Positions 1-64,000 are shown, numbered from the stretch's first letter. The stretch is DNA of 64,000 nucleotides from an uncultured virus (IMG/VR IMGVR_UViG_3300009545_000019) (IMGVR_UViG_3300009545_000019); one strand, 5' to 3'. The notes: a model not told the origin generated them from the sequence alone. Numbers and translations: made by a program.

Positions 1-1
1 C

Positions 2-298
2 ATCAATGCGGCGGTAGCGGCGGCAACTCCGACGAACGGGGCGGCCACCAATGGCGCCGCCGCGCCGACTACGCCGCCTTCGACCGAGCAGCACCTCACC
101 GAAGGCCTCAAGCGTCGTGGTCGCCCGCGCAAGGTCGTCGGCGTGAACGCCGATCCGAAAGTCTCGGCGGTCGGGACGTCGGCGGAACAGACACGGCCTG
201 GACTTCCGGCGCTGGCGACGATGGGTCAGGCGCTCGTCGATCTTGGCTCGGCGATCCTCGAGCTGGCGGGCGTCACGTACGCGGACGAGGACGAATAG
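2..298 (+). CDS. 3' end of a gene running in from the window edge; Ala/Pro-rich tail with an AT-hook-like motif
   Basis: Open frame from base 2 to TAG at 296-298; contains KRRGRPRK and ends ADEDE*. Confidence 0.65.
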   Translation: MNAAVAAATPTNGAATNGAAAPTTPPSTEQHLTEGLKRRGRPRKVVGVNADPKVSAVGTSAEQTRPGLPALATMGQALVDLGSAILELAGVTYADEDE

Positions 299-362
299 CG
301 TTTCGTTCGGTTTTGTCGGTGACGTACTGTGTGGTTTGGTCGGAATGTAAGGCAATCTAAGA
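299..362 (+). ncRNA. Pentamer-periodic tract 0 (putative guide RNA unit upstream of the RAMP-like gene)
   Basis: cgttt cgttc ggttt tgtc ggtga cgtac tgtgt ggttt ggtcg gaa tgtaa ggcaa tctaa g; 11 of 13 units begin NGY; same TAAG tail as the downstream tracts. Confidence 0.65.
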
Positions 363-380
363 GCAGAAAAGAGAAAAATA

Positions 381-995
381 ATGATCTCAAGATTCGTTAA
401 GCTGCGCGGCATCACGCCGCTTCTTCAAAACCGTATGTCCGAGTCGGTGCTCGAGGGCCTTCGGACCAAAACGAAGCCACCTAAGACGGCGTCTATCGGC
501 ACGACACGCACACCGCGCGAAGACGCTGAGCCGAAGGTGCACGTGGACGCGAAGGGGAATCCTGGTGTGCCGGCGCTCGTGATGATGAGCACGCTCATCG
601 CGGCAGGTCGCTTCTGTCGATTGGACGGGAAGAAGCAGATCTCTACGGCGGACTCGACCGTGCTGCCCGGGTTTCTGTCGCTGGAAGGAAGCTTCTTCAA
701 GCTGCTCAATTCCGAAGGGAAACCTGCGACCTGGGAGGCCGACGTCAAGCAAGGCCGGAATCCGAATGGTGGTGAGGCCGTGGCGATCTGCCGACCGCGC
801 TTCGACGAGTGGAACTTCTCGCTGCGAATCGCAATCGCAGACGAGGAGGTCGGCGAGAACATCATTCGTCAGCTCTTCGATTTCGCCGGACGTCGCGTGG
901 GCATCGGTGACTTCCGACCAGCGCGTAAGGGTATATTCGGCCAGTTCGTTGTCGACGAATGGTCAGCGGTCGAAGACAAGATCGCGGCCGAATAA
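381..995 (+). CDS. Stand-alone Cas7/RAMP-like protein (Vipr-like), 204 aa
   Basis: N-terminal strand VKLRGITPLL, a GVPALVMMSTL segment at the position of the RAMP IPGSSxKG helix, and a C-terminal glycine-rich loop GRRVGIGDFRPARKGIFGQF; no other cas genes in the window. Confidence 0.75.
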   Translation: MISRFVKLRGITPLLQNRMSESVLEGLRTKTKPPKTASIGTTRTPREDAEPKVHVDAKGNPGVPALVMMSTLIAAGRFCRLDGKKQISTADSTVLPGFLSLEGSFFKLLNSEGKPATWEADVKQGRNPNGGEAVAICRPRFDEWNFSLRIAIADEEVGENIIRQLFDFAGRRVGIGDFRPARKGIFGQFVVDEWSAVEDKIAAE

Positions 996-1004
996 GACGT
1001 CTAT

Positions 1005-1393
1005 TGTTGCGCGGGGCGAGGTTGTGTGGCGTTGCGTCCGGCAACGTGTTGAGGCGTGGGGTGGGGCGAGGTTGCGTGAGCTGAGGTCTGCTGCCGCATT
1101 GTTTTGTAAGGTAAGCGTCGGCTGTCGTTCGAAAGGGTGGCGGTCGGTCCAATGAGGTCTGGTCTCGTTGCATTCGGTTGCGTGGGGTTAGGTCGTGTTC
1201 GGTGCGGTATTCTGTGTTGGGTGACGTCTGTTCGGGTTTCGCGACGTGCGGTCCCGTGAGGCAGTTCTAAGGTGTTCGCCGTTCAGCGCTGTGAAAGGTT
1301 CTGAACGGTCCAAGATGGTCGGGTGTTGTTTTGTTCTCTCTGGTAGCGTTTCGTGCAGTGGACTAGCGCAATGTAATCTAAGGGCTTTTTTTT
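1005..1393 (+). ncRNA. Array of three pentamer-periodic (NGY-NN) tracts separated by hairpins; putative guide RNA array
   Basis: Tract 1 1005-1114 (19/22 pentamers start NGY), hairpin 1117-1148, tract 2 1146-1264 (20/24), hairpin 1279-1308, tract 3 1307-1381 (11/15), then T8 at 1386-1393. G/T-rich on the + strand with no credible ORF. Confidence 0.8.
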
Positions 1394-3130
1394 ATGGCTA
1401 AGGGTTATCACGTCGTTCAGAGAACTTCCGAGCTTAAGAGGATCCTTACGATTCCTCGACGCTCGTGGAGTGACGAACACGTGCATGACCTTACGGCTGC
1501 ATTGCGAACGAACCAAGGAACACAAACACTCCGACCCATTCAGGCGCAGATTCTTTTCGAACTCGGTACGAAGGGCGGAGCGTTCGGCCCCATCAAAGTT
1601 TCAGGCGGGAAAACGTTGGTATCGTTACTCGCCCCCGCCGTTACGTGCGCGAAGAGGCCTTTACTATTAGTTCCGGCAAAATTGCGCGAGAAGACACGCA
1701 TCGAGGCCTGGGTCGGGCGCATGTTGCCGGACGGCACACGGATCGAACCGCTTTGCTTTCATTGGCGCATTCCGCGGCATATTCGCATCGAATCGTACGA
1801 GCAGCTTCAGACTGCGGGCTCCTCGAGTATGTTGATGCACTACCGACCCGACCTCGTCATCCTCGACGAAGCGCACAAAGTGCGTCGCATTTCCGACGCG
1901 GCACGGGCAAAGCGCGTGCGAAGATACGTCGAGGACGTCGGGTGCAGCGTTCTCGCAATGAGCGGCTCGTTCACGAACGGGAGTATCAAAGACCTCGCAG
2001 ATCTTCTCGCGTGGTGCGTCGCAGACTACCCGCTCCCGCGTGTATGGTCCGAGCTTCAGGATTGGTCGGATGCTTGCGAGGAAGACTCGAAGTGCGGCGT
2101 CGGCGCCCTTTCGGACCTCGGCGCCTTCGACGCGAAGTCCGCCCGGCAGGCCATACAAAAAAGAATTAATGAAACGGCCGGCGTCGTGGCAAGCGCGGAT
2201 CAGTCGCTCGGCGTTTCCTTGAATGTCTGCGAGGTTAATATCCCCGCGCACCCGGAGATCCTCGAAGGGTTCAAGCATCTTCGCGGCGTCGTTGGCAACG
2301 ACCGATACCCGGGCTGGATGCGGCCTGATGGTTGGCCCCTTCAGGACAAGATCGCAATCGGTGCCCTTGCGCAGCAGCTTTCGTTAGGTTTCTATTACGT
2401 CTGGTTTCCTGAACCACCGAAGGAGTGGCTCGTACCGAGAAAACGTTGGAACCAGGTTTGTCGCCGAATCCTTCGCACGAACCGGCGCGAGCTCGACTCG
2501 GAGCTTCAGGTCATCCAAGAGATTCGGCGTGGCGGATACGATGGGCATACGCTCGAGATCGACGGAAAGGAGGTCGTCGTCACCGAAGTTCTAGAAGCGT
2601 GGAAGAGGGTCGAAGACACCTTTGAGCCGAACGTGAAACCGATATGGCTCGGTGACGCGGTCATTCGCCAGTGCGCGGAATGGCTCAAAGGTGGCGGGAT
2701 GGTGTGGGTGAAACACGTCCACTTCGGTCTCGCGCTTGAGGCGAAGACAGGGCTCCCGTACTTCGGCGACGAGGGCCGAGACAGGAACGGGAACTTCATC
2801 GAGGACCACCACGGCAAGCCTTGCATTGCTTCAATCGAGTCGAATTTCGAAGGCCGGAACCTTCAAGCGTGGAACCGTGCGCTGATTACGTGCCCGCCCG
2901 CCTCGGGCGACAGATGGGAGCAGCTCCTCGGTCGTTTTCACCGCGACGGACAAAAGGCTGACGAGGTCACGTACGACGTGCTCAACGGCTGCGCGGAGCA
3001 CATCGACGCATTCGAGAAAGCGCAGATGAAGGCGGGGAAGATACAAGATCTTACCGGGCAAGAGCAGAAACTTTGCTATGCTTCGGTCTCTTACGGTAAT
3101 CGAGAACGAGACATTAGGTACGAAAGGTAA
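1394..3130 (+). CDS. Superfamily 2 (SNF2/DEAH-like) helicase
   Basis: Walker A SGGKT, Walker B ILDEAH, motif III MSGS, motif VI EQLLGRFHR. Confidence 0.85.
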   Translation: MAKGYHVVQRTSELKRILTIPRRSWSDEHVHDLTAALRTNQGTQTLRPIQAQILFELGTKGGAFGPIKVSGGKTLVSLLAPAVTCAKRPLLLVPAKLREKTRIEAWVGRMLPDGTRIEPLCFHWRIPRHIRIESYEQLQTAGSSSMLMHYRPDLVILDEAHKVRRISDAARAKRVRRYVEDVGCSVLAMSGSFTNGSIKDLADLLAWCVADYPLPRVWSELQDWSDACEEDSKCGVGALSDLGAFDAKSARQAIQKRINETAGVVASADQSLGVSLNVCEVNIPAHPEILEGFKHLRGVVGNDRYPGWMRPDGWPLQDKIAIGALAQQLSLGFYYVWFPEPPKEWLVPRKRWNQVCRRILRTNRRELDSELQVIQEIRRGGYDGHTLEIDGKEVVVTEVLEAWKRVEDTFEPNVKPIWLGDAVIRQCAEWLKGGGMVWVKHVHFGLALEAKTGLPYFGDEGRDRNGNFIEDHHGKPCIASIESNFEGRNLQAWNRALITCPPASGDRWEQLLGRFHRDGQKADEVTYDVLNGCAEHIDAFEKAQMKAGKIQDLTGQEQKLCYASVSYGNRERDIRYER

Positions 3131-3136
3131 AACGAA

Positions 3137-3805
3137 ATGTCATCATTGAACAAATTCTTCGGCGGGTTGAAGCAAGCCGGCGTGAGCGGTCGGGGGAATT
3201 ACTTCCCCTACGCGAACGCCAAATACCGATTGAACATCTCGAGGTTCTTCTACAAGTCGGACCGCAAGGACGTTTTCGTGGCTGAACTCGATGTCGTGGA
3301 GACGTTGGCGTTCTCCTCGAGCAAGTCGGACGTCGTGCCGCCGGCCGCGGGCGAACGGAGATCGTGGGTCGTCGACATGACCAAAGAACTCAACATGGTC
3401 CAGCGGGACGTGAACGGGTTCGTGCTCGCGACGATCGGCGTGAACGTGAACAACAAACCGGAAGCAGAACGTGCGCTCGATCAGATCGAAGGGCTCGTGC
3501 AATTCGCGATCTCGGATGCGAATCCCTTCGGAGGTTCGCCGCTCGATCTCGAAACTTTCGAGCACAAAACCAAGGGCAAGGGCAACGATTTCACGGTGCA
3601 CAATTGGATCCCTTCGGCATCGAGCGCAGGTCTCGATGCGTGGCTCGCGAAGCTTCCTCGGGGGCAATACGTTTCTCCGAACTTGACTGCGGCAAAACAG
3701 GGACCTCCTGTTTCGGCTCCCGCGCAGGCCGCGGGCGCCCCGGTACAGATGGGTGGTCGGTGGTTCCTGCCGCAGGCCGACGGTTCGCTGAAACCGATCG
3801 GGTAG
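3137..3805 (+). CDS. Putative single-stranded DNA-binding/replication protein
   Basis: Beta-rich 222-aa ORF between helicase and polymerase, the usual SSB slot in such modules; function inferred from position. Confidence 0.4.
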   Translation: MSSLNKFFGGLKQAGVSGRGNYFPYANAKYRLNISRFFYKSDRKDVFVAELDVVETLAFSSSKSDVVPPAAGERRSWVVDMTKELNMVQRDVNGFVLATIGVNVNNKPEAERALDQIEGLVQFAISDANPFGGSPLDLETFEHKTKGKGNDFTVHNWIPSASSAGLDAWLAKLPRGQYVSPNLTAAKQGPPVSAPAQAAGAPVQMGGRWFLPQADGSLKPIG

Positions 3806-3943
3806 GTCTTTTTGAACGCCGGCCTCGCGGGGAAACTGCGACAGTGCTCACCCGATAATCCGGCGATAGGGCGTGACGAGTCCACGTAGGCGACCCAACG
3901 ACAGGGGACGGTGACTCGCGTCGTGACAGCTCGGAGAGACGGC

Positions 3944-3968
3944 TCCCTTCGGGGATTCTTTTGTTTTC
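3944..3968 (+). terminator. cUUCGg hairpin followed by a U-rich tract
   Basis: tccc-ttcg-ggga then ttcttttgttttc. Confidence 0.4.
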
Positions 3969-3978
3969 TGGAGGAACC

Positions 3979-5031
3979 ATGAACTTCGACAAGATCACGA
4001 AATGCATCGTTCACGCGAACTGTCCCGACGGCATTCTCTCCGCGATTCTTCTGCGCGACGCGCTCCCGAAGACGGAGATTCAGTTTGTTCAATATGGCAC
4101 CCCCGCATATACGGCGCTCAAGCCGGAGCCCGGCGTGCTCTACGCCGACTTCTCGCCGCCGGTGCGGACGAAGAAGTCTTTGTCGGAGGGGTACATCGTC
4201 GAGCCCGAGGACGTCAGTCTTCTTCAGGCCTACGTCGACGCCGGCACGCTCGTGCTCGACCACCACGCGACCGCCAAGCCCGTCGTGGAGGCATTCGGTG
4301 GGAACGGGTGTTACAGAGACGAGCCCGGCGTCTGCGGCGCAACGCTCGTTTGCGATCATGTTTGGAAGAATCAGGATTATTTCTTTTTTGAAGAAGTAGT
4401 TACGCTGGTGATTCGTGCGGGTATCCGCGACACCTGGCAGCGAAAAAGTACTCAGTGGCGCGAGGCGTGCGCACAAGCGGCCGTACTGATGTTCTTCCCG
4501 TGGTCGCATTGGGAAAAGCGCGACCTTGACGACATCGTGCACGATCTCGCTTACCAAAATGGTTTCGGCGAGACACTCCTCCAGAAGCGCGAGATCGAGG
4601 TGAAGGAGGCCGTAGAGAAAGTATACCGGTTCACCTCGGCGAAAGGGACGCGGGTCGTCGTGTTCGAAGGCCCTGCGCTTTCGAGCGACGTCGCCGAGTT
4701 CGTCCACGACCACGCCGATCTTGTGATTGCCTTCGGGTACGACGTCGAGAAAGGTCCCGAGGGCAGAGGCGAGCTCGCCGCGAGCCATCCGAGCGTCCTC
4801 GATGGAAGTCGGAAGGTCGGCGACGTCGATCCTCTTTTCGTCTACGTACCTCGCATCCGCCTCTCGACGCGTTCGCACACAAGTTTCGACTGCGCTGCGT
4901 TCGCGAAGGCCCACGGCGGCGGCGGGCACACGAAGGCCGCGGGGTTCAGTCTGGACGTGCACCCGTCGGACAAGAACCCGTACGAGTACGTGCGCGAGCT
5001 CGTCACGGTCTGGGAGGCATTGCAAAAATGA
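3979..5031 (+). CDS. DHH/DHHA1 family phosphoesterase
   Basis: HANCPDG, YADFS, LDHH and C-terminal GGGGH motifs; ATG at 3979 after GGAGG. Confidence 0.85.
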   Translation: MNFDKITKCIVHANCPDGILSAILLRDALPKTEIQFVQYGTPAYTALKPEPGVLYADFSPPVRTKKSLSEGYIVEPEDVSLLQAYVDAGTLVLDHHATAKPVVEAFGGNGCYRDEPGVCGATLVCDHVWKNQDYFFFEEVVTLVIRAGIRDTWQRKSTQWREACAQAAVLMFFPWSHWEKRDLDDIVHDLAYQNGFGETLLQKREIEVKEAVEKVYRFTSAKGTRVVVFEGPALSSDVAEFVHDHADLVIAFGYDVEKGPEGRGELAASHPSVLDGSRKVGDVDPLFVYVPRIRLSTRSHTSFDCAAFAKAHGGGGHTKAAGFSLDVHPSDKNPYEYVRELVTVWEALQK

Positions 5032-5399
5032 TCTTGGTCGTCGTCGAATCACCGTTCGCGGGCGCGGAACGATTGAATATGCGCTATCTCCGCGCCGCGC
5101 TGCTCGATGCGTTCCGTCGCGGCGAGGCGCCTTTCGCCTCGCACGCGATCTACCCGCAGGTCTTGAATGACTCGAACCCCGTCGAGCGAAACCTCGGCAT
5201 CACGGCGGGGCTCCTCTGGGGCATCCACGCCGAGAAGACGGTTGTGTACTACGACCTCGGCGTCTCGGGCGGGATGGACCAGGGCATCACGGCGGCCGAG
5301 GCGGCGAAGCGGCCCGTCGAATGGCGCACGCTCGGCGCGGAGTGGGACGAGTGGCGCAATTCGCCGCTCACGGTCTGGAAGCGGAGGCCGCCGACGTGA
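5028..5399 (+). CDS. Nucleoside deoxyribosyltransferase-like small phage protein
   Basis: VVVESPFAG...GEAPFASH...VYYDLGVSGGM pattern common in phage replication modules. Confidence 0.55.
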   Translation: MILVVVESPFAGAERLNMRYLRAALLDAFRRGEAPFASHAIYPQVLNDSNPVERNLGITAGLLWGIHAEKTVVYYDLGVSGGMDQGITAAEAAKRPVEWRTLGAEWDEWRNSPLTVWKRRPPT

Positions 5400-8332
5400 G
5401 CTTCTCTACGCTCGACACGGAAACTTATCCGATTGCTCCTTGGAGCGCGGCGCCGAAGGTCGTGTGTATTTCGATGGCGGACGCTTCGGAAGAATTTCTC
5501 TTCCGCGAAAGCCCCGTGGAGTTTCTTCAGCCGACGACCACGATACGCATCGTCGGTCACAACGTCGCGTACGACATGTCGTGCGTCGCCGCGACCTGGC
5601 CCGAGACGCTTTCGGTCATCATCGATGCGTATGAGCGCAACGTGATCGAAGACACGATGCTTATCCAGAAGCTTCAGGACAACGCGGTCGGTATCCTTCG
5701 CGGGTTCGATTTCGACGAGGAAGAAGGGCCGACGAAGATCGACTACGAGCTCGATTCGCTCGGGAAGCGGCACGAGGTCGGGCGCAAGGTACAGACCGAA
5801 TGGATGAAAAAAGAGAAGAACCCGTACGCGGCGGGGACTCTCGAGCACTGGAAATGGTCCTGCGAGCACTTCCGTTTCTGGGAACTCGACGCGCTCCCGC
5901 TCGACTTCTGGCCGAAGGAGGCGGTCCTCTATGCGAAGATGGACGCGCGGGTGACGTACGACGTACGCGTGGCGCAGGAAGACTACATGGAGCTTTGCCC
6001 GGATCATCACTTCCAGGCGCGGGCAGCCTTCTGGCTTCAGCTCATGGCCGTGCACGGGATATGTACGGATGGCCCCGGCGTCGAAGCCTTCGCGGAGCAG
6101 ACGAACATCGACCGGAAGCTCGTGAAGGAACGGCTCGTGGAGGCGAAGCTCATCCGGCCGGATCGGGCCTTGAAGAGCGGTCCGCGAAAGGGAACGATCA
6201 TCGAGGGGTCACGGGATACGAAGCTCGCACGCGTTCGTATTGAGGAAGGCTTTTCGAAACAGGGACGCCCCGTGCCGCTCACGAAAGGAGGAGAAGACGG
6301 AGAGAACAGGCAGACATCGATCTCTCGTGCCGCGTGCAAGGAATCGGGTGATCCGATCATGCTCGCATATGCAGAGTTCGCTGAGCTGAATGCCGTTCTC
6401 AAAAAAGACATTCCCGCACTCCGGCTCGGAATGACGTACCCGATCCATTCGCGCTTTGATTCGATTCTTGCGACTGGACGTACGTCGAGTGCAGCGCCGA
6501 ACATCCAGAACCCTCGGCGAAAGAAGGGTGTGCGCGAGTGCTTTGTTCCTCGGCCTGGGAAGGTTTTCGTCGCCGCAGACTACGGAGGTCTCGAACTATG
6601 TACTCTCGCGGAGAGTATGCATTTTCTTTTCGGCCGTTCGACCCTTGCGGATGCACTGAACTCTGGACGTGATCCACATCTCGACGTTGCGGGCGCGCTT
6701 CTTGGCGTTCCTCCTGATGAAGCTGCTGGAATAAACGCGGACGAAGATCATCCGAAGCACGCGTGGCTCAAGAACGGTCGGCAGGTGGGGAAAGTTTGTT
6801 TTCATCCCGAGACAGAGGTTCTCACGCGGCGTGGCTGGATCAGGATTGATCAGCTCCATCCGTCGGAGCAAGTCTGTTCGGCGAAGCTATCGGACGACGG
6901 TCGTGTCGAACTCGAATGGGAGATTCCTCTCGCGCTTACGAGTCGGCCCTGGTCGGGCAAGCTCGTACACATGCAAAGCGAAGGGATCGATCTGCGAGTA
7001 ACACCAGACCACAGAATGTGCGGATGGGAGCAAGTCAGCGCCGGTCGCAGAGGTTTGACCAAACTGCGAACCACGACATGTTATCCGAATCAGCTGAACG
7101 AACTTAGGTATTGGCCCAACGCAGGGGAGATGCAGGGATCGGTTCAAGTCGACGAAGGCCTTCTGCGTTTGGCGGTCGCAACGCAGGCGGACGGAAGCTA
7201 CCAGGGCCGGAGTAAGATCCGATTCGGATTCAAGAAACAGAGAAAGATTGACCGACTCAACTGGCTTCTCCGCTGGCTGAATGTGGAATACGAGACGCGG
7301 ATTTCTTCGCAAGGTGCGATAGAATTTATCGTTCGCGGTGACGTTGTAGAACGAGTGAAGGAGCTTCTCGACGAAAAGAAGCTGCCTTGGTGGTGGATCG
7401 AGCTGACGTACCCTCTTCGGGTCGCGGCGCTTGACGAAGTGAGATACTGGGATTCACACAGCTACAAGAACGAGAAGGGTCAAGGGAACGGTTACAATTA
7501 CTGTTCGGTGCCGAAGCAAAACGCAGATGTTCTTCAAGCTCTTGCGACCTTGACGAATCAGAAGAGTCGGTTGGCGTTGTCCAGAAATCCGATCAGACGT
7601 GGGCAGGGACCGGATTATGCGGTTGCGCACGTAGTCAGCGTGAAACAGAAGCACCGAAGTCGTGGTGGGAATTTGTTTCCTACCGAGGTACATCATGAAG
7701 GAGAGGTCTTCTGCCTCACGACTCGCAATGACACGATCGTCGTGCGCGATGGTGGCGTTCCGGTCATCACGAGACAGTGCAACTTTGGGTTTCCTGGCGG
7801 TCTCGGTGTCGAGACGTTCGTCCACTTCGCTCTCCAGGGCTATGGCGTAAAACTCACGATCGATCAGGCGCACGAGGCAAAGCGAGCATGGCTCGAGGCG
7901 TGGCCCGACATGATGGATTTTTTCTCGTACGTGAATCGACTCATCGAAAACGATGCGCCTGTCGTCCTTCCGTACTCAGGTTTCCAACGCGGACGAGCAA
8001 CGTACTGCGCCGCGTGCAATACGTTTTTCCAAGGCCCTGGTGCAACCATTGCGAAAGACGCCGGCTGGCGCGTGATGAAGGCGTGTTATCTCGACCAGGA
8101 CTCCCCGCTCTTCGGTGCGCGGATCGTGAACTTCGTCCATGACGAGTTCATTCTCGAGGTGAACGAAGGGACCGAGCACGAGAGCGCCGAGGAGCTGAAG
8201 AGGCTCATGCTCGCAGGCGCCGCGCCGTGGCTCCGTCACGTGAAGATCAAGGTCGAGGCCGTGGCGATGCGCCGGTGGTCGAAGGAAGCAAAGCGCGTGT
8301 ACCGAGAGGGGAGGCTAGTCGCATGGGGTTGA
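5396..8332 (+). CDS. polA: Family A DNA polymerase with 3'-5' exonuclease domain, interrupted by an intein
   Basis: Exo motifs LDTET, GHNVAYD, YAKMDA; TGRTSS..PNIQN; motif A ADYGGLE; motif B RQVGKV/CNFG; motif C FVHDE. GTG start overlaps the upstream stop. Confidence 0.93.
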   Translation: MSFSTLDTETYPIAPWSAAPKVVCISMADASEEFLFRESPVEFLQPTTTIRIVGHNVAYDMSCVAATWPETLSVIIDAYERNVIEDTMLIQKLQDNAVGILRGFDFDEEEGPTKIDYELDSLGKRHEVGRKVQTEWMKKEKNPYAAGTLEHWKWSCEHFRFWELDALPLDFWPKEAVLYAKMDARVTYDVRVAQEDYMELCPDHHFQARAAFWLQLMAVHGICTDGPGVEAFAEQTNIDRKLVKERLVEAKLIRPDRALKSGPRKGTIIEGSRDTKLARVRIEEGFSKQGRPVPLTKGGEDGENRQTSISRAACKESGDPIMLAYAEFAELNAVLKKDIPALRLGMTYPIHSRFDSILATGRTSSAAPNIQNPRRKKGVRECFVPRPGKVFVAADYGGLELCTLAESMHFLFGRSTLADALNSGRDPHLDVAGALLGVPPDEAAGINADEDHPKHAWLKNGRQVGKVCFHPETEVLTRRGWIRIDQLHPSEQVCSAKLSDDGRVELEWEIPLALTSRPWSGKLVHMQSEGIDLRVTPDHRMCGWEQVSAGRRGLTKLRTTTCYPNQLNELRYWPNAGEMQGSVQVDEGLLRLAVATQADGSYQGRSKIRFGFKKQRKIDRLNWLLRWLNVEYETRISSQGAIEFIVRGDVVERVKELLDEKKLPWWWIELTYPLRVAALDEVRYWDSHSYKNEKGQGNGYNYCSVPKQNADVLQALATLTNQKSRLALSRNPIRRGQGPDYAVAHVVSVKQKHRSRGGNLFPTEVHHEGEVFCLTTRNDTIVVRDGGVPVITRQCNFGFPGGLGVETFVHFALQGYGVKLTIDQAHEAKRAWLEAWPDMMDFFSYVNRLIENDAPVVLPYSGFQRGRATYCAACNTFFQGPGATIAKDAGWRVMKACYLDQDSPLFGARIVNFVHDEFILEVNEGTEHESAEELKRLMLAGAAPWLRHVKIKVEAVAMRRWSKEAKRVYREGRLVAWG
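6797..7777 (+). mobile_element. Intein (327 aa) with a LAGLIDADG-like endonuclease region, inserted in polymerase motif B
   Basis: Starts CFHPETEVLTRRGW, block B VTPDH, LAVATQADGS block, ends VFCLTT...VITRQ before extein Cys; removal restores KVCNFG. Confidence 0.88.
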
Positions 8333-8742
8333 TAGCGATCGACCCGGGAGCGTGCTCCGGGTTCGGGTACTTCGAAAAGGGTGTGCTCGTGAATTGCGGC
8401 GTATTCGATCCGAAGAAGTCGTGTCGACCGTACTTCGGAGAAGGTGGCATCGTCATCGAACGCCCGCAGATTTACGTTTCTCGGCCCGTTGATTCGAATG
8501 CTTTGATTACTCTGGCGATCCTCGTCGGACGTTTTTCGGAGTGGTACGAGTCGAAAGGTTGCACGGTCGAACATGTGCTTCCGCATGCTTGGAAGGGAAA
8601 CCTCGACAAGGGCATGTGCTGGCGCCGCACGAAGCCAAAGCTCTCGCTCGAAGAGCTACACGTCCTTCCCAAGGTCGCGAAGACGTACACACACAATATG
8701 TACGATGCGATCGGCATCGGTTTGTGGAAGCTTGACCGGTAA
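8323..8742 (+). CDS. RuvC-like Holliday junction resolvase
   Basis: IAIDPG, IVIERPQ, PHAWKG, and the C-terminal HNMYDAIGIG RNase H-fold acidic motifs. Confidence 0.8.
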   Translation: MGLIAIDPGACSGFGYFEKGVLVNCGVFDPKKSCRPYFGEGGIVIERPQIYVSRPVDSNALITLAILVGRFSEWYESKGCTVEHVLPHAWKGNLDKGMCWRRTKPKLSLEELHVLPKVAKTYTHNMYDAIGIGLWKLDR

Positions 8743-8745
8743 CCC

Positions 8746-8774
8746 TTGCGCTCCGTATACGCAGTGTGTATACG
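8746..8774 (+). promoter_or_regulatory. Putative promoter overlapped by a palindromic operator
   Basis: TTGCGC and TATACG hexamers; inverted repeat cgtatacgca-g-tgtgtatacg at 8754-8774 (9/10 match) just upstream of the RHH gene. Confidence 0.5.
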
Positions 8775-8780
8775 TAGAGC

Positions 8781-8954
8781 ATGCGAGACAGACAGTTCGC
8801 CATGCGGCTCGACGCCGCCGAGCAGGCGAGATTCCGCAAGGTGGCCGAGCATCACGACATCGACGTGGCGCAACTCCTTCGCAGGCTGGTGAAGGAAGAG
8901 GAAGAGCGACTCAGGCTTGCTGCGAGGAAAGGGCGGGGAAAGGCGCATGGATAA
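8781..8954 (+). CDS. Ribbon-helix-helix (Arc/CopG-like) DNA-binding protein, 57 aa (not in the ORF track)
   Basis: MRDRQFAMRLDAAEQARFRKVAEHHDIDVAQLLRRLVKEEEERLRLAARKGRGKAHG. Confidence 0.7.
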   Translation: MRDRQFAMRLDAAEQARFRKVAEHHDIDVAQLLRRLVKEEEERLRLAARKGRGKAHG

Positions 8955-10002
8955 GACGGAGCTTTGGCAGTGGAACGAGGAGCTGAAGGCCAAGGTCACG
9001 AAGCTCGAGACGGAAAACGCTGACCTGAAAGAGTTGCTCGAAAAGTCTGAAGGGGAGCGCAAGAACAACTTCCGAGCGTACAAGGACAGCACAGAGGAAA
9101 ACACATCACTTCGCGCGGCCCTTCGTACCATCTTCGCAACCGAGCCAGGAGACGTTGGAGAGCGGCTGGGCCGCGCGATGTTCGTTGCCGGCGAGAACGC
9201 TCGTGAGCGATCAGACGGTGTTGTGCAATGGGTTGGCATCCCCGCCGATCAGAAGAAACCCTTCATTGAAGGCGCCCTCGCCGTCCGCCGCGCCGTGATT
9301 GCGCAGGCGACGACGGATGCTGCGATTGAGGCGGCTGGGAACGGATACCAAGACGTGCTCGACGGGAAGACGCCAGGATATCCGCTGCGCGCCGCCATCC
9401 TCGCCGCATTCGGGGCGCCGGTGGTGGACGAAGCGCCGCGCAAGATGTCGATCGAGTGCAACGACGCAACCGCCGGACAGCTTCTCGCGATTGCTGCGGC
9501 TCGTGAGGACGAGTTGCGGGCCCAGATCGAAGCCGTCGAAGCCGCGCTGGAGGCTGCCGGTCGACCAGCGTTAGACGCTCACAAGGATCGCGGTCAGACG
9601 AAGGACGTCGAGATTTCCGACGCAGAACGCATCCGGCGCATGTCCGCCGAACTCGAAGCAATGCGCTCAATCGCGCATGCGGCGGCCCGCGTAATCGGCT
9701 CGTACACGTGCCGCAACCGCGCAGATGATGTGGCCAACGAGGAATGGAATGTACTTCGCAAGGCCATGCAGGCGCTTTCAGTATCTCTCGCCCCAGATGA
9801 TGATGAACAGTCGTCGGACGACGTCGAGACCGAATCCGAACGGCGCATCAAGTCGCTCGAGAACGGCATGGAAGAACTCGCCGTCCAGCTTGCCCAGCTC
9901 AAGGAGACCGTGGTCGAGAACGACATCTCACGCTCGCGAGAGATCGGGAGGCTCGAGGGCGTGGTGGCAGAGTTAGAGAAGAAGATCGGAAGGTTAAAAT
10001 GA
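8947..10002 (+). CDS. Hypothetical coiled-coil protein
   Basis: Long helical ORF that overlaps its neighbours. Confidence 0.6.
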   Translation: MDKTELWQWNEELKAKVTKLETENADLKELLEKSEGERKNNFRAYKDSTEENTSLRAALRTIFATEPGDVGERLGRAMFVAGENARERSDGVVQWVGIPADQKKPFIEGALAVRRAVIAQATTDAAIEAAGNGYQDVLDGKTPGYPLRAAILAAFGAPVVDEAPRKMSIECNDATAGQLLAIAAAREDELRAQIEAVEAALEAAGRPALDAHKDRGQTKDVEISDAERIRRMSAELEAMRSIAHAAARVIGSYTCRNRADDVANEEWNVLRKAMQALSVSLAPDDDEQSSDDVETESERRIKSLENGMEELAVQLAQLKETVVENDISRSREIGRLEGVVAELEKKIGRLK

Positions 10003-10780
10003 CCGAACTGAAAACCCAAATCACCGCCGAACTGCGCTTCACGTTCATCAAGAAGGAGCGCACGAAGAACATCCACGGTGATCCGTTCCACGCCCTTTAC
10101 TACCGCGTCGACATGCCGGGTCGCACCCTCTTCCTCGAGCCCATCCACGTCGGTTTCCACGCGATCGACAAGATGGACGAGACGTACCTTCGGACGTTGC
10201 TCATCGACGCAATGCCGTGGCGACGATGAGGTGGCGCCGCAGGCTTTTGCGTCGGCAGCGAAAGGCGCTCCACGCGGAAACATCGCGCATCGAAACGATC
10301 AAGCAGGCCAGGGCGCGTCGTAGAAAGTGGCCGGGAGGGGTCCGCCCAGTCGAACTTCAGCAAAGGAGCGGTCAATGATATTTCTCGTCGCCTACGCGGT
10401 CGGCGCCATCTTGTGGGGTTGGAAGTCGTACCGACTCCTCGGCGCCTTCTGGTGGGGCCCATCGGAAGGCGTGCGCGTCGTCACCGCGATCCTTTGCGGC
10501 GTTCTATGGCTTCCGAGCTGGGCCCACGCGCTCTATCGAGAGTTCCGGCCGTGAAGTTGCCTATCGTCATCGACATCGAGCCTGAAGACGCCACCAAGTG
10601 CGGTACGTGTCCTCGAGCTCAACTTGACGGGACCTGCGGCGCCTTCGAGTACGGAGGTACAGAGCGCGCGACCCTTTACGACGAGAAGGAACTCCCGCTA
10701 TGGGCTGACGATTACACGCTTCAAATGCGACGCCTGCCGGCTTGTGTCGAAGCAGCTGAACGGGCGACCGAGCTCCGGAA

Positions 10781-11032
10781 ATGAGCGAGCGGGCGTTCAC
10801 GGCCGAGCTCATGGAGCGCGGGCTCTACGAAATCGCGAAAGAGATCGCATTGAAAGAACACGTCACCGTCGAGGAGATCGGAAGCATGAGCGCGTTCTCT
10901 CATATCGTGCGTGCGAGGTTGGAGTTCGTCACTTTCCTTCGAGACAGAGGGTGGAGCTTCGAGGCGATCGGAACGCTTCTCGGTCGAGACCGTTCGAGTA
11001 TTTTCCAGATGATGAAGAGGAAGAAGAAATGA
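10781..11032 (+). CDS. Small HTH protein resembling the DnaA C-terminal DNA-binding domain
   Basis: IVRAR...LRDRGWSFEAIGTLLGRDRSSI. Confidence 0.6.
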   Translation: MSERAFTAELMERGLYEIAKEIALKEHVTVEEIGSMSAFSHIVRARLEFVTFLRDRGWSFEAIGTLLGRDRSSIFQMMKRKKK

Positions 11033-11304
11033 GCTTCGCGAAGATGTCGCCTGAACGACAGCGTGAGATCACTGCAATGGGCGGTCGCGCTAGCGGGCAT
11101 CGATGGACGCTCGAGGAGCAACGAATCCATTCTCGCGCGAGTAACATCGCGGACCTTCCCGAAGAGGTGCGCAAGGAGATGGCTCGGCTCGGCGGAGAGG
11201 CCGCGCAGGCGAGTGGTAACGCTCGACGATGGACGAGGGAACAGGCAGCCGAAGCGGCGCGGAAGAGTGTGGCCGTGCGGACGGATAGGAAGAAGGGGAA
11301 ATGA
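11029..11304 (+). CDS. KGG-repeat general stress-like protein
   Basis: FAKMSPERQREITAMGGRAS, EMARLGGEA, WTREQAAEAARKS repeats. Confidence 0.65.
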   Translation: MSFAKMSPERQREITAMGGRASGHRWTLEEQRIHSRASNIADLPEEVRKEMARLGGEAAQASGNARRWTREQAAEAARKSVAVRTDRKKGK

Positions 11305-11891
11305 ACATCATCGGTCTCTGCGGTCTCGCCGGCTCCGGCAAGGACAGCGCCGCGGACTTCCTCGTCTCGCACCACGGCTTCGTCAAGGTGGCGCTCGCGG
11401 ATCCAATCAAGCGTGCGTGCGCCGAGTGGTTCGGGTGGGACGAGGAGACTCTCTGGGGACCGAGTGAGAAGCGAAACGTCGCCGATCCGATGCGTGCCGG
11501 TGGTCGCTCGCCGCGGTACGTTCTGCAAAGGCTCGGCACCGAGTTCGGTCGGCATTGCTACGAGGACATTTGGGTGTCGTACGCATTGCGTATTGCCCGC
11601 GAGGTTCTGGACATGCATCAGCATTACGTTCCTTCGGTTGGACTCGCGGGCCGCGCATCACTTTATGAAGGCGTCGTCATCCCCGACGTCCGCTTCTTGA
11701 ACGAAGTCGAGGCCATCCGCAACGCGGGCGGTGTCGTGTGGAAGATCGAGCGCCATGGCGCCGGTCTTCAAGGCGCAGCGGCGCAGCACGTCTCCGAGAC
11801 GGAGCAGACGTCAATTCCGGCGGAAGCCTTCGCGCGCATCGTTGTCAACGATGGGACCCTGGGTGAGCTACGAGAGAAGGTGCGGCCGTGA
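11301..11891 (+). CDS. Deoxynucleoside monophosphate kinase
   Basis: GLAGSGKD P-loop, ALADPIK, PRYVLQRLGTEFGR, DVRFLNE, HVSE. Confidence 0.9.
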   Translation: MNIIGLCGLAGSGKDSAADFLVSHHGFVKVALADPIKRACAEWFGWDEETLWGPSEKRNVADPMRAGGRSPRYVLQRLGTEFGRHCYEDIWVSYALRIAREVLDMHQHYVPSVGLAGRASLYEGVVIPDVRFLNEVEAIRNAGGVVWKIERHGAGLQGAAAQHVSETEQTSIPAEAFARIVVNDGTLGELREKVRP

Positions 11892-12123
11892 AAGTCGAAG
11901 TCGACGCAGACGAATTGGCGAAGCTCCGCGCCGAGAACGAGCGACTCGCGAAGCGCGAGCAGGAGTTGCTCGAGAAAAATACGAGCCTCCGTCTCGAGCT
12001 TCAGGCCATGCGATCGATCTCGGTCATCTTGCGCGACATGGAGAAGATGTTCGAGCGCGGACTAGATCGAGCGGTCGATGAGTCGAAGCAAGTAGCCTTA
12101 GCCTATGCGCAAGCGAGGAAGTC

Positions 12124-12720
12124 GTGAGCATCCTCGCGGACGGCGCGATCCTGAACGCCATCGAGGCCGGCGAGATCAAGATCGAGCCCATGGCGCCGTG
12201 GGCGGTCGGGACGAACAGTATCGACCTGCACCTGTCGAAGCACCTTGCCATCCCGAAGTTCGGTGGGACGCTGCCTAGATATTGGACCCCTACTTTTTTC
12301 GACGCACGAACCGAGATCAAAGAAGTCGAACGATTCGAGATCGATCCTGACAAAGGATTCTTCCTCAAGCCCGGTCAGCTCTACCTCGGCTCCACGGTCG
12401 AGTGGACGAGCTCGGGGCCGTACCTACCGTTCATCGACGGAACGAGCGGTGCGGGACGTCTTGGCATCTCCGTTCACGTCACGGCGGGCAAAGGCGATGT
12501 CGGGTTTATAGGACATTGGACTCTCGAGCTTACGGTCGTTCACCCCGTGCGCGTGTACGGCGGCGAGCCCGTCGCGCAGATATTCTTCCACACCGTCGTC
12601 GGCACGGTGATGCGCCCGTACCATTCGAAAATCGGTAGCAACTATGGCGGGGACCGTGACCCGCTCCCACAAGCGTCGCGCATGTGGAACAAGAAGCGCT
12701 GGACAGGAGAAGAGACGTGA
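12124..12720 (+). CDS. dcd: dCTP deaminase
   Basis: NSIDLHL, LGSTVEW, GTSGAGRLG, TAGKGDVGFIGHWTLE, AQIFF. Confidence 0.88.
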   Translation: MSILADGAILNAIEAGEIKIEPMAPWAVGTNSIDLHLSKHLAIPKFGGTLPRYWTPTFFDARTEIKEVERFEIDPDKGFFLKPGQLYLGSTVEWTSSGPYLPFIDGTSGAGRLGISVHVTAGKGDVGFIGHWTLELTVVHPVRVYGGEPVAQIFFHTVVGTVMRPYHSKIGSNYGGDRDPLPQASRMWNKKRWTGEET

Positions 12721-15700
12721 CCAACACGATCATCGTTTGCGTGTTCTCATGTCTGCTCCTTGCGCTCGGGTTCGTACAGTGGCGTTTCATATTCCGTAAC
12801 CGCATCCGCGATCTCGAGTCTGACAATGCGCGGCTTCGACGGCTAGACAAGGCGAACCAGGCTGTAGTCAAGTCGCGCCAGGAGCACATCAAGGCGCTTC
12901 AGGACATGCTTGAGATTTACCAGACGACGCCGCGCTCGTTGAAGATGGCGGTCGTGCTGATGGATCACACGCCGGGTGCACTCGACGTCGCGATGCGCTC
13001 GATCGGAATTACACTGCCTGGCGAGACGGTGAAGAAGACAGGGAAGGCGTCGTGATGAAAGCCAAGAATCCGAAGAAGTTGCCCGAGCCCGAAGTGGAAC
13101 TATGGACCGGCCAAGTATGGAATGTGCCGGACCTAGGCGAGTGCAAGTCACGGGAATCTTCCAGGTTCGACTCAGCGCAGAAGATGTCCTTCGTTCGGTT
13201 CGATTCAAGCGAGGCTGCTGCGGATCTTTCATCTGGTCGCGCGACTACTTCCTATCGCGAGCTCGGTTCGTCAAGGAGTCGTATTGGAGCGAGAAGGCCA
13301 GAAAGAACGGGAACGTGGGGCTCACCGGCGGTATCGGAGGGACTACGTGAACAAACTCATCTGTTTTCGCTGCCGGCGCCTGCACCTACGCCTGTGCGCG
13401 TGCGGGCGCATCCATTCCGCCCTTCGCGCGAAGCATTGGAACCTTCTCCGGCGCGCGGTGGAGCATTACGACGAAGGTATCGTCACCAAGTATGCCGAGA
13501 CGGCGAAGGTGCTCGAGGAGCGCGGCCTCGTGCGCATTTTCGGCAAGCCCTTCCGCGGGAAGGTGAAGGTCTTCGCCCGGCAAGCGGGGCGCGAACTCCA
13601 TATCTCTCGCACGGCGGACGAGGCGTGCGAGACGGCGCGCAAGGTGATCGAAGGGCTGACTGCGAAGCCGGGGGAGACGCTGACTGAGCAATTGGCACGT
13701 CACCAGCGACGCAATCAACAGATGTTGAAGGAATTGGGCGATCTATGACCCCCGCAAGTGCGACGAGCACGAGCTTCGCCTCGGGGAGTTCGCCGACAGC
13801 CCGCGCTACACGAAGGTGCTCGAAGAATCGAAAACGTGCTGGCGGTGTCGATTCTGGGCGGCCGTGGCCTACGTGCTCTGGAGGCTGCGATGATCGTTCT
13901 CTTAAGCCGCTTCCAGCGAGACTCCCTCTCCCACGTCTGTCTGCGCGCGACGCAAGGCAAGGCCATCCTCGTCGGCGAAGAGGCGGACGCAGGACGACGC
14001 TCAAGGTCCTCGGCTACGTGCGGATCGAAACGAAGACGACGTGGGCGACGCCGCGGTGCTTCCCGACGCCCGAGGGCTTTGCGTGGGTGCGTGAGGCGTA
14101 CTTGGGAGGGATGCCAACAGAGGGATTGTCATGAGCAGGTTGCCGAAGAAAAGTGAGCGTTGTGCGTCAATGATGGGGTGCTACCGGTGCGAGCAGGCCA
14201 TCGGGCATGACAATGAGCATAGTCACTCGAATGGTCGATACACGTGGAAGGACGGTCAGGCAGAGGCGACGCGACACCGTCAGTGCACCAAGATCTATGC
14301 GGGTCGTGGTGTCGCGATTTTCTGCCTGAAGACAGAGGGACACGCGGGCGACCATCGTGGTGGCAGACGGCAATGGAACGAGGAAGGCAAACGAGTACTT
14401 ATCACCGAGCCCCAGCCCATCTGAGGGGCTCGTGACTCGAAGGAAACGCATTTCCTATACCGGTCCTTTGACACGCGCGACGGAGGCGCTTCTGCATGGT
14501 GCAGAGGCACTGTTCGTCGCGCGGATGAAGTGCGTTTCCTTGGGGTTACGAACAGAAAAGGAATCGAACAATGAGCGCAATTTCTCTCGACGACGCATCT
14601 CTCAAGAAACTCGTTTCGGAAGCCATTCTGATGGCGATCACGCAGGAGCAGCGCGGCGAGCTCATGGTGAAGGCTCTCGCTTCGCTCATCGAGCCGCAGT
14701 CGGGTCAGTACGGAGCGAAGCGTCCGTCGCGCATCGAGGAAGCGTTCACGAACGCTGCATCACGCATTGCCGAGCAGCAAGCGACGGAGTTGCTCGAGAA
14801 GGATCCTGGGTTTCAGCAGAAGCTGAAGGGTCTTATGATGGAGACGATGGAACGTGCATTCACGGGGGAGGCGCGTGAGAACATCATCAAGGCGATGGTC
14901 GAGGCGTTCCGAAAAGGGATGACCGGCGACAGGTACTGATCGTGAAAACCGGCACCCCTCACGAACATGGCGACGGCGCGAAGTTCCTCATCGCTGAGTC
15001 TTCCCCAGTCGAAGGAAATCTCGCTGTCGCTATCTACGTGGGCGGCTTCAACGACCCCATGCTGGGCACGTTCAACGACCGGCCCTCGAAAAATGGGGGG
15101 ATTCATTTCGATCTCTCTCCACCGATAAGGGGCGCGAGGAGATCGCTGACGAGATAGGAGAAGGACCGTGAAACGGCGGAGATCATGAGCACATGCGAGC
15201 GCTGCGGCGCAGAGATCGAGAAGTCGGCAAAAGGCGAAGACTGGTGGTGCACGGAGAACTGCGAAGGCATCACCGATCGCATCCGAGCGAGGCGGGACGC
15301 CTTTCGCATGAGCGCAACGGAGCACCCGTGTAATCTCTGCGGTCTCTCATGCCTACTAGAACCTGATCACCCGCCGGCCGGGCTCATCAATGCGACCGTG
15401 ATCGGCGGATACCCATCGACACCTGGCAACGGCAACGGAGCACTCGACGACAACGATGGCTACCGGTTTTCTCTCTGCGAGTTCTGTCTTGATTGGCTGT
15501 TCACGCAGTTTCGAATTTCGGTGGCCATGGTCAACACGAGGATCGCTTGGTCTCCGGGGCCGGGCGAATCGATTGATGATGCGATGCAGAGAACCGGCGG
15601 ATTTGTGAGTCTTGTCACCGGACCAGATCCGGATCCATGGCGCCCCGCCGAGCAACGCGTGCGCGAAGACGCATGGCGCGAAGACAAGAAAGGCTTCTTC

Positions 15701-18120
15701 CAAGAGAAGGCGCGCAGAGACATTGCCAGGAGGCAGCGATGAACATCGAGCAAGAACCGGTTATTGTGACAGTCAACGAAGGCGACGGAGCCGAAGGCTT
15801 CGGATTCTACGTATGGGAGACGGATGCGGCGGAGGAGGGCTACATCTGGTTTGGCACCACGCGACCGACGGCCGATGACCTGCGCGCCATCTGTCCACGA
15901 TATGTTGAAGAGCGATCCAACGGCGGCGTTCGTTGCGACGTGGATAACGGTCCGTGCGCCTGTGGTGCTTGGCACTAAGCGAAGAGAAGGGCCATCCAGT
16001 GAGAACCAGAGAAGGCGCTCTAAAAGCACGGGACATCATGATCCGGCATCTCGCCGAGCCTATGTGGCTGAGAGGCGTCGGCGTCACTTTGGACGACAAA
16101 GGAGGATATGCCGTCCAGGTAAACGTCCAATCGATCACTCCGGAAATTCTAGCCACTGTGCCGAATCACATTCACCTTCAGCCGGTAACGCATCCTCATG
16201 GTCCTTCGGACGATGCGTACGGTGGTCGTTCGGGCTGTGGGCGACGTTGTGCTGCGATGAACAAGCCTTGCTGCTGGATGTGCGGAAGCTCGAATGTGAC
16301 GGTGAAATTTATCGGCTACGTTCCCACTTTCCACATCAAGGACGAGTGTGATTGCCCCGACGATGGGCGCACGTCTTGCGGGGAGACTGCCCAAGGTCGA
16401 TGTGTATGCCACGCTTGTCTAAATACGTGGGTCGATGGGGACATCTCCGAGTTTGATCTGGGTCTTAACTAGAATGGATTGGCAATGAAAAGCAGCGCTT
16501 CGATTACTCGCGACATGAAGACGTTTGGCTGGACTGACATCTGGTTCCCGGCCCCAAAGCGTTGGTACGTTGGCGTGTGGACTGGTCCCGACAATGATCT
16601 GCTCTGTGTGAAGCACTGCAAGACGAACGCGGAAGCCGAGCAGTTTCTGAGTCCGTGCGGTCCAACGCTAGCTGAAGCGTGCACGAGGGCAGTAAACGCC
16701 TTCGGTAGCACCGGAGCGGGTGAGACAGATGCAGGCATCATTTCCGTTGGTGGTGCGCATGACCATAAATAGCACTCCCTATCGCGTACCCGGGAAACGG
16801 GACGAATGTAAAGAGAAGAAACCGACGAGTGGCGAGAGCTTCCTGATCGCTCTCTGCATCGAACTAGAGGAGGTCGGGCCTTGCATTACATGCGGTATCC
16901 GATACGCATTTGATCGCTCGTTCGTCGCTATCCTGAAGAGAAACGGGGCCACGTTCTACTGTCCGAACGGTCACGGTAGTCACTTTGTGAGCCCGACGCC
17001 TCCGCTCGAGAAAAAACCGTGAACCCCTATCGCTCCGCGCTCGCGCGACCCGAGCCCGCACGCAGGACCCTGCGCGGCCGGCTTCGGCGCCTTCGACGTC
17101 GGCTCGTCGTGTGGTGGTTCACAGGTCCAACTCGCATTGAAAGAAAGATGATTCGGGCTGCTGTTGCCGCCTCTGGATTTTGGCTGGGAAGGATTCGATG
17201 ACGCTCGTCTCGTATCACCCCGACTGGAAGGGCCACATCAGCGTTCAGCACACCGTGTGGTGCGGCGTCTGCAACCGGTGGGAACAGCACGACGGACCGA
17301 AGAAGGAATGCGTCGACGAGTGGAAGCGCGAGGGCTGGCGACGGAGTCGGAAGTTCGGGTGGGTCTGCCCGGCCTGCCGGCGAAGGGGTGTTTCCCCTGG
17401 AAAACTACGCTGAAAGCCGAATTCCTCAATGATTTCAAGCACTTACAGCATTTTTAAGACCCGGTCACTATAATGGGCGTTCTTGACACCGGCTCCCCGG
17501 TGGCTAGGTTGGCTCGGTAGCCGCTGACGAAGCGGCCGGGAGGACAGGATGGGAGTCTCGTACAGCGTCGAAGGCGTCAAGCCGCCCGATGAGAGGTGGA
17601 AGCAGATGAAGGCCATCTTCCAAGCATGTGAAGCGGCGAACGTCGAAGTGCCTGGTTCGGTATGGGAGTTCTTCAAGGGCGAGCGTCCCGATGCAAAGGG
17701 CGTCGTGGAGCAGCTTGGGAACTATTACGACGCGAAGAAGAACCATCCGTGCTGCACGTCGAACGGGAAAGGCTTCGAGGTCGACATCACCAAGTTGCCC
17801 GCCGACGTGAAGATCGTTCGTTTCGTGATCTCGTACTGAAGGAGCTCAGGATGACGAAGAAGCCCGAGGCCGCCATGCGCGAGCCTTACCCGCGACAGGA
17901 GACAGCAATGGTCATCTCGCGTGAAGAACTTCCGGAGCCAGAGGAAGTTGGCGTGGTCGATCGATGCCCGTTTTGCAGCACTCGCGATGGCTACCAAGGA
18001 AACAAAATCGGTCCAACCGCCCCCGTGATTTGTGAGCCGGGTCGACGTCTCCTTCACCAGAGATGTCGAGCATGCGGTGCGCGATGGGTTCGGAAGATGG
18101 GCGCGGAGCGGTTCGTATGA
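12717..18120 (+). other. Cluster of about 20 short, overlapping hypothetical ORFs (many Cys-rich), some frameshifted
   Basis: Coupled ORFs, e.g. 12717-13055, 13347-13748, 14131-14424, 14571-14939, 15185-15742, 15739-15978, 17198-17413, 17549-17839, 17851-18120. Confidence 0.6.
17483..17510 (+). promoter_or_regulatory. Sigma70-like promoter
   Basis: TTGACA-16 nt-TAGGTT upstream of GGAGG and ATG 17549. Confidence 0.5.
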
Positions 18121-19316
18121 CCAAGCTCGTCCAAGTTCCGAAGGAGAAGCTCCGCGCGAAGCGGGCTCTCGTCGTCGAGATGTTCGCGGGAGAGGGCGTT
18201 GCGAAGATCGATCGCTCACTGGCTTACGACCTTCGCGCCCCTGCCCCGCTCGCCACCGTCGACCTTACCCCGTCGCCAGTAGGTCTCTACCTGGATTCTC
18301 TCAACACCGACGTGTCGCGCGCGACGATGCTCTCCTCGCTCGAGAAGATCGCGAAGATGCTCGCGCCGTCCATGGGCATCACGTACATCGATCCGCCGAA
18401 GGCGAGGAATGGTGCCGAGAAGCCGATCTCGCCGGCCTATGCCTTCCCCTGGCACAAGCTCAACGCGGGGCTCGTTGCCGGACTTCGTAAGGATCTCCTG
18501 GCGAAGTGCGCAATCGCGACCGCGAATCTGCGCCTGGCAGCGTTGAAGGGCGTCCTGCGCGCATGCGCGCCCCTGAAGCTCATGACCTACGAGGACGTGC
18601 ACAGTGCGCTCTACAGCGCCGCGCGCATCAAGGGCCACACGGAGCCTCCCGGACGTGCGCTTCCCCAGGAAGACGTCGAGGCGCTGATCGCTGCGTGCGA
18701 CACGACGACGATCATTGGTCAGCGCGACGCGGCGATGATCGTTCTCTTCTTCGGATGCGGCCTCCGAAAGGCCGAGGTGGCGAAGGCCACAATCGGCAGC
18801 CTGTCCTTCCAGCTGAAGACGTCATCGTCGCTCCTCGTGGAGGGCAAGGGTAGGAAACAGCGAAGGGTCTTCCTCTCCGCAGGCGCGTTCAAAATCGTCG
18901 ACACGTGGCTGAAGGTTCGCGGCACCGATGAAGGGCCGTTTCTCCTTACCTGCGATCCGAACCATGGTGGTGCCATCGACACTAGGAAGCGCGGAATGTC
19001 CTTCAGCGCAATCTACAAACGCGTCGTCGAGCTCGCGAAGAGGGCGGGCATCGCCCACGTGTCGCCGCACGATCTCCGACGGACATACATCACGGATCTC
19101 CTGAAGAGCGGCGTCGACCTGGCGACCACTTCGAAGATGGTCGGGCACTCGGGCGTAGCAACGACGCAGATCTACGACCGTCGCGGTGAAGAAGAGCGGC
19201 AGGCCGCGAGCGACAAGTTCCAAGAGGAGAGGTTCGGGAAGATGACCGGCGAGACTCCGAAGAGCGCGAAGAAGCGAATGGAAACGCAGGCGAAGAAGGG
19301 GACGAAGAAACGATGA
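18117..19316 (+). CDS. int: Tyrosine recombinase/integrase
   Basis: Catalytic R (GLRKAE), K (GKGRK), HDLRR, GH and Y (TTQIY). Confidence 0.92.
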   Translation: MTKLVQVPKEKLRAKRALVVEMFAGEGVAKIDRSLAYDLRAPAPLATVDLTPSPVGLYLDSLNTDVSRATMLSSLEKIAKMLAPSMGITYIDPPKARNGAEKPISPAYAFPWHKLNAGLVAGLRKDLLAKCAIATANLRLAALKGVLRACAPLKLMTYEDVHSALYSAARIKGHTEPPGRALPQEDVEALIAACDTTTIIGQRDAAMIVLFFGCGLRKAEVAKATIGSLSFQLKTSSSLLVEGKGRKQRRVFLSAGAFKIVDTWLKVRGTDEGPFLLTCDPNHGGAIDTRKRGMSFSAIYKRVVELAKRAGIAHVSPHDLRRTYITDLLKSGVDLATTSKMVGHSGVATTQIYDRRGEEERQAASDKFQEERFGKMTGETPKSAKKRMETQAKKGTKKR

Positions 19317-20866
19317 ACGCATCAGACATGTTGGCAATCCATATGCGCGCTTCCGTATCGGACTTCGAGCACAACGAAGAGCCGGCCAGGCTCAGCTTGC
19401 GAGAGGCCCATCTCGTCGACGTTCTTCGCAGGATCGCGTCCGGCGCCCTCAAGGGGAGAGCGGCACAGGCAGAGTCGGCTGAAGCGCTGGAGGGATGGCG
19501 CGCGGCCGACGAATGTGCGGGATGCCCACGATGTCTTCGACACGCAGAGAAAGAGATCGAGCAGCTCAAGGCGGAAAACGCAGAGCTGCGCGCGCAACTT
19601 GCGCCCGATCCGGAGGTAGCCAAGAAGCTCAGGGCTTATATGCGCGAACAGCTCGTAGAGAAGCTCGACTGGTCCGTTCGAGCGCACTCCGTGATCACAA
19701 GGAAGCTCGCCGTCGACGCGACGATCGCCGACGCGGTCGCCATCCCGCCCGCCGAGTGGCTAAAGGTCCCGCGCTGCACGATGCTCGTCATTCGCGAGAT
19801 GGACAAGCTGTTCAAGAGTCTCGGCGTCGAGTGGCCGGGGGAATGGCCGAGGAGATAGCGATGGGTGTCACACTACATGCGGTTGTGGAGATCGATGTCG
19901 GCGAGTACCCGGGGTACCCGAGATGGCAAATCGTTTCGGAGTGGTGGTTCAACAAGGACTCCGAACTTATCAGCTGGGTTTACGACGGCGCGCAGATCGG
20001 ATGGCCCGACGGCGAAACGCTTCGAGATCCGGACCACGAGTTTGATGATGAGGGGCGACAGTGGTGCGATCTCGCGACGCTTCTCGCTCCTCAGAAAAAC
20101 CCGTTCTTCTGCGGCGAAGTAGGCGGAGAAGAGCCAGAGTGGTTGACTCCGCCGACTGGCGAACGCTTCGGCTCTCTCATCGCTTCGTTGAAATCATTTC
20201 ACGAAAGAAGCATCGACGCTCGGGTGCTTTGGTGGAGGGGCTGATGAGACTCGACGTCATCATGAAGTACGTGAACGCGCGGATGGCCGTGCTCGAGGCA
20301 GCTCAGGACGTCGGCGAAAGCAACTACTGCGCATACTCGGACAAGATTGACGCTCAGGTAAACGCCCACCTTGAGCTCGACAAGATGCTCCGCGAGGAGA
20401 TCGCGGCGAGGAAGAAGGTCACCCGATGAGCGCTTGGAACTACCGCATCATTCGACACCACAACGGAACCTTTAGCATCCACGAAGTCGGCTACGTGAAG
20501 CCAGGCGCGCCCACCAACTGCACCAAAGAGGCCGTTGTAAGCGCCGACTCGATCAAAGAGCTTCGCGAGGAGGTCGACTCCTTTCTCCGTGCCTTCGATC
20601 GTCCCGTGCTCAACGTGAGTGTCTTCGAACAGGCGCGTGGATTCACGCCGTTTCACCAGGAACTCTTCGACGTATCTGACGTCGTAGGTGACCTGGAAAA
20701 AAGGATCATCAAGTTCGACAAGATGGCGAACGACTGCCGAGTGCCACCCGGTGTGCGGGTCAAGATGAACGCTGAAGTGCACCTTGCGAGAGAGGCGATC
20801 GGCCGAGCGAGTTTTCATCTCAGCGAAGCACTTACGATCGAGGTGAGAGAGCGAGTGCTCGATTAA
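19313..20866 (+). other. Four hypothetical ORFs (19313-19858, 19861-20244, 20244-20429, 20426-20866) ending the + strand block
   Basis: Translationally coupled ORFs converging on the structural block. Confidence 0.6.
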
Positions 20867-21669
20867 GCGATCGGAATCGCGTACCGGACGCTCAAGTAGT
20901 TCGCGAGTTGCGTAATCTCGGCACCGGCGAGCACGCGCCGGTAAACACCCTCTTCCGCGATCGGGCCGTTCCACTTCTCCGCGTTCGGCACCGTATCGGC
21001 GGCGCCGAGGAAGAAGCTCGTGATGGTCGAGCCGTCGAGCGAACCCGTCGCAGTCGGAAGGTGTGAATTGAAGTAGAGCTGGCTGCTCGCCCCGTTGTTC
21101 ACGACGATCACGATGCTCGGCGACGTCCATCCGCTGGTCGCGTTGTCGATCTCTCCGAGGCCGTCAAACACGCCCGCGAAAGCGTGCGTCGTGTCTCCCG
21201 AAGGGAAGTGTGCGTAGACACCCGCGTTGCCGCTCGTCTTGTCGTTCCAAATCTCAGGAAACGTGAGCGTAAATCCGACGCCCTGTACGCAATGAGCGGC
21301 GACGAAAAACGTATACGGCGCGGCGAGCGGTACCGTCCACACGCCGCTCTGCATGAAGGAGTTCGGTCCACCTGTGACGACGACGTTGTTGACCGTAGGG
21401 TGGTTGTTGTACGCGGCGTTCGAGGCAGTGAATGTCGGCCTCTGAAGAGGAACGGGAGCCGTCCAGTTGTGATTCGCATCGCCCTCTGTTGCCGAGTCAC
21501 CCCACGCCGAGACGATCCCGGCTGCCTGCGTAACGAGGAGATCTCCGCGGCTCCATTGCGCGAGCCCGGCGAGGTCCGTGGGCGAGAAAGGCGGCGGGCC
21601 AGCGGGACCTGGCTGACCCAGGAGAACGGAGGTCGCAGGGATCACGACAGACCCGGAAAGCCTCGCCAC
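20863..21669 (-). CDS. Concanavalin A/LamG-like virion protein
   Basis: WSRGDL, WGDS, NGPIAEEGVYRRVL..EITQLANYLSVRYAI; paralogous to 26778-27476. Confidence 0.65.
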   Translation of the reverse strand: MARLSGSVVIPATSVLLGQPGPAGPPPFSPTDLAGLAQWSRGDLLVTQAAGIVSAWGDSATEGDANHNWTAPVPLQRPTFTASNAAYNNHPTVNNVVVTGGPNSFMQSGVWTVPLAAPYTFFVAAHCVQGVGFTLTFPEIWNDKTSGNAGVYAHFPSGDTTHAFAGVFDGLGEIDNATSGWTSPSIVIVVNNGASSQLYFNSHLPTATGSLDGSTITSFFLGAADTVPNAEKWNGPIAEEGVYRRVLAGAEITQLANYLSVRYAIPIA

Positions 21670-22328
21670 ACGGCGATCCCCGTCACGGGCGAGATGTACG
21701 AAAGGAACGTGGCGCTGTGCCAGGCACCGGAGATCGCGTACGTCGCGGCGCCGTTGATCAGATCGGCGCCCGTCGTGACGCCGACGACGACGCCTCCTGC
21801 GACGTTCTCGAGCGAGACGGTACAGAAGTTTCCGAGGTTCGCGGTCGCGTCAGGGAGTTTCGGGGTCGCAGCGGCGCCGAAGAGGATCCATACCTCGTTC
21901 TCAGGAGATGCCGTGAGGTTGGGAGAAACTGCGTTCGAGGTGTGAGGCGTCGTTGGCGCAACGCCGACGGTGACTGCCGTGGGTCCGGTGGGCGCGACGT
22001 CGATCCCAGGCCCGGCGAGGACGTTTCCTTGGACGGGAGGACCGGCAGGGCCCGCAGGACCCGCGGAACCCGTCGCGCCAGCCGCACCTGCGGCGCCGGC
22101 CGCGCCCGTTGCACCAGCGGGTCCGGCAGGCCCAGCGGCGCCCGCAGCGCCAGCGGGACCAGGCGGCCCTGCGACGCACATCACGCCGCAGCGCCCGCAC
22201 TCTCCGCAGCGCCATCGCCGGCAGCGTCGACAGAACCCGTCGCTCCAATCGTTGCCGCAGCAGACGCAGCGCCAGCGTCCGTGCACGCGATCGTCGTCCC
22301 TATCAATGCGGCAGCGGTCGTGGCTCAT
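21642..22328 (-). CDS. Cys-rich, collagen-like repeat protein
   Basis: CxxC clusters followed by (G-X-Y)n GPPGPAGAAGAAGPAG. Confidence 0.7.
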   Translation of the reverse strand: MSHDRCRIDRDDDRVHGRWRCVCCGNDWSDGFCRRCRRWRCGECGRCGVMCVAGPPGPAGAAGAAGPAGPAGATGAAGAAGAAGATGSAGPAGPAGPPVQGNVLAGPGIDVAPTGPTAVTVGVAPTTPHTSNAVSPNLTASPENEVWILFGAAATPKLPDATANLGNFCTVSLENVAGGVVVGVTTGADLINGAATYAISGAWHSATFLSYISPVTGIAVWRGFPGLS

Positions 22329-22845
22329 CGTCGGTACCGCGGAAGCTTCTTCGACCGCGCGAGCTTCCTGATGCACGTCGGGCAGACGTGTTCACCTCGA
22401 GCGTGCGCGGCGGCAATGCGCTGGTAGACGTAGTTCGTAACTTTCCAGGGATTTTCGTAGTGATCCGCGTACGGCATCACGTGAGCCTTAGCTTCTTCCC
22501 AGGCTGCTTCGTCTGCGTGTGTTCCGGGCATGACCTACTTCTTCTTCCCTCGTCGACCCGTGCTCCGACCTCGCCACTCGCGAGCTTCGTAGCGCTCGGC
22601 TGCCGCCTTCACGGACTCGGACGGCTCGTCGGAGCGGGACGATCGAAATTTCATCGGTCCACCAGAGTAGCCGCCGCTTAAGAAGGGCGCTGAAGGCGAC
22701 GACGAGAACTGCATCGGGTCGAAGCTTCCAAGTCCGAGGCTCATCGCCATCAGCGCTCTCGCCATGGTGCTCATGAAGAAAGCTTACCCCAAAACGTCTT
22801 TCGCGAGGAGCGCGAGCGTGAGCGCCAGAGCGATGAGGCCGAGGC

Positions 22846-23148
22846 TCATTTGCCTTCTCCATGTATGCACGGAAGAAGTCCGGAGCAGAAGCCGTCGCGC
22901 TTCAAGCATGCGTCCACTGTCTCGGGCCGAGCGTTGCGACAAGCGGCAGCGCATTCATCAACGAGATCGGCGGGGACCTGAAGACTGTCGAGGCACTGCA
23001 TCATGGCACTTTTGCAGATGATGGCGCATGAGATCGTCGATGTATCTGTTACGTGCGTCGTCGTCACAGTGGGTGTCGGCGGGCGCTCGGGCTTGGAGCA
23101 ACCCGCCAAAAGCGCAGCGACAAGGGTCGTTGCGAGGGTTCGGCTCAT
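22846..23148 (-). CDS. Putative Cys-rich lipoprotein
   Basis: Signal peptide with lipobox LLAGC. Confidence 0.55.
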   Translation of the reverse strand: MSRTLATTLVAALLAGCSKPERPPTPTVTTTHVTDTSTISCAIICKSAMMQCLDSLQVPADLVDECAAACRNARPETVDACLKRDGFCSGLLPCIHGEGK

Positions 23149-23804
23149 TGATCGCCTCGAGCGACAGCCTCGGCGTACCGCTGCTTCCACCGATTCCATG
23201 CCTCCACGAGCTCGCGAGAGCCCTTCACGCCTCGGTAGCAGTTGCCGCCGGCATATCCCGCGAACGGCTCCTGGGGGCAGTTCTCGAGGCGTCCTCGGTG
23301 CAGCGCGCGAAGGGCCACCTCGGCGGCGAGCTCGCGGTCAGCAAGAAAGGCCGCCTGGCGCTCGGGCGAGGCGTGCAGCTGCCACATCGTGGCAGCGTGG
23401 CCTGAATCGCATCGCTCGCTTCTGCCGTCCGTCCCGCGCCAGCATGGGCCCACGTCTACGGTCCGTTCGAACGACGACTCGTGCTGGGCGACGGCGAGAA
23501 GGAGCAGGGCATCATCCTCGACGCGCTCAGGATGGCCTGCGTCGACGAGCACGGCCGCTCCTACGACGTCGAACGCGATCCGTTCGAGGCGTGCGTCGCG
23601 CTCGGCAGCGGTCTCGACAGAACCGTCAGCGGGGGCCGCTACGGGTGTCTCCAGGAGCATGCTGACGAGGGTGTCGACGAGCACGCCGTCCGAGTGCGGC
23701 GCCGGCTCGGCAATCACTTCGCACGAGCCGACGAAGACGAGGAAGCCCACGGCGAGGCTGAAGACGAGAAGCCAGAAGAGGTCCCAAAGAAGAGCCTTTT
23801 TCAT
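23145..23804 (-). CDS. Lysozyme/lytic transglycosylase-like protein with an N-terminal membrane anchor
   Basis: LLAVAQHESSF and MWQLH motifs. Confidence 0.55.
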   Translation of the reverse strand: MKKALLWDLFWLLVFSLAVGFLVFVGSCEVIAEPAPHSDGVLVDTLVSMLLETPVAAPADGSVETAAERDARLERIAFDVVGAAVLVDAGHPERVEDDALLLLAVAQHESSFERTVDVGPCWRGTDGRSERCDSGHAATMWQLHASPERQAAFLADRELAAEVALRALHRGRLENCPQEPFAGYAGGNCYRGVKGSRELVEAWNRWKQRYAEAVARGDQ

Positions 23805-24428
23805 GGCCGGGACCCTACCACGCTCTGCGTTACAACTTGAAGTTGTCAGGGTGGAGTGACAATATACGTAACTGCGATGAGGGACATGAACGCGAGGGCC
23901 GTACAGGAAACGATTGACGAGCTGAAGGCCGAGGCGCGCCTTTTGAAGGCTCGCGGGGAACTCGGTCGCGCGGACACGCTTGAGGCTGCTGCGAAGCGTG
24001 TCGAGGCCGAATTCGCTCGAGAGTGCGAGCGACCGACAGCGATGCGGAGCATCTAGGCCTTACCCGCAGGCTTGACCCAGCGACCGTCGGGAAGATGTCG
24101 CAGCCCGCTGATCTCTTCGTAGTACCGCGTTATCTCGTCTTGAAAGTACTTCGGTCGCAGGCGCCGCCGCCGATGGAGTCGCGCCCAGCGCTCTTGGGTA
24201 GGATGAATCATCGCTTCTTCGTCGCAAGGATCTCTTCGCGGCTCTTTTGCGGGAACGGCGGCACGTCGTCCACTTCTTCGTTCGATGCCGGAACGGGCGC
24301 GGCCGGGCAGATGCACACCGCGCTCGCTTGCGGAGACGCTTGGACGGCGCCGGGGCGCTCAGAGCGACATGTCGCTGCGAGCCCGAGACCGAAGCCGATG
24401 TAGACGAAGAGCGCGACCTGAAGATCGG

Positions 24429-25291
24429 TCACGACGTGACTTCGGTGTATCCAGCAGGCGCAGTGTCCAAGACGAACGCCCATCCAACCTCTCCGGGCGC
24501 CGAAGGCGCGGTGAGCGGCGGACTCATGAAGACCCGGTGGCCCGCGACGTTCTGCTGCGCGATCCACGCGCTGACGGTCCCGAGCGCGATCCCTTGCGCG
24601 TTCGGTGTGGCCGCGAGGAGCGGACCGAGGCTCTTCGTCGTCACGAAGGCATGCGGCGGGACGCCGAGGGTCGTGAGCGCCTGATTCGTTGCCTGATTCA
24701 GGTTCGCGAGCGCGTCCGCGTCGGCGATCGTGTACGAGCCGATCGTCGGATCGATGGGCGGCGCCTTCGGAGAAGGTGAAGGCGGAGTCGGGGAGGTCGG
24801 AGAAGCCTTGGTTTCGTGAGCCACGACTACGCCCACGATGACCGCTGCGACGCCGATGCCAAGGAGCAAAGCTGCGGGGTTCGTTTTCATGCTGTGACCT
24901 CTACGAAGTTACCAGGCGGATTCGAGCCAATATAGATGGGAAGGTACGCGCTCGGCGGCGAGCCCGTCTCATCTTGGATGGGCGAGCCGATCCACACGCG
25001 TTGGTTCAATGCGAGCTGACCCGTAACGAAGGTCGGCACGGTGCCGAGGAAAACGGACGACACGGCCGGATTCGCCGCGACCATCTTCGCGACGACGGCA
25101 GGATCGACACCTTCGTACTGCGTCGGCGTGTTCGCGGTGTACCCGAGCGCCTTCCACTTCGCGACGTCGATCACGAGATGCGTGGGCCAGTTCGCCGCGA
25201 CGCTCGAGGCGGAGACTTTTGTTGCAGCCTTCGCCGGTTCAGAGATAACGAACGCGACGGCTGCGAGTGCGAGGATACCGATGAGCCACAT
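24429..25291 (-). other. Two paralogous membrane-anchored proteins (24429-24890, 24887-25291)
   Basis: Hydrophobic N-termini; shared ..LGTV....RVxxxxP....P.xxEVT C-termini. Confidence 0.6.
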
Positions 25292-25798
25292 AGAGGGACC
25301 TTTCAGGAGCGAGCAGGCTTCACTTTACCAGGAGCCTTCGCAGACTTCGCCGTCTTCGTGAGTGGTATCTTCGCAAAGATTTCTCGCGGCACGTCTATCG
25401 GAACGATGCGCCATTTAGGCCCGCGGCGCTTCGCCCGATAGAACAGCTGATCTTCGGCGTATTGCTTCTCGAGGTACCACTCTCCGCTGTACTGGTCGTC
25501 CCAAGAGTTGTTCTTCCCGAGCTGCTCATCTCCGCAGAGCATCAAGTACACGCGAATGTATTTCATCGGTCCTCCGTCGACAGCTCCCACAGATCGCAGC
25601 ACCAGCGATTCGCTGCAACAGGCAACTTCGTACTGCCACCGCCTCCGCCTTTGCTCACCGGAGCGACGACCCACGCGCGACGGACGCACTCGGTGCCGTA
25701 GTTCCGCACGAACTTGCACGACACGCAGCTCGAGCCCCCGCGCGGGACGACGACGCCGATCTTGTGCGGCTTCGTTGCGGGGAGGAGCGCGAGGCGTC

Positions 25799-26446
25799 TC
25801 ATGCGAGAAGATCCGGGTCTGTCCAGCCGTAGACGACGCGGGCGATCGATCCGTTCGGCGAGTCGACGATGAGGTTGCCCTGCGTGGTCCACGTTCGCGT
25901 GTGCGTGCCGACCATCTGTCGGCCGTACTGGTCGGTCATCCCGCCGTCGACCGAGGTGATGGTGTACGTCCCGTCGGCGTTTTGCGTGACGCCCGTGACC
26001 GTGTAGACGTGCGTGATGTCGCCCTGAGGACCGACGGCGACCATGGCTCCGCGCTTCGGAGGCAGCGCATCGGGGCTCGCGAGGATCCACGCACCCTTCT
26101 GCTTCGCGAAATCGATCAGGTCCGTGATAACCATCCCGATCCGGGGGAGGTAGGGTGGCTGGAGATACGGGTCGTCGACGCCGGCCTCGCGCCATTCAGC
26201 TCGAACGGCGAGGCCACAGGTCGAGCTCTGCGGCGCCGAGGCCATGCTCTGCTTCATGTTCTCGGTCTCGCCTGGCCCGCCGAGCCAGTCCCCGAACGCC
26301 GTAGCGTCCTGCGTGGCGCCCATGCCCACCGCGGCTTCCGCTGCGCTCGCGATGCGATCACCCGTCGAAGAAGATCCGCCCATAAAAACGAGTGCTCCCA
26401 GCGCGAAGGTCGCGAGGACGTAGGGGAGAATCTGCCCGGCCTTCAC
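25799..26446 (-). CDS. CHAP/NlpC-P60-like cell wall amidase with an N-terminal anchor
   Basis: STCGLAV (Cys), THVYTV (His), SVDGG. Confidence 0.55.
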   Translation of the reverse strand: MKAGQILPYVLATFALGALVFMGGSSSTGDRIASAAEAAVGMGATQDATAFGDWLGGPGETENMKQSMASAPQSSTCGLAVRAEWREAGVDDPYLQPPYLPRIGMVITDLIDFAKQKGAWILASPDALPPKRGAMVAVGPQGDITHVYTVTGVTQNADGTYTITSVDGGMTDQYGRQMVGTHTRTWTTQGNLIVDSPNGSIARVVYGWTDPDLLA

Positions 26447-26777
26447 CGTGAAAGACTACATCGGCAGCGTGGTAGGGTAAAGCGCATGAGCGACGACGAT
26501 CGCGAGGCCCCGACACCGAGGCAGACCGGTACCTACGGCTTCATGCTGAGCATATGCCGCGACTCAAAGCTCGACCTCGAGCGTTGGCTACCTTCGGTGC
26601 CTCAGCCCATCGAGAAGCTGTCATCGAGCTCATCCAGGAGTTCAAGAAGCTCTCGGTCTGCGTGCAAGGCTGGACGATCGACACACCGCAGGAGTCGAAG
26701 CGCGCGACCGTCGATCTCATCCTCGAACTGCGCGCCGAGGCGCAGGGCTTCGCGGACAGGTACGGGTACAAGCTGCG

Positions 26778-27476
26778 TTAGGCGATCACGATGCCGTATC
26801 GTGTGCCGAAGTAGGTCATCAGTTGCGAGATCTCGGGGTCCGAAAGCACACGGTTGTAGAGAACGACTTCGGCGAGAGATCCGGCCCAGTTGAATGCTGG
26901 GCTCAAGCCGTCCAGGTATCCGCCCACGTTCATGTTCGTAACGCCATGAGCGCCGCCGACGCTTCCTGAATTGGTAGCTGTGCGAGAGTTGAAATAGAGC
27001 GTTCCGTTCGATGCAGCGATGACACTACCGAGTGCACCCGGATTTCTCCAATCACCAGGGCTCGCAACCGTAGCCCCGTCAATGTACGAAGGGAGGTCCC
27101 CTTGGGAAAAAACACCCCAATTGGCTCCTTGATCGGACAGTGCTCTGTAATTGCTCGTGGTTCCGGGCGTATCCCCGACGACGAACAGTGAGAAAGGTTG
27201 CGGAACAGGCACAGCCCATACACCGGTCAAGAGAAATTGAGTCGACGTGTAATCGATCGTGGCCTTGTTGTTGAAGCCTGCATTGTTCGGATTCGCGGTC
27301 GGTCGAGCCGCTCCGGTCGCCGTGGCGTTCTTGTTGGGGTCTCCGCTACCAGACTGGTCCGCCCACGTGAACGTTGCCCCTGACGTCACACCTAGGTCGG
27401 CACGAAGCCAGAAAGCATTTCCGGGAATGCGCGTAGGTTTAAAGGCGCCTTGCTGAAAAGCCGTGTACCGGTTCAC
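26778..27476 (-). CDS. Concanavalin A/LamG-like virion protein
   Basis: FWLRADLG, WADQSG, GSLAEVVLYNRVLS..EISQL..Y...RYGI. Confidence 0.7.
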   Translation of the reverse strand: MNRYTAFQQGAFKPTRIPGNAFWLRADLGVTSGATFTWADQSGSGDPNKNATATGAARPTANPNNAGFNNKATIDYTSTQFLLTGVWAVPVPQPFSLFVVGDTPGTTSNYRALSDQGANWGVFSQGDLPSYIDGATVASPGDWRNPGALGSVIAASNGTLYFNSRTATNSGSVGGAHGVTNMNVGGYLDGLSPAFNWAGSLAEVVLYNRVLSDPEISQLMTYFGTRYGIVIA

Positions 27477-29545
27477 GGCGTCATGATCCAGGTTGTCGAA
27501 TTGAAGGCGAGGAACGTCGCCGATCCCGTGACCGTCTGTGGCGTCGCAGGTGCTCCAGCACCGACCTCCTGAATCGTCTGACCGCCTGCGGCGGTAACGG
27601 TGGCCGACGCGATACCGTCGCAGAGCACTACGATCGATTGACCAATCATGGCCGAGGTGATGGCGGGCAGGTTCGCATTGACAACGCCTGCCTGAAGGAT
27701 GTTCGGTCGACCACCTGTCGCGGGAACGAGCGTGGGGTTATCCACAGCGAACGTCGAGAACGTCTGGTCGACGCCAAGCGGCGCGAAGTAACCGTTCACG
27801 GGCGTGTCCGCGACAGCGACCGCCGCCGCAGTTGCGACGCCTACGCGAGCAGCACCTGCGGCAACCGTCCGTACGCGACCGGGACTCGTCGGGGAGATGC
27901 CTAGGTTGTCGCCGATAGCGATCGTCGCGGTTCCGTCCGAAAGAAAAACCGTAGGGGTGCCGAAGCGTGAGAGTGCAACGTGTTGGCCGGCTCCCGTTGT
28001 CGCCTGTCTTGCGGCGCCGGTGACGACATCGATCTGGTCGGTCGTGGTAATGGCGATGGGACCGCCAGTGATGTTCTTCGCGAGCTGATGGGCGGCAATG
28101 ATCCCATTTGCTACGAAGAGATCTGCGGTCTGACCGGTCCGCTTCACTGTTGTGAGACCGGCAGATGAACGCGTGTCGATGTCGGTGAGGTTCGAATCGG
28201 AAACTTCTACGTAGCCGCAGGCCGCGTCAGCTGTGATGAACTTGAATGTGTTCGCCGGATTGGGGCGGATGTCCTGAACGTAGGCAGTGCCCACCGCGAC
28301 AAGATCCACCATTGGGATGTTCGTGTCGTTGAAGCCAGTGTTGTGGAGGCCGTGGATGTCGAGCAGGTCGGTATTCGATACATGAACTGCGTATGCCGCA
28401 GCCACGCCGCCGCCGCCTGCCGTACCGATCGGTGTGTTGTAAGTGCAGTCCTCAATGACGATATGTTTGAAATTGGCTCCTGGCCCGCCGTTCGCGATGA
28501 TATCTGCTGCCGTACCCTCGTCCCATACGCAATTTCTGAAATGAATAAAGTCGCCGGCCGCCGAATTGATGGCGGTACTATCTTCAAGACGGACGTGACA
28601 AGGCGTGTTGTAGTCCTTCTCGGCAAGAACTGTGAGGCCGTTGAGGCCCGCCGAAATGAACGTGTCGAAATGTCGACAGTTGTCCATGTAAAGCCCTCCG
28701 ACCTGCGTCATGTAGATCGTCGCCTTCGTTCCGTCGGTTGTTCCATTGCTCGCGATGAGGCAATCGCGCATGTAGAGCGTGCCGCCTCCGACGAAAACCT
28801 GCGCAAAGGATGCCGTGGTCCACACGATGGTCACGCGCGAAAGAGACACAAGCTGCGTTCCCTGGGCATCGATGATGGTCTGACAATCGATACCGGGAAC
28901 AGGTTGCGTGCCTACAAAAGCGAGATCTTCGAAAAAGACCTGATAGGCATTGATGAATGTAAATGCGTTCTCTGCGGCGCCGCAGTTCAATTCGAAAAGG
29001 GATGCGTCGGTCCCCGCCCCCTTGATCTTGATGCTCATCGGCATGAGGCCGGGGGTGAATGACCAGAAAGGCTTGGCGGTGCCGCCTATGAGATATTTGC
29101 CTCGTGGCACAAGAAGTGTGCAGCTCTTTTTAGGAAGCATCGGATCGGCGGCGAGTGCCAATAAGATAGTCGCCGCGGTGTTCAACGCCGCAGAGCAGTC
29201 CACGACCCCCGTTGGGTCGGCGCCGCAATCGGTGACGAAGTTGACCTCCCAGCCTCGCTCCCATGCGACGTCATCGATCGCTGTCTGAACTGTCGTCGGT
29301 AGCGTCGGGTTCGGCCAGTTCGTCGTGACTGTCGGCGTATACGCGACTGCCGAAGCGGGGATGGCGTCGGCGTACCTCTTCGTGACGAGGTCGTCTGCAA
29401 TGACCGGATCGGCACCTCGAACGTTCACGAAGGCAGCGTCAGCGGCGTTCCTTGCTTCGATCTCGCCACCGTTGTCCTTCAGGTTTGGACCACCGATGCC
29501 GATCCGGAAAAGAGTTTCGATAGTGCCTCTGATTTTCGACAGCAT
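27473..29545 (-). CDS. Pectate-lyase-like beta-helix spike/receptor-binding protein
   Basis: Shared MLSKIRGTIETLFR anchor; GADPTGVVDCSAALN...VPRGKYL...IKGAG beta-helix start. Confidence 0.75.
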   Translation of the reverse strand: MLSKIRGTIETLFRIGIGGPNLKDNGGEIEARNAADAAFVNVRGADPVIADDLVTKRYADAIPASAVAYTPTVTTNWPNPTLPTTVQTAIDDVAWERGWEVNFVTDCGADPTGVVDCSAALNTAATILLALAADPMLPKKSCTLLVPRGKYLIGGTAKPFWSFTPGLMPMSIKIKGAGTDASLFELNCGAAENAFTFINAYQVFFEDLAFVGTQPVPGIDCQTIIDAQGTQLVSLSRVTIVWTTASFAQVFVGGGTLYMRDCLIASNGTTDGTKATIYMTQVGGLYMDNCRHFDTFISAGLNGLTVLAEKDYNTPCHVRLEDSTAINSAAGDFIHFRNCVWDEGTAADIIANGGPGANFKHIVIEDCTYNTPIGTAGGGGVAAAYAVHVSNTDLLDIHGLHNTGFNDTNIPMVDLVAVGTAYVQDIRPNPANTFKFITADAACGYVEVSDSNLTDIDTRSSAGLTTVKRTGQTADLFVANGIIAAHQLAKNITGGPIAITTTDQIDVVTGAARQATTGAGQHVALSRFGTPTVFLSDGTATIAIGDNLGISPTSPGRVRTVAAGAARVGVATAAAVAVADTPVNGYFAPLGVDQTFSTFAVDNPTLVPATGGRPNILQAGVVNANLPAITSAMIGQSIVVLCDGIASATVTAAGGQTIQEVGAGAPATPQTVTGSATFLAFNSTTWIMTP

Positions 29546-29558
29546 GGTTTCCTCTTTC

Positions 29559-30722
29559 TCAGACCGGAACGATGCCCGCGAGCGATTCGGGCGCATCCTG
29601 GGGAAGCTGGGAGAAGGTGTAGTCGGCGTCCACAAGGTGAACGTCGACGCCCGAGCCCGTGACGTTCATCCGATGCGCGTCGTCGTAGAAGATGCGACAT
29701 CCTGCACTTACCTTCACCTTCGGCCCCACGACGTTCGTCCCGAAGAGGCGCGCGTCCGTGCCTGCGAGCGGGCTCACGAAGAGGTCGCACGGCAGGGTGA
29801 AGTTCACCGCCGTCGTCACGTAGGAGATCGCGAGCCAGCCGGCTTCGATCGTGTACGAGCCGGGCGAGTTGCCCGAGCGGATGAAGTTGCCGACGATCGT
29901 GAAGTCCGTGAAGTGAATCGATCCGCCCTTGTGCACGATAGGGCTCCCGATCGTCCCGCCCTGCGCTGCCATGATGACGGCGCCGTTCGACGCGCGCATC
30001 GCGCCGGCCGAGTAGCAGCCAAGGAATTCGACCTCGCCGGAGAAGGTGAGGTCGAACGTCGAGAACATGCACGTGTCGAGAAACACCACGCCCATGTTCT
30101 GAAACTGCACATCGTGTCCGGTACCGTTGCCCGCGTGCACCTTCTGCATTCCGAAGTCGCCCGAGCCGCTGACGATGAGCGTGTCGCCGAACTTCGGGAA
30201 GGTGAAGAAGGTGATAGGATCGAGCGCGGAAAGAGTCCCTGCGTCCGTGCCGTATTGAAGCGCCGCGTGCGGCTCGGTGATGATGGCGCTCCCGCTCCCG
30301 AGATCCTTCAGGACGACGAAACCCATGCCGGCGTTCGCGCCGCTTGTGACCTCGGCGTACTGCCCGACGCGCGTGGAGAAGTCGAAGCCCGTGACGGTGA
30401 TGCGCCACTCGGTCGGGGTCGTGGGGTTTGCGGGCGTTACCGAAGCGATCGTGGCCGTTGTGCCGGCGACCTGCGCGAGGCTTCCGTCGATCGTCAAAAA
30501 GATCGGACCTATCGCTTCCCAGTCGCAGATGAGGTTCACGTCGCCCGTGACGTCGCCCAGGATCGAGAGCGTCACCGCTCCGACGCTCGCAGGCGCCGTC
30601 TTGAGGAGAGCAAGTACTTCCTTCGCCTGGTCGAACGTCTTGAAAGGACGATCACGCGAGCCGTCGCCATTTACGACGGTCGTCGCAGGATCGAGGTAGT
30701 ACTGCGGGGAGGGGATGATCAT
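29559..30722 (-). CDS. Beta-rich virion fibre/spike protein
   Basis: NGDGSRDRPFKTFDQA motif typical of beta-helix protein N-termini; ATGA overlap with the upstream gene. Confidence 0.6.
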   Translation of the reverse strand: MIIPSPQYYLDPATTVVNGDGSRDRPFKTFDQAKEVLALLKTAPASVGAVTLSILGDVTGDVNLICDWEAIGPIFLTIDGSLAQVAGTTATIASVTPANPTTPTEWRITVTGFDFSTRVGQYAEVTSGANAGMGFVVLKDLGSGSAIITEPHAALQYGTDAGTLSALDPITFFTFPKFGDTLIVSGSGDFGMQKVHAGNGTGHDVQFQNMGVVFLDTCMFSTFDLTFSGEVEFLGCYSAGAMRASNGAVIMAAQGGTIGSPIVHKGGSIHFTDFTIVGNFIRSGNSPGSYTIEAGWLAISYVTTAVNFTLPCDLFVSPLAGTDARLFGTNVVGPKVKVSAGCRIFYDDAHRMNVTGSGVDVHLVDADYTFSQLPQDAPESLAGIVPV

Positions 30723-31957
30723 AGGTTTGCCGAGCATGTTCCGCCTGCCCCGCCTGCGCCGCCCGCGAGACCGATGTGCGGGGAACCAGGAGAGCCCGCA
30801 GTGTCCGGCACGTTCGCGATGACACCGCCCGTGATGTTCTGGAGCGTAATCAAACCTCCGTCGCCGCCCGCGCCGCCATTGCCGCCAGTGCCCGTACCGA
30901 AACCGTTTCCACCCGTGCCGCCGACCCCTCCGTTCGCAATCAAAAGCCCAGGGATGACCGGCCCGATGAGGGTGGCGTACGCGATAATGGTCCATCCGCC
31001 GCCGCCCGCGGATCCTCCGCCTCCGCCACCTGTGTTGCCGATGGTGGTCGTACCGCCATGGCCTCCGTTGCCACCGTTGTTCACGAAGACGCCTGCGGGC
31101 GTTGCGGGGGCTTTCGTGATCGTATTGGCGTAAACGAGGAGCATCCAGCCACCTCCGCCACCTCCGCCTCCGCCACCTCCGCTACGTGTTCCGTCACCAC
31201 CACCGGCTGATCCGCCGCTACCCGGAATCCCTCCTGCGATGCCGAAAGAATTGACCGTGAGGTCAGAGTTGAGGAGCGGCCAACCTACTCGGCCGAGAGC
31301 GGTGAACGGACCTACTACGGCGCCTCCGGCGTTTGGCGTTCCGTTACCTCCTGCGCCGCTCGATCCCGTCTGTCCACCGTTCGCGAAGAGAATGTCTGCA
31401 TAGGGGTTGAGGGGCATCTGTCCGAGGGCACCGACGCCCGTGCCGCCTGCTGCGCCGTTACCTCCCTGAAGGCTCGGGATCGTGCCGAAGGAGAATGCTG
31501 CGCTCGAGGGGCCGAAGGCCGCGCCTACGGCGTCACCTCCATCGTTCGTGTTGTCGATGGCGAAGATCGAGCCTGCGTCCGCGCCCGTGATGTCGAGCGT
31601 GTCCTTAACGAAGACGCGCCAGCCGTTCGTCTGAAGTTGCGACCCCGTGGGAATCGTCAGGTTGTTGTACGACATGTCCTGCGTGAGAACGGTCGTGCCC
31701 GGGCCAAGGACTACGTCACCATCGGTCCCTTGGCCGAACCAAGTCGCGGCCGTACGTGCAGGGAGCGCCACCGTCGCATCGACGTAGCGCTTCGTCGTCA
31801 GATCGTCGTCAATGAGCGGATCGAGCCCGCGCACGTTCACGAAGGCCGCATCGGTAGCGTCCCTCGCGTCGATGTTGCCAATGTCTTTTTTGAGCTGCGG
31901 GCCTCCGAGGCCGAGCCGAAACAACGTCTCGATCGTTCCTCGGATTTTGGAAAGCAT
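30719..31957 (-). CDS. Glycine-rich fibre protein
   Basis: MLSKIRGTIETLFR anchor, FGQGTDGDV, long GGxG runs. Confidence 0.75.
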   Translation of the reverse strand: MLSKIRGTIETLFRLGLGGPQLKKDIGNIDARDATDAAFVNVRGLDPLIDDDLTTKRYVDATVALPARTAATWFGQGTDGDVVLGPGTTVLTQDMSYNNLTIPTGSQLQTNGWRVFVKDTLDITGADAGSIFAIDNTNDGGDAVGAAFGPSSAAFSFGTIPSLQGGNGAAGGTGVGALGQMPLNPYADILFANGGQTGSSGAGGNGTPNAGGAVVGPFTALGRVGWPLLNSDLTVNSFGIAGGIPGSGGSAGGGDGTRSGGGGGGGGGGGWMLLVYANTITKAPATPAGVFVNNGGNGGHGGTTTIGNTGGGGGGSAGGGGWTIIAYATLIGPVIPGLLIANGGVGGTGGNGFGTGTGGNGGAGGDGGLITLQNITGGVIANVPDTAGSPGSPHIGLAGGAGGAGGTCSANL

Positions 31958-32817
31958 CAGCTGTACTCCTCGACGATCCAGGCTCCGCCGCCGCCGCCCG
32001 CACCGGATGTTCCGGTGCCAGGTCCTGCATAGGCTCCGCCGCCTCCGAAGCCGAAGCCTCGGCTCGTATTACCAGAGGAACCTGGGGTCGTCTGCGCCGG
32101 TCCGCCACCTCCGAAGAGACACGAGCCGCCACCGCCGCCGTGACCGACAGGGCCCGTGGTGCTGAGGAGCACGCCTGGATCACCAGGTGCACCGGAGCCG
32201 GAGTTGAAGACGCCGCTCGCGGCTCCGCTCGAACCACCCGCACCGCCCGAAGAGACCGCAGGGCCCGCCGAGTTCAATCCGCCTGCGCCGCCCGCACCCC
32301 CCGCGGCATGTACCGTCGTACCGCCTACGGTGAAGGTGGACTCGGTGCCTGCGCCACCTGGAGCGCCGCTGGACGCGCCCGATGCTCCTGGCGTGCCGCA
32401 CACGAAGTTGTAGGCTGTATTCGGAGTGACCGCGAGGGTCTCCTCGTTGTACATCCCGGCGCCGCCTCCGCCGCCTACCGCGGCTTGACCAGCACCGGCA
32501 GCTGCCCCACCTCCGCCGCCTCCGGCTCCCACACCTCGGATCCGGATCGTGTTCGTGTTCGGGCCCGTCGTGAAAGTTCCCGTGACGGATCGGAGCGTAT
32601 ATCCGAGGAAGCGACCCGTGCCGCTGCTCGCGCTCGCATCGACGTACGCCTTCGTCGTGAGATCGTTCGGTGCGGTCGGTGTTGCGCCGCGAACGATCGC
32701 GAAGGCTGCGTCCCCTGCGTTCCGCGCCTCGACGACGCCGCCGTTGTTTTTCAGGTTCGGCCCCCCGATACCGACCCGAAAGAGTGTCTCGATAGTTCCT
32801 CTGATTTTCGAGAGCAT
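31957..32817 (-). CDS. Glycine-rich fibre protein
   Basis: MLSKIRGTIETLFR anchor; FTTGPNT..IRGVGAGGGGGG...WIVEEYS. Confidence 0.75.
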   Translation of the reverse strand: MLSKIRGTIETLFRVGIGGPNLKNNGGVVEARNAGDAAFAIVRGATPTAPNDLTTKAYVDASASSGTGRFLGYTLRSVTGTFTTGPNTNTIRIRGVGAGGGGGGAAAGAGQAAVGGGGGAGMYNEETLAVTPNTAYNFVCGTPGASGASSGAPGGAGTESTFTVGGTTVHAAGGAGGAGGLNSAGPAVSSGGAGGSSGAASGVFNSGSGAPGDPGVLLSTTGPVGHGGGGGSCLFGGGGPAQTTPGSSGNTSRGFGFGGGGAYAGPGTGTSGAGGGGGAWIVEEYS

Positions 32818-32824
32818 AGGAACC

Positions 32825-33316
32825 TCAGACGTTCGGGACGGAGTAGCGAATGATCGCGAAACCCGCTCCGACGGACGGAGCACCCGTGATCGTTACGGAG
32901 AGCGGCCCGACAATCGGCGCCGGAGTGTCTTGCATCACCTGGTAGAAGTCGGCGATCGTCGGATCGTTGTCCGTGGTGAGCATGAACGCCGTCGGGAAAC
33001 CTGCCTGCCCGAGCGAGATGGTCGTTCCTGCCGAGTAAGGCGTCGTGCCAGGCCCTTGCGTGTCGAGTTCGGCGGCAGAGATGACGGCGCCGGCTGGAAT
33101 CACCGATGCAGAGCTCTCCGTGATGAGCGCAGTCGGGATGCGAATTTCGACCAAACCGCCAGCGACTCCGGTTCCCGGAGGGCCTTGAGGCCCCGTAGGA
33201 CCGGCCGGTCCAGCGGCACCCGCAGCGCCAGGAGGTCCCGCTGGGCCTGCTGGTCCTCGCGGTCCGGCAGGGCCCTGGTTGCCGTTGCAAGAACCTTCGA
33301 TTTCGACTTCTGACAT
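32825..33316 (-). CDS. Collagen-like virion protein
   Basis: MSEVEIEGSC followed by GPAGPRGPAG repeats. Confidence 0.7.
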   Translation of the reverse strand: MSEVEIEGSCNGNQGPAGPRGPAGPAGPPGAAGAAGPAGPTGPQGPPGTGVAGGLVEIRIPTALITESSASVIPAGAVISAAELDTQGPGTTPYSAGTTISLGQAGFPTAFMLTTDNDPTIADFYQVMQDTPAPIVGPLSVTITGAPSVGAGFAIIRYSVPNV

Positions 33317-33330
33317 GGGGATCTCCTAGT

Positions 33331-34155
33331 TCACGAATATTCGTCGACGATCCAGCCGCCGTGCATTCCGTTGCCGCCCGACTGCGAGGCGCCTGCGTCC
33401 ACTGTCGAGGCTCCACCACCACCGCCGCCCCAGTTGAATATCACGCCGACAGCCACAGCGTTGGCGCCTGCTGCAACTCCGCCGAGGGAAGGACCTGCGC
33501 CTGTGCCCAAAACCGACGAACCGCCAGCGCCGCCGACGGCTCCGGAGACTCCCGCAGTGAAGTCGTGCGACGCGACTCCGTAATCGCCTGATTCTCCGCC
33601 GCCCAGGTAGTCAGCATTGGCTCCGCCACCACCTACGCCGCCTGCGCTGTATTGAAAGCCAGAGATGGTTGCGCTGCCTACGACTCCAGGCAATCCTCCG
33701 GCCGCCGTGATCGTCGTCACGCCGATAGTGAATGTGGAGTCGCCTCCGGCCGTACCTGCCGCCGGTGGCGCAGCACCCGTACCTCTGGCTCCGATCGTGT
33801 AATTGTACGCGGTGTTCGGGAGGACGGTTTGCGTCCATTCGGCGTACCCACCTGCTCCGCCGCCTCCACCTGCGGACGAAGAGCCGGCTCCGCCAGTCGT
33901 GGCGCCTCCGCCTGCACCTCCGCCGCCGACGCCGCGAATTTTGACCGTGTGCGTGTTCGGCCCTGTCGTGAAGACACCCGCGCCACCGGAAGAAGTGAGA
34001 ACGGAGGTTTTGAGGAAAGCTCCGGAGGAGGGACCTGCCACACCACTCGGTCCGGCAGGACCGGCAGGTCCCGCGGGGCCTACAGGACCCTGAAGCCCGC
34101 GAGGACCCGCGGGACCGAGACCGGCGCAGGATCCTTCGATTTCGACTTCGGACAT
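33331..34155 (-). CDS. Collagen-like plus glycine-rich fibre protein
   Basis: MSEVEIEGSC, GXY repeats, C-terminal domain paralogous to 31957-32817 (WIVDEYS). Confidence 0.75.
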   Translation of the reverse strand: MSEVEIEGSCAGLGPAGPRGLQGPVGPAGPAGPAGPSGVAGPSSGAFLKTSVLTSSGGAGVFTTGPNTHTVKIRGVGGGGAGGGATTGGAGSSSAGGGGGAGGYAEWTQTVLPNTAYNYTIGARGTGAAPPAAGTAGGDSTFTIGVTTITAAGGLPGVVGSATISGFQYSAGGVGGGGANADYLGGGESGDYGVASHDFTAGVSGAVGGAGGSSVLGTGAGPSLGGVAAGANAVAVGVIFNWGGGGGGASTVDAGASQSGGNGMHGGWIVDEYS

Positions 34156-34749
34156 TATCCTTCTCCCTGCATCGCTGCGCGCCACGTAGAAATTGATACG
34201 AAGGTGGGACCAGACGCCCTCGTATTCGACCACGACCACCAGCCGCCGCTCTGTCGCGAAAGCCAGAGGAGCATACTGGCATCCGCCTCGTCGCCGATTT
34301 CACCTTCCCACAAGCGCCGATCAAGATGAGGTGCCCACGGGACGCCGAACCGCTCCATCGAAATGCATTTCATGCACGCGAGGAGCGCGAACGCCGCGTT
34401 CATCGAGGTGCAGAAGCTCATGTCGGGCGAGCTCGTGGGATGAATCTTGGTCAAGGCAGCTCCCGTCGTCGGCGGTCGATTTGATAGATCTCGAACGGCG
34501 TCAGCTTCCTCACTGGCTCCTCGCGAGAAAGGGCCTTGTAACGCTTCGGCCCTTTCTGAAGAGCGCGACCGATCAGGACGCCGCTCACGAAGATCACGGC
34601 GCCGTAGACGAGGAGCTGCTTCGTCCAATCGTCGCGCTCGGTGCCCGAGAGCGACAAATAAAGCTGACGCCCCCCAGGAGCTCCGATCGGAGCCCCGGCA
34701 ACCCCCACCCCGCCAGGAGCGGGGGGTGCTGAGGGGGCGTCAGCCATGT

Positions 34750-36189
34750 TCAGGTCGGCGGGACGAAGCCGTTGACGAACGTCGTCGTTCCTGCGGCGGC
34801 CGGCGAATTCACCGTCACGCCACTCGAGCGAGTCGTCGTGGTCGTGGTCGTACCCGCACTCGTCGTCGTGGTCGTCGTAGTCACGACGGCCGCAGCGTCA
34901 GAAGCGCCCAGCGTGGGAGGCGTCGGCCCGGAGGGGATCATCCCAGCGCTGCACGGGTTGGGCACGCACGTCGCGAGGCACGGATCGGGAGTGAACGAGG
35001 TCAGCGTCGCCGACCCGCTCAAGCCGCCCGCGCTTCCGGTGCCGCCCGTCGGCCCGACCGGACCGAGCTCCGAGGGTGCGAGGAGCGACGCGAGACCGGG
35101 GATGTTCGTGATCGTGCCTGCGCAGAGATCGACGAGGGTGATCGTGCCGCCGTTGGCGCCGGCCGAACCGAAGCCACCGGTGCCCGGTGCCGCGAAGGCG
35201 TTTCCGCCGTTGCCACCCGCGCCGCCGCTGACGTCGATGGCGAGGTTCGCCGGAAGCGAGGTCGGGTTGAGGAACTCGTAGCCGAGGAGAACCCAGCCAC
35301 CACCACCGGGCGCGCCAGCTCCGCCGCCGGCCGCCGTGCCCGCAACGCCGTTGCCGCCGTTGCCGCCACTGCCGCCCTTCGCGACGATGACCGCCGAGGT
35401 CTCGTTCGAGAAGACGATCGTGTGCGCGAAGATGACGATCGAGGGACCGCCCGCGCCGCCACCGCCGCCGCCGCCACCGGCGTTCGTGCCGTCGCCGCCG
35501 CCCGAGGAGCCGCCTTGGCCACCGAGGCCGCCGAAGATGCCGGGGAAGGTCGTTGCGAAGGTCGCATCGACGAACGGGGTCGCCGCGTAGAGAGCGACCG
35601 GAGCGCCGCCGGCATTGGTGGAGTTGCCACCACGTCCAGCAAGAAGCACCTTGCCGCCAGCGTACATCGGATTGGTGCCCATCTCCGTCGTGTTGGTCGA
35701 CGGAACGCCTGCACCCGTGCCACCATTGGCGCCTGCGCTGCTGTCGACGACATCGAGAGGACCAGCCAGGACGGGAGTTGCCGCGAGACCGCCGGTGCCT
35801 CCGGAACCGTTGCCACCGTTCCAATCGGAAGTGAGCCCGTCGGAGCCGGCGCCAGTAATCGCGCCCGGCGAAGCCTGCGAGATGTCGAGCACCCCCGAGA
35901 CGCGAATCGTGAAGCCGTTCGTGGCGAGATAGGAATTCGCCGGAACGGTGAGATTCCGAACGACCATGTCGCTCGTGAGCACCCACGGAGTCGTGGGAGT
36001 ACTCACAGGAACGACGAAATCGACCGAGCTCGCGCCGAAGAACCCAGCGGCTACGACCGTGGGGGAAATGCAGCTTGAGGCGCACGCGAGGTTGTTCGAA
36101 CCTGCGTTGCACGGACCGCTGATCTGCACATCGTTGTCGCTGTCGCTGCACGAGCAACCGCGGCCAGAACCACAAGATCCACAACTCAT
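34750..36189 (-). CDS. Cys-rich N-terminus, glycine-rich fibre protein
   Basis: MSCGSCGSG; LTSDMVVRNLTVP..TNGF segment paralogous to 30719-31957. Confidence 0.7.
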   Translation of the reverse strand: MSCGSCGSGRGCSCSDSDNDVQISGPCNAGSNNLACASSCISPTVVAAGFFGASSVDFVVPVSTPTTPWVLTSDMVVRNLTVPANSYLATNGFTIRVSGVLDISQASPGAITGAGSDGLTSDWNGGNGSGGTGGLAATPVLAGPLDVVDSSAGANGGTGAGVPSTNTTEMGTNPMYAGGKVLLAGRGGNSTNAGGAPVALYAATPFVDATFATTFPGIFGGLGGQGGSSGGGDGTNAGGGGGGGGAGGPSIVIFAHTIVFSNETSAVIVAKGGSGGNGGNGVAGTAAGGGAGAPGGGGWVLLGYEFLNPTSLPANLAIDVSGGAGGNGGNAFAAPGTGGFGSAGANGGTITLVDLCAGTITNIPGLASLLAPSELGPVGPTGGTGSAGGLSGSATLTSFTPDPCLATCVPNPCSAGMIPSGPTPPTLGASDAAAVVTTTTTTTSAGTTTTTTTRSSGVTVNSPAAAGTTTFVNGFVPPT

Positions 36190-36359
36190 GATCGTATCTC
36201 CGTCATCCCCGTATGTTCCACTGAAGCCTACATGCAGACAGAAGTCTTCGCCAGAATCTTCGTCCTCTTCGGGCGAAGGACGACAGACCCCTGGCAAGCC
36301 GCGGTGCGCGACCCTTCTACGCCATCTGCCCCGCCATCTCGCCACTCTGCGAGCTTAGC

Positions 36360-37061
36360 TTACTTGCGCGGGAGCTGGCAGGTCATGCCGTTCGACGACT
36401 CGAGCGCTGCGCGGGTCTCTCGGATTTGGCGGTACATCCGGAACTGACCGGCCCAGCCTTTGAGGAAGCCGACCTTCGCCTGCTTTTGCTTCCCGATCAC
36501 GCCCTTCATGAGAACGAGACACGTCTTGCCGCCGTGCTTATCGACGAGATGATTGAACGCGGTTTCGATGCTGTAGCCGTTCCAACATGTGCGAGGGATT
36601 TCCTCGAGAATCCACCTCTTCAAGAACCTCTCGCCGGTGAGGAGCGGCATGAAGATCTGGAGAGAGTTCGGGTAGCGAATCCCCGCCACGCTCGGGCCTT
36701 GTTCCGCGTCGCGCAATCCGCACGTCATGTCGAACCCGAGCGCGAAGTGGTCGGCGAGCAAGCGCACGTGCTCGGGTCGAAGACCCGTGAGGTCTGCGTC
36801 GAAAAACGCGAAGGCGTCCGCGAGCTGCGGGCCGGTGTCCGAGAAGTGCACGCCCGCGAGCATCGCTGCACCCTTCCCGCCGTTCGGATCAAGACGAAGC
36901 ACGTGCGCGCCTGCCTGCGCGGCGATCTGGCCCGTAGAGTCCTTCGAGCCGTCGTCGACGACGATGATGCGACGGAAGACGCCGGAGGCGCGCAGCACGC
37001 GGAGGACTTCGCCAATCGTTGCGGCCTCGTTGTGACCCGGGACGATGCAATCGACGATCAC
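36360..37061 (-). CDS. Family 2 glycosyltransferase
   Basis: IVPGHNEA, VVDDGSKD, NGGKGAAM, FFDADL. Confidence 0.88.
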   Translation of the reverse strand: MIVDCIVPGHNEAATIGEVLRVLRASGVFRRIIVVDDGSKDSTGQIAAQAGAHVLRLDPNGGKGAAMLAGVHFSDTGPQLADAFAFFDADLTGLRPEHVRLLADHFALGFDMTCGLRDAEQGPSVAGIRYPNSLQIFMPLLTGERFLKRWILEEIPRTCWNGYSIETAFNHLVDKHGGKTCLVLMKGVIGKQKQAKVGFLKGWAGQFRMYRQIRETRAALESSNGMTCQLPRK

Positions 37062-37444
37062 GACTTCGCTGCGAGCGCAGGCGGCGTCACGCTCGGCGAG
37101 AGCACGCCGAGGACGCTCGCGAGCAAGACGAAGACAGCCGCAGAGCCCTTGATGTAAGGCGTCGCTCCAGGAGGAAATGCGGCCTCGAGCTGAGGAAGGC
37201 CGGCGGCGAGCGAAGCGCAAACGAGAGCGACGTAGTGAACGGCTTGGAGCTTCATAACCGTAGGATACCACGGGCGCTTCGCTTCGGCGCGCAACGTCCA
37301 AAGCCGAAGGTGCTTCAGGTCACTCAATACTTCGGTGAGCTGAAGCTCGATACGCACGACCGCCGGCTGCGGATCCGTTGGCGGGTCGGTCGGCCGCGCC
37401 ATCCCCGGCGTCGTTGCCTTCATGTCGGGATGATCGTCCCGCAT
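37058..37444 (-). CDS. Membrane protein with two TM segments (holin-like)
   Basis: Two hydrophobic stretches in the C-terminal half; start uncertain. Confidence 0.4.
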   Translation of the reverse strand: MRDDHPDMKATTPGMARPTDPPTDPQPAVVRIELQLTEVLSDLKHLRLWTLRAEAKRPWYPTVMKLQAVHYVALVCASLAAGLPQLEAAFPPGATPYIKGSAAVFVLLASVLGVLSPSVTPPALAAKS

Positions 37445-37567
37445 GCTTCAGTCTAGCGCGCTACTTCTCTTGTCGCACCGCCGGCAAACTCGGCGACGAA
37501 ATCTTTCGAAGGATGCGCTTCGTCTTCTCACGCACCTCTTCTTGGATGGGGCGAAGTGACTCACGCG

Positions 37568-37891
37568 TCACGGGCGCGACTTGAACGGAGGCCGAGACTG
37601 ATTCTGGTTCAGCTGATTCAACATCCCTTCGATCTGTCCGAGGGATCGGTTGGTTTCCCGCCATTGCTCCTGCTCCTCTTTGTGGTGGTCTTCATCCACC
37701 TTGATGTGATCGACGATCTTCTTGTCGACCTCACCGATCTTCGTGTGCGCCTGGTCGACGCGTTCCTTGTACTTACCGATTGTGAGCGACGTGGTGAGTG
37801 CGGCACCGAGGATGACGAGCACCCCTCCGCCGATCTCTGCAAAAATCGAGTCCATATATGTGACCTTTTGCCCCTCCCGAGAGCACGTCAC
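37568..37891 (-). CDS. Single-TM coiled-coil protein (holin-like)
   Basis: GGVLVILGAALTTSLTIG followed by a coiled coil; start uncertain. Confidence 0.45.
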   Translation of the reverse strand: MTCSREGQKVTYMDSIFAEIGGGVLVILGAALTTSLTIGKYKERVDQAHTKIGEVDKKIVDHIKVDEDHHKEEQEQWRETNRSLGQIEGMLNQLNQNQSRPPFKSRP

Positions 37892-37958
37892 TCACCTATC
37901 TGCGGCTAAAGTTCCTCCCACCACAGTATTACGCGAAGCCAGAGCCAGCGAAGCGTCT

Positions 37959-38891
37959 TCATGCCTTCTTCTTCTGCGCCTTCTCGCGAGCCTTCGCTCG
38001 AAGCTCTTGCGCCGAGGGTGACGGAGGCGGCCCCGGGCGAGGACGCTGCTTCTTCACCTGAACCATCGGTGGCGGAACGTTCCCGCCGAGCGCATCGAAG
38101 TCAGCGACGAGAGCCTCCCAATCGAAACCGTTCGGCGCCTTCGTGGCACCCTTCGCCACCTGATCGGGCGAGAGCATCGTGTAGAGACCGCCTCCGGAAG
38201 ACTCGGCGCAGAGGTGAGCGATTGCCTTCCACGTGAGCGTACCGAGAAGGCCCCACGTGTCGATTTGCACACCTTGCTCAGAAAATCCCACCCCCACCAC
38301 GCAGTGGCCGTTCGAGGGTTCCGGTGCACCGTCATCCCATACGAACCCCGGCGTGGACGGGAAGGGGTTGATCCATTCGTTAGGGAGCTCGATGCCGAAG
38401 AAGAGGTTCTCGAAGAGGTACATGGCCTGCTTGACCTGTTCCTCATTCGTGGGGTCGACGGCGAGCCAGCCGCAGAGCTTCGTTCCGTTCGCGAAACCGT
38501 GCTGCGTCCAGTAGTTCAGCGCGACTTCCTCGTTGCACCCACCATCCGTAGCAATCGGATTGTTTGGGTCGAAGCCGCCGATTTTCGAATAATCGTGAAC
38601 GATCTGGTCGTCCGTCGCGACCATCGGCGAACCCGTCGCGTTGCCCGTCTCGACGCCAACGACGTGGTACCCGCCGCTGACGACGCAGCAACCGTATCGG
38701 TCGTTGAGATAGACATTCGAGAGCGACGCCATGGCCTTCTGCGAGAAGTCGCACGACTCCGGCACGGCGATGTGCCGATGGTCGATGTACGACTTCATGT
38801 GCATGCGCGGGCCGCGAGCGACGGCGCGGTTACGTCCGAACCTCACATCACGACCGAGATGGGGAGCGAAGACTGTTTTGAACGCGACCAC
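37959..38891 (-). CDS. Papain-like (C1-related) cysteine peptidase
   Basis: NDRYGCCV, DGGC, GHCVVGVGF, DTWG. Confidence 0.75.
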   Translation of the reverse strand: MVAFKTVFAPHLGRDVRFGRNRAVARGPRMHMKSYIDHRHIAVPESCDFSQKAMASLSNVYLNDRYGCCVVSGGYHVVGVETGNATGSPMVATDDQIVHDYSKIGGFDPNNPIATDGGCNEEVALNYWTQHGFANGTKLCGWLAVDPTNEEQVKQAMYLFENLFFGIELPNEWINPFPSTPGFVWDDGAPEPSNGHCVVGVGFSEQGVQIDTWGLLGTLTWKAIAHLCAESSGGGLYTMLSPDQVAKGATKAPNGFDWEALVADFDALGGNVPPPMVQVKKQRPRPGPPPSPSAQELRAKAREKAQKKKA

Positions 38892-38893
38892 GA

Positions 38894-39337
38894 CTACCTC
38901 CCCTTCGAGATGTGAAGCATCTTCGGCTCTTCGACGACGAGGGCGTGCTCACCTTCGGAGACCATCATGTTCGCGCCGGGCTTACTGACCTTCACGCCGA
39001 GCGGGCCGACCAGACTCATCAAATCGTCCCAAGCGGCCGTGAAGTCTTTTTCGACCTGATCGAGCTGCGCCTGCGTCGCCGCGATGCCGCCCGCGAGGAG
39101 CTGAGCAGCAGCATCGATGACCTTGCGGATCTTCGCGAGCGCCTCATCGACCGCCGCCTGCTTCGCGGGGTCGGTGTGTGCCTGGAAGTACGCGGAGACC
39201 CACGCGGCGATCTGGTCGACGATGATCGTCGCGTCCTGAATCGTGGCGAGGATGATGGGCCCGTTCGTTGCGATCCACGGCAGGGCGCCGCAACCGGTCA
39301 GGGCGAGTGAACCGACGAGGAACGCACGTCTTCGCAT
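38894..39337 (-). CDS. Putative lipoprotein
   Basis: MRRRAFLVGSLALTGC lipobox. Confidence 0.55.
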   Translation of the reverse strand: MRRRAFLVGSLALTGCGALPWIATNGPIILATIQDATIIVDQIAAWVSAYFQAHTDPAKQAAVDEALAKIRKVIDAAAQLLAGGIAATQAQLDQVEKDFTAAWDDLMSLVGPLGVKVSKPGANMMVSEGEHALVVEEPKMLHISKGR

Positions 39338-39341
39338 GTTC

Positions 39342-39791
39342 CTAAGCTAGCGCAGAATTTCCCTGAAGTCTCCGCGCGAACGCTCGAAGGAGCGCAACGA
39401 AGTGCTCGTTCGTAAGTGCGAGCGTTCGCCGCTCGCGGATGCGCGCGATGACCGCGTCGACGGGTCGACCGAGCTTGATGAGCGCCATCCCGTTCACGAG
39501 GCCCGATCGGTTCCGGCCCGCCATGCACGTCACGAGAACCTTCTTGCCGGCGCCGAGCTCGCGCACGACGGCTTCCGCCGCGAGCCGCGCGACCATGACC
39601 TGGAAGCCATCGGGCGGCTGCCCTGAGTCGTCGTTCGGCGCGTGAAAGACCTTCACGCCGGGGAAGTCGTTCGGCTGGTATTCGAGCGCACACAGGACGA
39701 GAGCGTTGAAGCCCGCTTCGCGCACGGCGTGACCCACCTGCGGGGCGCCGCCTTGGTAAAGGTTGCCGGAGATCTGTGAGGCGTCGATCAC
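39342..39791 (-). CDS. Dual-specificity/tyrosine phosphatase
   Basis: NLYQGG, PNDD, CX5R signature VTCMAGRNRSG; GTG start overlapping the upstream gene. Confidence 0.85.
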   Translation of the reverse strand: MIDASQISGNLYQGGAPQVGHAVREAGFNALVLCALEYQPNDFPGVKVFHAPNDDSGQPPDGFQVMVARLAAEAVVRELGAGKKVLVTCMAGRNRSGLVNGMALIKLGRPVDAVIARIRERRTLALTNEHFVALLRAFARRLQGNSALA

Positions 39792-40171
39792 TTGCGACGG
39801 CGCTTCTTCGGCGGACTCTGAGCGGCTCGCAGCTTGGCGGCCTTGAGAGACGGAGCGCGAGTCGTCGCGGACTTCTTGGGCTTGCGATACGCCGCCATGC
39901 TCTCCGGCTTCTCCCAACGTGCATCCGTTAGAAGCTTCTCTGCCTTCGCTCGCGCGAACTTCTTCTGCGCCGCCGAGATGTCCGTGTGAGCGATCCGAGC
40001 GAGCGCGTTGCGCACGTGCGAGACGCTCACGTTGCCGCGAAGATCGCGCACGGGCAGATGACGAAGGGTACGAGGAACGGTTCGTCCCGATCTGTCCTTG
40101 TGGCCTCCAGGAGAGATCACGAGAAAAGCGGAGTCGGGAAGACGGTCCTTGTATGCGCGCGTCCACTTCAC
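39788..40171 (-). CDS. Basic hypothetical virion-associated protein
   Basis: LPDSAF...RHLPVRD...HVRNALARI pattern seen in phage proteins; Lys/Arg-rich tail. Confidence 0.6.
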   Translation of the reverse strand: MKWTRAYKDRLPDSAFLVISPGGHKDRSGRTVPRTLRHLPVRDLRGNVSVSHVRNALARIAHTDISAAQKKFARAKAEKLLTDARWEKPESMAAYRKPKKSATTRAPSLKAAKLRAAQSPPKKRRRK

Positions 40172-40180
40172 GAGAACCTC

Positions 40181-42088
40181 CTAGCGCTTCTTCCGCTTCG
40201 CCAAGACGTAGAGGAGTCCTGCGCCGGCCGCTGCGGCGACCACGAGACCTCCTCCAGAACCCGACGATCCCATACGTGCGAGCGCTGCGACGCCGGGGAA
40301 CTTCAGAGTCCCCGCGATCGTGTGGTGGTCATCGGGAGGCGTGTACCCGGGAACCGCGCAGCCAGCGAGGAGCTTCACGCTCGGATCGAGATCTTGCGAC
40401 TGAGCAATCTGCTCGTTCTTCTGATGAAGCGCGATGAGCTTGTCGAGTCGGTCATGGAGCACCGTCGTCGACATAAAGTTGCCGACCATGGCCCATCGCC
40501 AATGCAAAGGCGCGACGTTGCGCGCGATCGTGAGTGACTCGGACACCGAGGCGCCGAGGCGGCGACGCTGCACATACGCGGCGAGGGCATCGGGCGGAAC
40601 CATTGGCGCGTAAAAACGCCCCGACTTCCGCTCCTTCACGTTGTCCGCGTACGTCTGGAGCATCGAGACGAAGTTTGTAATCTGCTGAGGCAACGCCAGC
40701 GCGACAAGCGAAGCGTACGCGCTGATCGAATCAGGCGTCGAAGCACCGGGGACGGCAGGATTCTTCGGCAGGAGGCCCCCCGTCTGCGCTGCGCTCAATA
40801 CGACGCTCGTCGCGGTGTTGATGCCAGCCTGAAGCGGAGATGTTCCGTTCTGAATCGACGTCGTCGCACTCTGGATGTAGCTGTTTGCGGCCTGCGCTCC
40901 TGCTGCCGCCTTCGAGTTGGGAGCAACGTTCTGAACGACTCCGTTCACAGTACCAGCGCCGACGCCGATCGATTTGCCGACGTCTCCCGACGAGATGGCG
41001 GTCCCGGTGTTCACAGCACCTTGGGCCACGGCTTGCCCTGTGTTGACGACCGCAGCAGTAGTCGGCCCGCAGTCGGAGCCGGCGCCCTTCACGATCGTTT
41101 CGCAGATGAGCGTGATGCCTGCTCCGACGTAGCCAGCAACTTGTCCGACCGTGGTCAACGTTCCCACGACGCCACCACCGGCTGCCGCGGTTACTCCGGG
41201 CGTGATGACCCCTGACGTTGTAGCGGCTGCCACGAAAGACCCACCCGCGCCCCCGCCGACGGTCGCCCCGCCCGCAGCTGCTCCACCTCCAGCTGCCGCC
41301 GCGCCCGCCACAGCGCCTCCGACCGACAAGGCGACACCCGCCGCGCAACATGACGCAATCGCCGCGATGCTACCGATGATGAGCGCTTCGATGAACGGAG
41401 GCGGCGCGTTGAGCGGATTCTCCCCCACGCCCGAGATGAGCCATGTGGGGTAAGCAAACTCGACGATCAGGCCCGAGAAAAGCAGATCGTTGTACGTGCC
41501 CTGACCGAAGTGCGCGATGCCATCGATGAGGCTTTTTGGAGAGTCGCCTTCGTGGAATCCGTCGCCGACCCAGTCGTCCGAGTTCGGGTTAAAGTTCTTG
41601 TCCTCGATGACGTAGAACGGCGTCGGCGCCTGAAACCACTTCGCGCCGAATCTCCACGGTGTCGACTGGTAGTGGCTGAACACGTCCTCCGAGACGTACT
41701 TCGAAGCATCGGCCGCGAAGTCCTCGCCGGTGTAGATGAGCGGGCACGTGAAGCCGCCGGTGGTCTTGTACGCGTCGAGGATCTTCGAGTAAAGGCTTGG
41801 GTCCGAATGCGCCAGCTCGTCAGGAGACATCTTCCGCCAGTCGTACTGCGCGAACGGATCGTCCTTGACGTACTGCTTGCCGTCGAAGAAGTAGTTGAGA
41901 TCGGCGAGCGACGTAGGGGCGACCGGTGGAGGAGTGACTCCGACAGATCCGATCAAGGCCGACCGGGCCGCAGGGCTGAGGCTGCCTAGTTTCGTCGTCG
42001 AAGGCGGAGGCGCCTTCTTTCCTCCTCCAGTCAGAAGGAGAAGGCCAGCGACGCCGCCGAGGCCGAGGAGGAGCCCGGTTGATCGCAT
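40181..42088 (-). CDS. Large membrane-associated structural protein (635 aa)
   Basis: Hydrophobic N- and C-termini and a central Ala/Gly hydrophobic region. Confidence 0.7.
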   Translation of the reverse strand: MRSTGLLLGLGGVAGLLLLTGGGKKAPPPSTTKLGSLSPAARSALIGSVGVTPPPVAPTSLADLNYFFDGKQYVKDDPFAQYDWRKMSPDELAHSDPSLYSKILDAYKTTGGFTCPLIYTGEDFAADASKYVSEDVFSHYQSTPWRFGAKWFQAPTPFYVIEDKNFNPNSDDWVGDGFHEGDSPKSLIDGIAHFGQGTYNDLLFSGLIVEFAYPTWLISGVGENPLNAPPPFIEALIIGSIAAIASCCAAGVALSVGGAVAGAAAAGGGAAAGGATVGGGAGGSFVAAATTSGVITPGVTAAAGGGVVGTLTTVGQVAGYVGAGITLICETIVKGAGSDCGPTTAAVVNTGQAVAQGAVNTGTAISSGDVGKSIGVGAGTVNGVVQNVAPNSKAAAGAQAANSYIQSATTSIQNGTSPLQAGINTATSVVLSAAQTGGLLPKNPAVPGASTPDSISAYASLVALALPQQITNFVSMLQTYADNVKERKSGRFYAPMVPPDALAAYVQRRRLGASVSESLTIARNVAPLHWRWAMVGNFMSTTVLHDRLDKLIALHQKNEQIAQSQDLDPSVKLLAGCAVPGYTPPDDHHTIAGTLKFPGVAALARMGSSGSGGGLVVAAAAGAGLLYVLAKRKKR

Positions 42089-42091
42089 CGA

Positions 42092-43773
42092 TCAAGCCTT
42101 CGATTGGAGGAAGGCGTAGTTCGTCTGGTTCGCCGAGCTCTTCGCGCGAATGCATGTCGCAGCCTGCGGAAGGCCCGCGTTATCGAGGACGCTCGCGATG
42201 AACGCGTACCCCTTCGTGTGGCGCGTAATGAGCGCGTCCGAAGGAGCCGACGAGAGAGGCGGATCGCCCGAATAGACCGGCGTGAATGCGAACGCCATCG
42301 GCGCGTCGACGCTCGCCGCGAGCGCAGCGGGAACCTGTCCTGTGTCGCACGCGAAGGGAGACGTGAACGGGACATTCTGCGTGCCGCCGTCGTAGAACGA
42401 CTTCATGATTTCGGTCTGAATCGTGTTGGCCGACTGATCGTACGCCATCTTCAGCGCGAGGCATTGCGCCGCCACCGGGAAGCCTGCCGCCGCAACAGCA
42501 TTGATCTGTCCCTGGCTCACCGAGCCGTTGGGACCATTCAGAGCGGACACGATCTGCGACTGAAGCGAAGCGGGGATGTTCGTCTCGATTGGGCAGGGCG
42601 AGTTGTTCAAGAACGACTGCTGCACCGTGAGAAGCCCGAGGTTCAACTTCGCGATGGGGCCAACGTTGAGCGACGGGCTTGCGCTCGCGAGCGCCGCGTT
42701 GTGAATCGCCGAAAAGATGTCCGTGTTCGCCCCTGGGGCCTTGGGAAGGCCTGGAATGAGGGCTCCCGGATTGATGCCTCCTGTTCCAGCAGGAGGCGCG
42801 GGAGTCGCTGGCGCAGACGATCCCTTCAACGCCAGCGCAGCGACGGCCGCACCGCCGAGCACGAGAAGAAGCAAACCGCCGCTGCTGCTCTTGGCCATGA
42901 TCAAACTCCGGGAGGTGTGTACGTCTGGCTGCTGTACGGCGCGGGTGTGTAGACCGGCGCCGGTGATTGAGGCGTGTACGTCTGGCTGCTGTATCCCGGA
43001 GTGTACACCTGCGATGCGTTCGGGAAGATGGGCGTCGGCGTCGGCGCAACAGGTCCGACCGGCGTCGCGGGACCGAACTGCGCAGCGCGAGCTCGGAGGC
43101 ATGTCGCAGCTTGCGGGAAGCCCGCCGAGTCCAACTGCTGAGCCGTCGAGAGCAGCAACGTCGACGTCGCCCTATCTAGCGGCTGGTTGAGCAGCGCCAT
43201 GAGCTGCGCCTGGTACTGCGCGGGGATCGTCGAGTCGAGCTGACACGTCGGGGGCATCGGAGAAGACGCGGGCCCCGGAGCGGGACCGGGCGCAGGCGCA
43301 GGCGCGGGCGTCGCCTTCGCCGACATCGCATACGCGACCCCGCCGGCCGCGAGGAGCCCGAGAAGAATCAGTCCGCCGTTGCTCTTTGCCATCGTCGTCT
43401 CCTGTCAGGACTTGCGGGCACGAAGGCAGGCCGCGGCCAGCGGGTATCCGCCGAGCTGGTAGAGCTGCGCCACGGTCTCGAGTTCGTCGTTCGTCGGCAG
43501 CGGCGTCGAGGCGAGCATCGCCTGCATGTCCGCCTGGTACTGCTTCGGGAAGTTGTTGTCGACGCGGCAGCCGGCGACGTAGATCGGCGTCGGCGCCGGA
43601 GGCGGAGGAGCGCCTCCTCCACCGCCGCCCCCTCCAGGAACGGGCGTAGGAGGAAGAGGGTTCGGCTTCGGCGGCGCAGGTGCAGCCTTCGCGGGCGACG
43701 ACGAAAGAGCGACCGCGGCGAGAACGCCGACTGCCGCAAGACCAAGAACGAGCCCACCGCTACCTTTTGCCAT
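42092..43773 (-). other. Three paralogous membrane-anchored proteins (42092-42898, 42901-43392, 43405-43773)
   Basis: MAKxxxGG + hydrophobic anchor + Pro linker + C...G(F/Y/L)PxAAxC(L/I) domain. Confidence 0.75.
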
Positions 43774-43992
43774 GACGATCTCTCCTAGGGGCGATCAACG
43801 CCTACAAATCCGAGCCCCTCCAAGAGAGAGGCGAGTGCTTTTTTCACATACGGTGAAGTGGTGGTTGCAAGTACCGCAAAAGCTTGCGACCGCAAATCCC
43901 CGTATCCGTACGGGAAAGGCAGAGTCGTCTGACCTGCGTAGGGACGTGGTACGAATTGGTTCTTCACCGGGAGCTTACCCCAACACGTACGG

Positions 43993-44739
43993 TCACGACA
44001 ACATCACCAGATGAGGCATCGACGCATAATCGACCTGGTCATCGTTGTGCCCACGGAAAGGCGTCTGAATCTTCGCTGTGCTCGGATACGGTGCAGTCCA
44101 CCACCCGTAGATGAGAGCATGCCCCGAAGGCGTCTGCGCATCGGGCATTGCCCAACCCTTTCCGATGTTGTCTACGGCCTGTTTGCCGTCCCATCCGGCA
44201 GCGGTAAGTCGACGATGTACTTCGTCATCGTGGATTTTGTCCCACGCCGGACTTGCGAGCGAGGTGTTGCGCATCTGCTGCGCGGCAGCTTGTACCGCGG
44301 CTCCATCGTGCACGTCGATGCCCGGAAACGCAGCGAGCACCATGGCTTGCGTGGGCAAAGTCACCGGATCGATGTGGAGACCCTCAGCGTGCAGCATGTC
44401 GTACTCAGCGAGCGTCGGGAGTCGAGCGCCGATAGATGCTGCATACGTCAGCCAGTCACGCGGACGAAGGTGCGCGTAGCCCCCCGTCGCCGTGTCGATC
44501 GGTGGAGTCGCCGTGATCTGCGTTCCGTTCGAAAGCGTGTACCATCCGGAAGGATCGATCGCGACGTTCGCTGGATCGGTGAGATACACGCCGGTGTCAG
44601 GCAAACCGCCTCCTCCCCCTCCGCTGCCTCCAACGCCTCCGCCTGGCGCGGGCTGCGCCTGCGCCTTCGACGTCGATCCGACGAGGTAGACCGCAGCGAC
44701 GCCCGCGGCGCCGAGAAGGAGGAGCGTGGTGTTCTTCAT
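43993..44739 (-). CDS. Membrane-anchored hypothetical protein
   Basis: MKNTTLLLLGAAG anchor; ARLPT..EYD, IYGW, H...VDY. Confidence 0.6.
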   Translation of the reverse strand: MKNTTLLLLGAAGVAAVYLVGSTSKAQAQPAPGGGVGGSGGGGGGLPDTGVYLTDPANVAIDPSGWYTLSNGTQITATPPIDTATGGYAHLRPRDWLTYAASIGARLPTLAEYDMLHAEGLHIDPVTLPTQAMVLAAFPGIDVHDGAAVQAAAQQMRNTSLASPAWDKIHDDEVHRRLTAAGWDGKQAVDNIGKGWAMPDAQTPSGHALIYGWWTAPYPSTAKIQTPFRGHNDDQVDYASMPHLVMLS

Positions 44740-44941
44740 TTCTTTCCGAGCTCTTCGACCTCGGTCATGATCCGAAACATGTCGTCGACCGTGAGCGACT
44801 TGCGCACCTTAGCGCGGACGAGCTCGCAGGCGATATGTCCGAGTGGATGCTTGTCCGCGCGCTCGAGTTCGATACGCGCAATCTTCGCGATCTCGCTCAC
44901 CTGCGCGCGGAAGAAGTCCGAGTTCGGATCGAACGGATTGC

Positions 44942-46414
44942 TCACTCCTCGTCGGCGGCGGCGCCCTTGGATGCCGCAGTCTCCTCCTTCGGGGTGCCGT
45001 CGTGGATCTCGCACTCCATCGACCTCACGCCGGTCGTGTTGACCGAATCGGCCGCTTGAATCGGAGCAGGGGCGATGTGGTCGGGCTCTTCGCGCCGAGC
45101 GGGAGCCGATCCCTCATGGATCTCGAATTCGATCGACTTCAGACCGGTCACGTTGACCGCAGGCTCGGGAGCCGGAGCAATGCCATCGGTTTCTTCGGTC
45201 TCGGCTGCGCGCTTGACGGGAACTTTGACAGGGTCGAAGCCCTCGTGGATGAGGAGCCGATCGTCGTCGACCACCGGGGCCCCCGCCGACTTCACGGTCA
45301 CTTCGTTGACCAGTGTAGGATTCCCCTCGGCGCCGTGGATGAAGACCTCCATCGCCTCGTCGCCGCCGATCTCGAGATCGCTCTGGCTGATTTCCGTATC
45401 CATGATGCTTTCCTTTTCTGGCCCAAAATTAGCGAGAGCTACCCGCCCTTGTCAGACGGGTAGCCCCCTAGTCTCGGCAAAACTGCGGGGGATCAGTCTA
45501 CCGATACCTCTTGTGATGTGGCCAGTCCCTCGTGCCAAGGCTCAAGCGTATCACTTCGATGTGAGAAGCTCAAAAAGCTTCTTGGCCTTCTCCGGGTCCT
45601 TCTTCTCGAGCATGCCCATCATCTCGCCGAACATCTCGGGATCGTCCATGACGAGTGTCTTGAGCTGCGCCATGGTCGAATCGTTCGCGGGCGCTCCGTT
45701 CGCGGCAGGTGCCTCCGGGCTGCCCTTCAACTTCGCCACGAGCTTTGCGATCTCCGGCGCAAGAACGGGACCGAGGTGGTTCATGCCACTCGCGAGGATC
45801 ATATCCATTCGACGTTCCTTCGCCTCTCGAACGGCTGCCTCCATCTCACGATGATGCTTCGACGTCTGAAGCATTTCGCGTTCCTCGTCGACCTCGGCAC
45901 GTTCGCTTTGGAACTTCAGGATCTGTTGCGCCTGCGCGCGGTTGACGTCGCGCATGTATTCGACGTTCGAGTGCATGAGCTCGATCGACATACGCATCAG
46001 CGCTTCGTTGTGCCGCATCTGCTGCGCCTGTACGCCGGCCGGCGTCGGGGGTTCTGTCTCGCCAGAGCCCATCCCCTTCTGCGGGAGCGTGTTCTGCGCC
46101 TCTCCGGCGACGACGAACTCCATCCAGCCCTTCGTCCGGACCTTCAGCTTGCCTTGCTCGTTCCTGAAGGTGGCGCGAGCGACGAGACGAATCCTCGCGA
46201 CGTGTGAAGCGGCCTCTGCGGCGTTCTTCACCACGCTCTCCACGTCTTCGACGACGTTTTCGGTCGCCTCGTCTACGGGCCCACCGCGGACCTCGATGTC
46301 CGCCTGCTGGTGCACCGGGCCTTCCAACGAGACGACGAAGACTTGGAACTTCGTCGCGGCCGGCTGGAACGCGATCTCTTTCTTGACGAACCTTCGAACT
46401 TTTTCTTGGTACAT
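44942..46414 (-). other. Acidic protein (44942-45403) and helical protein (45551-46414)
   Basis: Open frames; a hairpin and promoter-like sequence lie between them. Confidence 0.55.
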
Positions 46415-47713
46415 GGACGTCCCCCGACGCCGTGAGGTTTAGATTCCGATGCGCTTCCGGACTCGCCCGAGCGCTCGACCTGCGCGTGACGACAAGCTCT
46501 GACGCTTGCACATCTCTTTGGCCTCGGCGAGCGTATACATCCGACGCCTGTCGACGATGCGCTCGCTCGAACGCGCCGGCAGATAGCGGACGTGGTGGTA
46601 GTCGCGAGCCTCGGCGATCTCGTCCTCGGTGAGCTTCGCTTCGATCTCGTCGAGCTTGTCCGAAAGCGCGGACTGCTCCCTTGAGTCCTTCGCGGCCTTC
46701 AGCCACTTGTGGTGATACTTCACCCACTCCATCTGGCGCTTGCTCATCGCGCTAAATTCCGAGCCAGCCCTTAGCTCGCCTGCCGACACGCTTGACGGCT
46801 CTACCCGCGCGAGAGGCAGCACGCGAGAGGACCAGATCGATCCTTGGCCGACTTGAGTGAGATACATTCAGAACGCGTCATCTCGGAGAACTTGCGGGCC
46901 TTCGACCTTGAAACGGGGTGCTTAAGCACGGTCGACTTCGTCAACGCGGCCGACATCTTCAGATTGGTCTGATCCAGTGTATATTTCTGACCAAGGTTGT
47001 TTGTCAAAAACGTAGCCAGCTCTTTCAGCTCCTCGACAGCCTTCTGAGGAGGCTGACCCTCCAGATAATACCGAACGATGCCCGACCGTGTCGGCCCTTG
47101 AAAAAGCTTGAATAACCGCGAGTAGTCCCCTGTTTGCAGGTACTCTTTGGCTGCTGAGTTGAACTGCGCGTTAGTCGGATTCTTCATTTTCGAGCCTTTC
47201 GCAACACGACCTGCTGCAACGTCCGCAGTCACCGCTTCTTCTTGCGGCGCTTCAGATGACGCTCGAGATCGACGGCTTTGACGGCGCACTTGCCGGGCGC
47301 CTTCAGACCCCGAAGACCTTTGACGCGCCTCTTTCGAAGAAGTGCCTTCAGATCTTCGAGATCGATCGCGCAGATGGCCGAACGTTTCATCGCCGCTTGC
47401 TCGACCGGGCCATCCGCTCCTTCGCGGCCTTCAAGCTGAGCGGCGCGATCTTCGCGGCTTGCTCACGCGTGGGATACCTGTCCCTCATACGTTTCAGGTA
47501 CAGCTCGTTCAAGTGCTGCACCGAGAAGGCATGGCGCGGGTCGTGGCCGACCTCTTTCATGAGCCGACTCAGCTCACGATCGAAGTCAGCCTGCGCTCGT
47601 TCGAAAGCCGCCTGTTTGGCCGGCGTCTTGTCGGCGAGATACGCGCGGTAAGCCTCGCTGAACGCCTTGTGCGTTCGACGGACTTCAGGGTCGGCCCACT
47701 CGATCGCCATGGA

Positions 47714-48535
47714 CTACCGCCGGGTCGGCAGCTCCATCAGCTGCTTCGCTCGCTTCAGGCTGATGGTCTTGCTGCCCGACAGCGACTTGACGCGTCCCGA
47801 AGGCGGCGCGGTGCCCTTGTAGGAGTGCTCGGTGAACGTCTCCCAATTGTGCGGGCCGCCCGCATGACTCCAATGCTCGCGAAGCGTGTGACGCTCACCG
47901 CAGAGCGAGCAGCGCGACGAACCGCGATGCGCCCCGACCGTGATACCACCACGAGGGCCTCGGAAGGCGCCGCGAACGGCGGCCTGACGACGAGCCTTGC
48001 GAGACTTCGGCTTCTCTCGACGTTCCTCCCCACGAGAGCGCTTGTTCGCCGCAAGCATTCGGGCGGTTGCGGCCTTCTGCGCTGTGGTGCGCGGCTTCTT
48101 GCGTCCCTTCGAGGCCTTGCGGGGCTTGCGCACCACCTTGACGTCGATCTCCACCTCGGAACTACGGACGGTGCTCTTGCGAGCCCGCGCCGCGAGCATC
48201 CTCTTGGTGGCCGCCTTCTGCGCGGCGCTTCGAGGCTTCTTGGCCTTCGGCGCTTTCCGCTTCGGCGCCTTGCGCTTGTTCGCCGCGAGCATTTTCGCGG
48301 TGGCAGCTTTCTGCGCGGCGCTACGAGGCTTCTTTCGGCCCTTCGAGGTCTTTGACTGCTTCTTCATCTTCTTTTTGCCGGCCATGTATTCCTCGCGTTC
48401 CTTCGCAAGACGCGCCCTTTCGCGCTCGTCGAGCTTCTTGGCTGACGCCTTTGACATGCGTCGCTTCTTCTGCGCGGACCCGGCGCCGAGCGGCCCACGG
48501 TAGGATTGGTATGCGAGTTCCATTGCTGACGGCAT
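47714..48535 (-). CDS. Highly basic histone-like/core protein
   Basis: Three copies of KKPR(S/T)(A/T)AQKAATxxMLAA; very Lys/Arg-rich. Confidence 0.7.
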   Translation of the reverse strand: MPSAMELAYQSYRGPLGAGSAQKKRRMSKASAKKLDERERARLAKEREEYMAGKKKMKKQSKTSKGRKKPRSAAQKAATAKMLAANKRKAPKRKAPKAKKPRSAAQKAATKRMLAARARKSTVRSSEVEIDVKVVRKPRKASKGRKKPRTTAQKAATARMLAANKRSRGEERREKPKSRKARRQAAVRGAFRGPRGGITVGAHRGSSRCSLCGERHTLREHWSHAGGPHNWETFTEHSYKGTAPPSGRVKSLSGSKTISLKRAKQLMELPTRR

Positions 48536-48759
48536 GATTCCCTCACTCTACCTCGCATCTAGCGAGGCTGAATAGTCACTTCCAGCAGAAGCGAGCTCCC
48601 AGAGGGCCCGGGTAGTTCGCGTAGGCCGCTCGAAGAGCCATCTCACGCGAGGACATCGTCAAGAGACCGATACCGATTGGACCCGGGTACGCCTTGTAAG
48701 CCAACTTCCACGCCTCTTCTGTCGCCTTGTTCATGATCGTTCTCCCCGTTCTCTGCGCA

Positions 48760-49149
48760 TCAAGCGGTCGGCGCCGTCGATGGCGATTTCCGCAGCAAGA
48801 GGTAAGCGGCAAGCACGACGCCCCCTCCGACGAGTAGCTTGGTCATGAGGCTCGACTGCTCTTCTTCGGCCTTCTTCTCGGCCCGAAGCTCAGCGCGGCG
48901 CTCACGCTCCTCGCGCAAGATCTGTCGCTCGTGCATCTCGAGACGTTTCATCTCGAGGAACTCGGGCGTGATGTGCAGCGAGTCGGCGACGTTGCCCTTC
49001 GAGTCCTTGATGTGCGTCACCGACAGGCCGTCGCCCGGCGCATCGGCGACGAGCGCCTTCGCCTTTACAGGTCGACCGCTGCCGAGACGCGGCGAACGAA
49101 TGCTCGCCATGTACGCGCGGGCCTCAGGGGATCCTTTCGGGTATCTCAT
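48760..49149 (-). CDS. Structural protein with KGSPEARAYMASIR motif and C-terminal TM
   Basis: Motif at the N-terminus; LLVGGGVVLAAYLLL at the C-terminus. Confidence 0.65.
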   Translation of the reverse strand: MRYPKGSPEARAYMASIRSPRLGSGRPVKAKALVADAPGDGLSVTHIKDSKGNVADSLHITPEFLEMKRLEMHERQILREERERRAELRAEKKAEEEQSSLMTKLLVGGGVVLAAYLLLRKSPSTAPTA

Positions 49150-49958
49150 TTCCTTGACGCCAGAAGGAAGATCCCACCGCCGACGAGAAGAAGCAACGCG
49201 GCCGAATTGAAGAGGTCGCTCGTCTCGGGGAACGTCGGGAGCTTCGGGAGTCCCTGCACGTTCGTGAGATCGGGAGGAGCGCCCGGATCGGGCGTATTCT
49301 TCAGGCCTCGAGTGTCGGCATTGTGCGCGTAGTCGACCAACTCCTTGTGGTACTGCTGCATCTCAGGGAGCCGCGAATAGGTCCACTCGGTCGCCTGCTG
49401 CCAGAGACCGTCTTGCAGAATCTGCGCAGCGCGATCGTGGAAGCCCTGACTCCAGATGGGCCACGTGTCGCCGAGCAGACTGCCTGTGACGGTCTTGTTC
49501 CATGCATCGGCCTTGTCGAGCTGATCGTAGTACTCGGCGTGGCACGTGCGCGCGGCCTGATCGACGGTGATCTGGCCGGCGTCGATCTGCGCGGTGAGAT
49601 CGGCGACCTGCTTCGGCGTGCACCCGGCGCCGCCGTTGTCCCACTTCGAAGCGTCATGCCAATCGGCCCACGCCTGGTCCATCTCCTTGACGCGAGCGAG
49701 GACGTACGACGTGTACGCGAGAAGGTCTTTCGTCGTCCAGTCTCCGGTCACCATGTTGACGTACGGAGGCGGAGGAGCCGTCGTCGAGTAGCCGAACCTC
49801 GGGGTCTTGTCGCCGCCGCAACAGGGCTTCGCGGCTGGATTGACCTTCGCTGCCTCGGCGCATCCGTCGCAGCACGGCTTTGCAGCACCGAAGCGCGCAT
49901 GACCGTCGTCGCGCCGCAGGTGCTGCAAAGCCGTCATGAAATCGGCGTACGCGTTCAT
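49146..49958 (-). CDS. Structural protein with C-terminal membrane anchor
   Basis: ATG 49958 overlaps the upstream stop; ends ALLLLVGGGIFLLASRK. Confidence 0.65.
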   Translation of the reverse strand: MNAYADFMTALQHLRRDDGHARFGAAKPCCDGCAEAAKVNPAAKPCCGGDKTPRFGYSTTAPPPPYVNMVTGDWTTKDLLAYTSYVLARVKEMDQAWADWHDASKWDNGGAGCTPKQVADLTAQIDAGQITVDQAARTCHAEYYDQLDKADAWNKTVTGSLLGDTWPIWSQGFHDRAAQILQDGLWQQATEWTYSRLPEMQQYHKELVDYAHNADTRGLKNTPDPGAPPDLTNVQGLPKLPTFPETSDLFNSAALLLLVGGGIFLLASRK

Positions 49959-50255
49959 CAGTGGACCTCGGTCGAGCGGCCGGTCATCTCGTCGAGCTCG
50001 ATCGTCACGCGATGAACCATGTCGGCCAATCGAACCAGCTTCTCTCGAGAGAGAGTCTTCGAAAATGCTTTCTTGAAGGCGTCGGTGAAATCTTCTGAAC
50101 CGTACTCCTGGGCGAACGTCAACCCTGTAGACACGATCCCCGCAGCAATCGCCTTCTTCAGCGCGCACCGCCAGCACCGATGCTCGTCGTCGCTCCCGCC
50201 GTGATGGCCCGGCGCCGTCTTCTCTTCGGGGACCTTTTGCGTCGATGCGTTCATG

Positions 50256-50609
50256 TTACACCGGAATATACAGCGAAACGCCTCGGTGCACGTAGCCCTT
50301 GATGAAATTCGGCGGATGCCACTCCACACGAGCGAGAACCTGTTGCGTGCCGAACGTGCGCGTCGTCGTCGACTCGAGCGGATACGTCGCCGTGTCGTGA
50401 AGAATCGAGACGGCCCACGCGGTCATCTCCGGCGTCACCATGCTCTGCTGCATCGGCGTCCATCCAGGAGGGAACACGTAGTTCGGTGCGACGTCAGGAG
50501 GTGTCGGATCGGTCGACGTCGGCGCGGACGCACTTGAGCTCGAACTCGAAAGCGCGAACGCTGCCACGCCGGCGCCTGCGAGTAGAAGAAGAAGCGTTCC
50601 GCCCTTCAT
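50256..50609 (-). CDS. Membrane-anchored hypothetical protein
   Basis: Hydrophobic N-terminus; ARVEWH...HRGVSLY. Confidence 0.65.
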   Translation of the reverse strand: MKGGTLLLLLAGAGVAAFALSSSSSSASAPTSTDPTPPDVAPNYVFPPGWTPMQQSMVTPEMTAWAVSILHDTATYPLESTTTRTFGTQQVLARVEWHPPNFIKGYVHRGVSLYIPV

Positions 50610-51238
50610 ACCGACAACCTGCCGATCGGATTCCCGCTCGAATCGTAGAGCCGGCCGTACACGTACGCGCGAACGTCGCCGGCTGTGACGTACCCCTTCT
50701 GACCACGGTCGTAGTTGTGGAAGAAGTTGTACGTGCTCGTGCCGCCCGGGATGACGATCGCATCGTCGGGTAGCGTGACCTTCCAGCCGCCACCGGCGAT
50801 AGCAGGGTCGGTCTTATAGCCGGGCGAACGAATGATCGTGTTTCGCACGGCTTCGAGCTGCTGAATGCCGGTCATCTGCCGGAGCTCGTCCGCGGTGTAG
50901 CCCGTGTACGCCGGAGCGTACCTCGGAAGCCACTGAAGGAAGCCCGAACCGCCGTCGCCGGGCTCGAGAGCATCGGGCCTGAACCCGCTCTCCTCGCTGA
51001 TGAGAGCCGCAAGCTTGTCGCCGTCTGCACCGGTCTCCTGGATGACGCCGAGGAGCGCCGAGATGAAGCCGGGCTCGGCGGCTTCACGCTGACGAAGCCC
51101 AGGGAGATCGGGCAGCGAGCCCGAGGCGTACGTCGGCGTCCACGAAGAAGAGATCACGCTGTCTCCCGAACCGATCGCGATCACCAGACCGAGCGCGGCG
51201 AACCCGAGCAGAATCTTCGCCGCGTCCCCGTCCTTCAT
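50606..51238 (-). CDS. Membrane-anchored lytic transglycosylase-like protein
   Basis: LISEESGFRPDA, GSGFLQW, ELRQMTGIQQL, YDRGQKGYVT. Confidence 0.7.
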   Translation of the reverse strand: MKDGDAAKILLGFAALGLVIAIGSGDSVISSSWTPTYASGSLPDLPGLRQREAAEPGFISALLGVIQETGADGDKLAALISEESGFRPDALEPGDGGSGFLQWLPRYAPAYTGYTADELRQMTGIQQLEAVRNTIIRSPGYKTDPAIAGGGWKVTLPDDAIVIPGGTSTYNFFHNYDRGQKGYVTAGDVRAYVYGRLYDSSGNPIGRLSV

Positions 51239-52104
51239 GCGCGGGCCTGATGCGCTCGAACCGCGAGCGCGAACGCCTCGGTTGCTCCGGGCGAAGGCGC
51301 GGCGGCGCCGAACGAACTTCCGTACGAAGCGCCCGCCGTCGCGTACTGCGCCATCGCTCCGTGGATGGCGTCCATCATCTTCTGCGCGAGCTGCGCCGGA
51401 GTCTCCGAACCGGTCCATTCCATGGCGAGCTTCATCACCTTCGCCTTGAGGAACGAAAGCCCTCGAGCGACGCGGTGCACGCCGTCCATCACCATGTAGG
51501 CCTCGATGGCCATCGGATCGCCCTGCGACATACCTTGCGCGAGCATACGAAGGTGCTCGATCGCAGCGTGCGCACGCTGGTGCACGGCCGTGAGGAGCTG
51601 ATGCGCGGCGGCGACCTGGTTCAGCCGGTACACGGCCATCTGCGCCGCGGGCACGCCGGCCTGCGCGTCGCGCACGAGCATCGGATGAACCTGGCCCGTC
51701 CAGTACGCGTGGATGGCTTGTCCGATGTCTGCAACCGGAGACGAATACGCACCGAAGGAGACGACGGCCGCTTGCGCTTCGGGGTCTTGCGCGACCTCCA
51801 TGGCGGCAGCCATCGGGACGTCGGAGTAACCCCACACCTCAGCGTAGGGATTCGCTCCGCCGAACGCGACCGAATGGCCCGCCGAGCGCACAGCGTTCTC
51901 GAGCTTCGCCCCGAGCGCATCGCTCGCGTAGAGCGTCATAACGACGGGCTGCTCATGAATCTGGAACCCGAGATCGACCGTCCATCGGCCGTCCGCCGCC
52001 TGCACCGGCTTCGAAACTGAAAACATGGGTTCCATTTCGTTCTCTTGGGGCTCGACCCGTTCGGTGGACTTCAGCCAGGACAAAAGGAGCAGCAGCGGAA
52101 GCAA
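51235..52104 (-). CDS. Hypothetical structural protein
   Basis: 289-aa ORF in the structural operon; start uncertain. Confidence 0.6.
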   Translation of the reverse strand: MLPLLLLLSWLKSTERVEPQENEMEPMFSVSKPVQAADGRWTVDLGFQIHEQPVVMTLYASDALGAKLENAVRSAGHSVAFGGANPYAEVWGYSDVPMAAAMEVAQDPEAQAAVVSFGAYSSPVADIGQAIHAYWTGQVHPMLVRDAQAGVPAAQMAVYRLNQVAAAHQLLTAVHQRAHAAIEHLRMLAQGMSQGDPMAIEAYMVMDGVHRVARGLSFLKAKVMKLAMEWTGSETPAQLAQKMMDAIHGAMAQYATAGASYGSSFGAAAPSPGATEAFALAVRAHQARA

Positions 52105-52482
52105 CTAGTAACCTCGAACGAGGCAGCCAGCGGCGAGCGGATATCCCAGGTCGCGCATCAAGGTAGATAGCGCCTGCTTCACCGCCGTGCTTCCCGACGA
52201 GAGCGCCGACCGTACGACCGTCTGCATGTCCGCCGGAAGGTTCGCGTCGAGCGTGCACGTGTACTGGTAGGGCTGCGTGTAGAAGATTGGCTGCTGGAAG
52301 AACCCGCGCTGGCGATTGAACGGGAAGCCGCCGATCCGACCGAGGAACCCGCCTCGCTCTCGGAAGCTACCGCCTCGGCTAACGCCGAACCCGAGCCCTT
52401 GCGGCTGCGAAGGCGTGGACGGCTTCGGCGAGTTGCAACCCGAGCACGATGTATTCGAAACGCTGCAAGCTTCACACGACAT
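52105..52482 (-). CDS. Cys-rich protein carrying the shared C...GYPLAAGCL domain
   Basis: MSCEACS start; CTLDANLP...LGYPLAAGCL. Confidence 0.6.
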   Translation of the reverse strand: MSCEACSVSNTSCSGCNSPKPSTPSQPQGLGFGVSRGGSFRERGGFLGRIGGFPFNRQRGFFQQPIFYTQPYQYTCTLDANLPADMQTVVRSALSSGSTAVKQALSTLMRDLGYPLAAGCLVRGY

Positions 52483-52492
52483 GACGAGCTCC

Positions 52493-53137
52493 TTATGACT
52501 GCGGAACCGTGGGCAACGGTTTCGCCAGCGGGTTCCAATCCTTCGGGATGAGCACCTGCGTACCGGGGATCCATCCCGGGAAATTGTAGACGCCATTTTG
52601 GTCGGGTTGCAGCGTCCCGATCTGGTTCAGCGGAGGGCCGATCTCTCGAACCTGCGCGGCCGTCGGATACCCTCCGAGGTAGTACTTCGCGAGTCCGTAC
52701 GGTGTGTCGCCCGTCTGAATCACGAACGGCATTCCGCCGAGCTGTTCGAGCTGCGTCTGCTGCGCGAGCATCTGCTGCTGACCCTTCAGGCGGAGACATT
52801 GAGCCGTCTGCGGGAAGCCGGCGGCGTCCGCCTTGGTCGCGAGATCTTCGTAGCTCGCCTGCGTCAGCGTCGTCGATGCGAGGGCGTTGTTCACCTGGGC
52901 CTGCAACGGTGCAGGCACACCCGGATCAAAAGCGCACGTTCCGTCCGGTCGGAGAGGAGACGCGGGAGGCATCGGGGGGACAACCGGAGTCGGGGTCGGA
53001 GCAGGCGCTGGTGTTCCGCTTGGCTTCGGAGCAGGCTTCGGCACCGTCTCGGCCTTGGCCGTCCCGCTCAAAAGGAAGGCGCCTCCGGCGAGCGCCACGA
53101 GACCAACGAGCAAACCTGCGGAAGACTTTTTTGCCAT
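52493..53137 (-). CDS. Membrane-anchored LysM-domain protein
   Basis: FVIQTGDTPYGLAKYY...IPGTQVLIP; N-terminal anchor and shared Cys-bracketed domain. Confidence 0.75.
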   Translation of the reverse strand: MAKKSSAGLLVGLVALAGGAFLLSGTAKAETVPKPAPKPSGTPAPAPTPTPVVPPMPPASPLRPDGTCAFDPGVPAPLQAQVNNALASTTLTQASYEDLATKADAAGFPQTAQCLRLKGQQQMLAQQTQLEQLGGMPFVIQTGDTPYGLAKYYLGGYPTAAQVREIGPPLNQIGTLQPDQNGVYNFPGWIPGTQVLIPKDWNPLAKPLPTVPQS

Positions 53138-53140
53138 GAC

Positions 53141-53377
53141 CTATGCCTGCGCGGGTGCGGTTGGATTCCAATTGGGAGGAGGAGGCGAATCGGGGCTCGG
53201 CGGCCAGGCTGCGTTCGCGGGCCAGTTCGCCGGCTTGGTCGCGAAGGGAAGGCCGGCGGGCCACCAGGGCGGAGGCTTGCCCTCCGTCTGCGAGGGATGC
53301 GACGTGAGGGCTGCGATGCCGAGCGCAGCGACGCCGCCCGCTACCAGCCATCCAACAAGTCCGATTCCCTTCGCCAT
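53141..53377 (-). CDS. Small Pro/Trp-rich membrane-anchored protein
   Basis: MAKGIGLVGWLVAGG...PPPWWPAGLPF...WPPSP. Confidence 0.6.
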   Translation of the reverse strand: MAKGIGLVGWLVAGGVAALGIAALTSHPSQTEGKPPPWWPAGLPFATKPANWPANAAWPPSPDSPPPPNWNPTAPAQA

Positions 53378-53381
53378 CGTT

Positions 53382-54071
53382 CTATGCCTTCTTCGCAAGA
53401 AGCAGCCTGCATCGAGGCGCCGTCAAATCGTTCGCTTTGCCCAGATTCATACCAAGCTCGCCCGATGGATCCTCGTTCGAGCCGTCCGGGTTCTGCACCG
53501 TCACGTGATACAATATCCCATCGGGCATGCGCTGGGAGATCAAATTCGGCCGACAAGGATCACCTACGATGCGTCGTTCAGCGACTCGAGCGCAGGCGAG
53601 ATCTTCGCAAACGCCGTGGCCGCGCTGGTGGAGCGCCTCGATCGAATCCCATAGCTCCTCGGTGCCCTTCACCTTCGGCTTGTAGCAAACCGATTCGTAG
53701 ACGCTCGGGTACGCGCTCTTCCCGGCGGAACCGATGAGCCCATGCATCCTCGCGCGGATGCACCAGATATTGACCGCGACGAGCGCTTCGAGGGCGTCGT
53801 AGAAGACGACGGGCGGCCCGTTCGACCATGCCGGCGGGCTGTTCTTTGGAACGAGCACGCGCATGGCGACGATCTCAGGCTGATCGGAAGCCTCGTTGCT
53901 CCCGAAGTCTGTCGCCACACCCCAATGTTGCCCAGCCGGCTTTTCGTAATTCGTCAGCTCGAAGGCGAACTGCCGGATGATGTCGACCGCTTCCCCGTAA
54001 GGGACTCCGCGCTCATCCAAGTGTCCCGGAACTTCGAACGTGATCGGAAAAACCGAGCTGAAATGGCGCAC
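53382..54071 (-). CDS. Transglutaminase-like cysteine protease
   Basis: Catalytic triad pattern GVCEDLA (Cys), YHVTV (His), EDPS (Asp). Confidence 0.75.
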   Translation of the reverse strand: MRHFSSVFPITFEVPGHLDERGVPYGEAVDIIRQFAFELTNYEKPAGQHWGVATDFGSNEASDQPEIVAMRVLVPKNSPPAWSNGPPVVFYDALEALVAVNIWCIRARMHGLIGSAGKSAYPSVYESVCYKPKVKGTEELWDSIEALHQRGHGVCEDLACARVAERRIVGDPCRPNLISQRMPDGILYHVTVQNPDGSNEDPSGELGMNLGKANDLTAPRCRLLLAKKA

Positions 54072-54122
54072 AGGCTACCTGTTCTTTGCGAGGCGACCTG
54101 TGCGCCGTTCCGGCATGTTTCC

Positions 54123-54929
54123 TCAGACGCAGGGGCTGAAGCGGCGGAACTCTTCCGGCCCTTCCTTGAACCACGCGCCGGCCTTGAACGCGCGGGCGTT
54201 GGTCTCGACGCCATTGACGAGCGCCGACGGGAGGGTGTTCTTCACCGTGATCTTCAGCTTCTGACCGGGGCGAAGCATGTGCGTTCGGATGCCTTGGCCG
54301 CCGACCGCATCCTCGCGGAACATGCAGCCCGGGATGTCTCCCGTGCCGCCGAGCAGGCACTCGCGACCGACGCGGATCTCGACGACGTCAAAGACGTCGC
54401 AGGTGCCTTCCGGAATGACGATCGACCAGAGCATCATGTCGGTGTCGATCTCCATCTTGATCGTGGCCTGGAGACCCGGGGGGACCAAGCGACAACCGGT
54501 GCCGATGCCGACCGGGATCAGCTGCCCACGATCCATCTCCTGAACGGTTCGCCCGTCGAGGAACTGTTGCTGGATGCGCGGCGGCAGATCCTTGAGATCG
54601 CGGAGGAGCATCGCGTACGCGTACGCGGCGCCCGTCGGCGTGGCGGGGTTGTTGATGTCGGCGAGGTTCAGCGGCGCGCACGACATGCTGTACTGCGGAA
54701 TCGAGGCCGGAGGACCGAACCCGCAGTTGTTCCAAAACCCATCTCCTCCGAAGCGGGGATCCTGCGCCTGCGGCGCAGATCCAGCGAAACGCGGAGCGGG
54801 AGCAATTCGACGATCTCCAACGGGGAGATAGGGGTTGAATTTCACGAGAACTCTGCCTTCTGACAAGGTGAACTGTTTTTGTCCGTTTCCCCCGGACCTG
54901 CCGCCGACACCGGTCGGCGACAAGTTCAC
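54123..54929 (-). CDS. Candidate major capsid protein with a C-terminal single jelly-roll-like domain (start uncertain)
   Basis: About 120-aa C-terminal run of alternating beta strands (LIPVGIG, ATIKMEI, LWSIVIP, FDVVEIRVG, KLKITVKN, FKAGAW); second gene of the late operon. Fold is inferred. Confidence 0.5.
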   Translation of the reverse strand: MNLSPTGVGGRSGGNGQKQFTLSEGRVLVKFNPYLPVGDRRIAPAPRFAGSAPQAQDPRFGGDGFWNNCGFGPPASIPQYSMSCAPLNLADINNPATPTGAAYAYAMLLRDLKDLPPRIQQQFLDGRTVQEMDRGQLIPVGIGTGCRLVPPGLQATIKMEIDTDMMLWSIVIPEGTCDVFDVVEIRVGRECLLGGTGDIPGCMFREDAVGGQGIRTHMLRPGQKLKITVKNTLPSALVNGVETNARAFKAGAWFKEGPEEFRRFSPCV

Positions 54930-54984
54930 TTGCTGACTTCGGGCCTCATCCGCGAGGAGAAGCCTCAGCCGTCAGCGGAGCTTT

Positions 54985-55365
54985 TCAGGCAGCGGCTGCC
55001 GACTTCTGACCACGCTTGTACGCGGCCATGCCAGCGGCGTACGACGCGGCGCCCTCGCCAGCGGCGAGAACGAGGTCGGCCATGTCACCGGCGTACCCCG
55101 AGACAGCGTACGCGATGAGCGCGGCGCCGCCCCATGCGGAGATCGGCACGTTCGCGGCTTGCGCTCGGGCCGGGTACTTTCCCTCGACGTAGCCGAAGAG
55201 TCCGCCGGTCACGATGGCCGCTGCGGTCTCCTTGATCTGGTCGAGTTGAACCTTGTGCTCGAGGGCCGCTTTCTTGGCGCGGGCCACGAGACTGTTGTTC
55301 TCGCGAAGCAGGTGCTCCTGATCGCGAACGGAGAGGCTGCGTCCTTGCAAGATCGAATCTGCCAT
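54985..55365 (-). CDS. Hydrophobic structural protein, first gene of the late operon
   Basis: Ala/Gly-rich hydrophobic helices; GAGGA RBS. Confidence 0.65.
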   Translation of the reverse strand: MADSILQGRSLSVRDQEHLLRENNSLVARAKKAALEHKVQLDQIKETAAAIVTGGLFGYVEGKYPARAQAANVPISAWGGAALIAYAVSGYAGDMADLVLAAGEGAASYAAGMAAYKRGQKSAAAA

Positions 55366-55417
55366 TTTTCCTCAATGACCCGTGGTCGTTGTTCGCCAAT
55401 CGGCGGGGCAGACTAAG

Positions 55418-55446
55418 AGCTACCAGCCCCTGTTCCCCTTGGCAAG
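55418..55446 (-). promoter_or_regulatory. Putative late-operon promoter
   Basis: Minus strand TTGCCA-17 nt-TAGCTC; the GGTAGCTCT element recurs upstream of the 45403 start. Confidence 0.4.
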
Positions 55447-55451
55447 CCCCC

Positions 55452-55892
55452 CTATCGATGGATAGAGACAGAGATTCCGGAATCGTCATCATCCCGCTCA
55501 GACGGGTGATGAATGCTGACCGTCGACTCGTAGCGCGTCCTTCCCGCGAACGGAACGCGGCTCGGCGGCCGATCGACCGGCATCTGCACGTAGATGTACT
55601 GCACCTGCACCGGCGCAGCCTCGACGGCCTTCTTCTTTCGGCGCTTCTTCGGAACAAGCGCAGCCGCTGGCGCAGACCGGGATGCCGAAAGCTTCCGATC
55701 GTGCGCCGCCCGCTTCTCCGGGTCCGAGATCACGCCGAAGGCCCAGTTGATGTCCTTCAAGCGAGCCTCGGCCTTCGGCTTGTCCTTCGCTCTATCGGGG
55801 TGCTCGTTGAACACGAGGCGCTTGTAGACGAGCTCGACGATCTCGGTAGAGACCGACTCGGCCACCTGAAGCACCTCGTACGCGTTCCTCAA
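55452..55892 (-). CDS. J-domain (DnaJ-like) protein
   Basis: NAYEVLQV...YKRL...HPDR...INWAFGVISDPEKRAAHD. Confidence 0.85.
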   Translation of the reverse strand: MRNAYEVLQVAESVSTEIVELVYKRLVFNEHPDRAKDKPKAEARLKDINWAFGVISDPEKRAAHDRKLSASRSAPAAALVPKKRRKKKAVEAAPVQVQYIYVQMPVDRPPSRVPFAGRTRYESTVSIHHPSERDDDDSGISVSIHR

Positions 55893-56468
55893 GGAACCGC
55901 CACGTCCCCGTCGGCCAGTGCTTTGACGGCCTTGAGCGCGTCGTCGATGTTCGTCGGCTTGAAGAAGCTCCCCGGAGAGAGGAGCGACGATGCCCCGACG
56001 AGCCGCTGCACGAGGACTTCGGCGGGCAAGAGCTTGCGAGCATGCGTCTTGTACTTCCAGACGCCGGCCGTACGACCAAGCGGCAGAAAAACGATTTCGT
56101 ACACATGCTCGCCTGCGACGTCCGTTCGAGGCGCGAACGCTGAAAGACCTGCGGAGCCGTGTGGTACGAGAAGGTTCTCGCCGACCTTGACCTCGATGTA
56201 GCCCTCGGCCTTCTCGGGCTTGCGCGCCAGCATGGGCGAGGTGAGGCGAACGATCGCATACGCCTTGGTGTCTTGCAGAACGATCCCGCGAAAACCCGCG
56301 AGCTGCACGAAGTTGTTCGGCAGGGTGAACTGCGGCACGTAGACGCCGTCGATCTTGACGTCCAGATCGACGAACTGACGCAGATCACCGGGTGGAGGCG
56401 GCGGAAGGACTACCGGATCGGTAGCTTGCGCCTTCGTCTTCTTCTCGGCCTTCGGATCTTGCGCCGTA

Positions 56469-57350
56469 TCAGCGAGCTCGTTCATGTTGTTCCGTCCCTC
56501 GTTTCGGTTGTTTCGGCATCGCTCCGAGCCATCCCCTGGATGCATCCGGAACCTTCAATGCCTCCTTCAGGTCTAACACTCCCGTCTCTGCCGCGTCCAG
56601 GGCCGCGCGGATTCCACGAAGGACGAGAAGTTCGTTCGGAGTGGCCGACGCAGCCTTTTCGGCCACCTGCGCCTTCCATTGTTCGATGTCGCGAAGGTTC
56701 GCAGGCTCCGCCGTCCTCGAACCTTTCGGCCGACCGCCGCGTTTGTTCGCGAGGCGCGCATTGTAGGCTCGAACCTGCTGATCATGCGGCACCGTGAGGA
56801 CGGCCAGGAGATCGTTCGTATCGAATCGCTCCGGATTCGTGCGCCACGCGTCCCATAGGTCGAAGCAGAGCTTCTCCTTGATTCGGATGAGCTTCTCTAC
56901 GTATCGCGGTGAGAGGCCGATCTCAGGGCTGATCTGCTCGCACGTCCAACCGGAGCGCCGTTGGAGCCGATGCAAAGCCTCGGAGAGCTCCCACTGATAC
57001 AGATTCCTCCGGCACGAGTTCTCCGCGATGTTCTCGAGCAATGCGCGCAAGTCGTCCTGACCGGCGTCGCCCGTCGACGGCATGACCGAGCATCGGATCT
57101 TCTTCTTCGGTGCAACGCGCTCACATGATTCGACGCGCCGAAACCCGAAGATCAGCGAATAACCGCCGTCCGGATCGCGCCGAACACGAACGGGCTGAAG
57201 GAGCCCCTTCTGCCGGATCGACTCGTCGAGCTCGTGAACGGCTTCCCTTTGCTCGGCCGCGCTATGCTGGACAGTCTGACGCGTGTTCCACGCGCGTTCG
57301 ACGCGGATTTCGTGCGGGTAAAGGTCTACGTGCTCGGGCTCTCCGGCCAT
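56469..57350 (-). CDS. ParB/Spo0J-like protein
   Basis: LDESIRQKGLLQPVRV, LIFGFRR, ENSCRRNL, followed by an HTH. Confidence 0.8.
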   Translation of the reverse strand: MAGEPEHVDLYPHEIRVERAWNTRQTVQHSAAEQREAVHELDESIRQKGLLQPVRVRRDPDGGYSLIFGFRRVESCERVAPKKKIRCSVMPSTGDAGQDDLRALLENIAENSCRRNLYQWELSEALHRLQRRSGWTCEQISPEIGLSPRYVEKLIRIKEKLCFDLWDAWRTNPERFDTNDLLAVLTVPHDQQVRAYNARLANKRGGRPKGSRTAEPANLRDIEQWKAQVAEKAASATPNELLVLRGIRAALDAAETGVLDLKEALKVPDASRGWLGAMPKQPKRGTEQHERAR

Positions 57351-57367
57351 GCCGGGAGCATACCATG

Positions 57368-59982
57368 CTAGGCCGCTTGCATCTCCACGAGCATGAAGGC
57401 TGCTTCGACCGTGAGGCGCGGCTCCTTTTCACGAGCTGCCAGGACGAGAAGGCATTCTTCGAGCGCATCCCGGTCGCCCGTGAGCGCGAGGCGTAGAATG
57501 AGCTGCGGGTAGCGACCCGTTGCTTCGGCCTGGAGATCTCGAAGTTGAAGGACGAGTCGGCGAGTCATCGCGACGGCACCTCGCCTTCTCGAATCGTGTC
57601 GAGATTGCCGCGAAACGAGCGGCGACTTGCAATCCGGGAACCCGATCTTGCCGCGCCAAACTCGTCGAGCTCACGGTCCGCGGCTTGTGGGTCGCGCAGC
57701 ATGGCAAACGCCACGCCTTCAGCGTCGGTCAAACCGTACTTGTTGCGATACCAGCGCGAAGCGGGGCTCATGTTCATGACTCCTCCGACAGATCGGCGAT
57801 TGCGCCATCGATCATCATTCCGACCAGCGCCTTTCCAAATTCACATCCGGGCCAACGTTGATCCCACTCTCTGACGTGCGCCGCTCGGATCTCTCTCAGA
57901 GAAGATACGATAGGCGCATTCAAAGCCTCGCGTTGCGCCATATTCTGGGCAATGTGGTGACACTCGGCGCATTCCGGTCCTGACGTAGGCAGGTGCCCCT
58001 TGATGGGGCAGTGGAAAAGCGGATGGTCGTTGACCTTCCGGCATCCCGGACAGAGGACGTCAGCGGAGCCCGTTGGATCGTCGCACCATAGGCAGAGATT
58101 CATGACGGATCGCCCTCCCATTCGTGGCCTTCTTCGCGCTCGCGTCGCTCTTCCTCGAAGCATTCGAGGCATTGAAGATGCGTTTCTGTTGCCGTGTGTT
58201 CGGCGCCAGGGTGCCGAATGCAAGGCTTGAACCGAGCGGCATGTTCCTTGCGCAGACGTTGGACTAACCGGCTCACGGTGCGCCCGTTTTGCACTCGTCG
58301 CCGAGATCGCATTGCCCCGACGCGGGCCCGTTGACGGGCAATCCGCATCCCTCGCATTGCGCCTTCCAAAGGGCCTTATCTGCGGCCAGCTTCGCCCGCA
58401 TTGCCGCTTGGACTTTCGGATCGTCGTGGCGCCACTTGTAACGCGCATCTCCCGCATTGCTTCCGTAGACACGTCGAAGCTCCACCGAAAAGGCATCGTC
58501 AGCGGCTTGCGCCGCGCGGTAATGTTCGTGACTCATGGTGCCTCTCTTACCGAAAACTCCGGCACGTCATACATGATGCGGCCGGTTTTGAACGCTTCGC
58601 GCGCTTTCCTGTTCAGCCTATCAGCGAGACGCCATGCGATCGGCCACTTGTGGGATCCTTCGAGCGGTTTTTCGCCGCTCCAATCTTTTCGGATGACGAC
58701 GTAGCGCTTGGTTTTCATGACGCTTTCTCCCATCCCATGGCTTGCGCCTCAATAAAAAGTCGCGCTTCTTCCGGCGTTCGGCACCACTTGACCGCTTTCG
58801 GGCCCGTAGTGCTACCAGGAACACACGCCACGGCATGAACGGTTCCCTCGGGATGCCTTTCCGCGTACTGCGGCCCGCACGGGCCATAGTCGAGATAATG
58901 TCCGAAGCACCCTCGCCCGCCACATTCGAAAGACTCGCCCTCGATGCCGGGCCCGTAATACCAGCCACGATCCGTCGTGGCTTGCCGCGGGGCCTTAGAA
59001 ACGTGCCATTCAAACTTTCGCGAGCGCTTGGGCATGATGGTTCCTCTAACGCCTCAAGCCCCGATGCCATAGGCAAGCGGGGCGAGACGGAAAGCGGTTT
59101 TTTTAGACAGATTCGCCGTTCCTAAACCATGCTTCGGATTCCTCCCATCGTTTCTTGCCGTTTTCGGCATAGACGATGTGGAAGATCCCATAGATCGCGC
59201 CGTCTCGAGACTTGCTTACGTAGTCGTAGACGTAAGCGAGGCTTGTGCCAGGAACCACGGGCTCCCTTTCAGTCCCCACGAATGCGCCCGCTTGCAGCTT
59301 CGCGCGTCGAACCGTGTACTTCTCTTGTGAAGCTCTCATGACAGCCATTCCCGCGCGTACTGTCGCGCCGTTTCGCGGCTCGGATGTTGACGCCATGATG
59401 GATCGCCCATGCCTCTGTAGCGATAGGCAAACGTGCTCCACGTTCCGTGCGTCAGCTCGACGGATACACGCGAGAACGCGCGATCGAACGTGTCGCGGTG
59501 ATCGTAGCTCGTCTCCACGATCGAAGCTTCGCGGTACTTTCGCGCGCTTTCTTCGAGCAAGGAGACAATCTGAGGAGAGCGTTTCATCGTTTCCCTTTCT
59601 TAACGTTGCCGTTCTCGTCGCAATATCGGGACTCGCGCTCGCATCCGAGTGATTCCCCGTACTTGCTCACCCATTCCAACTGTTCGGGCGAGTAATCCGA
59701 AAAGTAATCCTCATCCGTGTCGCCCGGTTTCATCGCGACGAGAGACATGATCAATTCTCGTGCCTCGATGCCGTCGCTTGCCCCGTGGACAGCGCAGTAG
59801 AGTTGACCGCGCCGAAAGATAACCTTTCCTCCGTGCGACACTTCGCACGAAAGCTTGACGCGGCCCGCGCTGTCCCATCCGAGATCATCGAATGCCTTGA
59901 TAACGATAAGGCGAGCGTCGTGCTCGCGTCGGAAAAGGCGAACCCGAAGGGTAAAGGCGAGGTTTGGATCTTCGCGTTTCAT
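57368..59982 (-). other. Leftward early gene cluster of short hypothetical ORFs
   Basis: Coupled ORFs, e.g. 57368-57568, 57565-57777, 58273-58536, 58715-59035, 59336-59587, 59584-59982. Confidence 0.6.
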
Positions 59983-59995
59983 GACCAAGGCACCT

Positions 59996-60011
59996 TGCTC
60001 TAATCGTGCCA
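59996..60011 (-). promoter_or_regulatory. Sigma54-type (-24/-12) promoter, leftward
   Basis: TGGCACGATTAGAGCA with GG-N10-GC spacing. Confidence 0.55.
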
Positions 60012-60300
60012 AGCGAGGCGACCCTAGGAACGCTCGCCCGGTCAAGGCTACCTCCCTAGCCTGGCCGTCCCAAAACGACGCTAGAAGGCAAAGCGAGGCG
60101 AGACGGGCCAAGAAACGATCCTGGCGAGACGAGCGATCGGGGCCGCGAGGCGAAAGCGTTTTCTCATGAGGTGCGAAAAACGACGCCTCGAGACGCGAAC
60201 GGAGCGAAGCGCGAAGGGAGCTCGCGGTAACCGCGAAGCCAGGGTTACGAAAAACTGGCGAAAGATCTTCACACCTCCAGTTTTCGCGGGCTTTTCAGGA

Positions 60301-60316
60301 TGGCACGGTACTCGCA
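60301..60316 (+). promoter_or_regulatory. Sigma54-type (-24/-12) promoter, rightward
   Basis: TGGCACGGTACTCGCA with GG-N10-GC spacing. Confidence 0.6.
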
Positions 60317-61088
60317 AGGTCTCTTTCCGTGGTCAACGGTTGACCATCCGAAACCTCTCTAGGGAGAGGTCGGAAACTAGGAAACTATACCATGGCCAAG
60401 TTTTCGCAAGAAGAGTTTGACGCGAAGTTGGAAGAGATCCTTGACGATCAAACCGGAAGCTCGCTCCTCTTAATTCCCGGAATCTATGAGATCGTTTCCG
60501 AACATTTCAATAATGAGATCTTGGAAGCTATGGAAGAAGACGGATAACCCGCATCGCTAGCAGCACCGGCCCGACTCTCGCATGAGAGCGGGCCTTGGGG
60601 CGTTGGGAGACCACAATGGCTAATCAATTCTCTATCAAGATCGAATTGGGCAACGATGCCATGAGAACGCGCCGCGACGTCGTGCGAGTCCTTCGCGAGC
60701 TTGCGGCAACGATCGATGATGGCTCGAAACGAGAGGAAGGGAAGATCCGAGACGCAAACGGTAACAGCGTCGGATCGTGGTCCTTCGATTGATCGACCTT
60801 CTCGCCGGCGTTGGCCCGTACCCTGCAAGGGGTCGGGCCTTGGGGCGTTGAGGGAACATGAAAACTCGCAAGCTTTACGATTGTTTCGAGCGCGACACGC
60901 GGACCGATGGCACCGAGTTTGTAAAGGTCAAGGACGATGCTCCGGAATGGTTGCTCGACGCGGTACGCGAGTGCCAGGCGATTGCGTCGAAGATGCTGGA
61001 AGCCGTGAGTGAGAACTCCGGCGAGGAAGAAGACGACGCCGCGGAGTGACTTGAGTCCGCACGGTAGGGCGCCTCCGACGAGACGCCT

Positions 61089-62072
61089 CTCCGCGCGCAT
61101 CTAAGCGAAAGGATAGATCGATGAACATCGAACGAGAGTATCGTCGTCTACGGGCGAAGGATTGGCCAGCGCACGAAGCAATGCGGGCGGCCCGCGTCAA
61201 CGCTCAGTTTACCGAATATGAGGAGCAAGGCCTCGTGCGGTTCTATGCCGAGCCCGATGAGTGTTCTTTCATCGAAGAACACATCGGCGATTACTCGGAT
61301 CTCCCTGAAAAGCTCCGGAAGAAATACCAAGCGGAAGATCGTGAACTCGCCGAACGTGAAGGCATTTGGGTCTACCTCACGGCAATCCGCCCGAACAAGC
61401 GCACGCCTTGGAAGGTTGTGGATAGCCTGGGAGCTTGCGTCGGAGAGCTGAAGGATGCCGGCTACGACACCGACATGAAGGAAGCCGCGCTCGAAGCGTT
61501 GGATAATGCATTCGAAGCTGCGGCGGCAACTCTCACAGAACGTGCGACGTTCGCCGCAGGATGAAGCCATGAGCGACAAGCCAAACGGTTCCGGCAAGGG
61601 CCACTGCGACGTCTGCGGTCGAGAATACACCTGCACGTGATCCTTGCTGGCAAAAGTCGCCACACGTCGATGTTCGACCTCGGGATCGTTTCGTGAAAAC
61701 GCTGTCAGAGGTTACTAGTGTGCCGCGTGGTAGGGACATGAACGCCAGCGATTCCCAGGGATACGAAACCGCAACCCTTGACTACCTCGTGAGTGATGAA
61801 TCTTACGACGTAGAGATCCACGGGCCTTTGACCTGGATCTCCGATGAAAACGAAGAAGATTCTTCGGAAGAAGAATAGGCAGAAGCGCCGCAGCGCGCGG
61901 CTTCCTAAGCATGTCCAATGGCTGCTTCACGTACGAACGACGAGACGGTGCGCTAAGCGGCGTCTACCACGTCGTCGACGACACCGGCAGGCAAACCTCG
62001 TTCGCCGGCTGTGCTGAGGTGGTCGTCCTCTAAGGTCCGCACGGGCCACTCCGCGCGCATCTAAGCGAAAGG
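61089..62072 (+). repeat. 24-bp direct repeat ctccgcgcgcatctaagcgaaagg (61089-61112, 62049-62072)
   Basis: Exact copies, each ending 8 nt before an ATG and preceded by gtccgcacgg. Confidence 0.9.
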
Positions 62073-62354
62073 GTAAGGCTATGACGCTAATTGAGATCAA
62101 GGCGGCCGTCGAAGCCGGCAAGAAAGTGTTCTGGAGCAATCGCTCTTACGAAGTCCTCAAGGACAGCGTCGGACAGTGGCTCATCCGATGCTCAAATGGG
62201 TCCTGCATCGGGCTCACGCACCGAGACGGCGTGACGATGAACGGCGAGCCCGAAGAGTTTTTCATCGGCTAAGGCGAGAGGGTAGCTCAATGAGCGACAA
62301 GCCAAACGGTTCCGGCAAAGGTCACTGCGACGTCTGCGGTCGAGAATACACCTG
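61569..62354 (+). repeat. 65-bp direct repeat (61569-61633 and 62290-62354)
   Basis: 63/65 identical; both encode MSDKPNGSGKGHCDVCGREYT. Confidence 0.9.
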
Positions 62355-64000
62355 GGGTTGCGGCCATTCCGGCTCACAGGAGTATGCGGCCCGAAAGCAC
62401 AACGGCACGCGAGCGCATGCGAATCGAAAGTGCAAGTGCTTCGGGCACGACCATTGCGACCCGAAGACGTGCAAGTTGGCCGGCGTCCGAATTCCCGGTT
62501 ACGTGCCGTTTTACCAACACACCGAGGAACGTGAGCCTCTCACTGATATTACAGGGTGTGACGTCTAGCCCAACATCCGCCGCTCCCGGCCCATACCCTC
62601 GCGGGTTGGGCCTCGCGGTGTTGAAGGAGTCTCACAATGAAAAAGACCATGACTCGAGCACGCGCAATGAAACAAGGAACGAGGGACGGCATCGAGGACG
62701 CCGATATGATCCTCGCCGATAATGGCCACGAGGCGGCGCTTGGCTGCGCTTCGTGGGGAGAGATGGCCCGCGGCGTGAAGCTCGCCGAGATCATGAAGAT
62801 CCCTATCGAGCTCGAGGCCGTGTACTACGCGGCGTACGAAGTGGCGGCGACGTGCCGCGTTCGGGAGATCGCCGGCCGCAAGGTCGAAGTCTTCGATGCG
62901 GTCGAAGTTGAGGAGAAGGCGGCGTAGTCATGGCTGCAAGCCCTATGTGGAAGGTTTATCTCGGCAAGGAGTACCGTGCCGCGTGCAAGCACGTGGAAGA
63001 GGCCGCGTGCCTCGTAGCATTCCTTGGGAGAGGCTCGACGATTCGAGCGGAGCACTCTCTCATTGTGTGGTCGGAAGGCAACGAGGATCGGCCGGCCGCC
63101 GATAGCTATGATCACGTTGTCGAGGTCACCCACGCTCGTCTCGAAAACTACCGTGCCAAAATGAGGAAAACCACATGAACATCTCACGCGAAGACATCAA
63201 AAGCCCCGAGGCGTGCATTGCGACGATCGAGGATCTCTCGAATCACATCGAGGAGATCGCCCATCACGAACCGGAGTACCAGTTCAGCTCCCTCCTCGCC
63301 GAGGAGCACTTCCGGCAGGCACTCAACTATCTCGCCATGGCGATGGGACGATGAAACTCAACAAGTCAAAACGGGTCATCACGTTGGGCCGCACAGACAC
63401 GAAGACCTGGCAAGATGCGGGTCCGGACGGAGACAAATTCCGCCGCCTCGTGCGTGAGATGGCGCATCGTCTCGCCGACACAAGCGGTAAGGCTGTCGAG
63501 ATCTATGCGTCGGCGAGCGCAGGCGGGTGGATGTGCGATCAGATCGAGGCCAGAACCGCATGAAACTCACTTTCTACGATCTCGACGACAAAACCGTGAT
63601 GAAGGTCACGTCCGCCGCGGTGCCCCGAAAAGGCGAAACCGTCTCCCTGCTCGGCCAGATGTACGAGGTTATGCACGTCCGTTGGATGGCCGAACCCGGA
63701 ATTCTCGAACAAGTGGAGATCCTCGTAAGATGAAAACATCACCCATCCTCGTCCGCCTCCAAGCGGATCTCGACAAGGCGCTCGCCGAGCGGGACGCCGC
63801 TCGACGCGAACGTGACGATCTGCTCGCGGATATGTTCCGCTTCGCCCGCGAGCTCGGTGCGGCGGTTTCGGGCTCGACGGAGCCCAGGAAAGGAAACGGA
63901 TAATGGGACGCGAAGTAAGAATGGTTCCGGCAGACTGGGAGCATCCTACGGACCGGCGCGGTTACCGTCCGCTCTTCGATGGCTCCAAGTTTCGAAAAGA

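Follow-up and report, generated by a model that had tools for sequence, protein, structure and literature searches.

The window analysed here, a 64,000-nt stretch of DNA, is best explained as about 64 kb of the genome of an uncultured temperate virus, in which a replication and lysogeny arm faces a long minus-strand arm of fibre-like and membrane-targeted proteins. Our preferred reading, to which we assign a probability of roughly 0.4, is a tailed phage that has diverged strongly and whose head genes lie outside the window. The genome measures at least 79 kb and the window covers just a portion of it, so a tailed and a tailless particle cannot be told apart from the window alone. Base 1 of the window corresponds to base 15,004 of an 18,731-base metagenome contig that is identical over the shared 3,728 bases (0 mismatches) and therefore adds 15,003 bases on the left. 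On the right, a 9,943-base contig from the public run X2 begins at window position 63349 and extends 9,291 bases past the end. The 8,607 bases read beyond the window encode replication genes and no structural genes. The samples carrying the virus come from rhizosphere and soil. The features of the window are collected in Table 1.

Table 1. Features of the 64,000-nt window, with strand and the main basis of each assignment
Position	Strand	Feature	Basis or detail
1..20866	+	replication and lysogeny arm	family searches, sequence comparison
1394-3130	+	SNF2-like helicase	homologue in MW202816.1
5321-8332	+	family A polymerase with insert of ~390 aa	replication arm
18063-19316	+	tyrosine integrase	replication and lysogeny arm
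20863..27476	-	distal end of late arm	ConA/LamG-like paralogues, collagen-like protein, anchored proteins
21642..22376	-	collagen-like protein	distal late arm
23145-23804, 24429-24890, 24887-25291, 25799-26446	-	N-terminally anchored proteins	CHAP 0.012 for 25799-26446
27473..32883	-	receptor-binding cluster	27473-29635, 30719-31957, 31957-32883; fourth gene 29559-30995 among them
32825..36345	-	collagen-like and glycine-rich fibre-like proteins	32825-33316, 33331-34239, 34750-36345
36360..37301	-	GT2 glycosyltransferase	Pfam Glycos_transf_2 2.6e-17
37959..38891	-	cysteine-peptidase-like protein	phrog_19005 5.3e-19
39342..40166	-	C-terminal dual-specificity phosphatase-like match	DSPc 5.7e-6, below Pfam cut-off; phrog_10650 5e-6
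40181..42088	-	635-aa protein, Gly/Ala-rich middle	hydrophobic segments 5-23, 236-254, 612-630
42092..43773	-	three membrane-targeted two-cysteine paralogues	42092-43102, 42901-43392, 43405-43773
45551..46414	-	287-aa soluble protein, long charged helical C-terminal half	scaffold-like by composition only
47714..48535	-	hyperbasic protein with three internal repeats, candidate DNA-condensing	82 K+R in 273 residues, net charge +64
50606..51247	-	N-terminally anchored protein, weak lysozyme/lytic-transglycosylase-like domain	phrog_196 4.9e-7
51235..52104	-	Ala-rich, probably helical protein, 266-289 aa	no family (Pfam, PHROGs, NCBIfam)
52105..53137	-	two-cysteine-domain pair	52493-53137 (N-terminal hydrophobic segment), 52105-52596
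53382..54071	-	putative transglutaminase-like cysteine peptidase, adjoins capsid candidate	sub-threshold Transglut_core
54123..54929	-	capsid candidate	GC3 0.80; identical protein on record; predicted eight-stranded jelly-roll-like sandwich
54985..55365	-	small Ala/Gly-rich hydrophobic protein, 126 aa, upstream of candidate	no Pfam/PHROG family
55452..57350	-	head of minus-strand arm, non-structural	DnaJ-domain protein 55452-55892; 198-218-aa protein; ParB-like 56469-57350

We searched all 115 ORFs of the window, 68 of them on the minus strand between 20863 and 60111. Neither Pfam nor PHROGs returned a terminase, portal, HK97 capsid, tail tube, sheath or tape measure for any of the 115, and NCBIfam likewise gave none of these families, major capsid proteins included, for the 68 minus-strand ORFs. 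The absence of these genes, as claimed in the initial annotation, thus holds for the window, and so does that of a Walker-A packaging ATPase: the strict motif [GA]xxxxGK[ST] has 0 matches in the six frames of the 64 kb. The relaxed motif GK[STDN] matches 14 times in ORFs of at least 150 aa, and only two of these matches are P-loop-like, at 1607 in the helicase and at 11337 in the dNMP kinase; the sole helicase-like P-loop protein of the window is the replication helicase homologue. No packaging ATPase of the FtsK/HerA (A32-like) type was found either, the window being free of strict Walker A motifs and the late arm of ATPase families in Pfam, PHROGs and NCBIfam, and all soluble late-arm ORFs left unexplained are shorter than 400 aa. 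Because a packaging ATPase of either kind is absent from the window, part of the morphogenesis machinery probably lies outside it, and an actively packaged capsid would need genes from elsewhere in the genome.

The further claim that the 34-kb block at 20863-55365 has no recognizable Caudoviricetes genes was too broad. It stands for head and terminase genes, but PHROGs places 4 of the 68 ORFs in tail-fibre families (the matching parts are collagen repeats and a glycine-rich domain), 2 further ORFs in a 'virion structural protein' family and 1 in 'baseplate hub'. The tail-type matches are of the fibre type (collagen, glycine-rich repeats), together with the one weak 'baseplate hub' match, which covers a lysozyme-like domain. 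Within the window the block is indeed bounded by non-structural genes, with DnaJ and ParB on one side (Pfam DnaJ 7e-14 and ParB_N 7.4e-9; NCBIfam TIGR00180 1.8e-17) and the integrase and replication genes on the other.

If the virus is a divergent tailed phage, the minus-strand arm from 60.1 to 20.9 kb would be its late arm and the distal 16 kb (36.3-20.9 kb) a host-recognition module. Three proteins of the receptor-binding cluster (27473-29635, 30719-31957 and 31957-32883) share an N-terminal adaptor of 64-84 aa with 63-69% identity (BLASTP; repeat family D1) and differ distally, where they are pectate-lyase-like or glycine-rich. The cluster matches Pect-lyase_RHGA_epim (4.6e-4), Gly_rich_2 (3e-7) and phrog_863 (3.2e-18); two of its proteins have no tblastn match to any phage record, and no tail or baseplate gene lies beside the adaptor-sharing proteins. 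Tailed phages of the K1-5, CBA120 and phiK64-1 type carry several depolymerase spikes on one adaptor, and the cluster resembles them in combining a conserved N-terminal docking part with different distal parts. The three fibre or spike proteins may likewise dock on the particle through their common adaptor, next to proteins of collagen-like, glycine-rich and lectin-like type. The fibre-like proteins at 32825-36345 match Pfam Collagen, PHROG tail-fibre families via the collagen repeats, and phrog_863 (8.1e-16), and the ConA/LamG-like paralogues (20863-21669 and 26778-27476; 33% identity, E 1.6e-25) match phrog_10356 and Laminin_G_3, both below threshold.

The proximal 17 kb (55.4-38 kb) would in turn encode membrane-targeted, basic and helical proteins that work on or in the host envelope, including five two-cysteine paralogues, a weak lysozyme-like enzyme and the hyperbasic protein. 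A Kyte-Doolittle scan counts N-terminal hydrophobic segments in 15 proteins (in 2 after shifting the start to an internal Met), where about 12 anchored proteins had been proposed, and C-terminal segments in 3 further proteins; two predicted lipoproteins are also encoded. The five two-cysteine paralogues are linked by BLASTP, and their domain has nine invariant positions (C4, P11, Q15, L22, G45, P47, A50, C52 and L53 of alignment A1); those at 42092-43773 have no relative in viral_contigs. The basic core proteins of the initial annotation find their counterpart in the hyperbasic protein, whose repeats form family D2 with 81-nt units. The enzymes fared less well. The presumed cysteine protease at 53382-54071 reaches Transglut_core at E 0.031 (15 bits against a Pfam cut-off of 23), with a Cys/His/Asp spacing judged by eye and no PDB sequence match, and is retained as putative. 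Of the muralytic enzymes, 50606-51247 has, besides phrog_196, sub-threshold Pfam matches to Phage_lysozyme2 (0.005) and SLT (0.19) and a PDB lytic transglycosidase at E 0.083, and 25799-26446 has its weak CHAP match, whereas 23145-23804 has no match. Neither 45551-46414 nor 40181-42088 belongs to a family in Pfam, PHROGs or NCBIfam; tblastn against 50,697 phage records gave nothing for the former, and tblastn against phages nothing for 51235-52104.

The closest point of comparison is MW202816.1 (Caudoviricetes sp. ctsHD2), the 48.5-kb circular genome of a myovirus from a spring metagenome. Five genes are shared at 26-35% identity, namely those of the SNF2-like helicase (27%, E 8e-49), PolA, a DUF7768 protein, RuvC and the cysteine-peptidase-like protein (27%, E 2e-23; tblastn, BLASTP), the last of which neighbours the amidase where the late operon of the myovirus ends. 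The two-arm layout, with convergent replication and late arms, is also the same. Unlike the window, MW202816.1 has an ordinary terminase, capsid, Mu-type head genes, tail chaperone and baseplate in its late arm, and its annotation has no cluster of membrane-targeted proteins; its head and tail genes have 0 BLASTP matches in the window.

We favour a tailed phage because the genome runs past both ends of the window and because the replication genes are shared with a myovirus that has an ordinary terminase, capsid and baseplate. The same conclusion is suggested by the capsid-candidate domain, which occurs as secreted tandem repeats and whose Foldseek rows include tail fibres, and by the protein at 381-995, for which all 30 matching records are Mycobacterium or Gordonia phages. 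We infer that the terminase, portal, capsid and any tail genes would sit in the at least 15.7 kb that lie outside the sequence read. Against this, a 39-kb late arm free of head and tail genes is very unusual, all of them being there in MW202816.1. The unseen DNA is flanked by plus-strand genes of early or replication type, which is an odd site for a head module, and the bases read outside hold no structural gene. It is not obvious what the 15 membrane-targeted proteins, the hyperbasic protein and the jelly-roll protein would do in a tailed particle, and six block proteins or family members gave 0 tblastn matches in the 50,697 phage records. Even with its head genes outside the window, the virus would represent a previously unsampled soil phage lineage. 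Its 17-kb membrane-targeted cluster brings two new families, one of the two-cysteine domain and one, with at least 33 members, of the jelly roll; these have no PHROGs match and, for those tried, no relative in the 50,697 phage genomes.

The beta-rich capsid candidate of the initial annotation is a real gene, as judged from its GC3, its modelled beta-sandwich and an identical 240-aa protein on record (P0001, the ORF read from its 29th codon). In the AF2 model, residues 1-56 are disordered, helices occupy about 61-96 (70-85 and 89-96) and the sandwich spans 110-221 with pLDDT near 90. The family counts 33 proteins, mostly of 188 aa, without a Pfam or PHROG name. In the structural comparison (VIA) the best matches are the HHIV-2 penton 6h82_b (Z 8.0, with 108 residues aligned at rmsd 4.2) and the HCIV-1 capsid protein VP4, 6h9c_Z (7.7), followed by SPV1 (7.0), P23-77 VP17 (6.4) and PRD1 P3 (5.9), but cellular sandwiches tie with them (GOLD 7.8, PHM 7.7) and, by the program's own guidance, models that lack a true match usually reach a best Z of 7-8. 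A second, independent family model ranks the same two on top (6h82_b 8.2, 6h9c_Z 8.1), then SPV1 (7.6). Foldseek gives no solved structure at E <= 1e-3, and tailed-phage proteins of tail-fibre and collagen-like type are among its named rows, all of which have E >1e-3. The models show an eight-stranded jelly-roll-like sandwich, so that the candidate fits a jelly roll, but only loosely; neither search singles out a kinship to viral capsid proteins. The domain measures only about 110 aa, and in the secreted protein P0008 a signal peptide is followed by four tandem copies of it, which is the habit of a binding module; the two-copy relative P0003 is not modelled as a compact double barrel (pTM 0.42).

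A live alternative, which we hold to be possible but doubtful, is a tailless, membrane-containing virus. The 38-55 kb region would then encode virion membrane proteins, a single-jelly-roll vertex or shell protein (54123-54929), DNA-condensing proteins and wall-cutting entry enzymes, and the genes at 21-36 kb vertex spikes on one common adaptor. The ATPase and major capsid protein would be encoded outside the window, as in a Varidnaviria-like virus, or the particle would have a nucleoprotein core without a packaging motor. In full, this tentative proposal describes a temperate bacterial virus of at least 79 kb with a tailless membrane particle, a penton-like vertical jelly roll, about 15 membrane proteins, a hyperbasic protein to condense the DNA and spikes built on a shared adaptor, joined to a tailed-phage-type replication module of family A polymerase, D5 primase-helicase and SNF2 helicase. 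It draws on the missing head, tail and terminase matches (0 of 68 late-arm ORFs in three libraries), on the 15 N-terminal and 3 C-terminal hydrophobic segments predicted, on the protein of net charge +64 and on the agreement of the two structural models. The two-arm layout also suggests that the late genes are all within the window.

In tectiviruses (PRD1) and other membrane-containing phages the virion has an internal membrane, spikes at its vertices and numerous small membrane proteins, and the tectivirus polymerase is a protein-primed family B enzyme, unlike the family A polymerase found here. To our knowledge, the genomes of membrane-containing phages are far smaller than the at least 79 kb of this virus, which speaks against a tailless particle. 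The window also differs from Tectiviridae in having no double jelly-roll capsid protein and no counterpart of the ATPase P9, which in PRD1 is described as powering DNA entry into the membrane-lined procapsid (PMC6356626), and the genome is several times larger. The jelly-roll domain finds its best structural matches, in both models, in the penton VP9 and capsid VP4 of Sphaerolipoviridae (HHIV-2, HCIV-1), which infect haloarchaea. According to the description in PMC6414509, the VP9 penton consists of an N-terminal helix and a single barrel and docks on a membrane protein; the predicted helical N-terminus and C-terminal barrel of the 188-aa family resemble this layout. There is, however, no sequence similarity to Sphaerolipoviridae, the linear genomes of which are given as about 30 kbp (PMC12643093), and the window has neither a packaging ATPase nor a capsid gene pair. 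An FtsK/A32-type ATPase, which the tailless reading itself requires, is missing from the window, no second jelly roll was recognized beside the candidate, and an ATPase-capsid-capsid core module is absent from the window. The tied Z scores, the Foldseek result, the small size of the domain and its tandem repeats in a secreted protein also argue against the tailless reading, as does a replication module shared, by sequence comparison, with tailed phages. If true, this would be by far the largest genome of a membrane-containing phage, possibly with a particle assembled without a terminase. Should the genome have no head genes, non-tailed membrane-containing bacterial viruses would reach a genome size and replication machinery otherwise seen only in tailed phages, with a bearing on the exchange of capsid and replication modules between virus realms.

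The 38-55 kb cluster might instead be no virion module at all, and encode exported accessory proteins for lysis, wall remodelling, phage exclusion or host-surface modification. The carrier would be a temperate phage, a phage-plasmid or else a large satellite with a borrowed capsid. Many N-termini resemble, by eye, cleavable signal peptides that end in AxA and are followed by Pro/Ala-rich linkers, which would take the proteins away from the cytoplasmic site of assembly. The two conserved cysteines fit an oxidizing compartment, and the two lipoproteins, the glycosyltransferase, the phosphatase-like protein, the ParB-like genes and the integrase are in keeping with such a carrier. We consider this unlikely, since we know of no satellite or plasmid of such make-up, 17 kb is much for accessory genes, and the cluster and the fibre genes form a single operon-like run, the cluster also containing basic and coiled-coil proteins that are not exported.

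Besides the genes listed in Table 1, the plus-strand arm encodes a DHH phosphoesterase, a RuvC-like protein, a dNMP kinase and a dCTP deaminase. Look-alike clusters in the Atlas are mostly labelled Uroviricota, which we note as a lead only.

We translated 68 minus-strand and 47 other ORFs of the window and searched them for the families of terminase, portal, major capsid, tail tube, sheath and tape measure. Pfam and PHROGs detected none of them in either set (0/68 and 0/47), and the same head, tail and terminase families in NCBIfam were equally absent from the 68 proteins. The strict Walker A motif, [GA]xxxxGK[ST], has no match in all six frames of the window, and the 14 matches of the relaxed pattern GK[STDN] in long ORFs look like P-loops only in the helicase and the dNMP kinase. 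The helicase was rejected as a hidden terminase because it is a full-length homolog (27% identity, E 8e-49) of the replication helicase of MW202816.1 (Caudoviricetes sp. ctsHD2, a myovirus), which has its own terminase. Within the window, the lack of terminase, portal, capsid, tail and Walker A ATPase genes that the initial annotation reported for the block at 20863..55365 is thus borne out by Pfam, PHROGs, NCBIfam and the six-frame motif scan. Its wider claim of no recognizable Caudoviricetes genes holds for head, tail-tube and terminase genes, but four proteins match PHROGs tail-fiber-type families, the matching parts being collagen repeats and a glycine-rich domain. Two lectin-like paralogs match a PHROGs 'virion structural protein' family, and a weak 'baseplate hub' match covers a lysozyme-like domain. 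For the cysteine protease and muralytic enzymes also claimed for the block, all matches are below threshold (Transglut_core 0.031, CHAP 0.012, Phage_lysozyme2 0.005). With these corrections, the observation stands as a description and goes beyond chance.

The window has a G+C content of about 62% and is composed of two arms that converge head-on at 20863/20866, with small plus-strand ORFs resuming from 60166 to its end. It contains no tRNA and no Rfam family, and scans for promoters and terminators returned signals at chance level only.

Features of the window and of its left extension, with gene content where assigned
Feature	Position	Strand	Content
Replication and lysogeny arm	1-20866	+	SNF2-like helicase, DHH phosphoesterase, family A DNA polymerase, RuvC-like protein, dNMP kinase, dCTP deaminase, tyrosine integrase
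phrog_4652 protein	381-995	+	Beside helicase
SNF2-like helicase	1394-3130	+	
Family A DNA polymerase	5321-8332	+	
Tyrosine integrase	18063-19316	+	
Late arm	60111 down to 20863	-	One long gene run
Adaptor-sharing proteins	27473-29635, 30719-31957, 31957-32883		
Neighbors of adaptor-sharing proteins			Three collagen-like proteins, 531-aa glycine-rich protein, two ConA/LamG-like paralogs
Upstream of receptor-binding module			GT2 glycosyltransferase, cysteine-peptidase-like protein (phrog_19005), predicted lipoprotein, protein with phosphatase-like C-terminus
Two-cysteine domain paralogs	42092-43773, 52105-53137		Five membrane-targeted proteins
Exported protein	43993-44739	-	248 aa
Basic protein	47714-48535		82 Lys+Arg in 273 residues; three internal repeats
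Other proximal-cluster proteins			635-aa protein with three hydrophobic segments, tail-anchored proteins, several basic helical proteins, coiled-coil protein
Capsid candidate	54123-54929	-	240 aa
ParB-like gene	56469-57350	-	Heads late arm
ParB-like gene, left extension (L001)	175-1146	+	Upstream replication region
Repeats in divergent early region	60568-62354		Short direct repeats

A scan of metagenomes found four contigs. One of them, of 18,731 bases, is identical to the first 3,728 bases of the window (0 mismatches), with window base 1 corresponding to contig base 15,004. Genes for a ParB-like protein, a D5-type primase-helicase, a MUG113-domain protein and two exonucleases occupy the 8,607 bases directly upstream of the window, and none there is structural. 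At the right end, a contig of 9,943 bases from the public rhizosphere run X2 begins at window position 63349 and continues 9,291 bases past the window, whose last 40 bases have no match in viral contigs. The genome is therefore at least 79 kb long, or 88 kb if the left and right extensions do not overlap; the sequence covered outside the window amounts to 8,607 bases, and at least 15.7 kb more lies beyond coverage under the same condition. The upstream part of the left contig showed no overlap with window positions 56-64 kb (blastn), hence no circular closure was seen.

Packaging ATPases of both viral types are missing from the window, so a capsid that is filled by active packaging needs genes from DNA beyond it. 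This undermines the premise that the 34-kb block makes up a whole virion module. The incomplete genome and the missing packaging motor argue for a divergent tailed phage with its head genes outside the window, a reading to which we assign a probability of about 0.4. Against it, head and tail genes are absent from the whole 39-kb late arm, which is highly unusual, and early and replication genes flank the DNA beyond coverage.

The replication genes held in common with tailed phages also favor a divergent tailed phage. Both the polymerase and the cysteine-peptidase-like protein have MW202816.1, a 48.5-kb circular genome, as best record. This phage and the window have five genes in common, none of them structural. 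Its late arm carries ordinary terminase, capsid, tail and baseplate genes. The helicase has no relative in viral contigs, and a PDB sequence search with it returned nothing usable. Helicases 84-85% identical to it are encoded by two other metagenome contigs (L003 and L004), so a related strain or species co-occurs in similar samples. The phrog_4652 protein has tblastn matches in 30 records, only from Mycobacterium (25) and Gordonia (5) phages, which possibly points to an actinobacterial host or gene pool. In the polymerase, an insert of approximately 390 residues (around 490-885) starts with Cys and splits the conserved ...GKV / CNFG... stretch. It is 28% identical to intein-bearing ribonucleotide reductases of T5-like phages. 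It probably represents an intein that includes a homing-endonuclease part, but Pfam detected no intein family in it.

The distal 16 kb of the late arm (36.3-20.9 kb) probably forms a receptor-binding module. Three of its proteins have 64-84 N-terminal residues in common (63-69% identity) and are divergent beyond; in one, this part is followed by a region with weak pectate-lyase similarity, in another by a glycine-rich domain. Such spike proteins on one adaptor are a further argument for a tailed phage. No match to 31957-32817 or 27473-29545 was found by tblastn in 50,697 phage records, and PDB sequence searches gave nothing usable for 23145-23804 or 25799-26446.

Many proteins encoded in the proximal 17 kb (55.4-38 kb) start with a Gly/Ala/Leu-rich segment that leads into a Pro/Ala-rich linker. 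A hydropathy scan of the block counted 15 proteins with N-terminal hydrophobic segments, compared with the approximately 12 anchored proteins initially noted, and three with C-terminal ones. By eye, many of the N-termini in this cluster end in AxA and resemble cleavable signal peptides. Five membrane-targeted paralogs have in common a domain of about 55 residues with the pattern C..D..P...Q......L ... G[FY]P..A.CL (alignment A1), in which both cysteines are invariant. This domain has no match in Pfam, PHROGs or NCBIfam, and its profile has no relative in viral contigs. Other searches in and next to this region were equally negative: tblastn against the 50,697 phage records for 51235-52104 and 45551-46414, the atlas for 55889-56485, and a usable PDB sequence match for 53382-54071. 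The exported protein at 43993-44739 contains the stretch …ARLPTLAEYDML…, which we take to recall the motif of formylglycine-generating enzymes and sulfatase-modifying factors; Pfam has no such match.

The membrane-rich cluster has no obvious role in a tailed particle, which speaks against that reading. Together with the basic proteins and the two-arm layout, it favors a tailless, membrane-containing virus, which we regard as a somewhat less probable alternative. Against this alternative, the window lacks an ATPase, a second jelly-roll gene and a core module, and the genome size would be unprecedented. Our literature search found no bacterial membrane-containing virus with such a large genome, although one may still be in print. 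A third reading, in which the proximal cluster is a set of exported accessory proteins, is improbable. In terms of sequence, the block is new under any of these readings.

For the product of the capsid candidate, an identical protein of 240 aa is already recorded (P0001), and for this protein the atlas returned only viral clusters without names. Searched exhaustively with HMMER, 1.84 billion representatives yielded eight proteins at E <= 1e-3, the query among them; all real matches lie on residues 108-211, while the eighth protein, P0002, matches only the short stretch 79-106. Among the relatives, P0003 has two copies of the domain, and in P0008 four tandem copies come after a signal peptide. 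A profile search extended the family to 33 proteins, most of which are 188 aa long, their N-terminal third being helical and the domain lying C-terminally. None of the 33 has a name or a Pfam domain, and none of 35 members has a PHROG match. Similarly, viral contigs had no match to the profile of the 188-aa family or to its member P0037, the 50,697 phage records none to P0001 or P0012 (tblastn), and a PDB sequence search with profile A4 gave nothing usable. No longer proteins in which the domain is fused to others were found, although this is weak evidence. The single match in a scan of genome contigs, an Actinomadura locus, was not confirmed by our own HMM, and a sample of 401 genomes from the phylum of this Actinomadura contained no match to the family. 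Contigs with the 188-aa family, here its members P0012, P0025 and P0037, reach 85,002, 84,593 and 128,897 bases, and the size of about 85 kb of two of them suggests that distant relatives are similar in genome size.

The AlphaFold2 model of the candidate (35 sequences) has a mean pLDDT of 64, rising to around 90 across the eight-stranded sandwich that residues 110-221 form. Among solved structures, Foldseek returned none at E <= 1e-3, its weak rows being generic sandwiches and a phage tail fiber; among predicted viral structures, three reached 1e-3 or better, all without names. In a Foldseek-independent search of 48,161 chains, chain 6h82_b of HHIV-2 ranked first (Z 8.0, rmsd 4.2, 108 residues), followed by a GOLD domain (7.8), PHM (7.7), HCIV-1 6h9c_Z (7.7) and SPV1 (7.0), with P23-77 VP17 (6.4) and PRD1 P3 (5.9) lower. 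Best Z scores of 7-8 are typical of models with no true match, and rows less than 1 Z unit apart are tied. A second independent model, that of P0003 (C-terminal domain pLDDT around 95), again placed 6h82_b and 6h9c_Z at the top (Z 8.2 and 8.1); the idea that P0003 is a double jelly roll is unsupported (pTM 0.42, long low-confidence linker). The length of 6h82_b and its 40 disordered N-terminal residues fit the HHIV-2 penton protein, which is described as an N-terminal helix and a single barrel atop a membrane protein complex (PMC6414509). This helix-then-barrel layout is like that of the 188-aa family. From the model and the structural matches, the candidate domain is jelly-roll-like, as first proposed, and may have a viral-capsid origin, but its viral-capsid matches are tied with cellular sandwiches. 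That sphaerolipovirus vertex and capsid proteins are repeatedly the top matches is in favor of a tailless virus, and the tied Z scores are against it. For a divergent tailed phage speaks P0008, where the beta-sandwich acts like a binding module.

Contigs of two public sequencing runs (X1 and X2) connect position 56382 straight to 62780, with six other letters in between (depth around 4), indicating that some genomes in those samples lack the 6.4-kb ParB-to-early-gene segment or carry a replacement. A joint at 54374/55310 in three runs was discarded, as its 21-letter sides are its sole support. The divergent early region contains two copies of a 65-nt gene start, at 61569 and 62290 (97% identity), and further repeats of 40-46 nt lie at 60568/60813 and 61085/62045; they may be duplicated small genes with their upstream signals. 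The viral genome has at least two ParB-like genes, one heading the late arm and another in the left extension.
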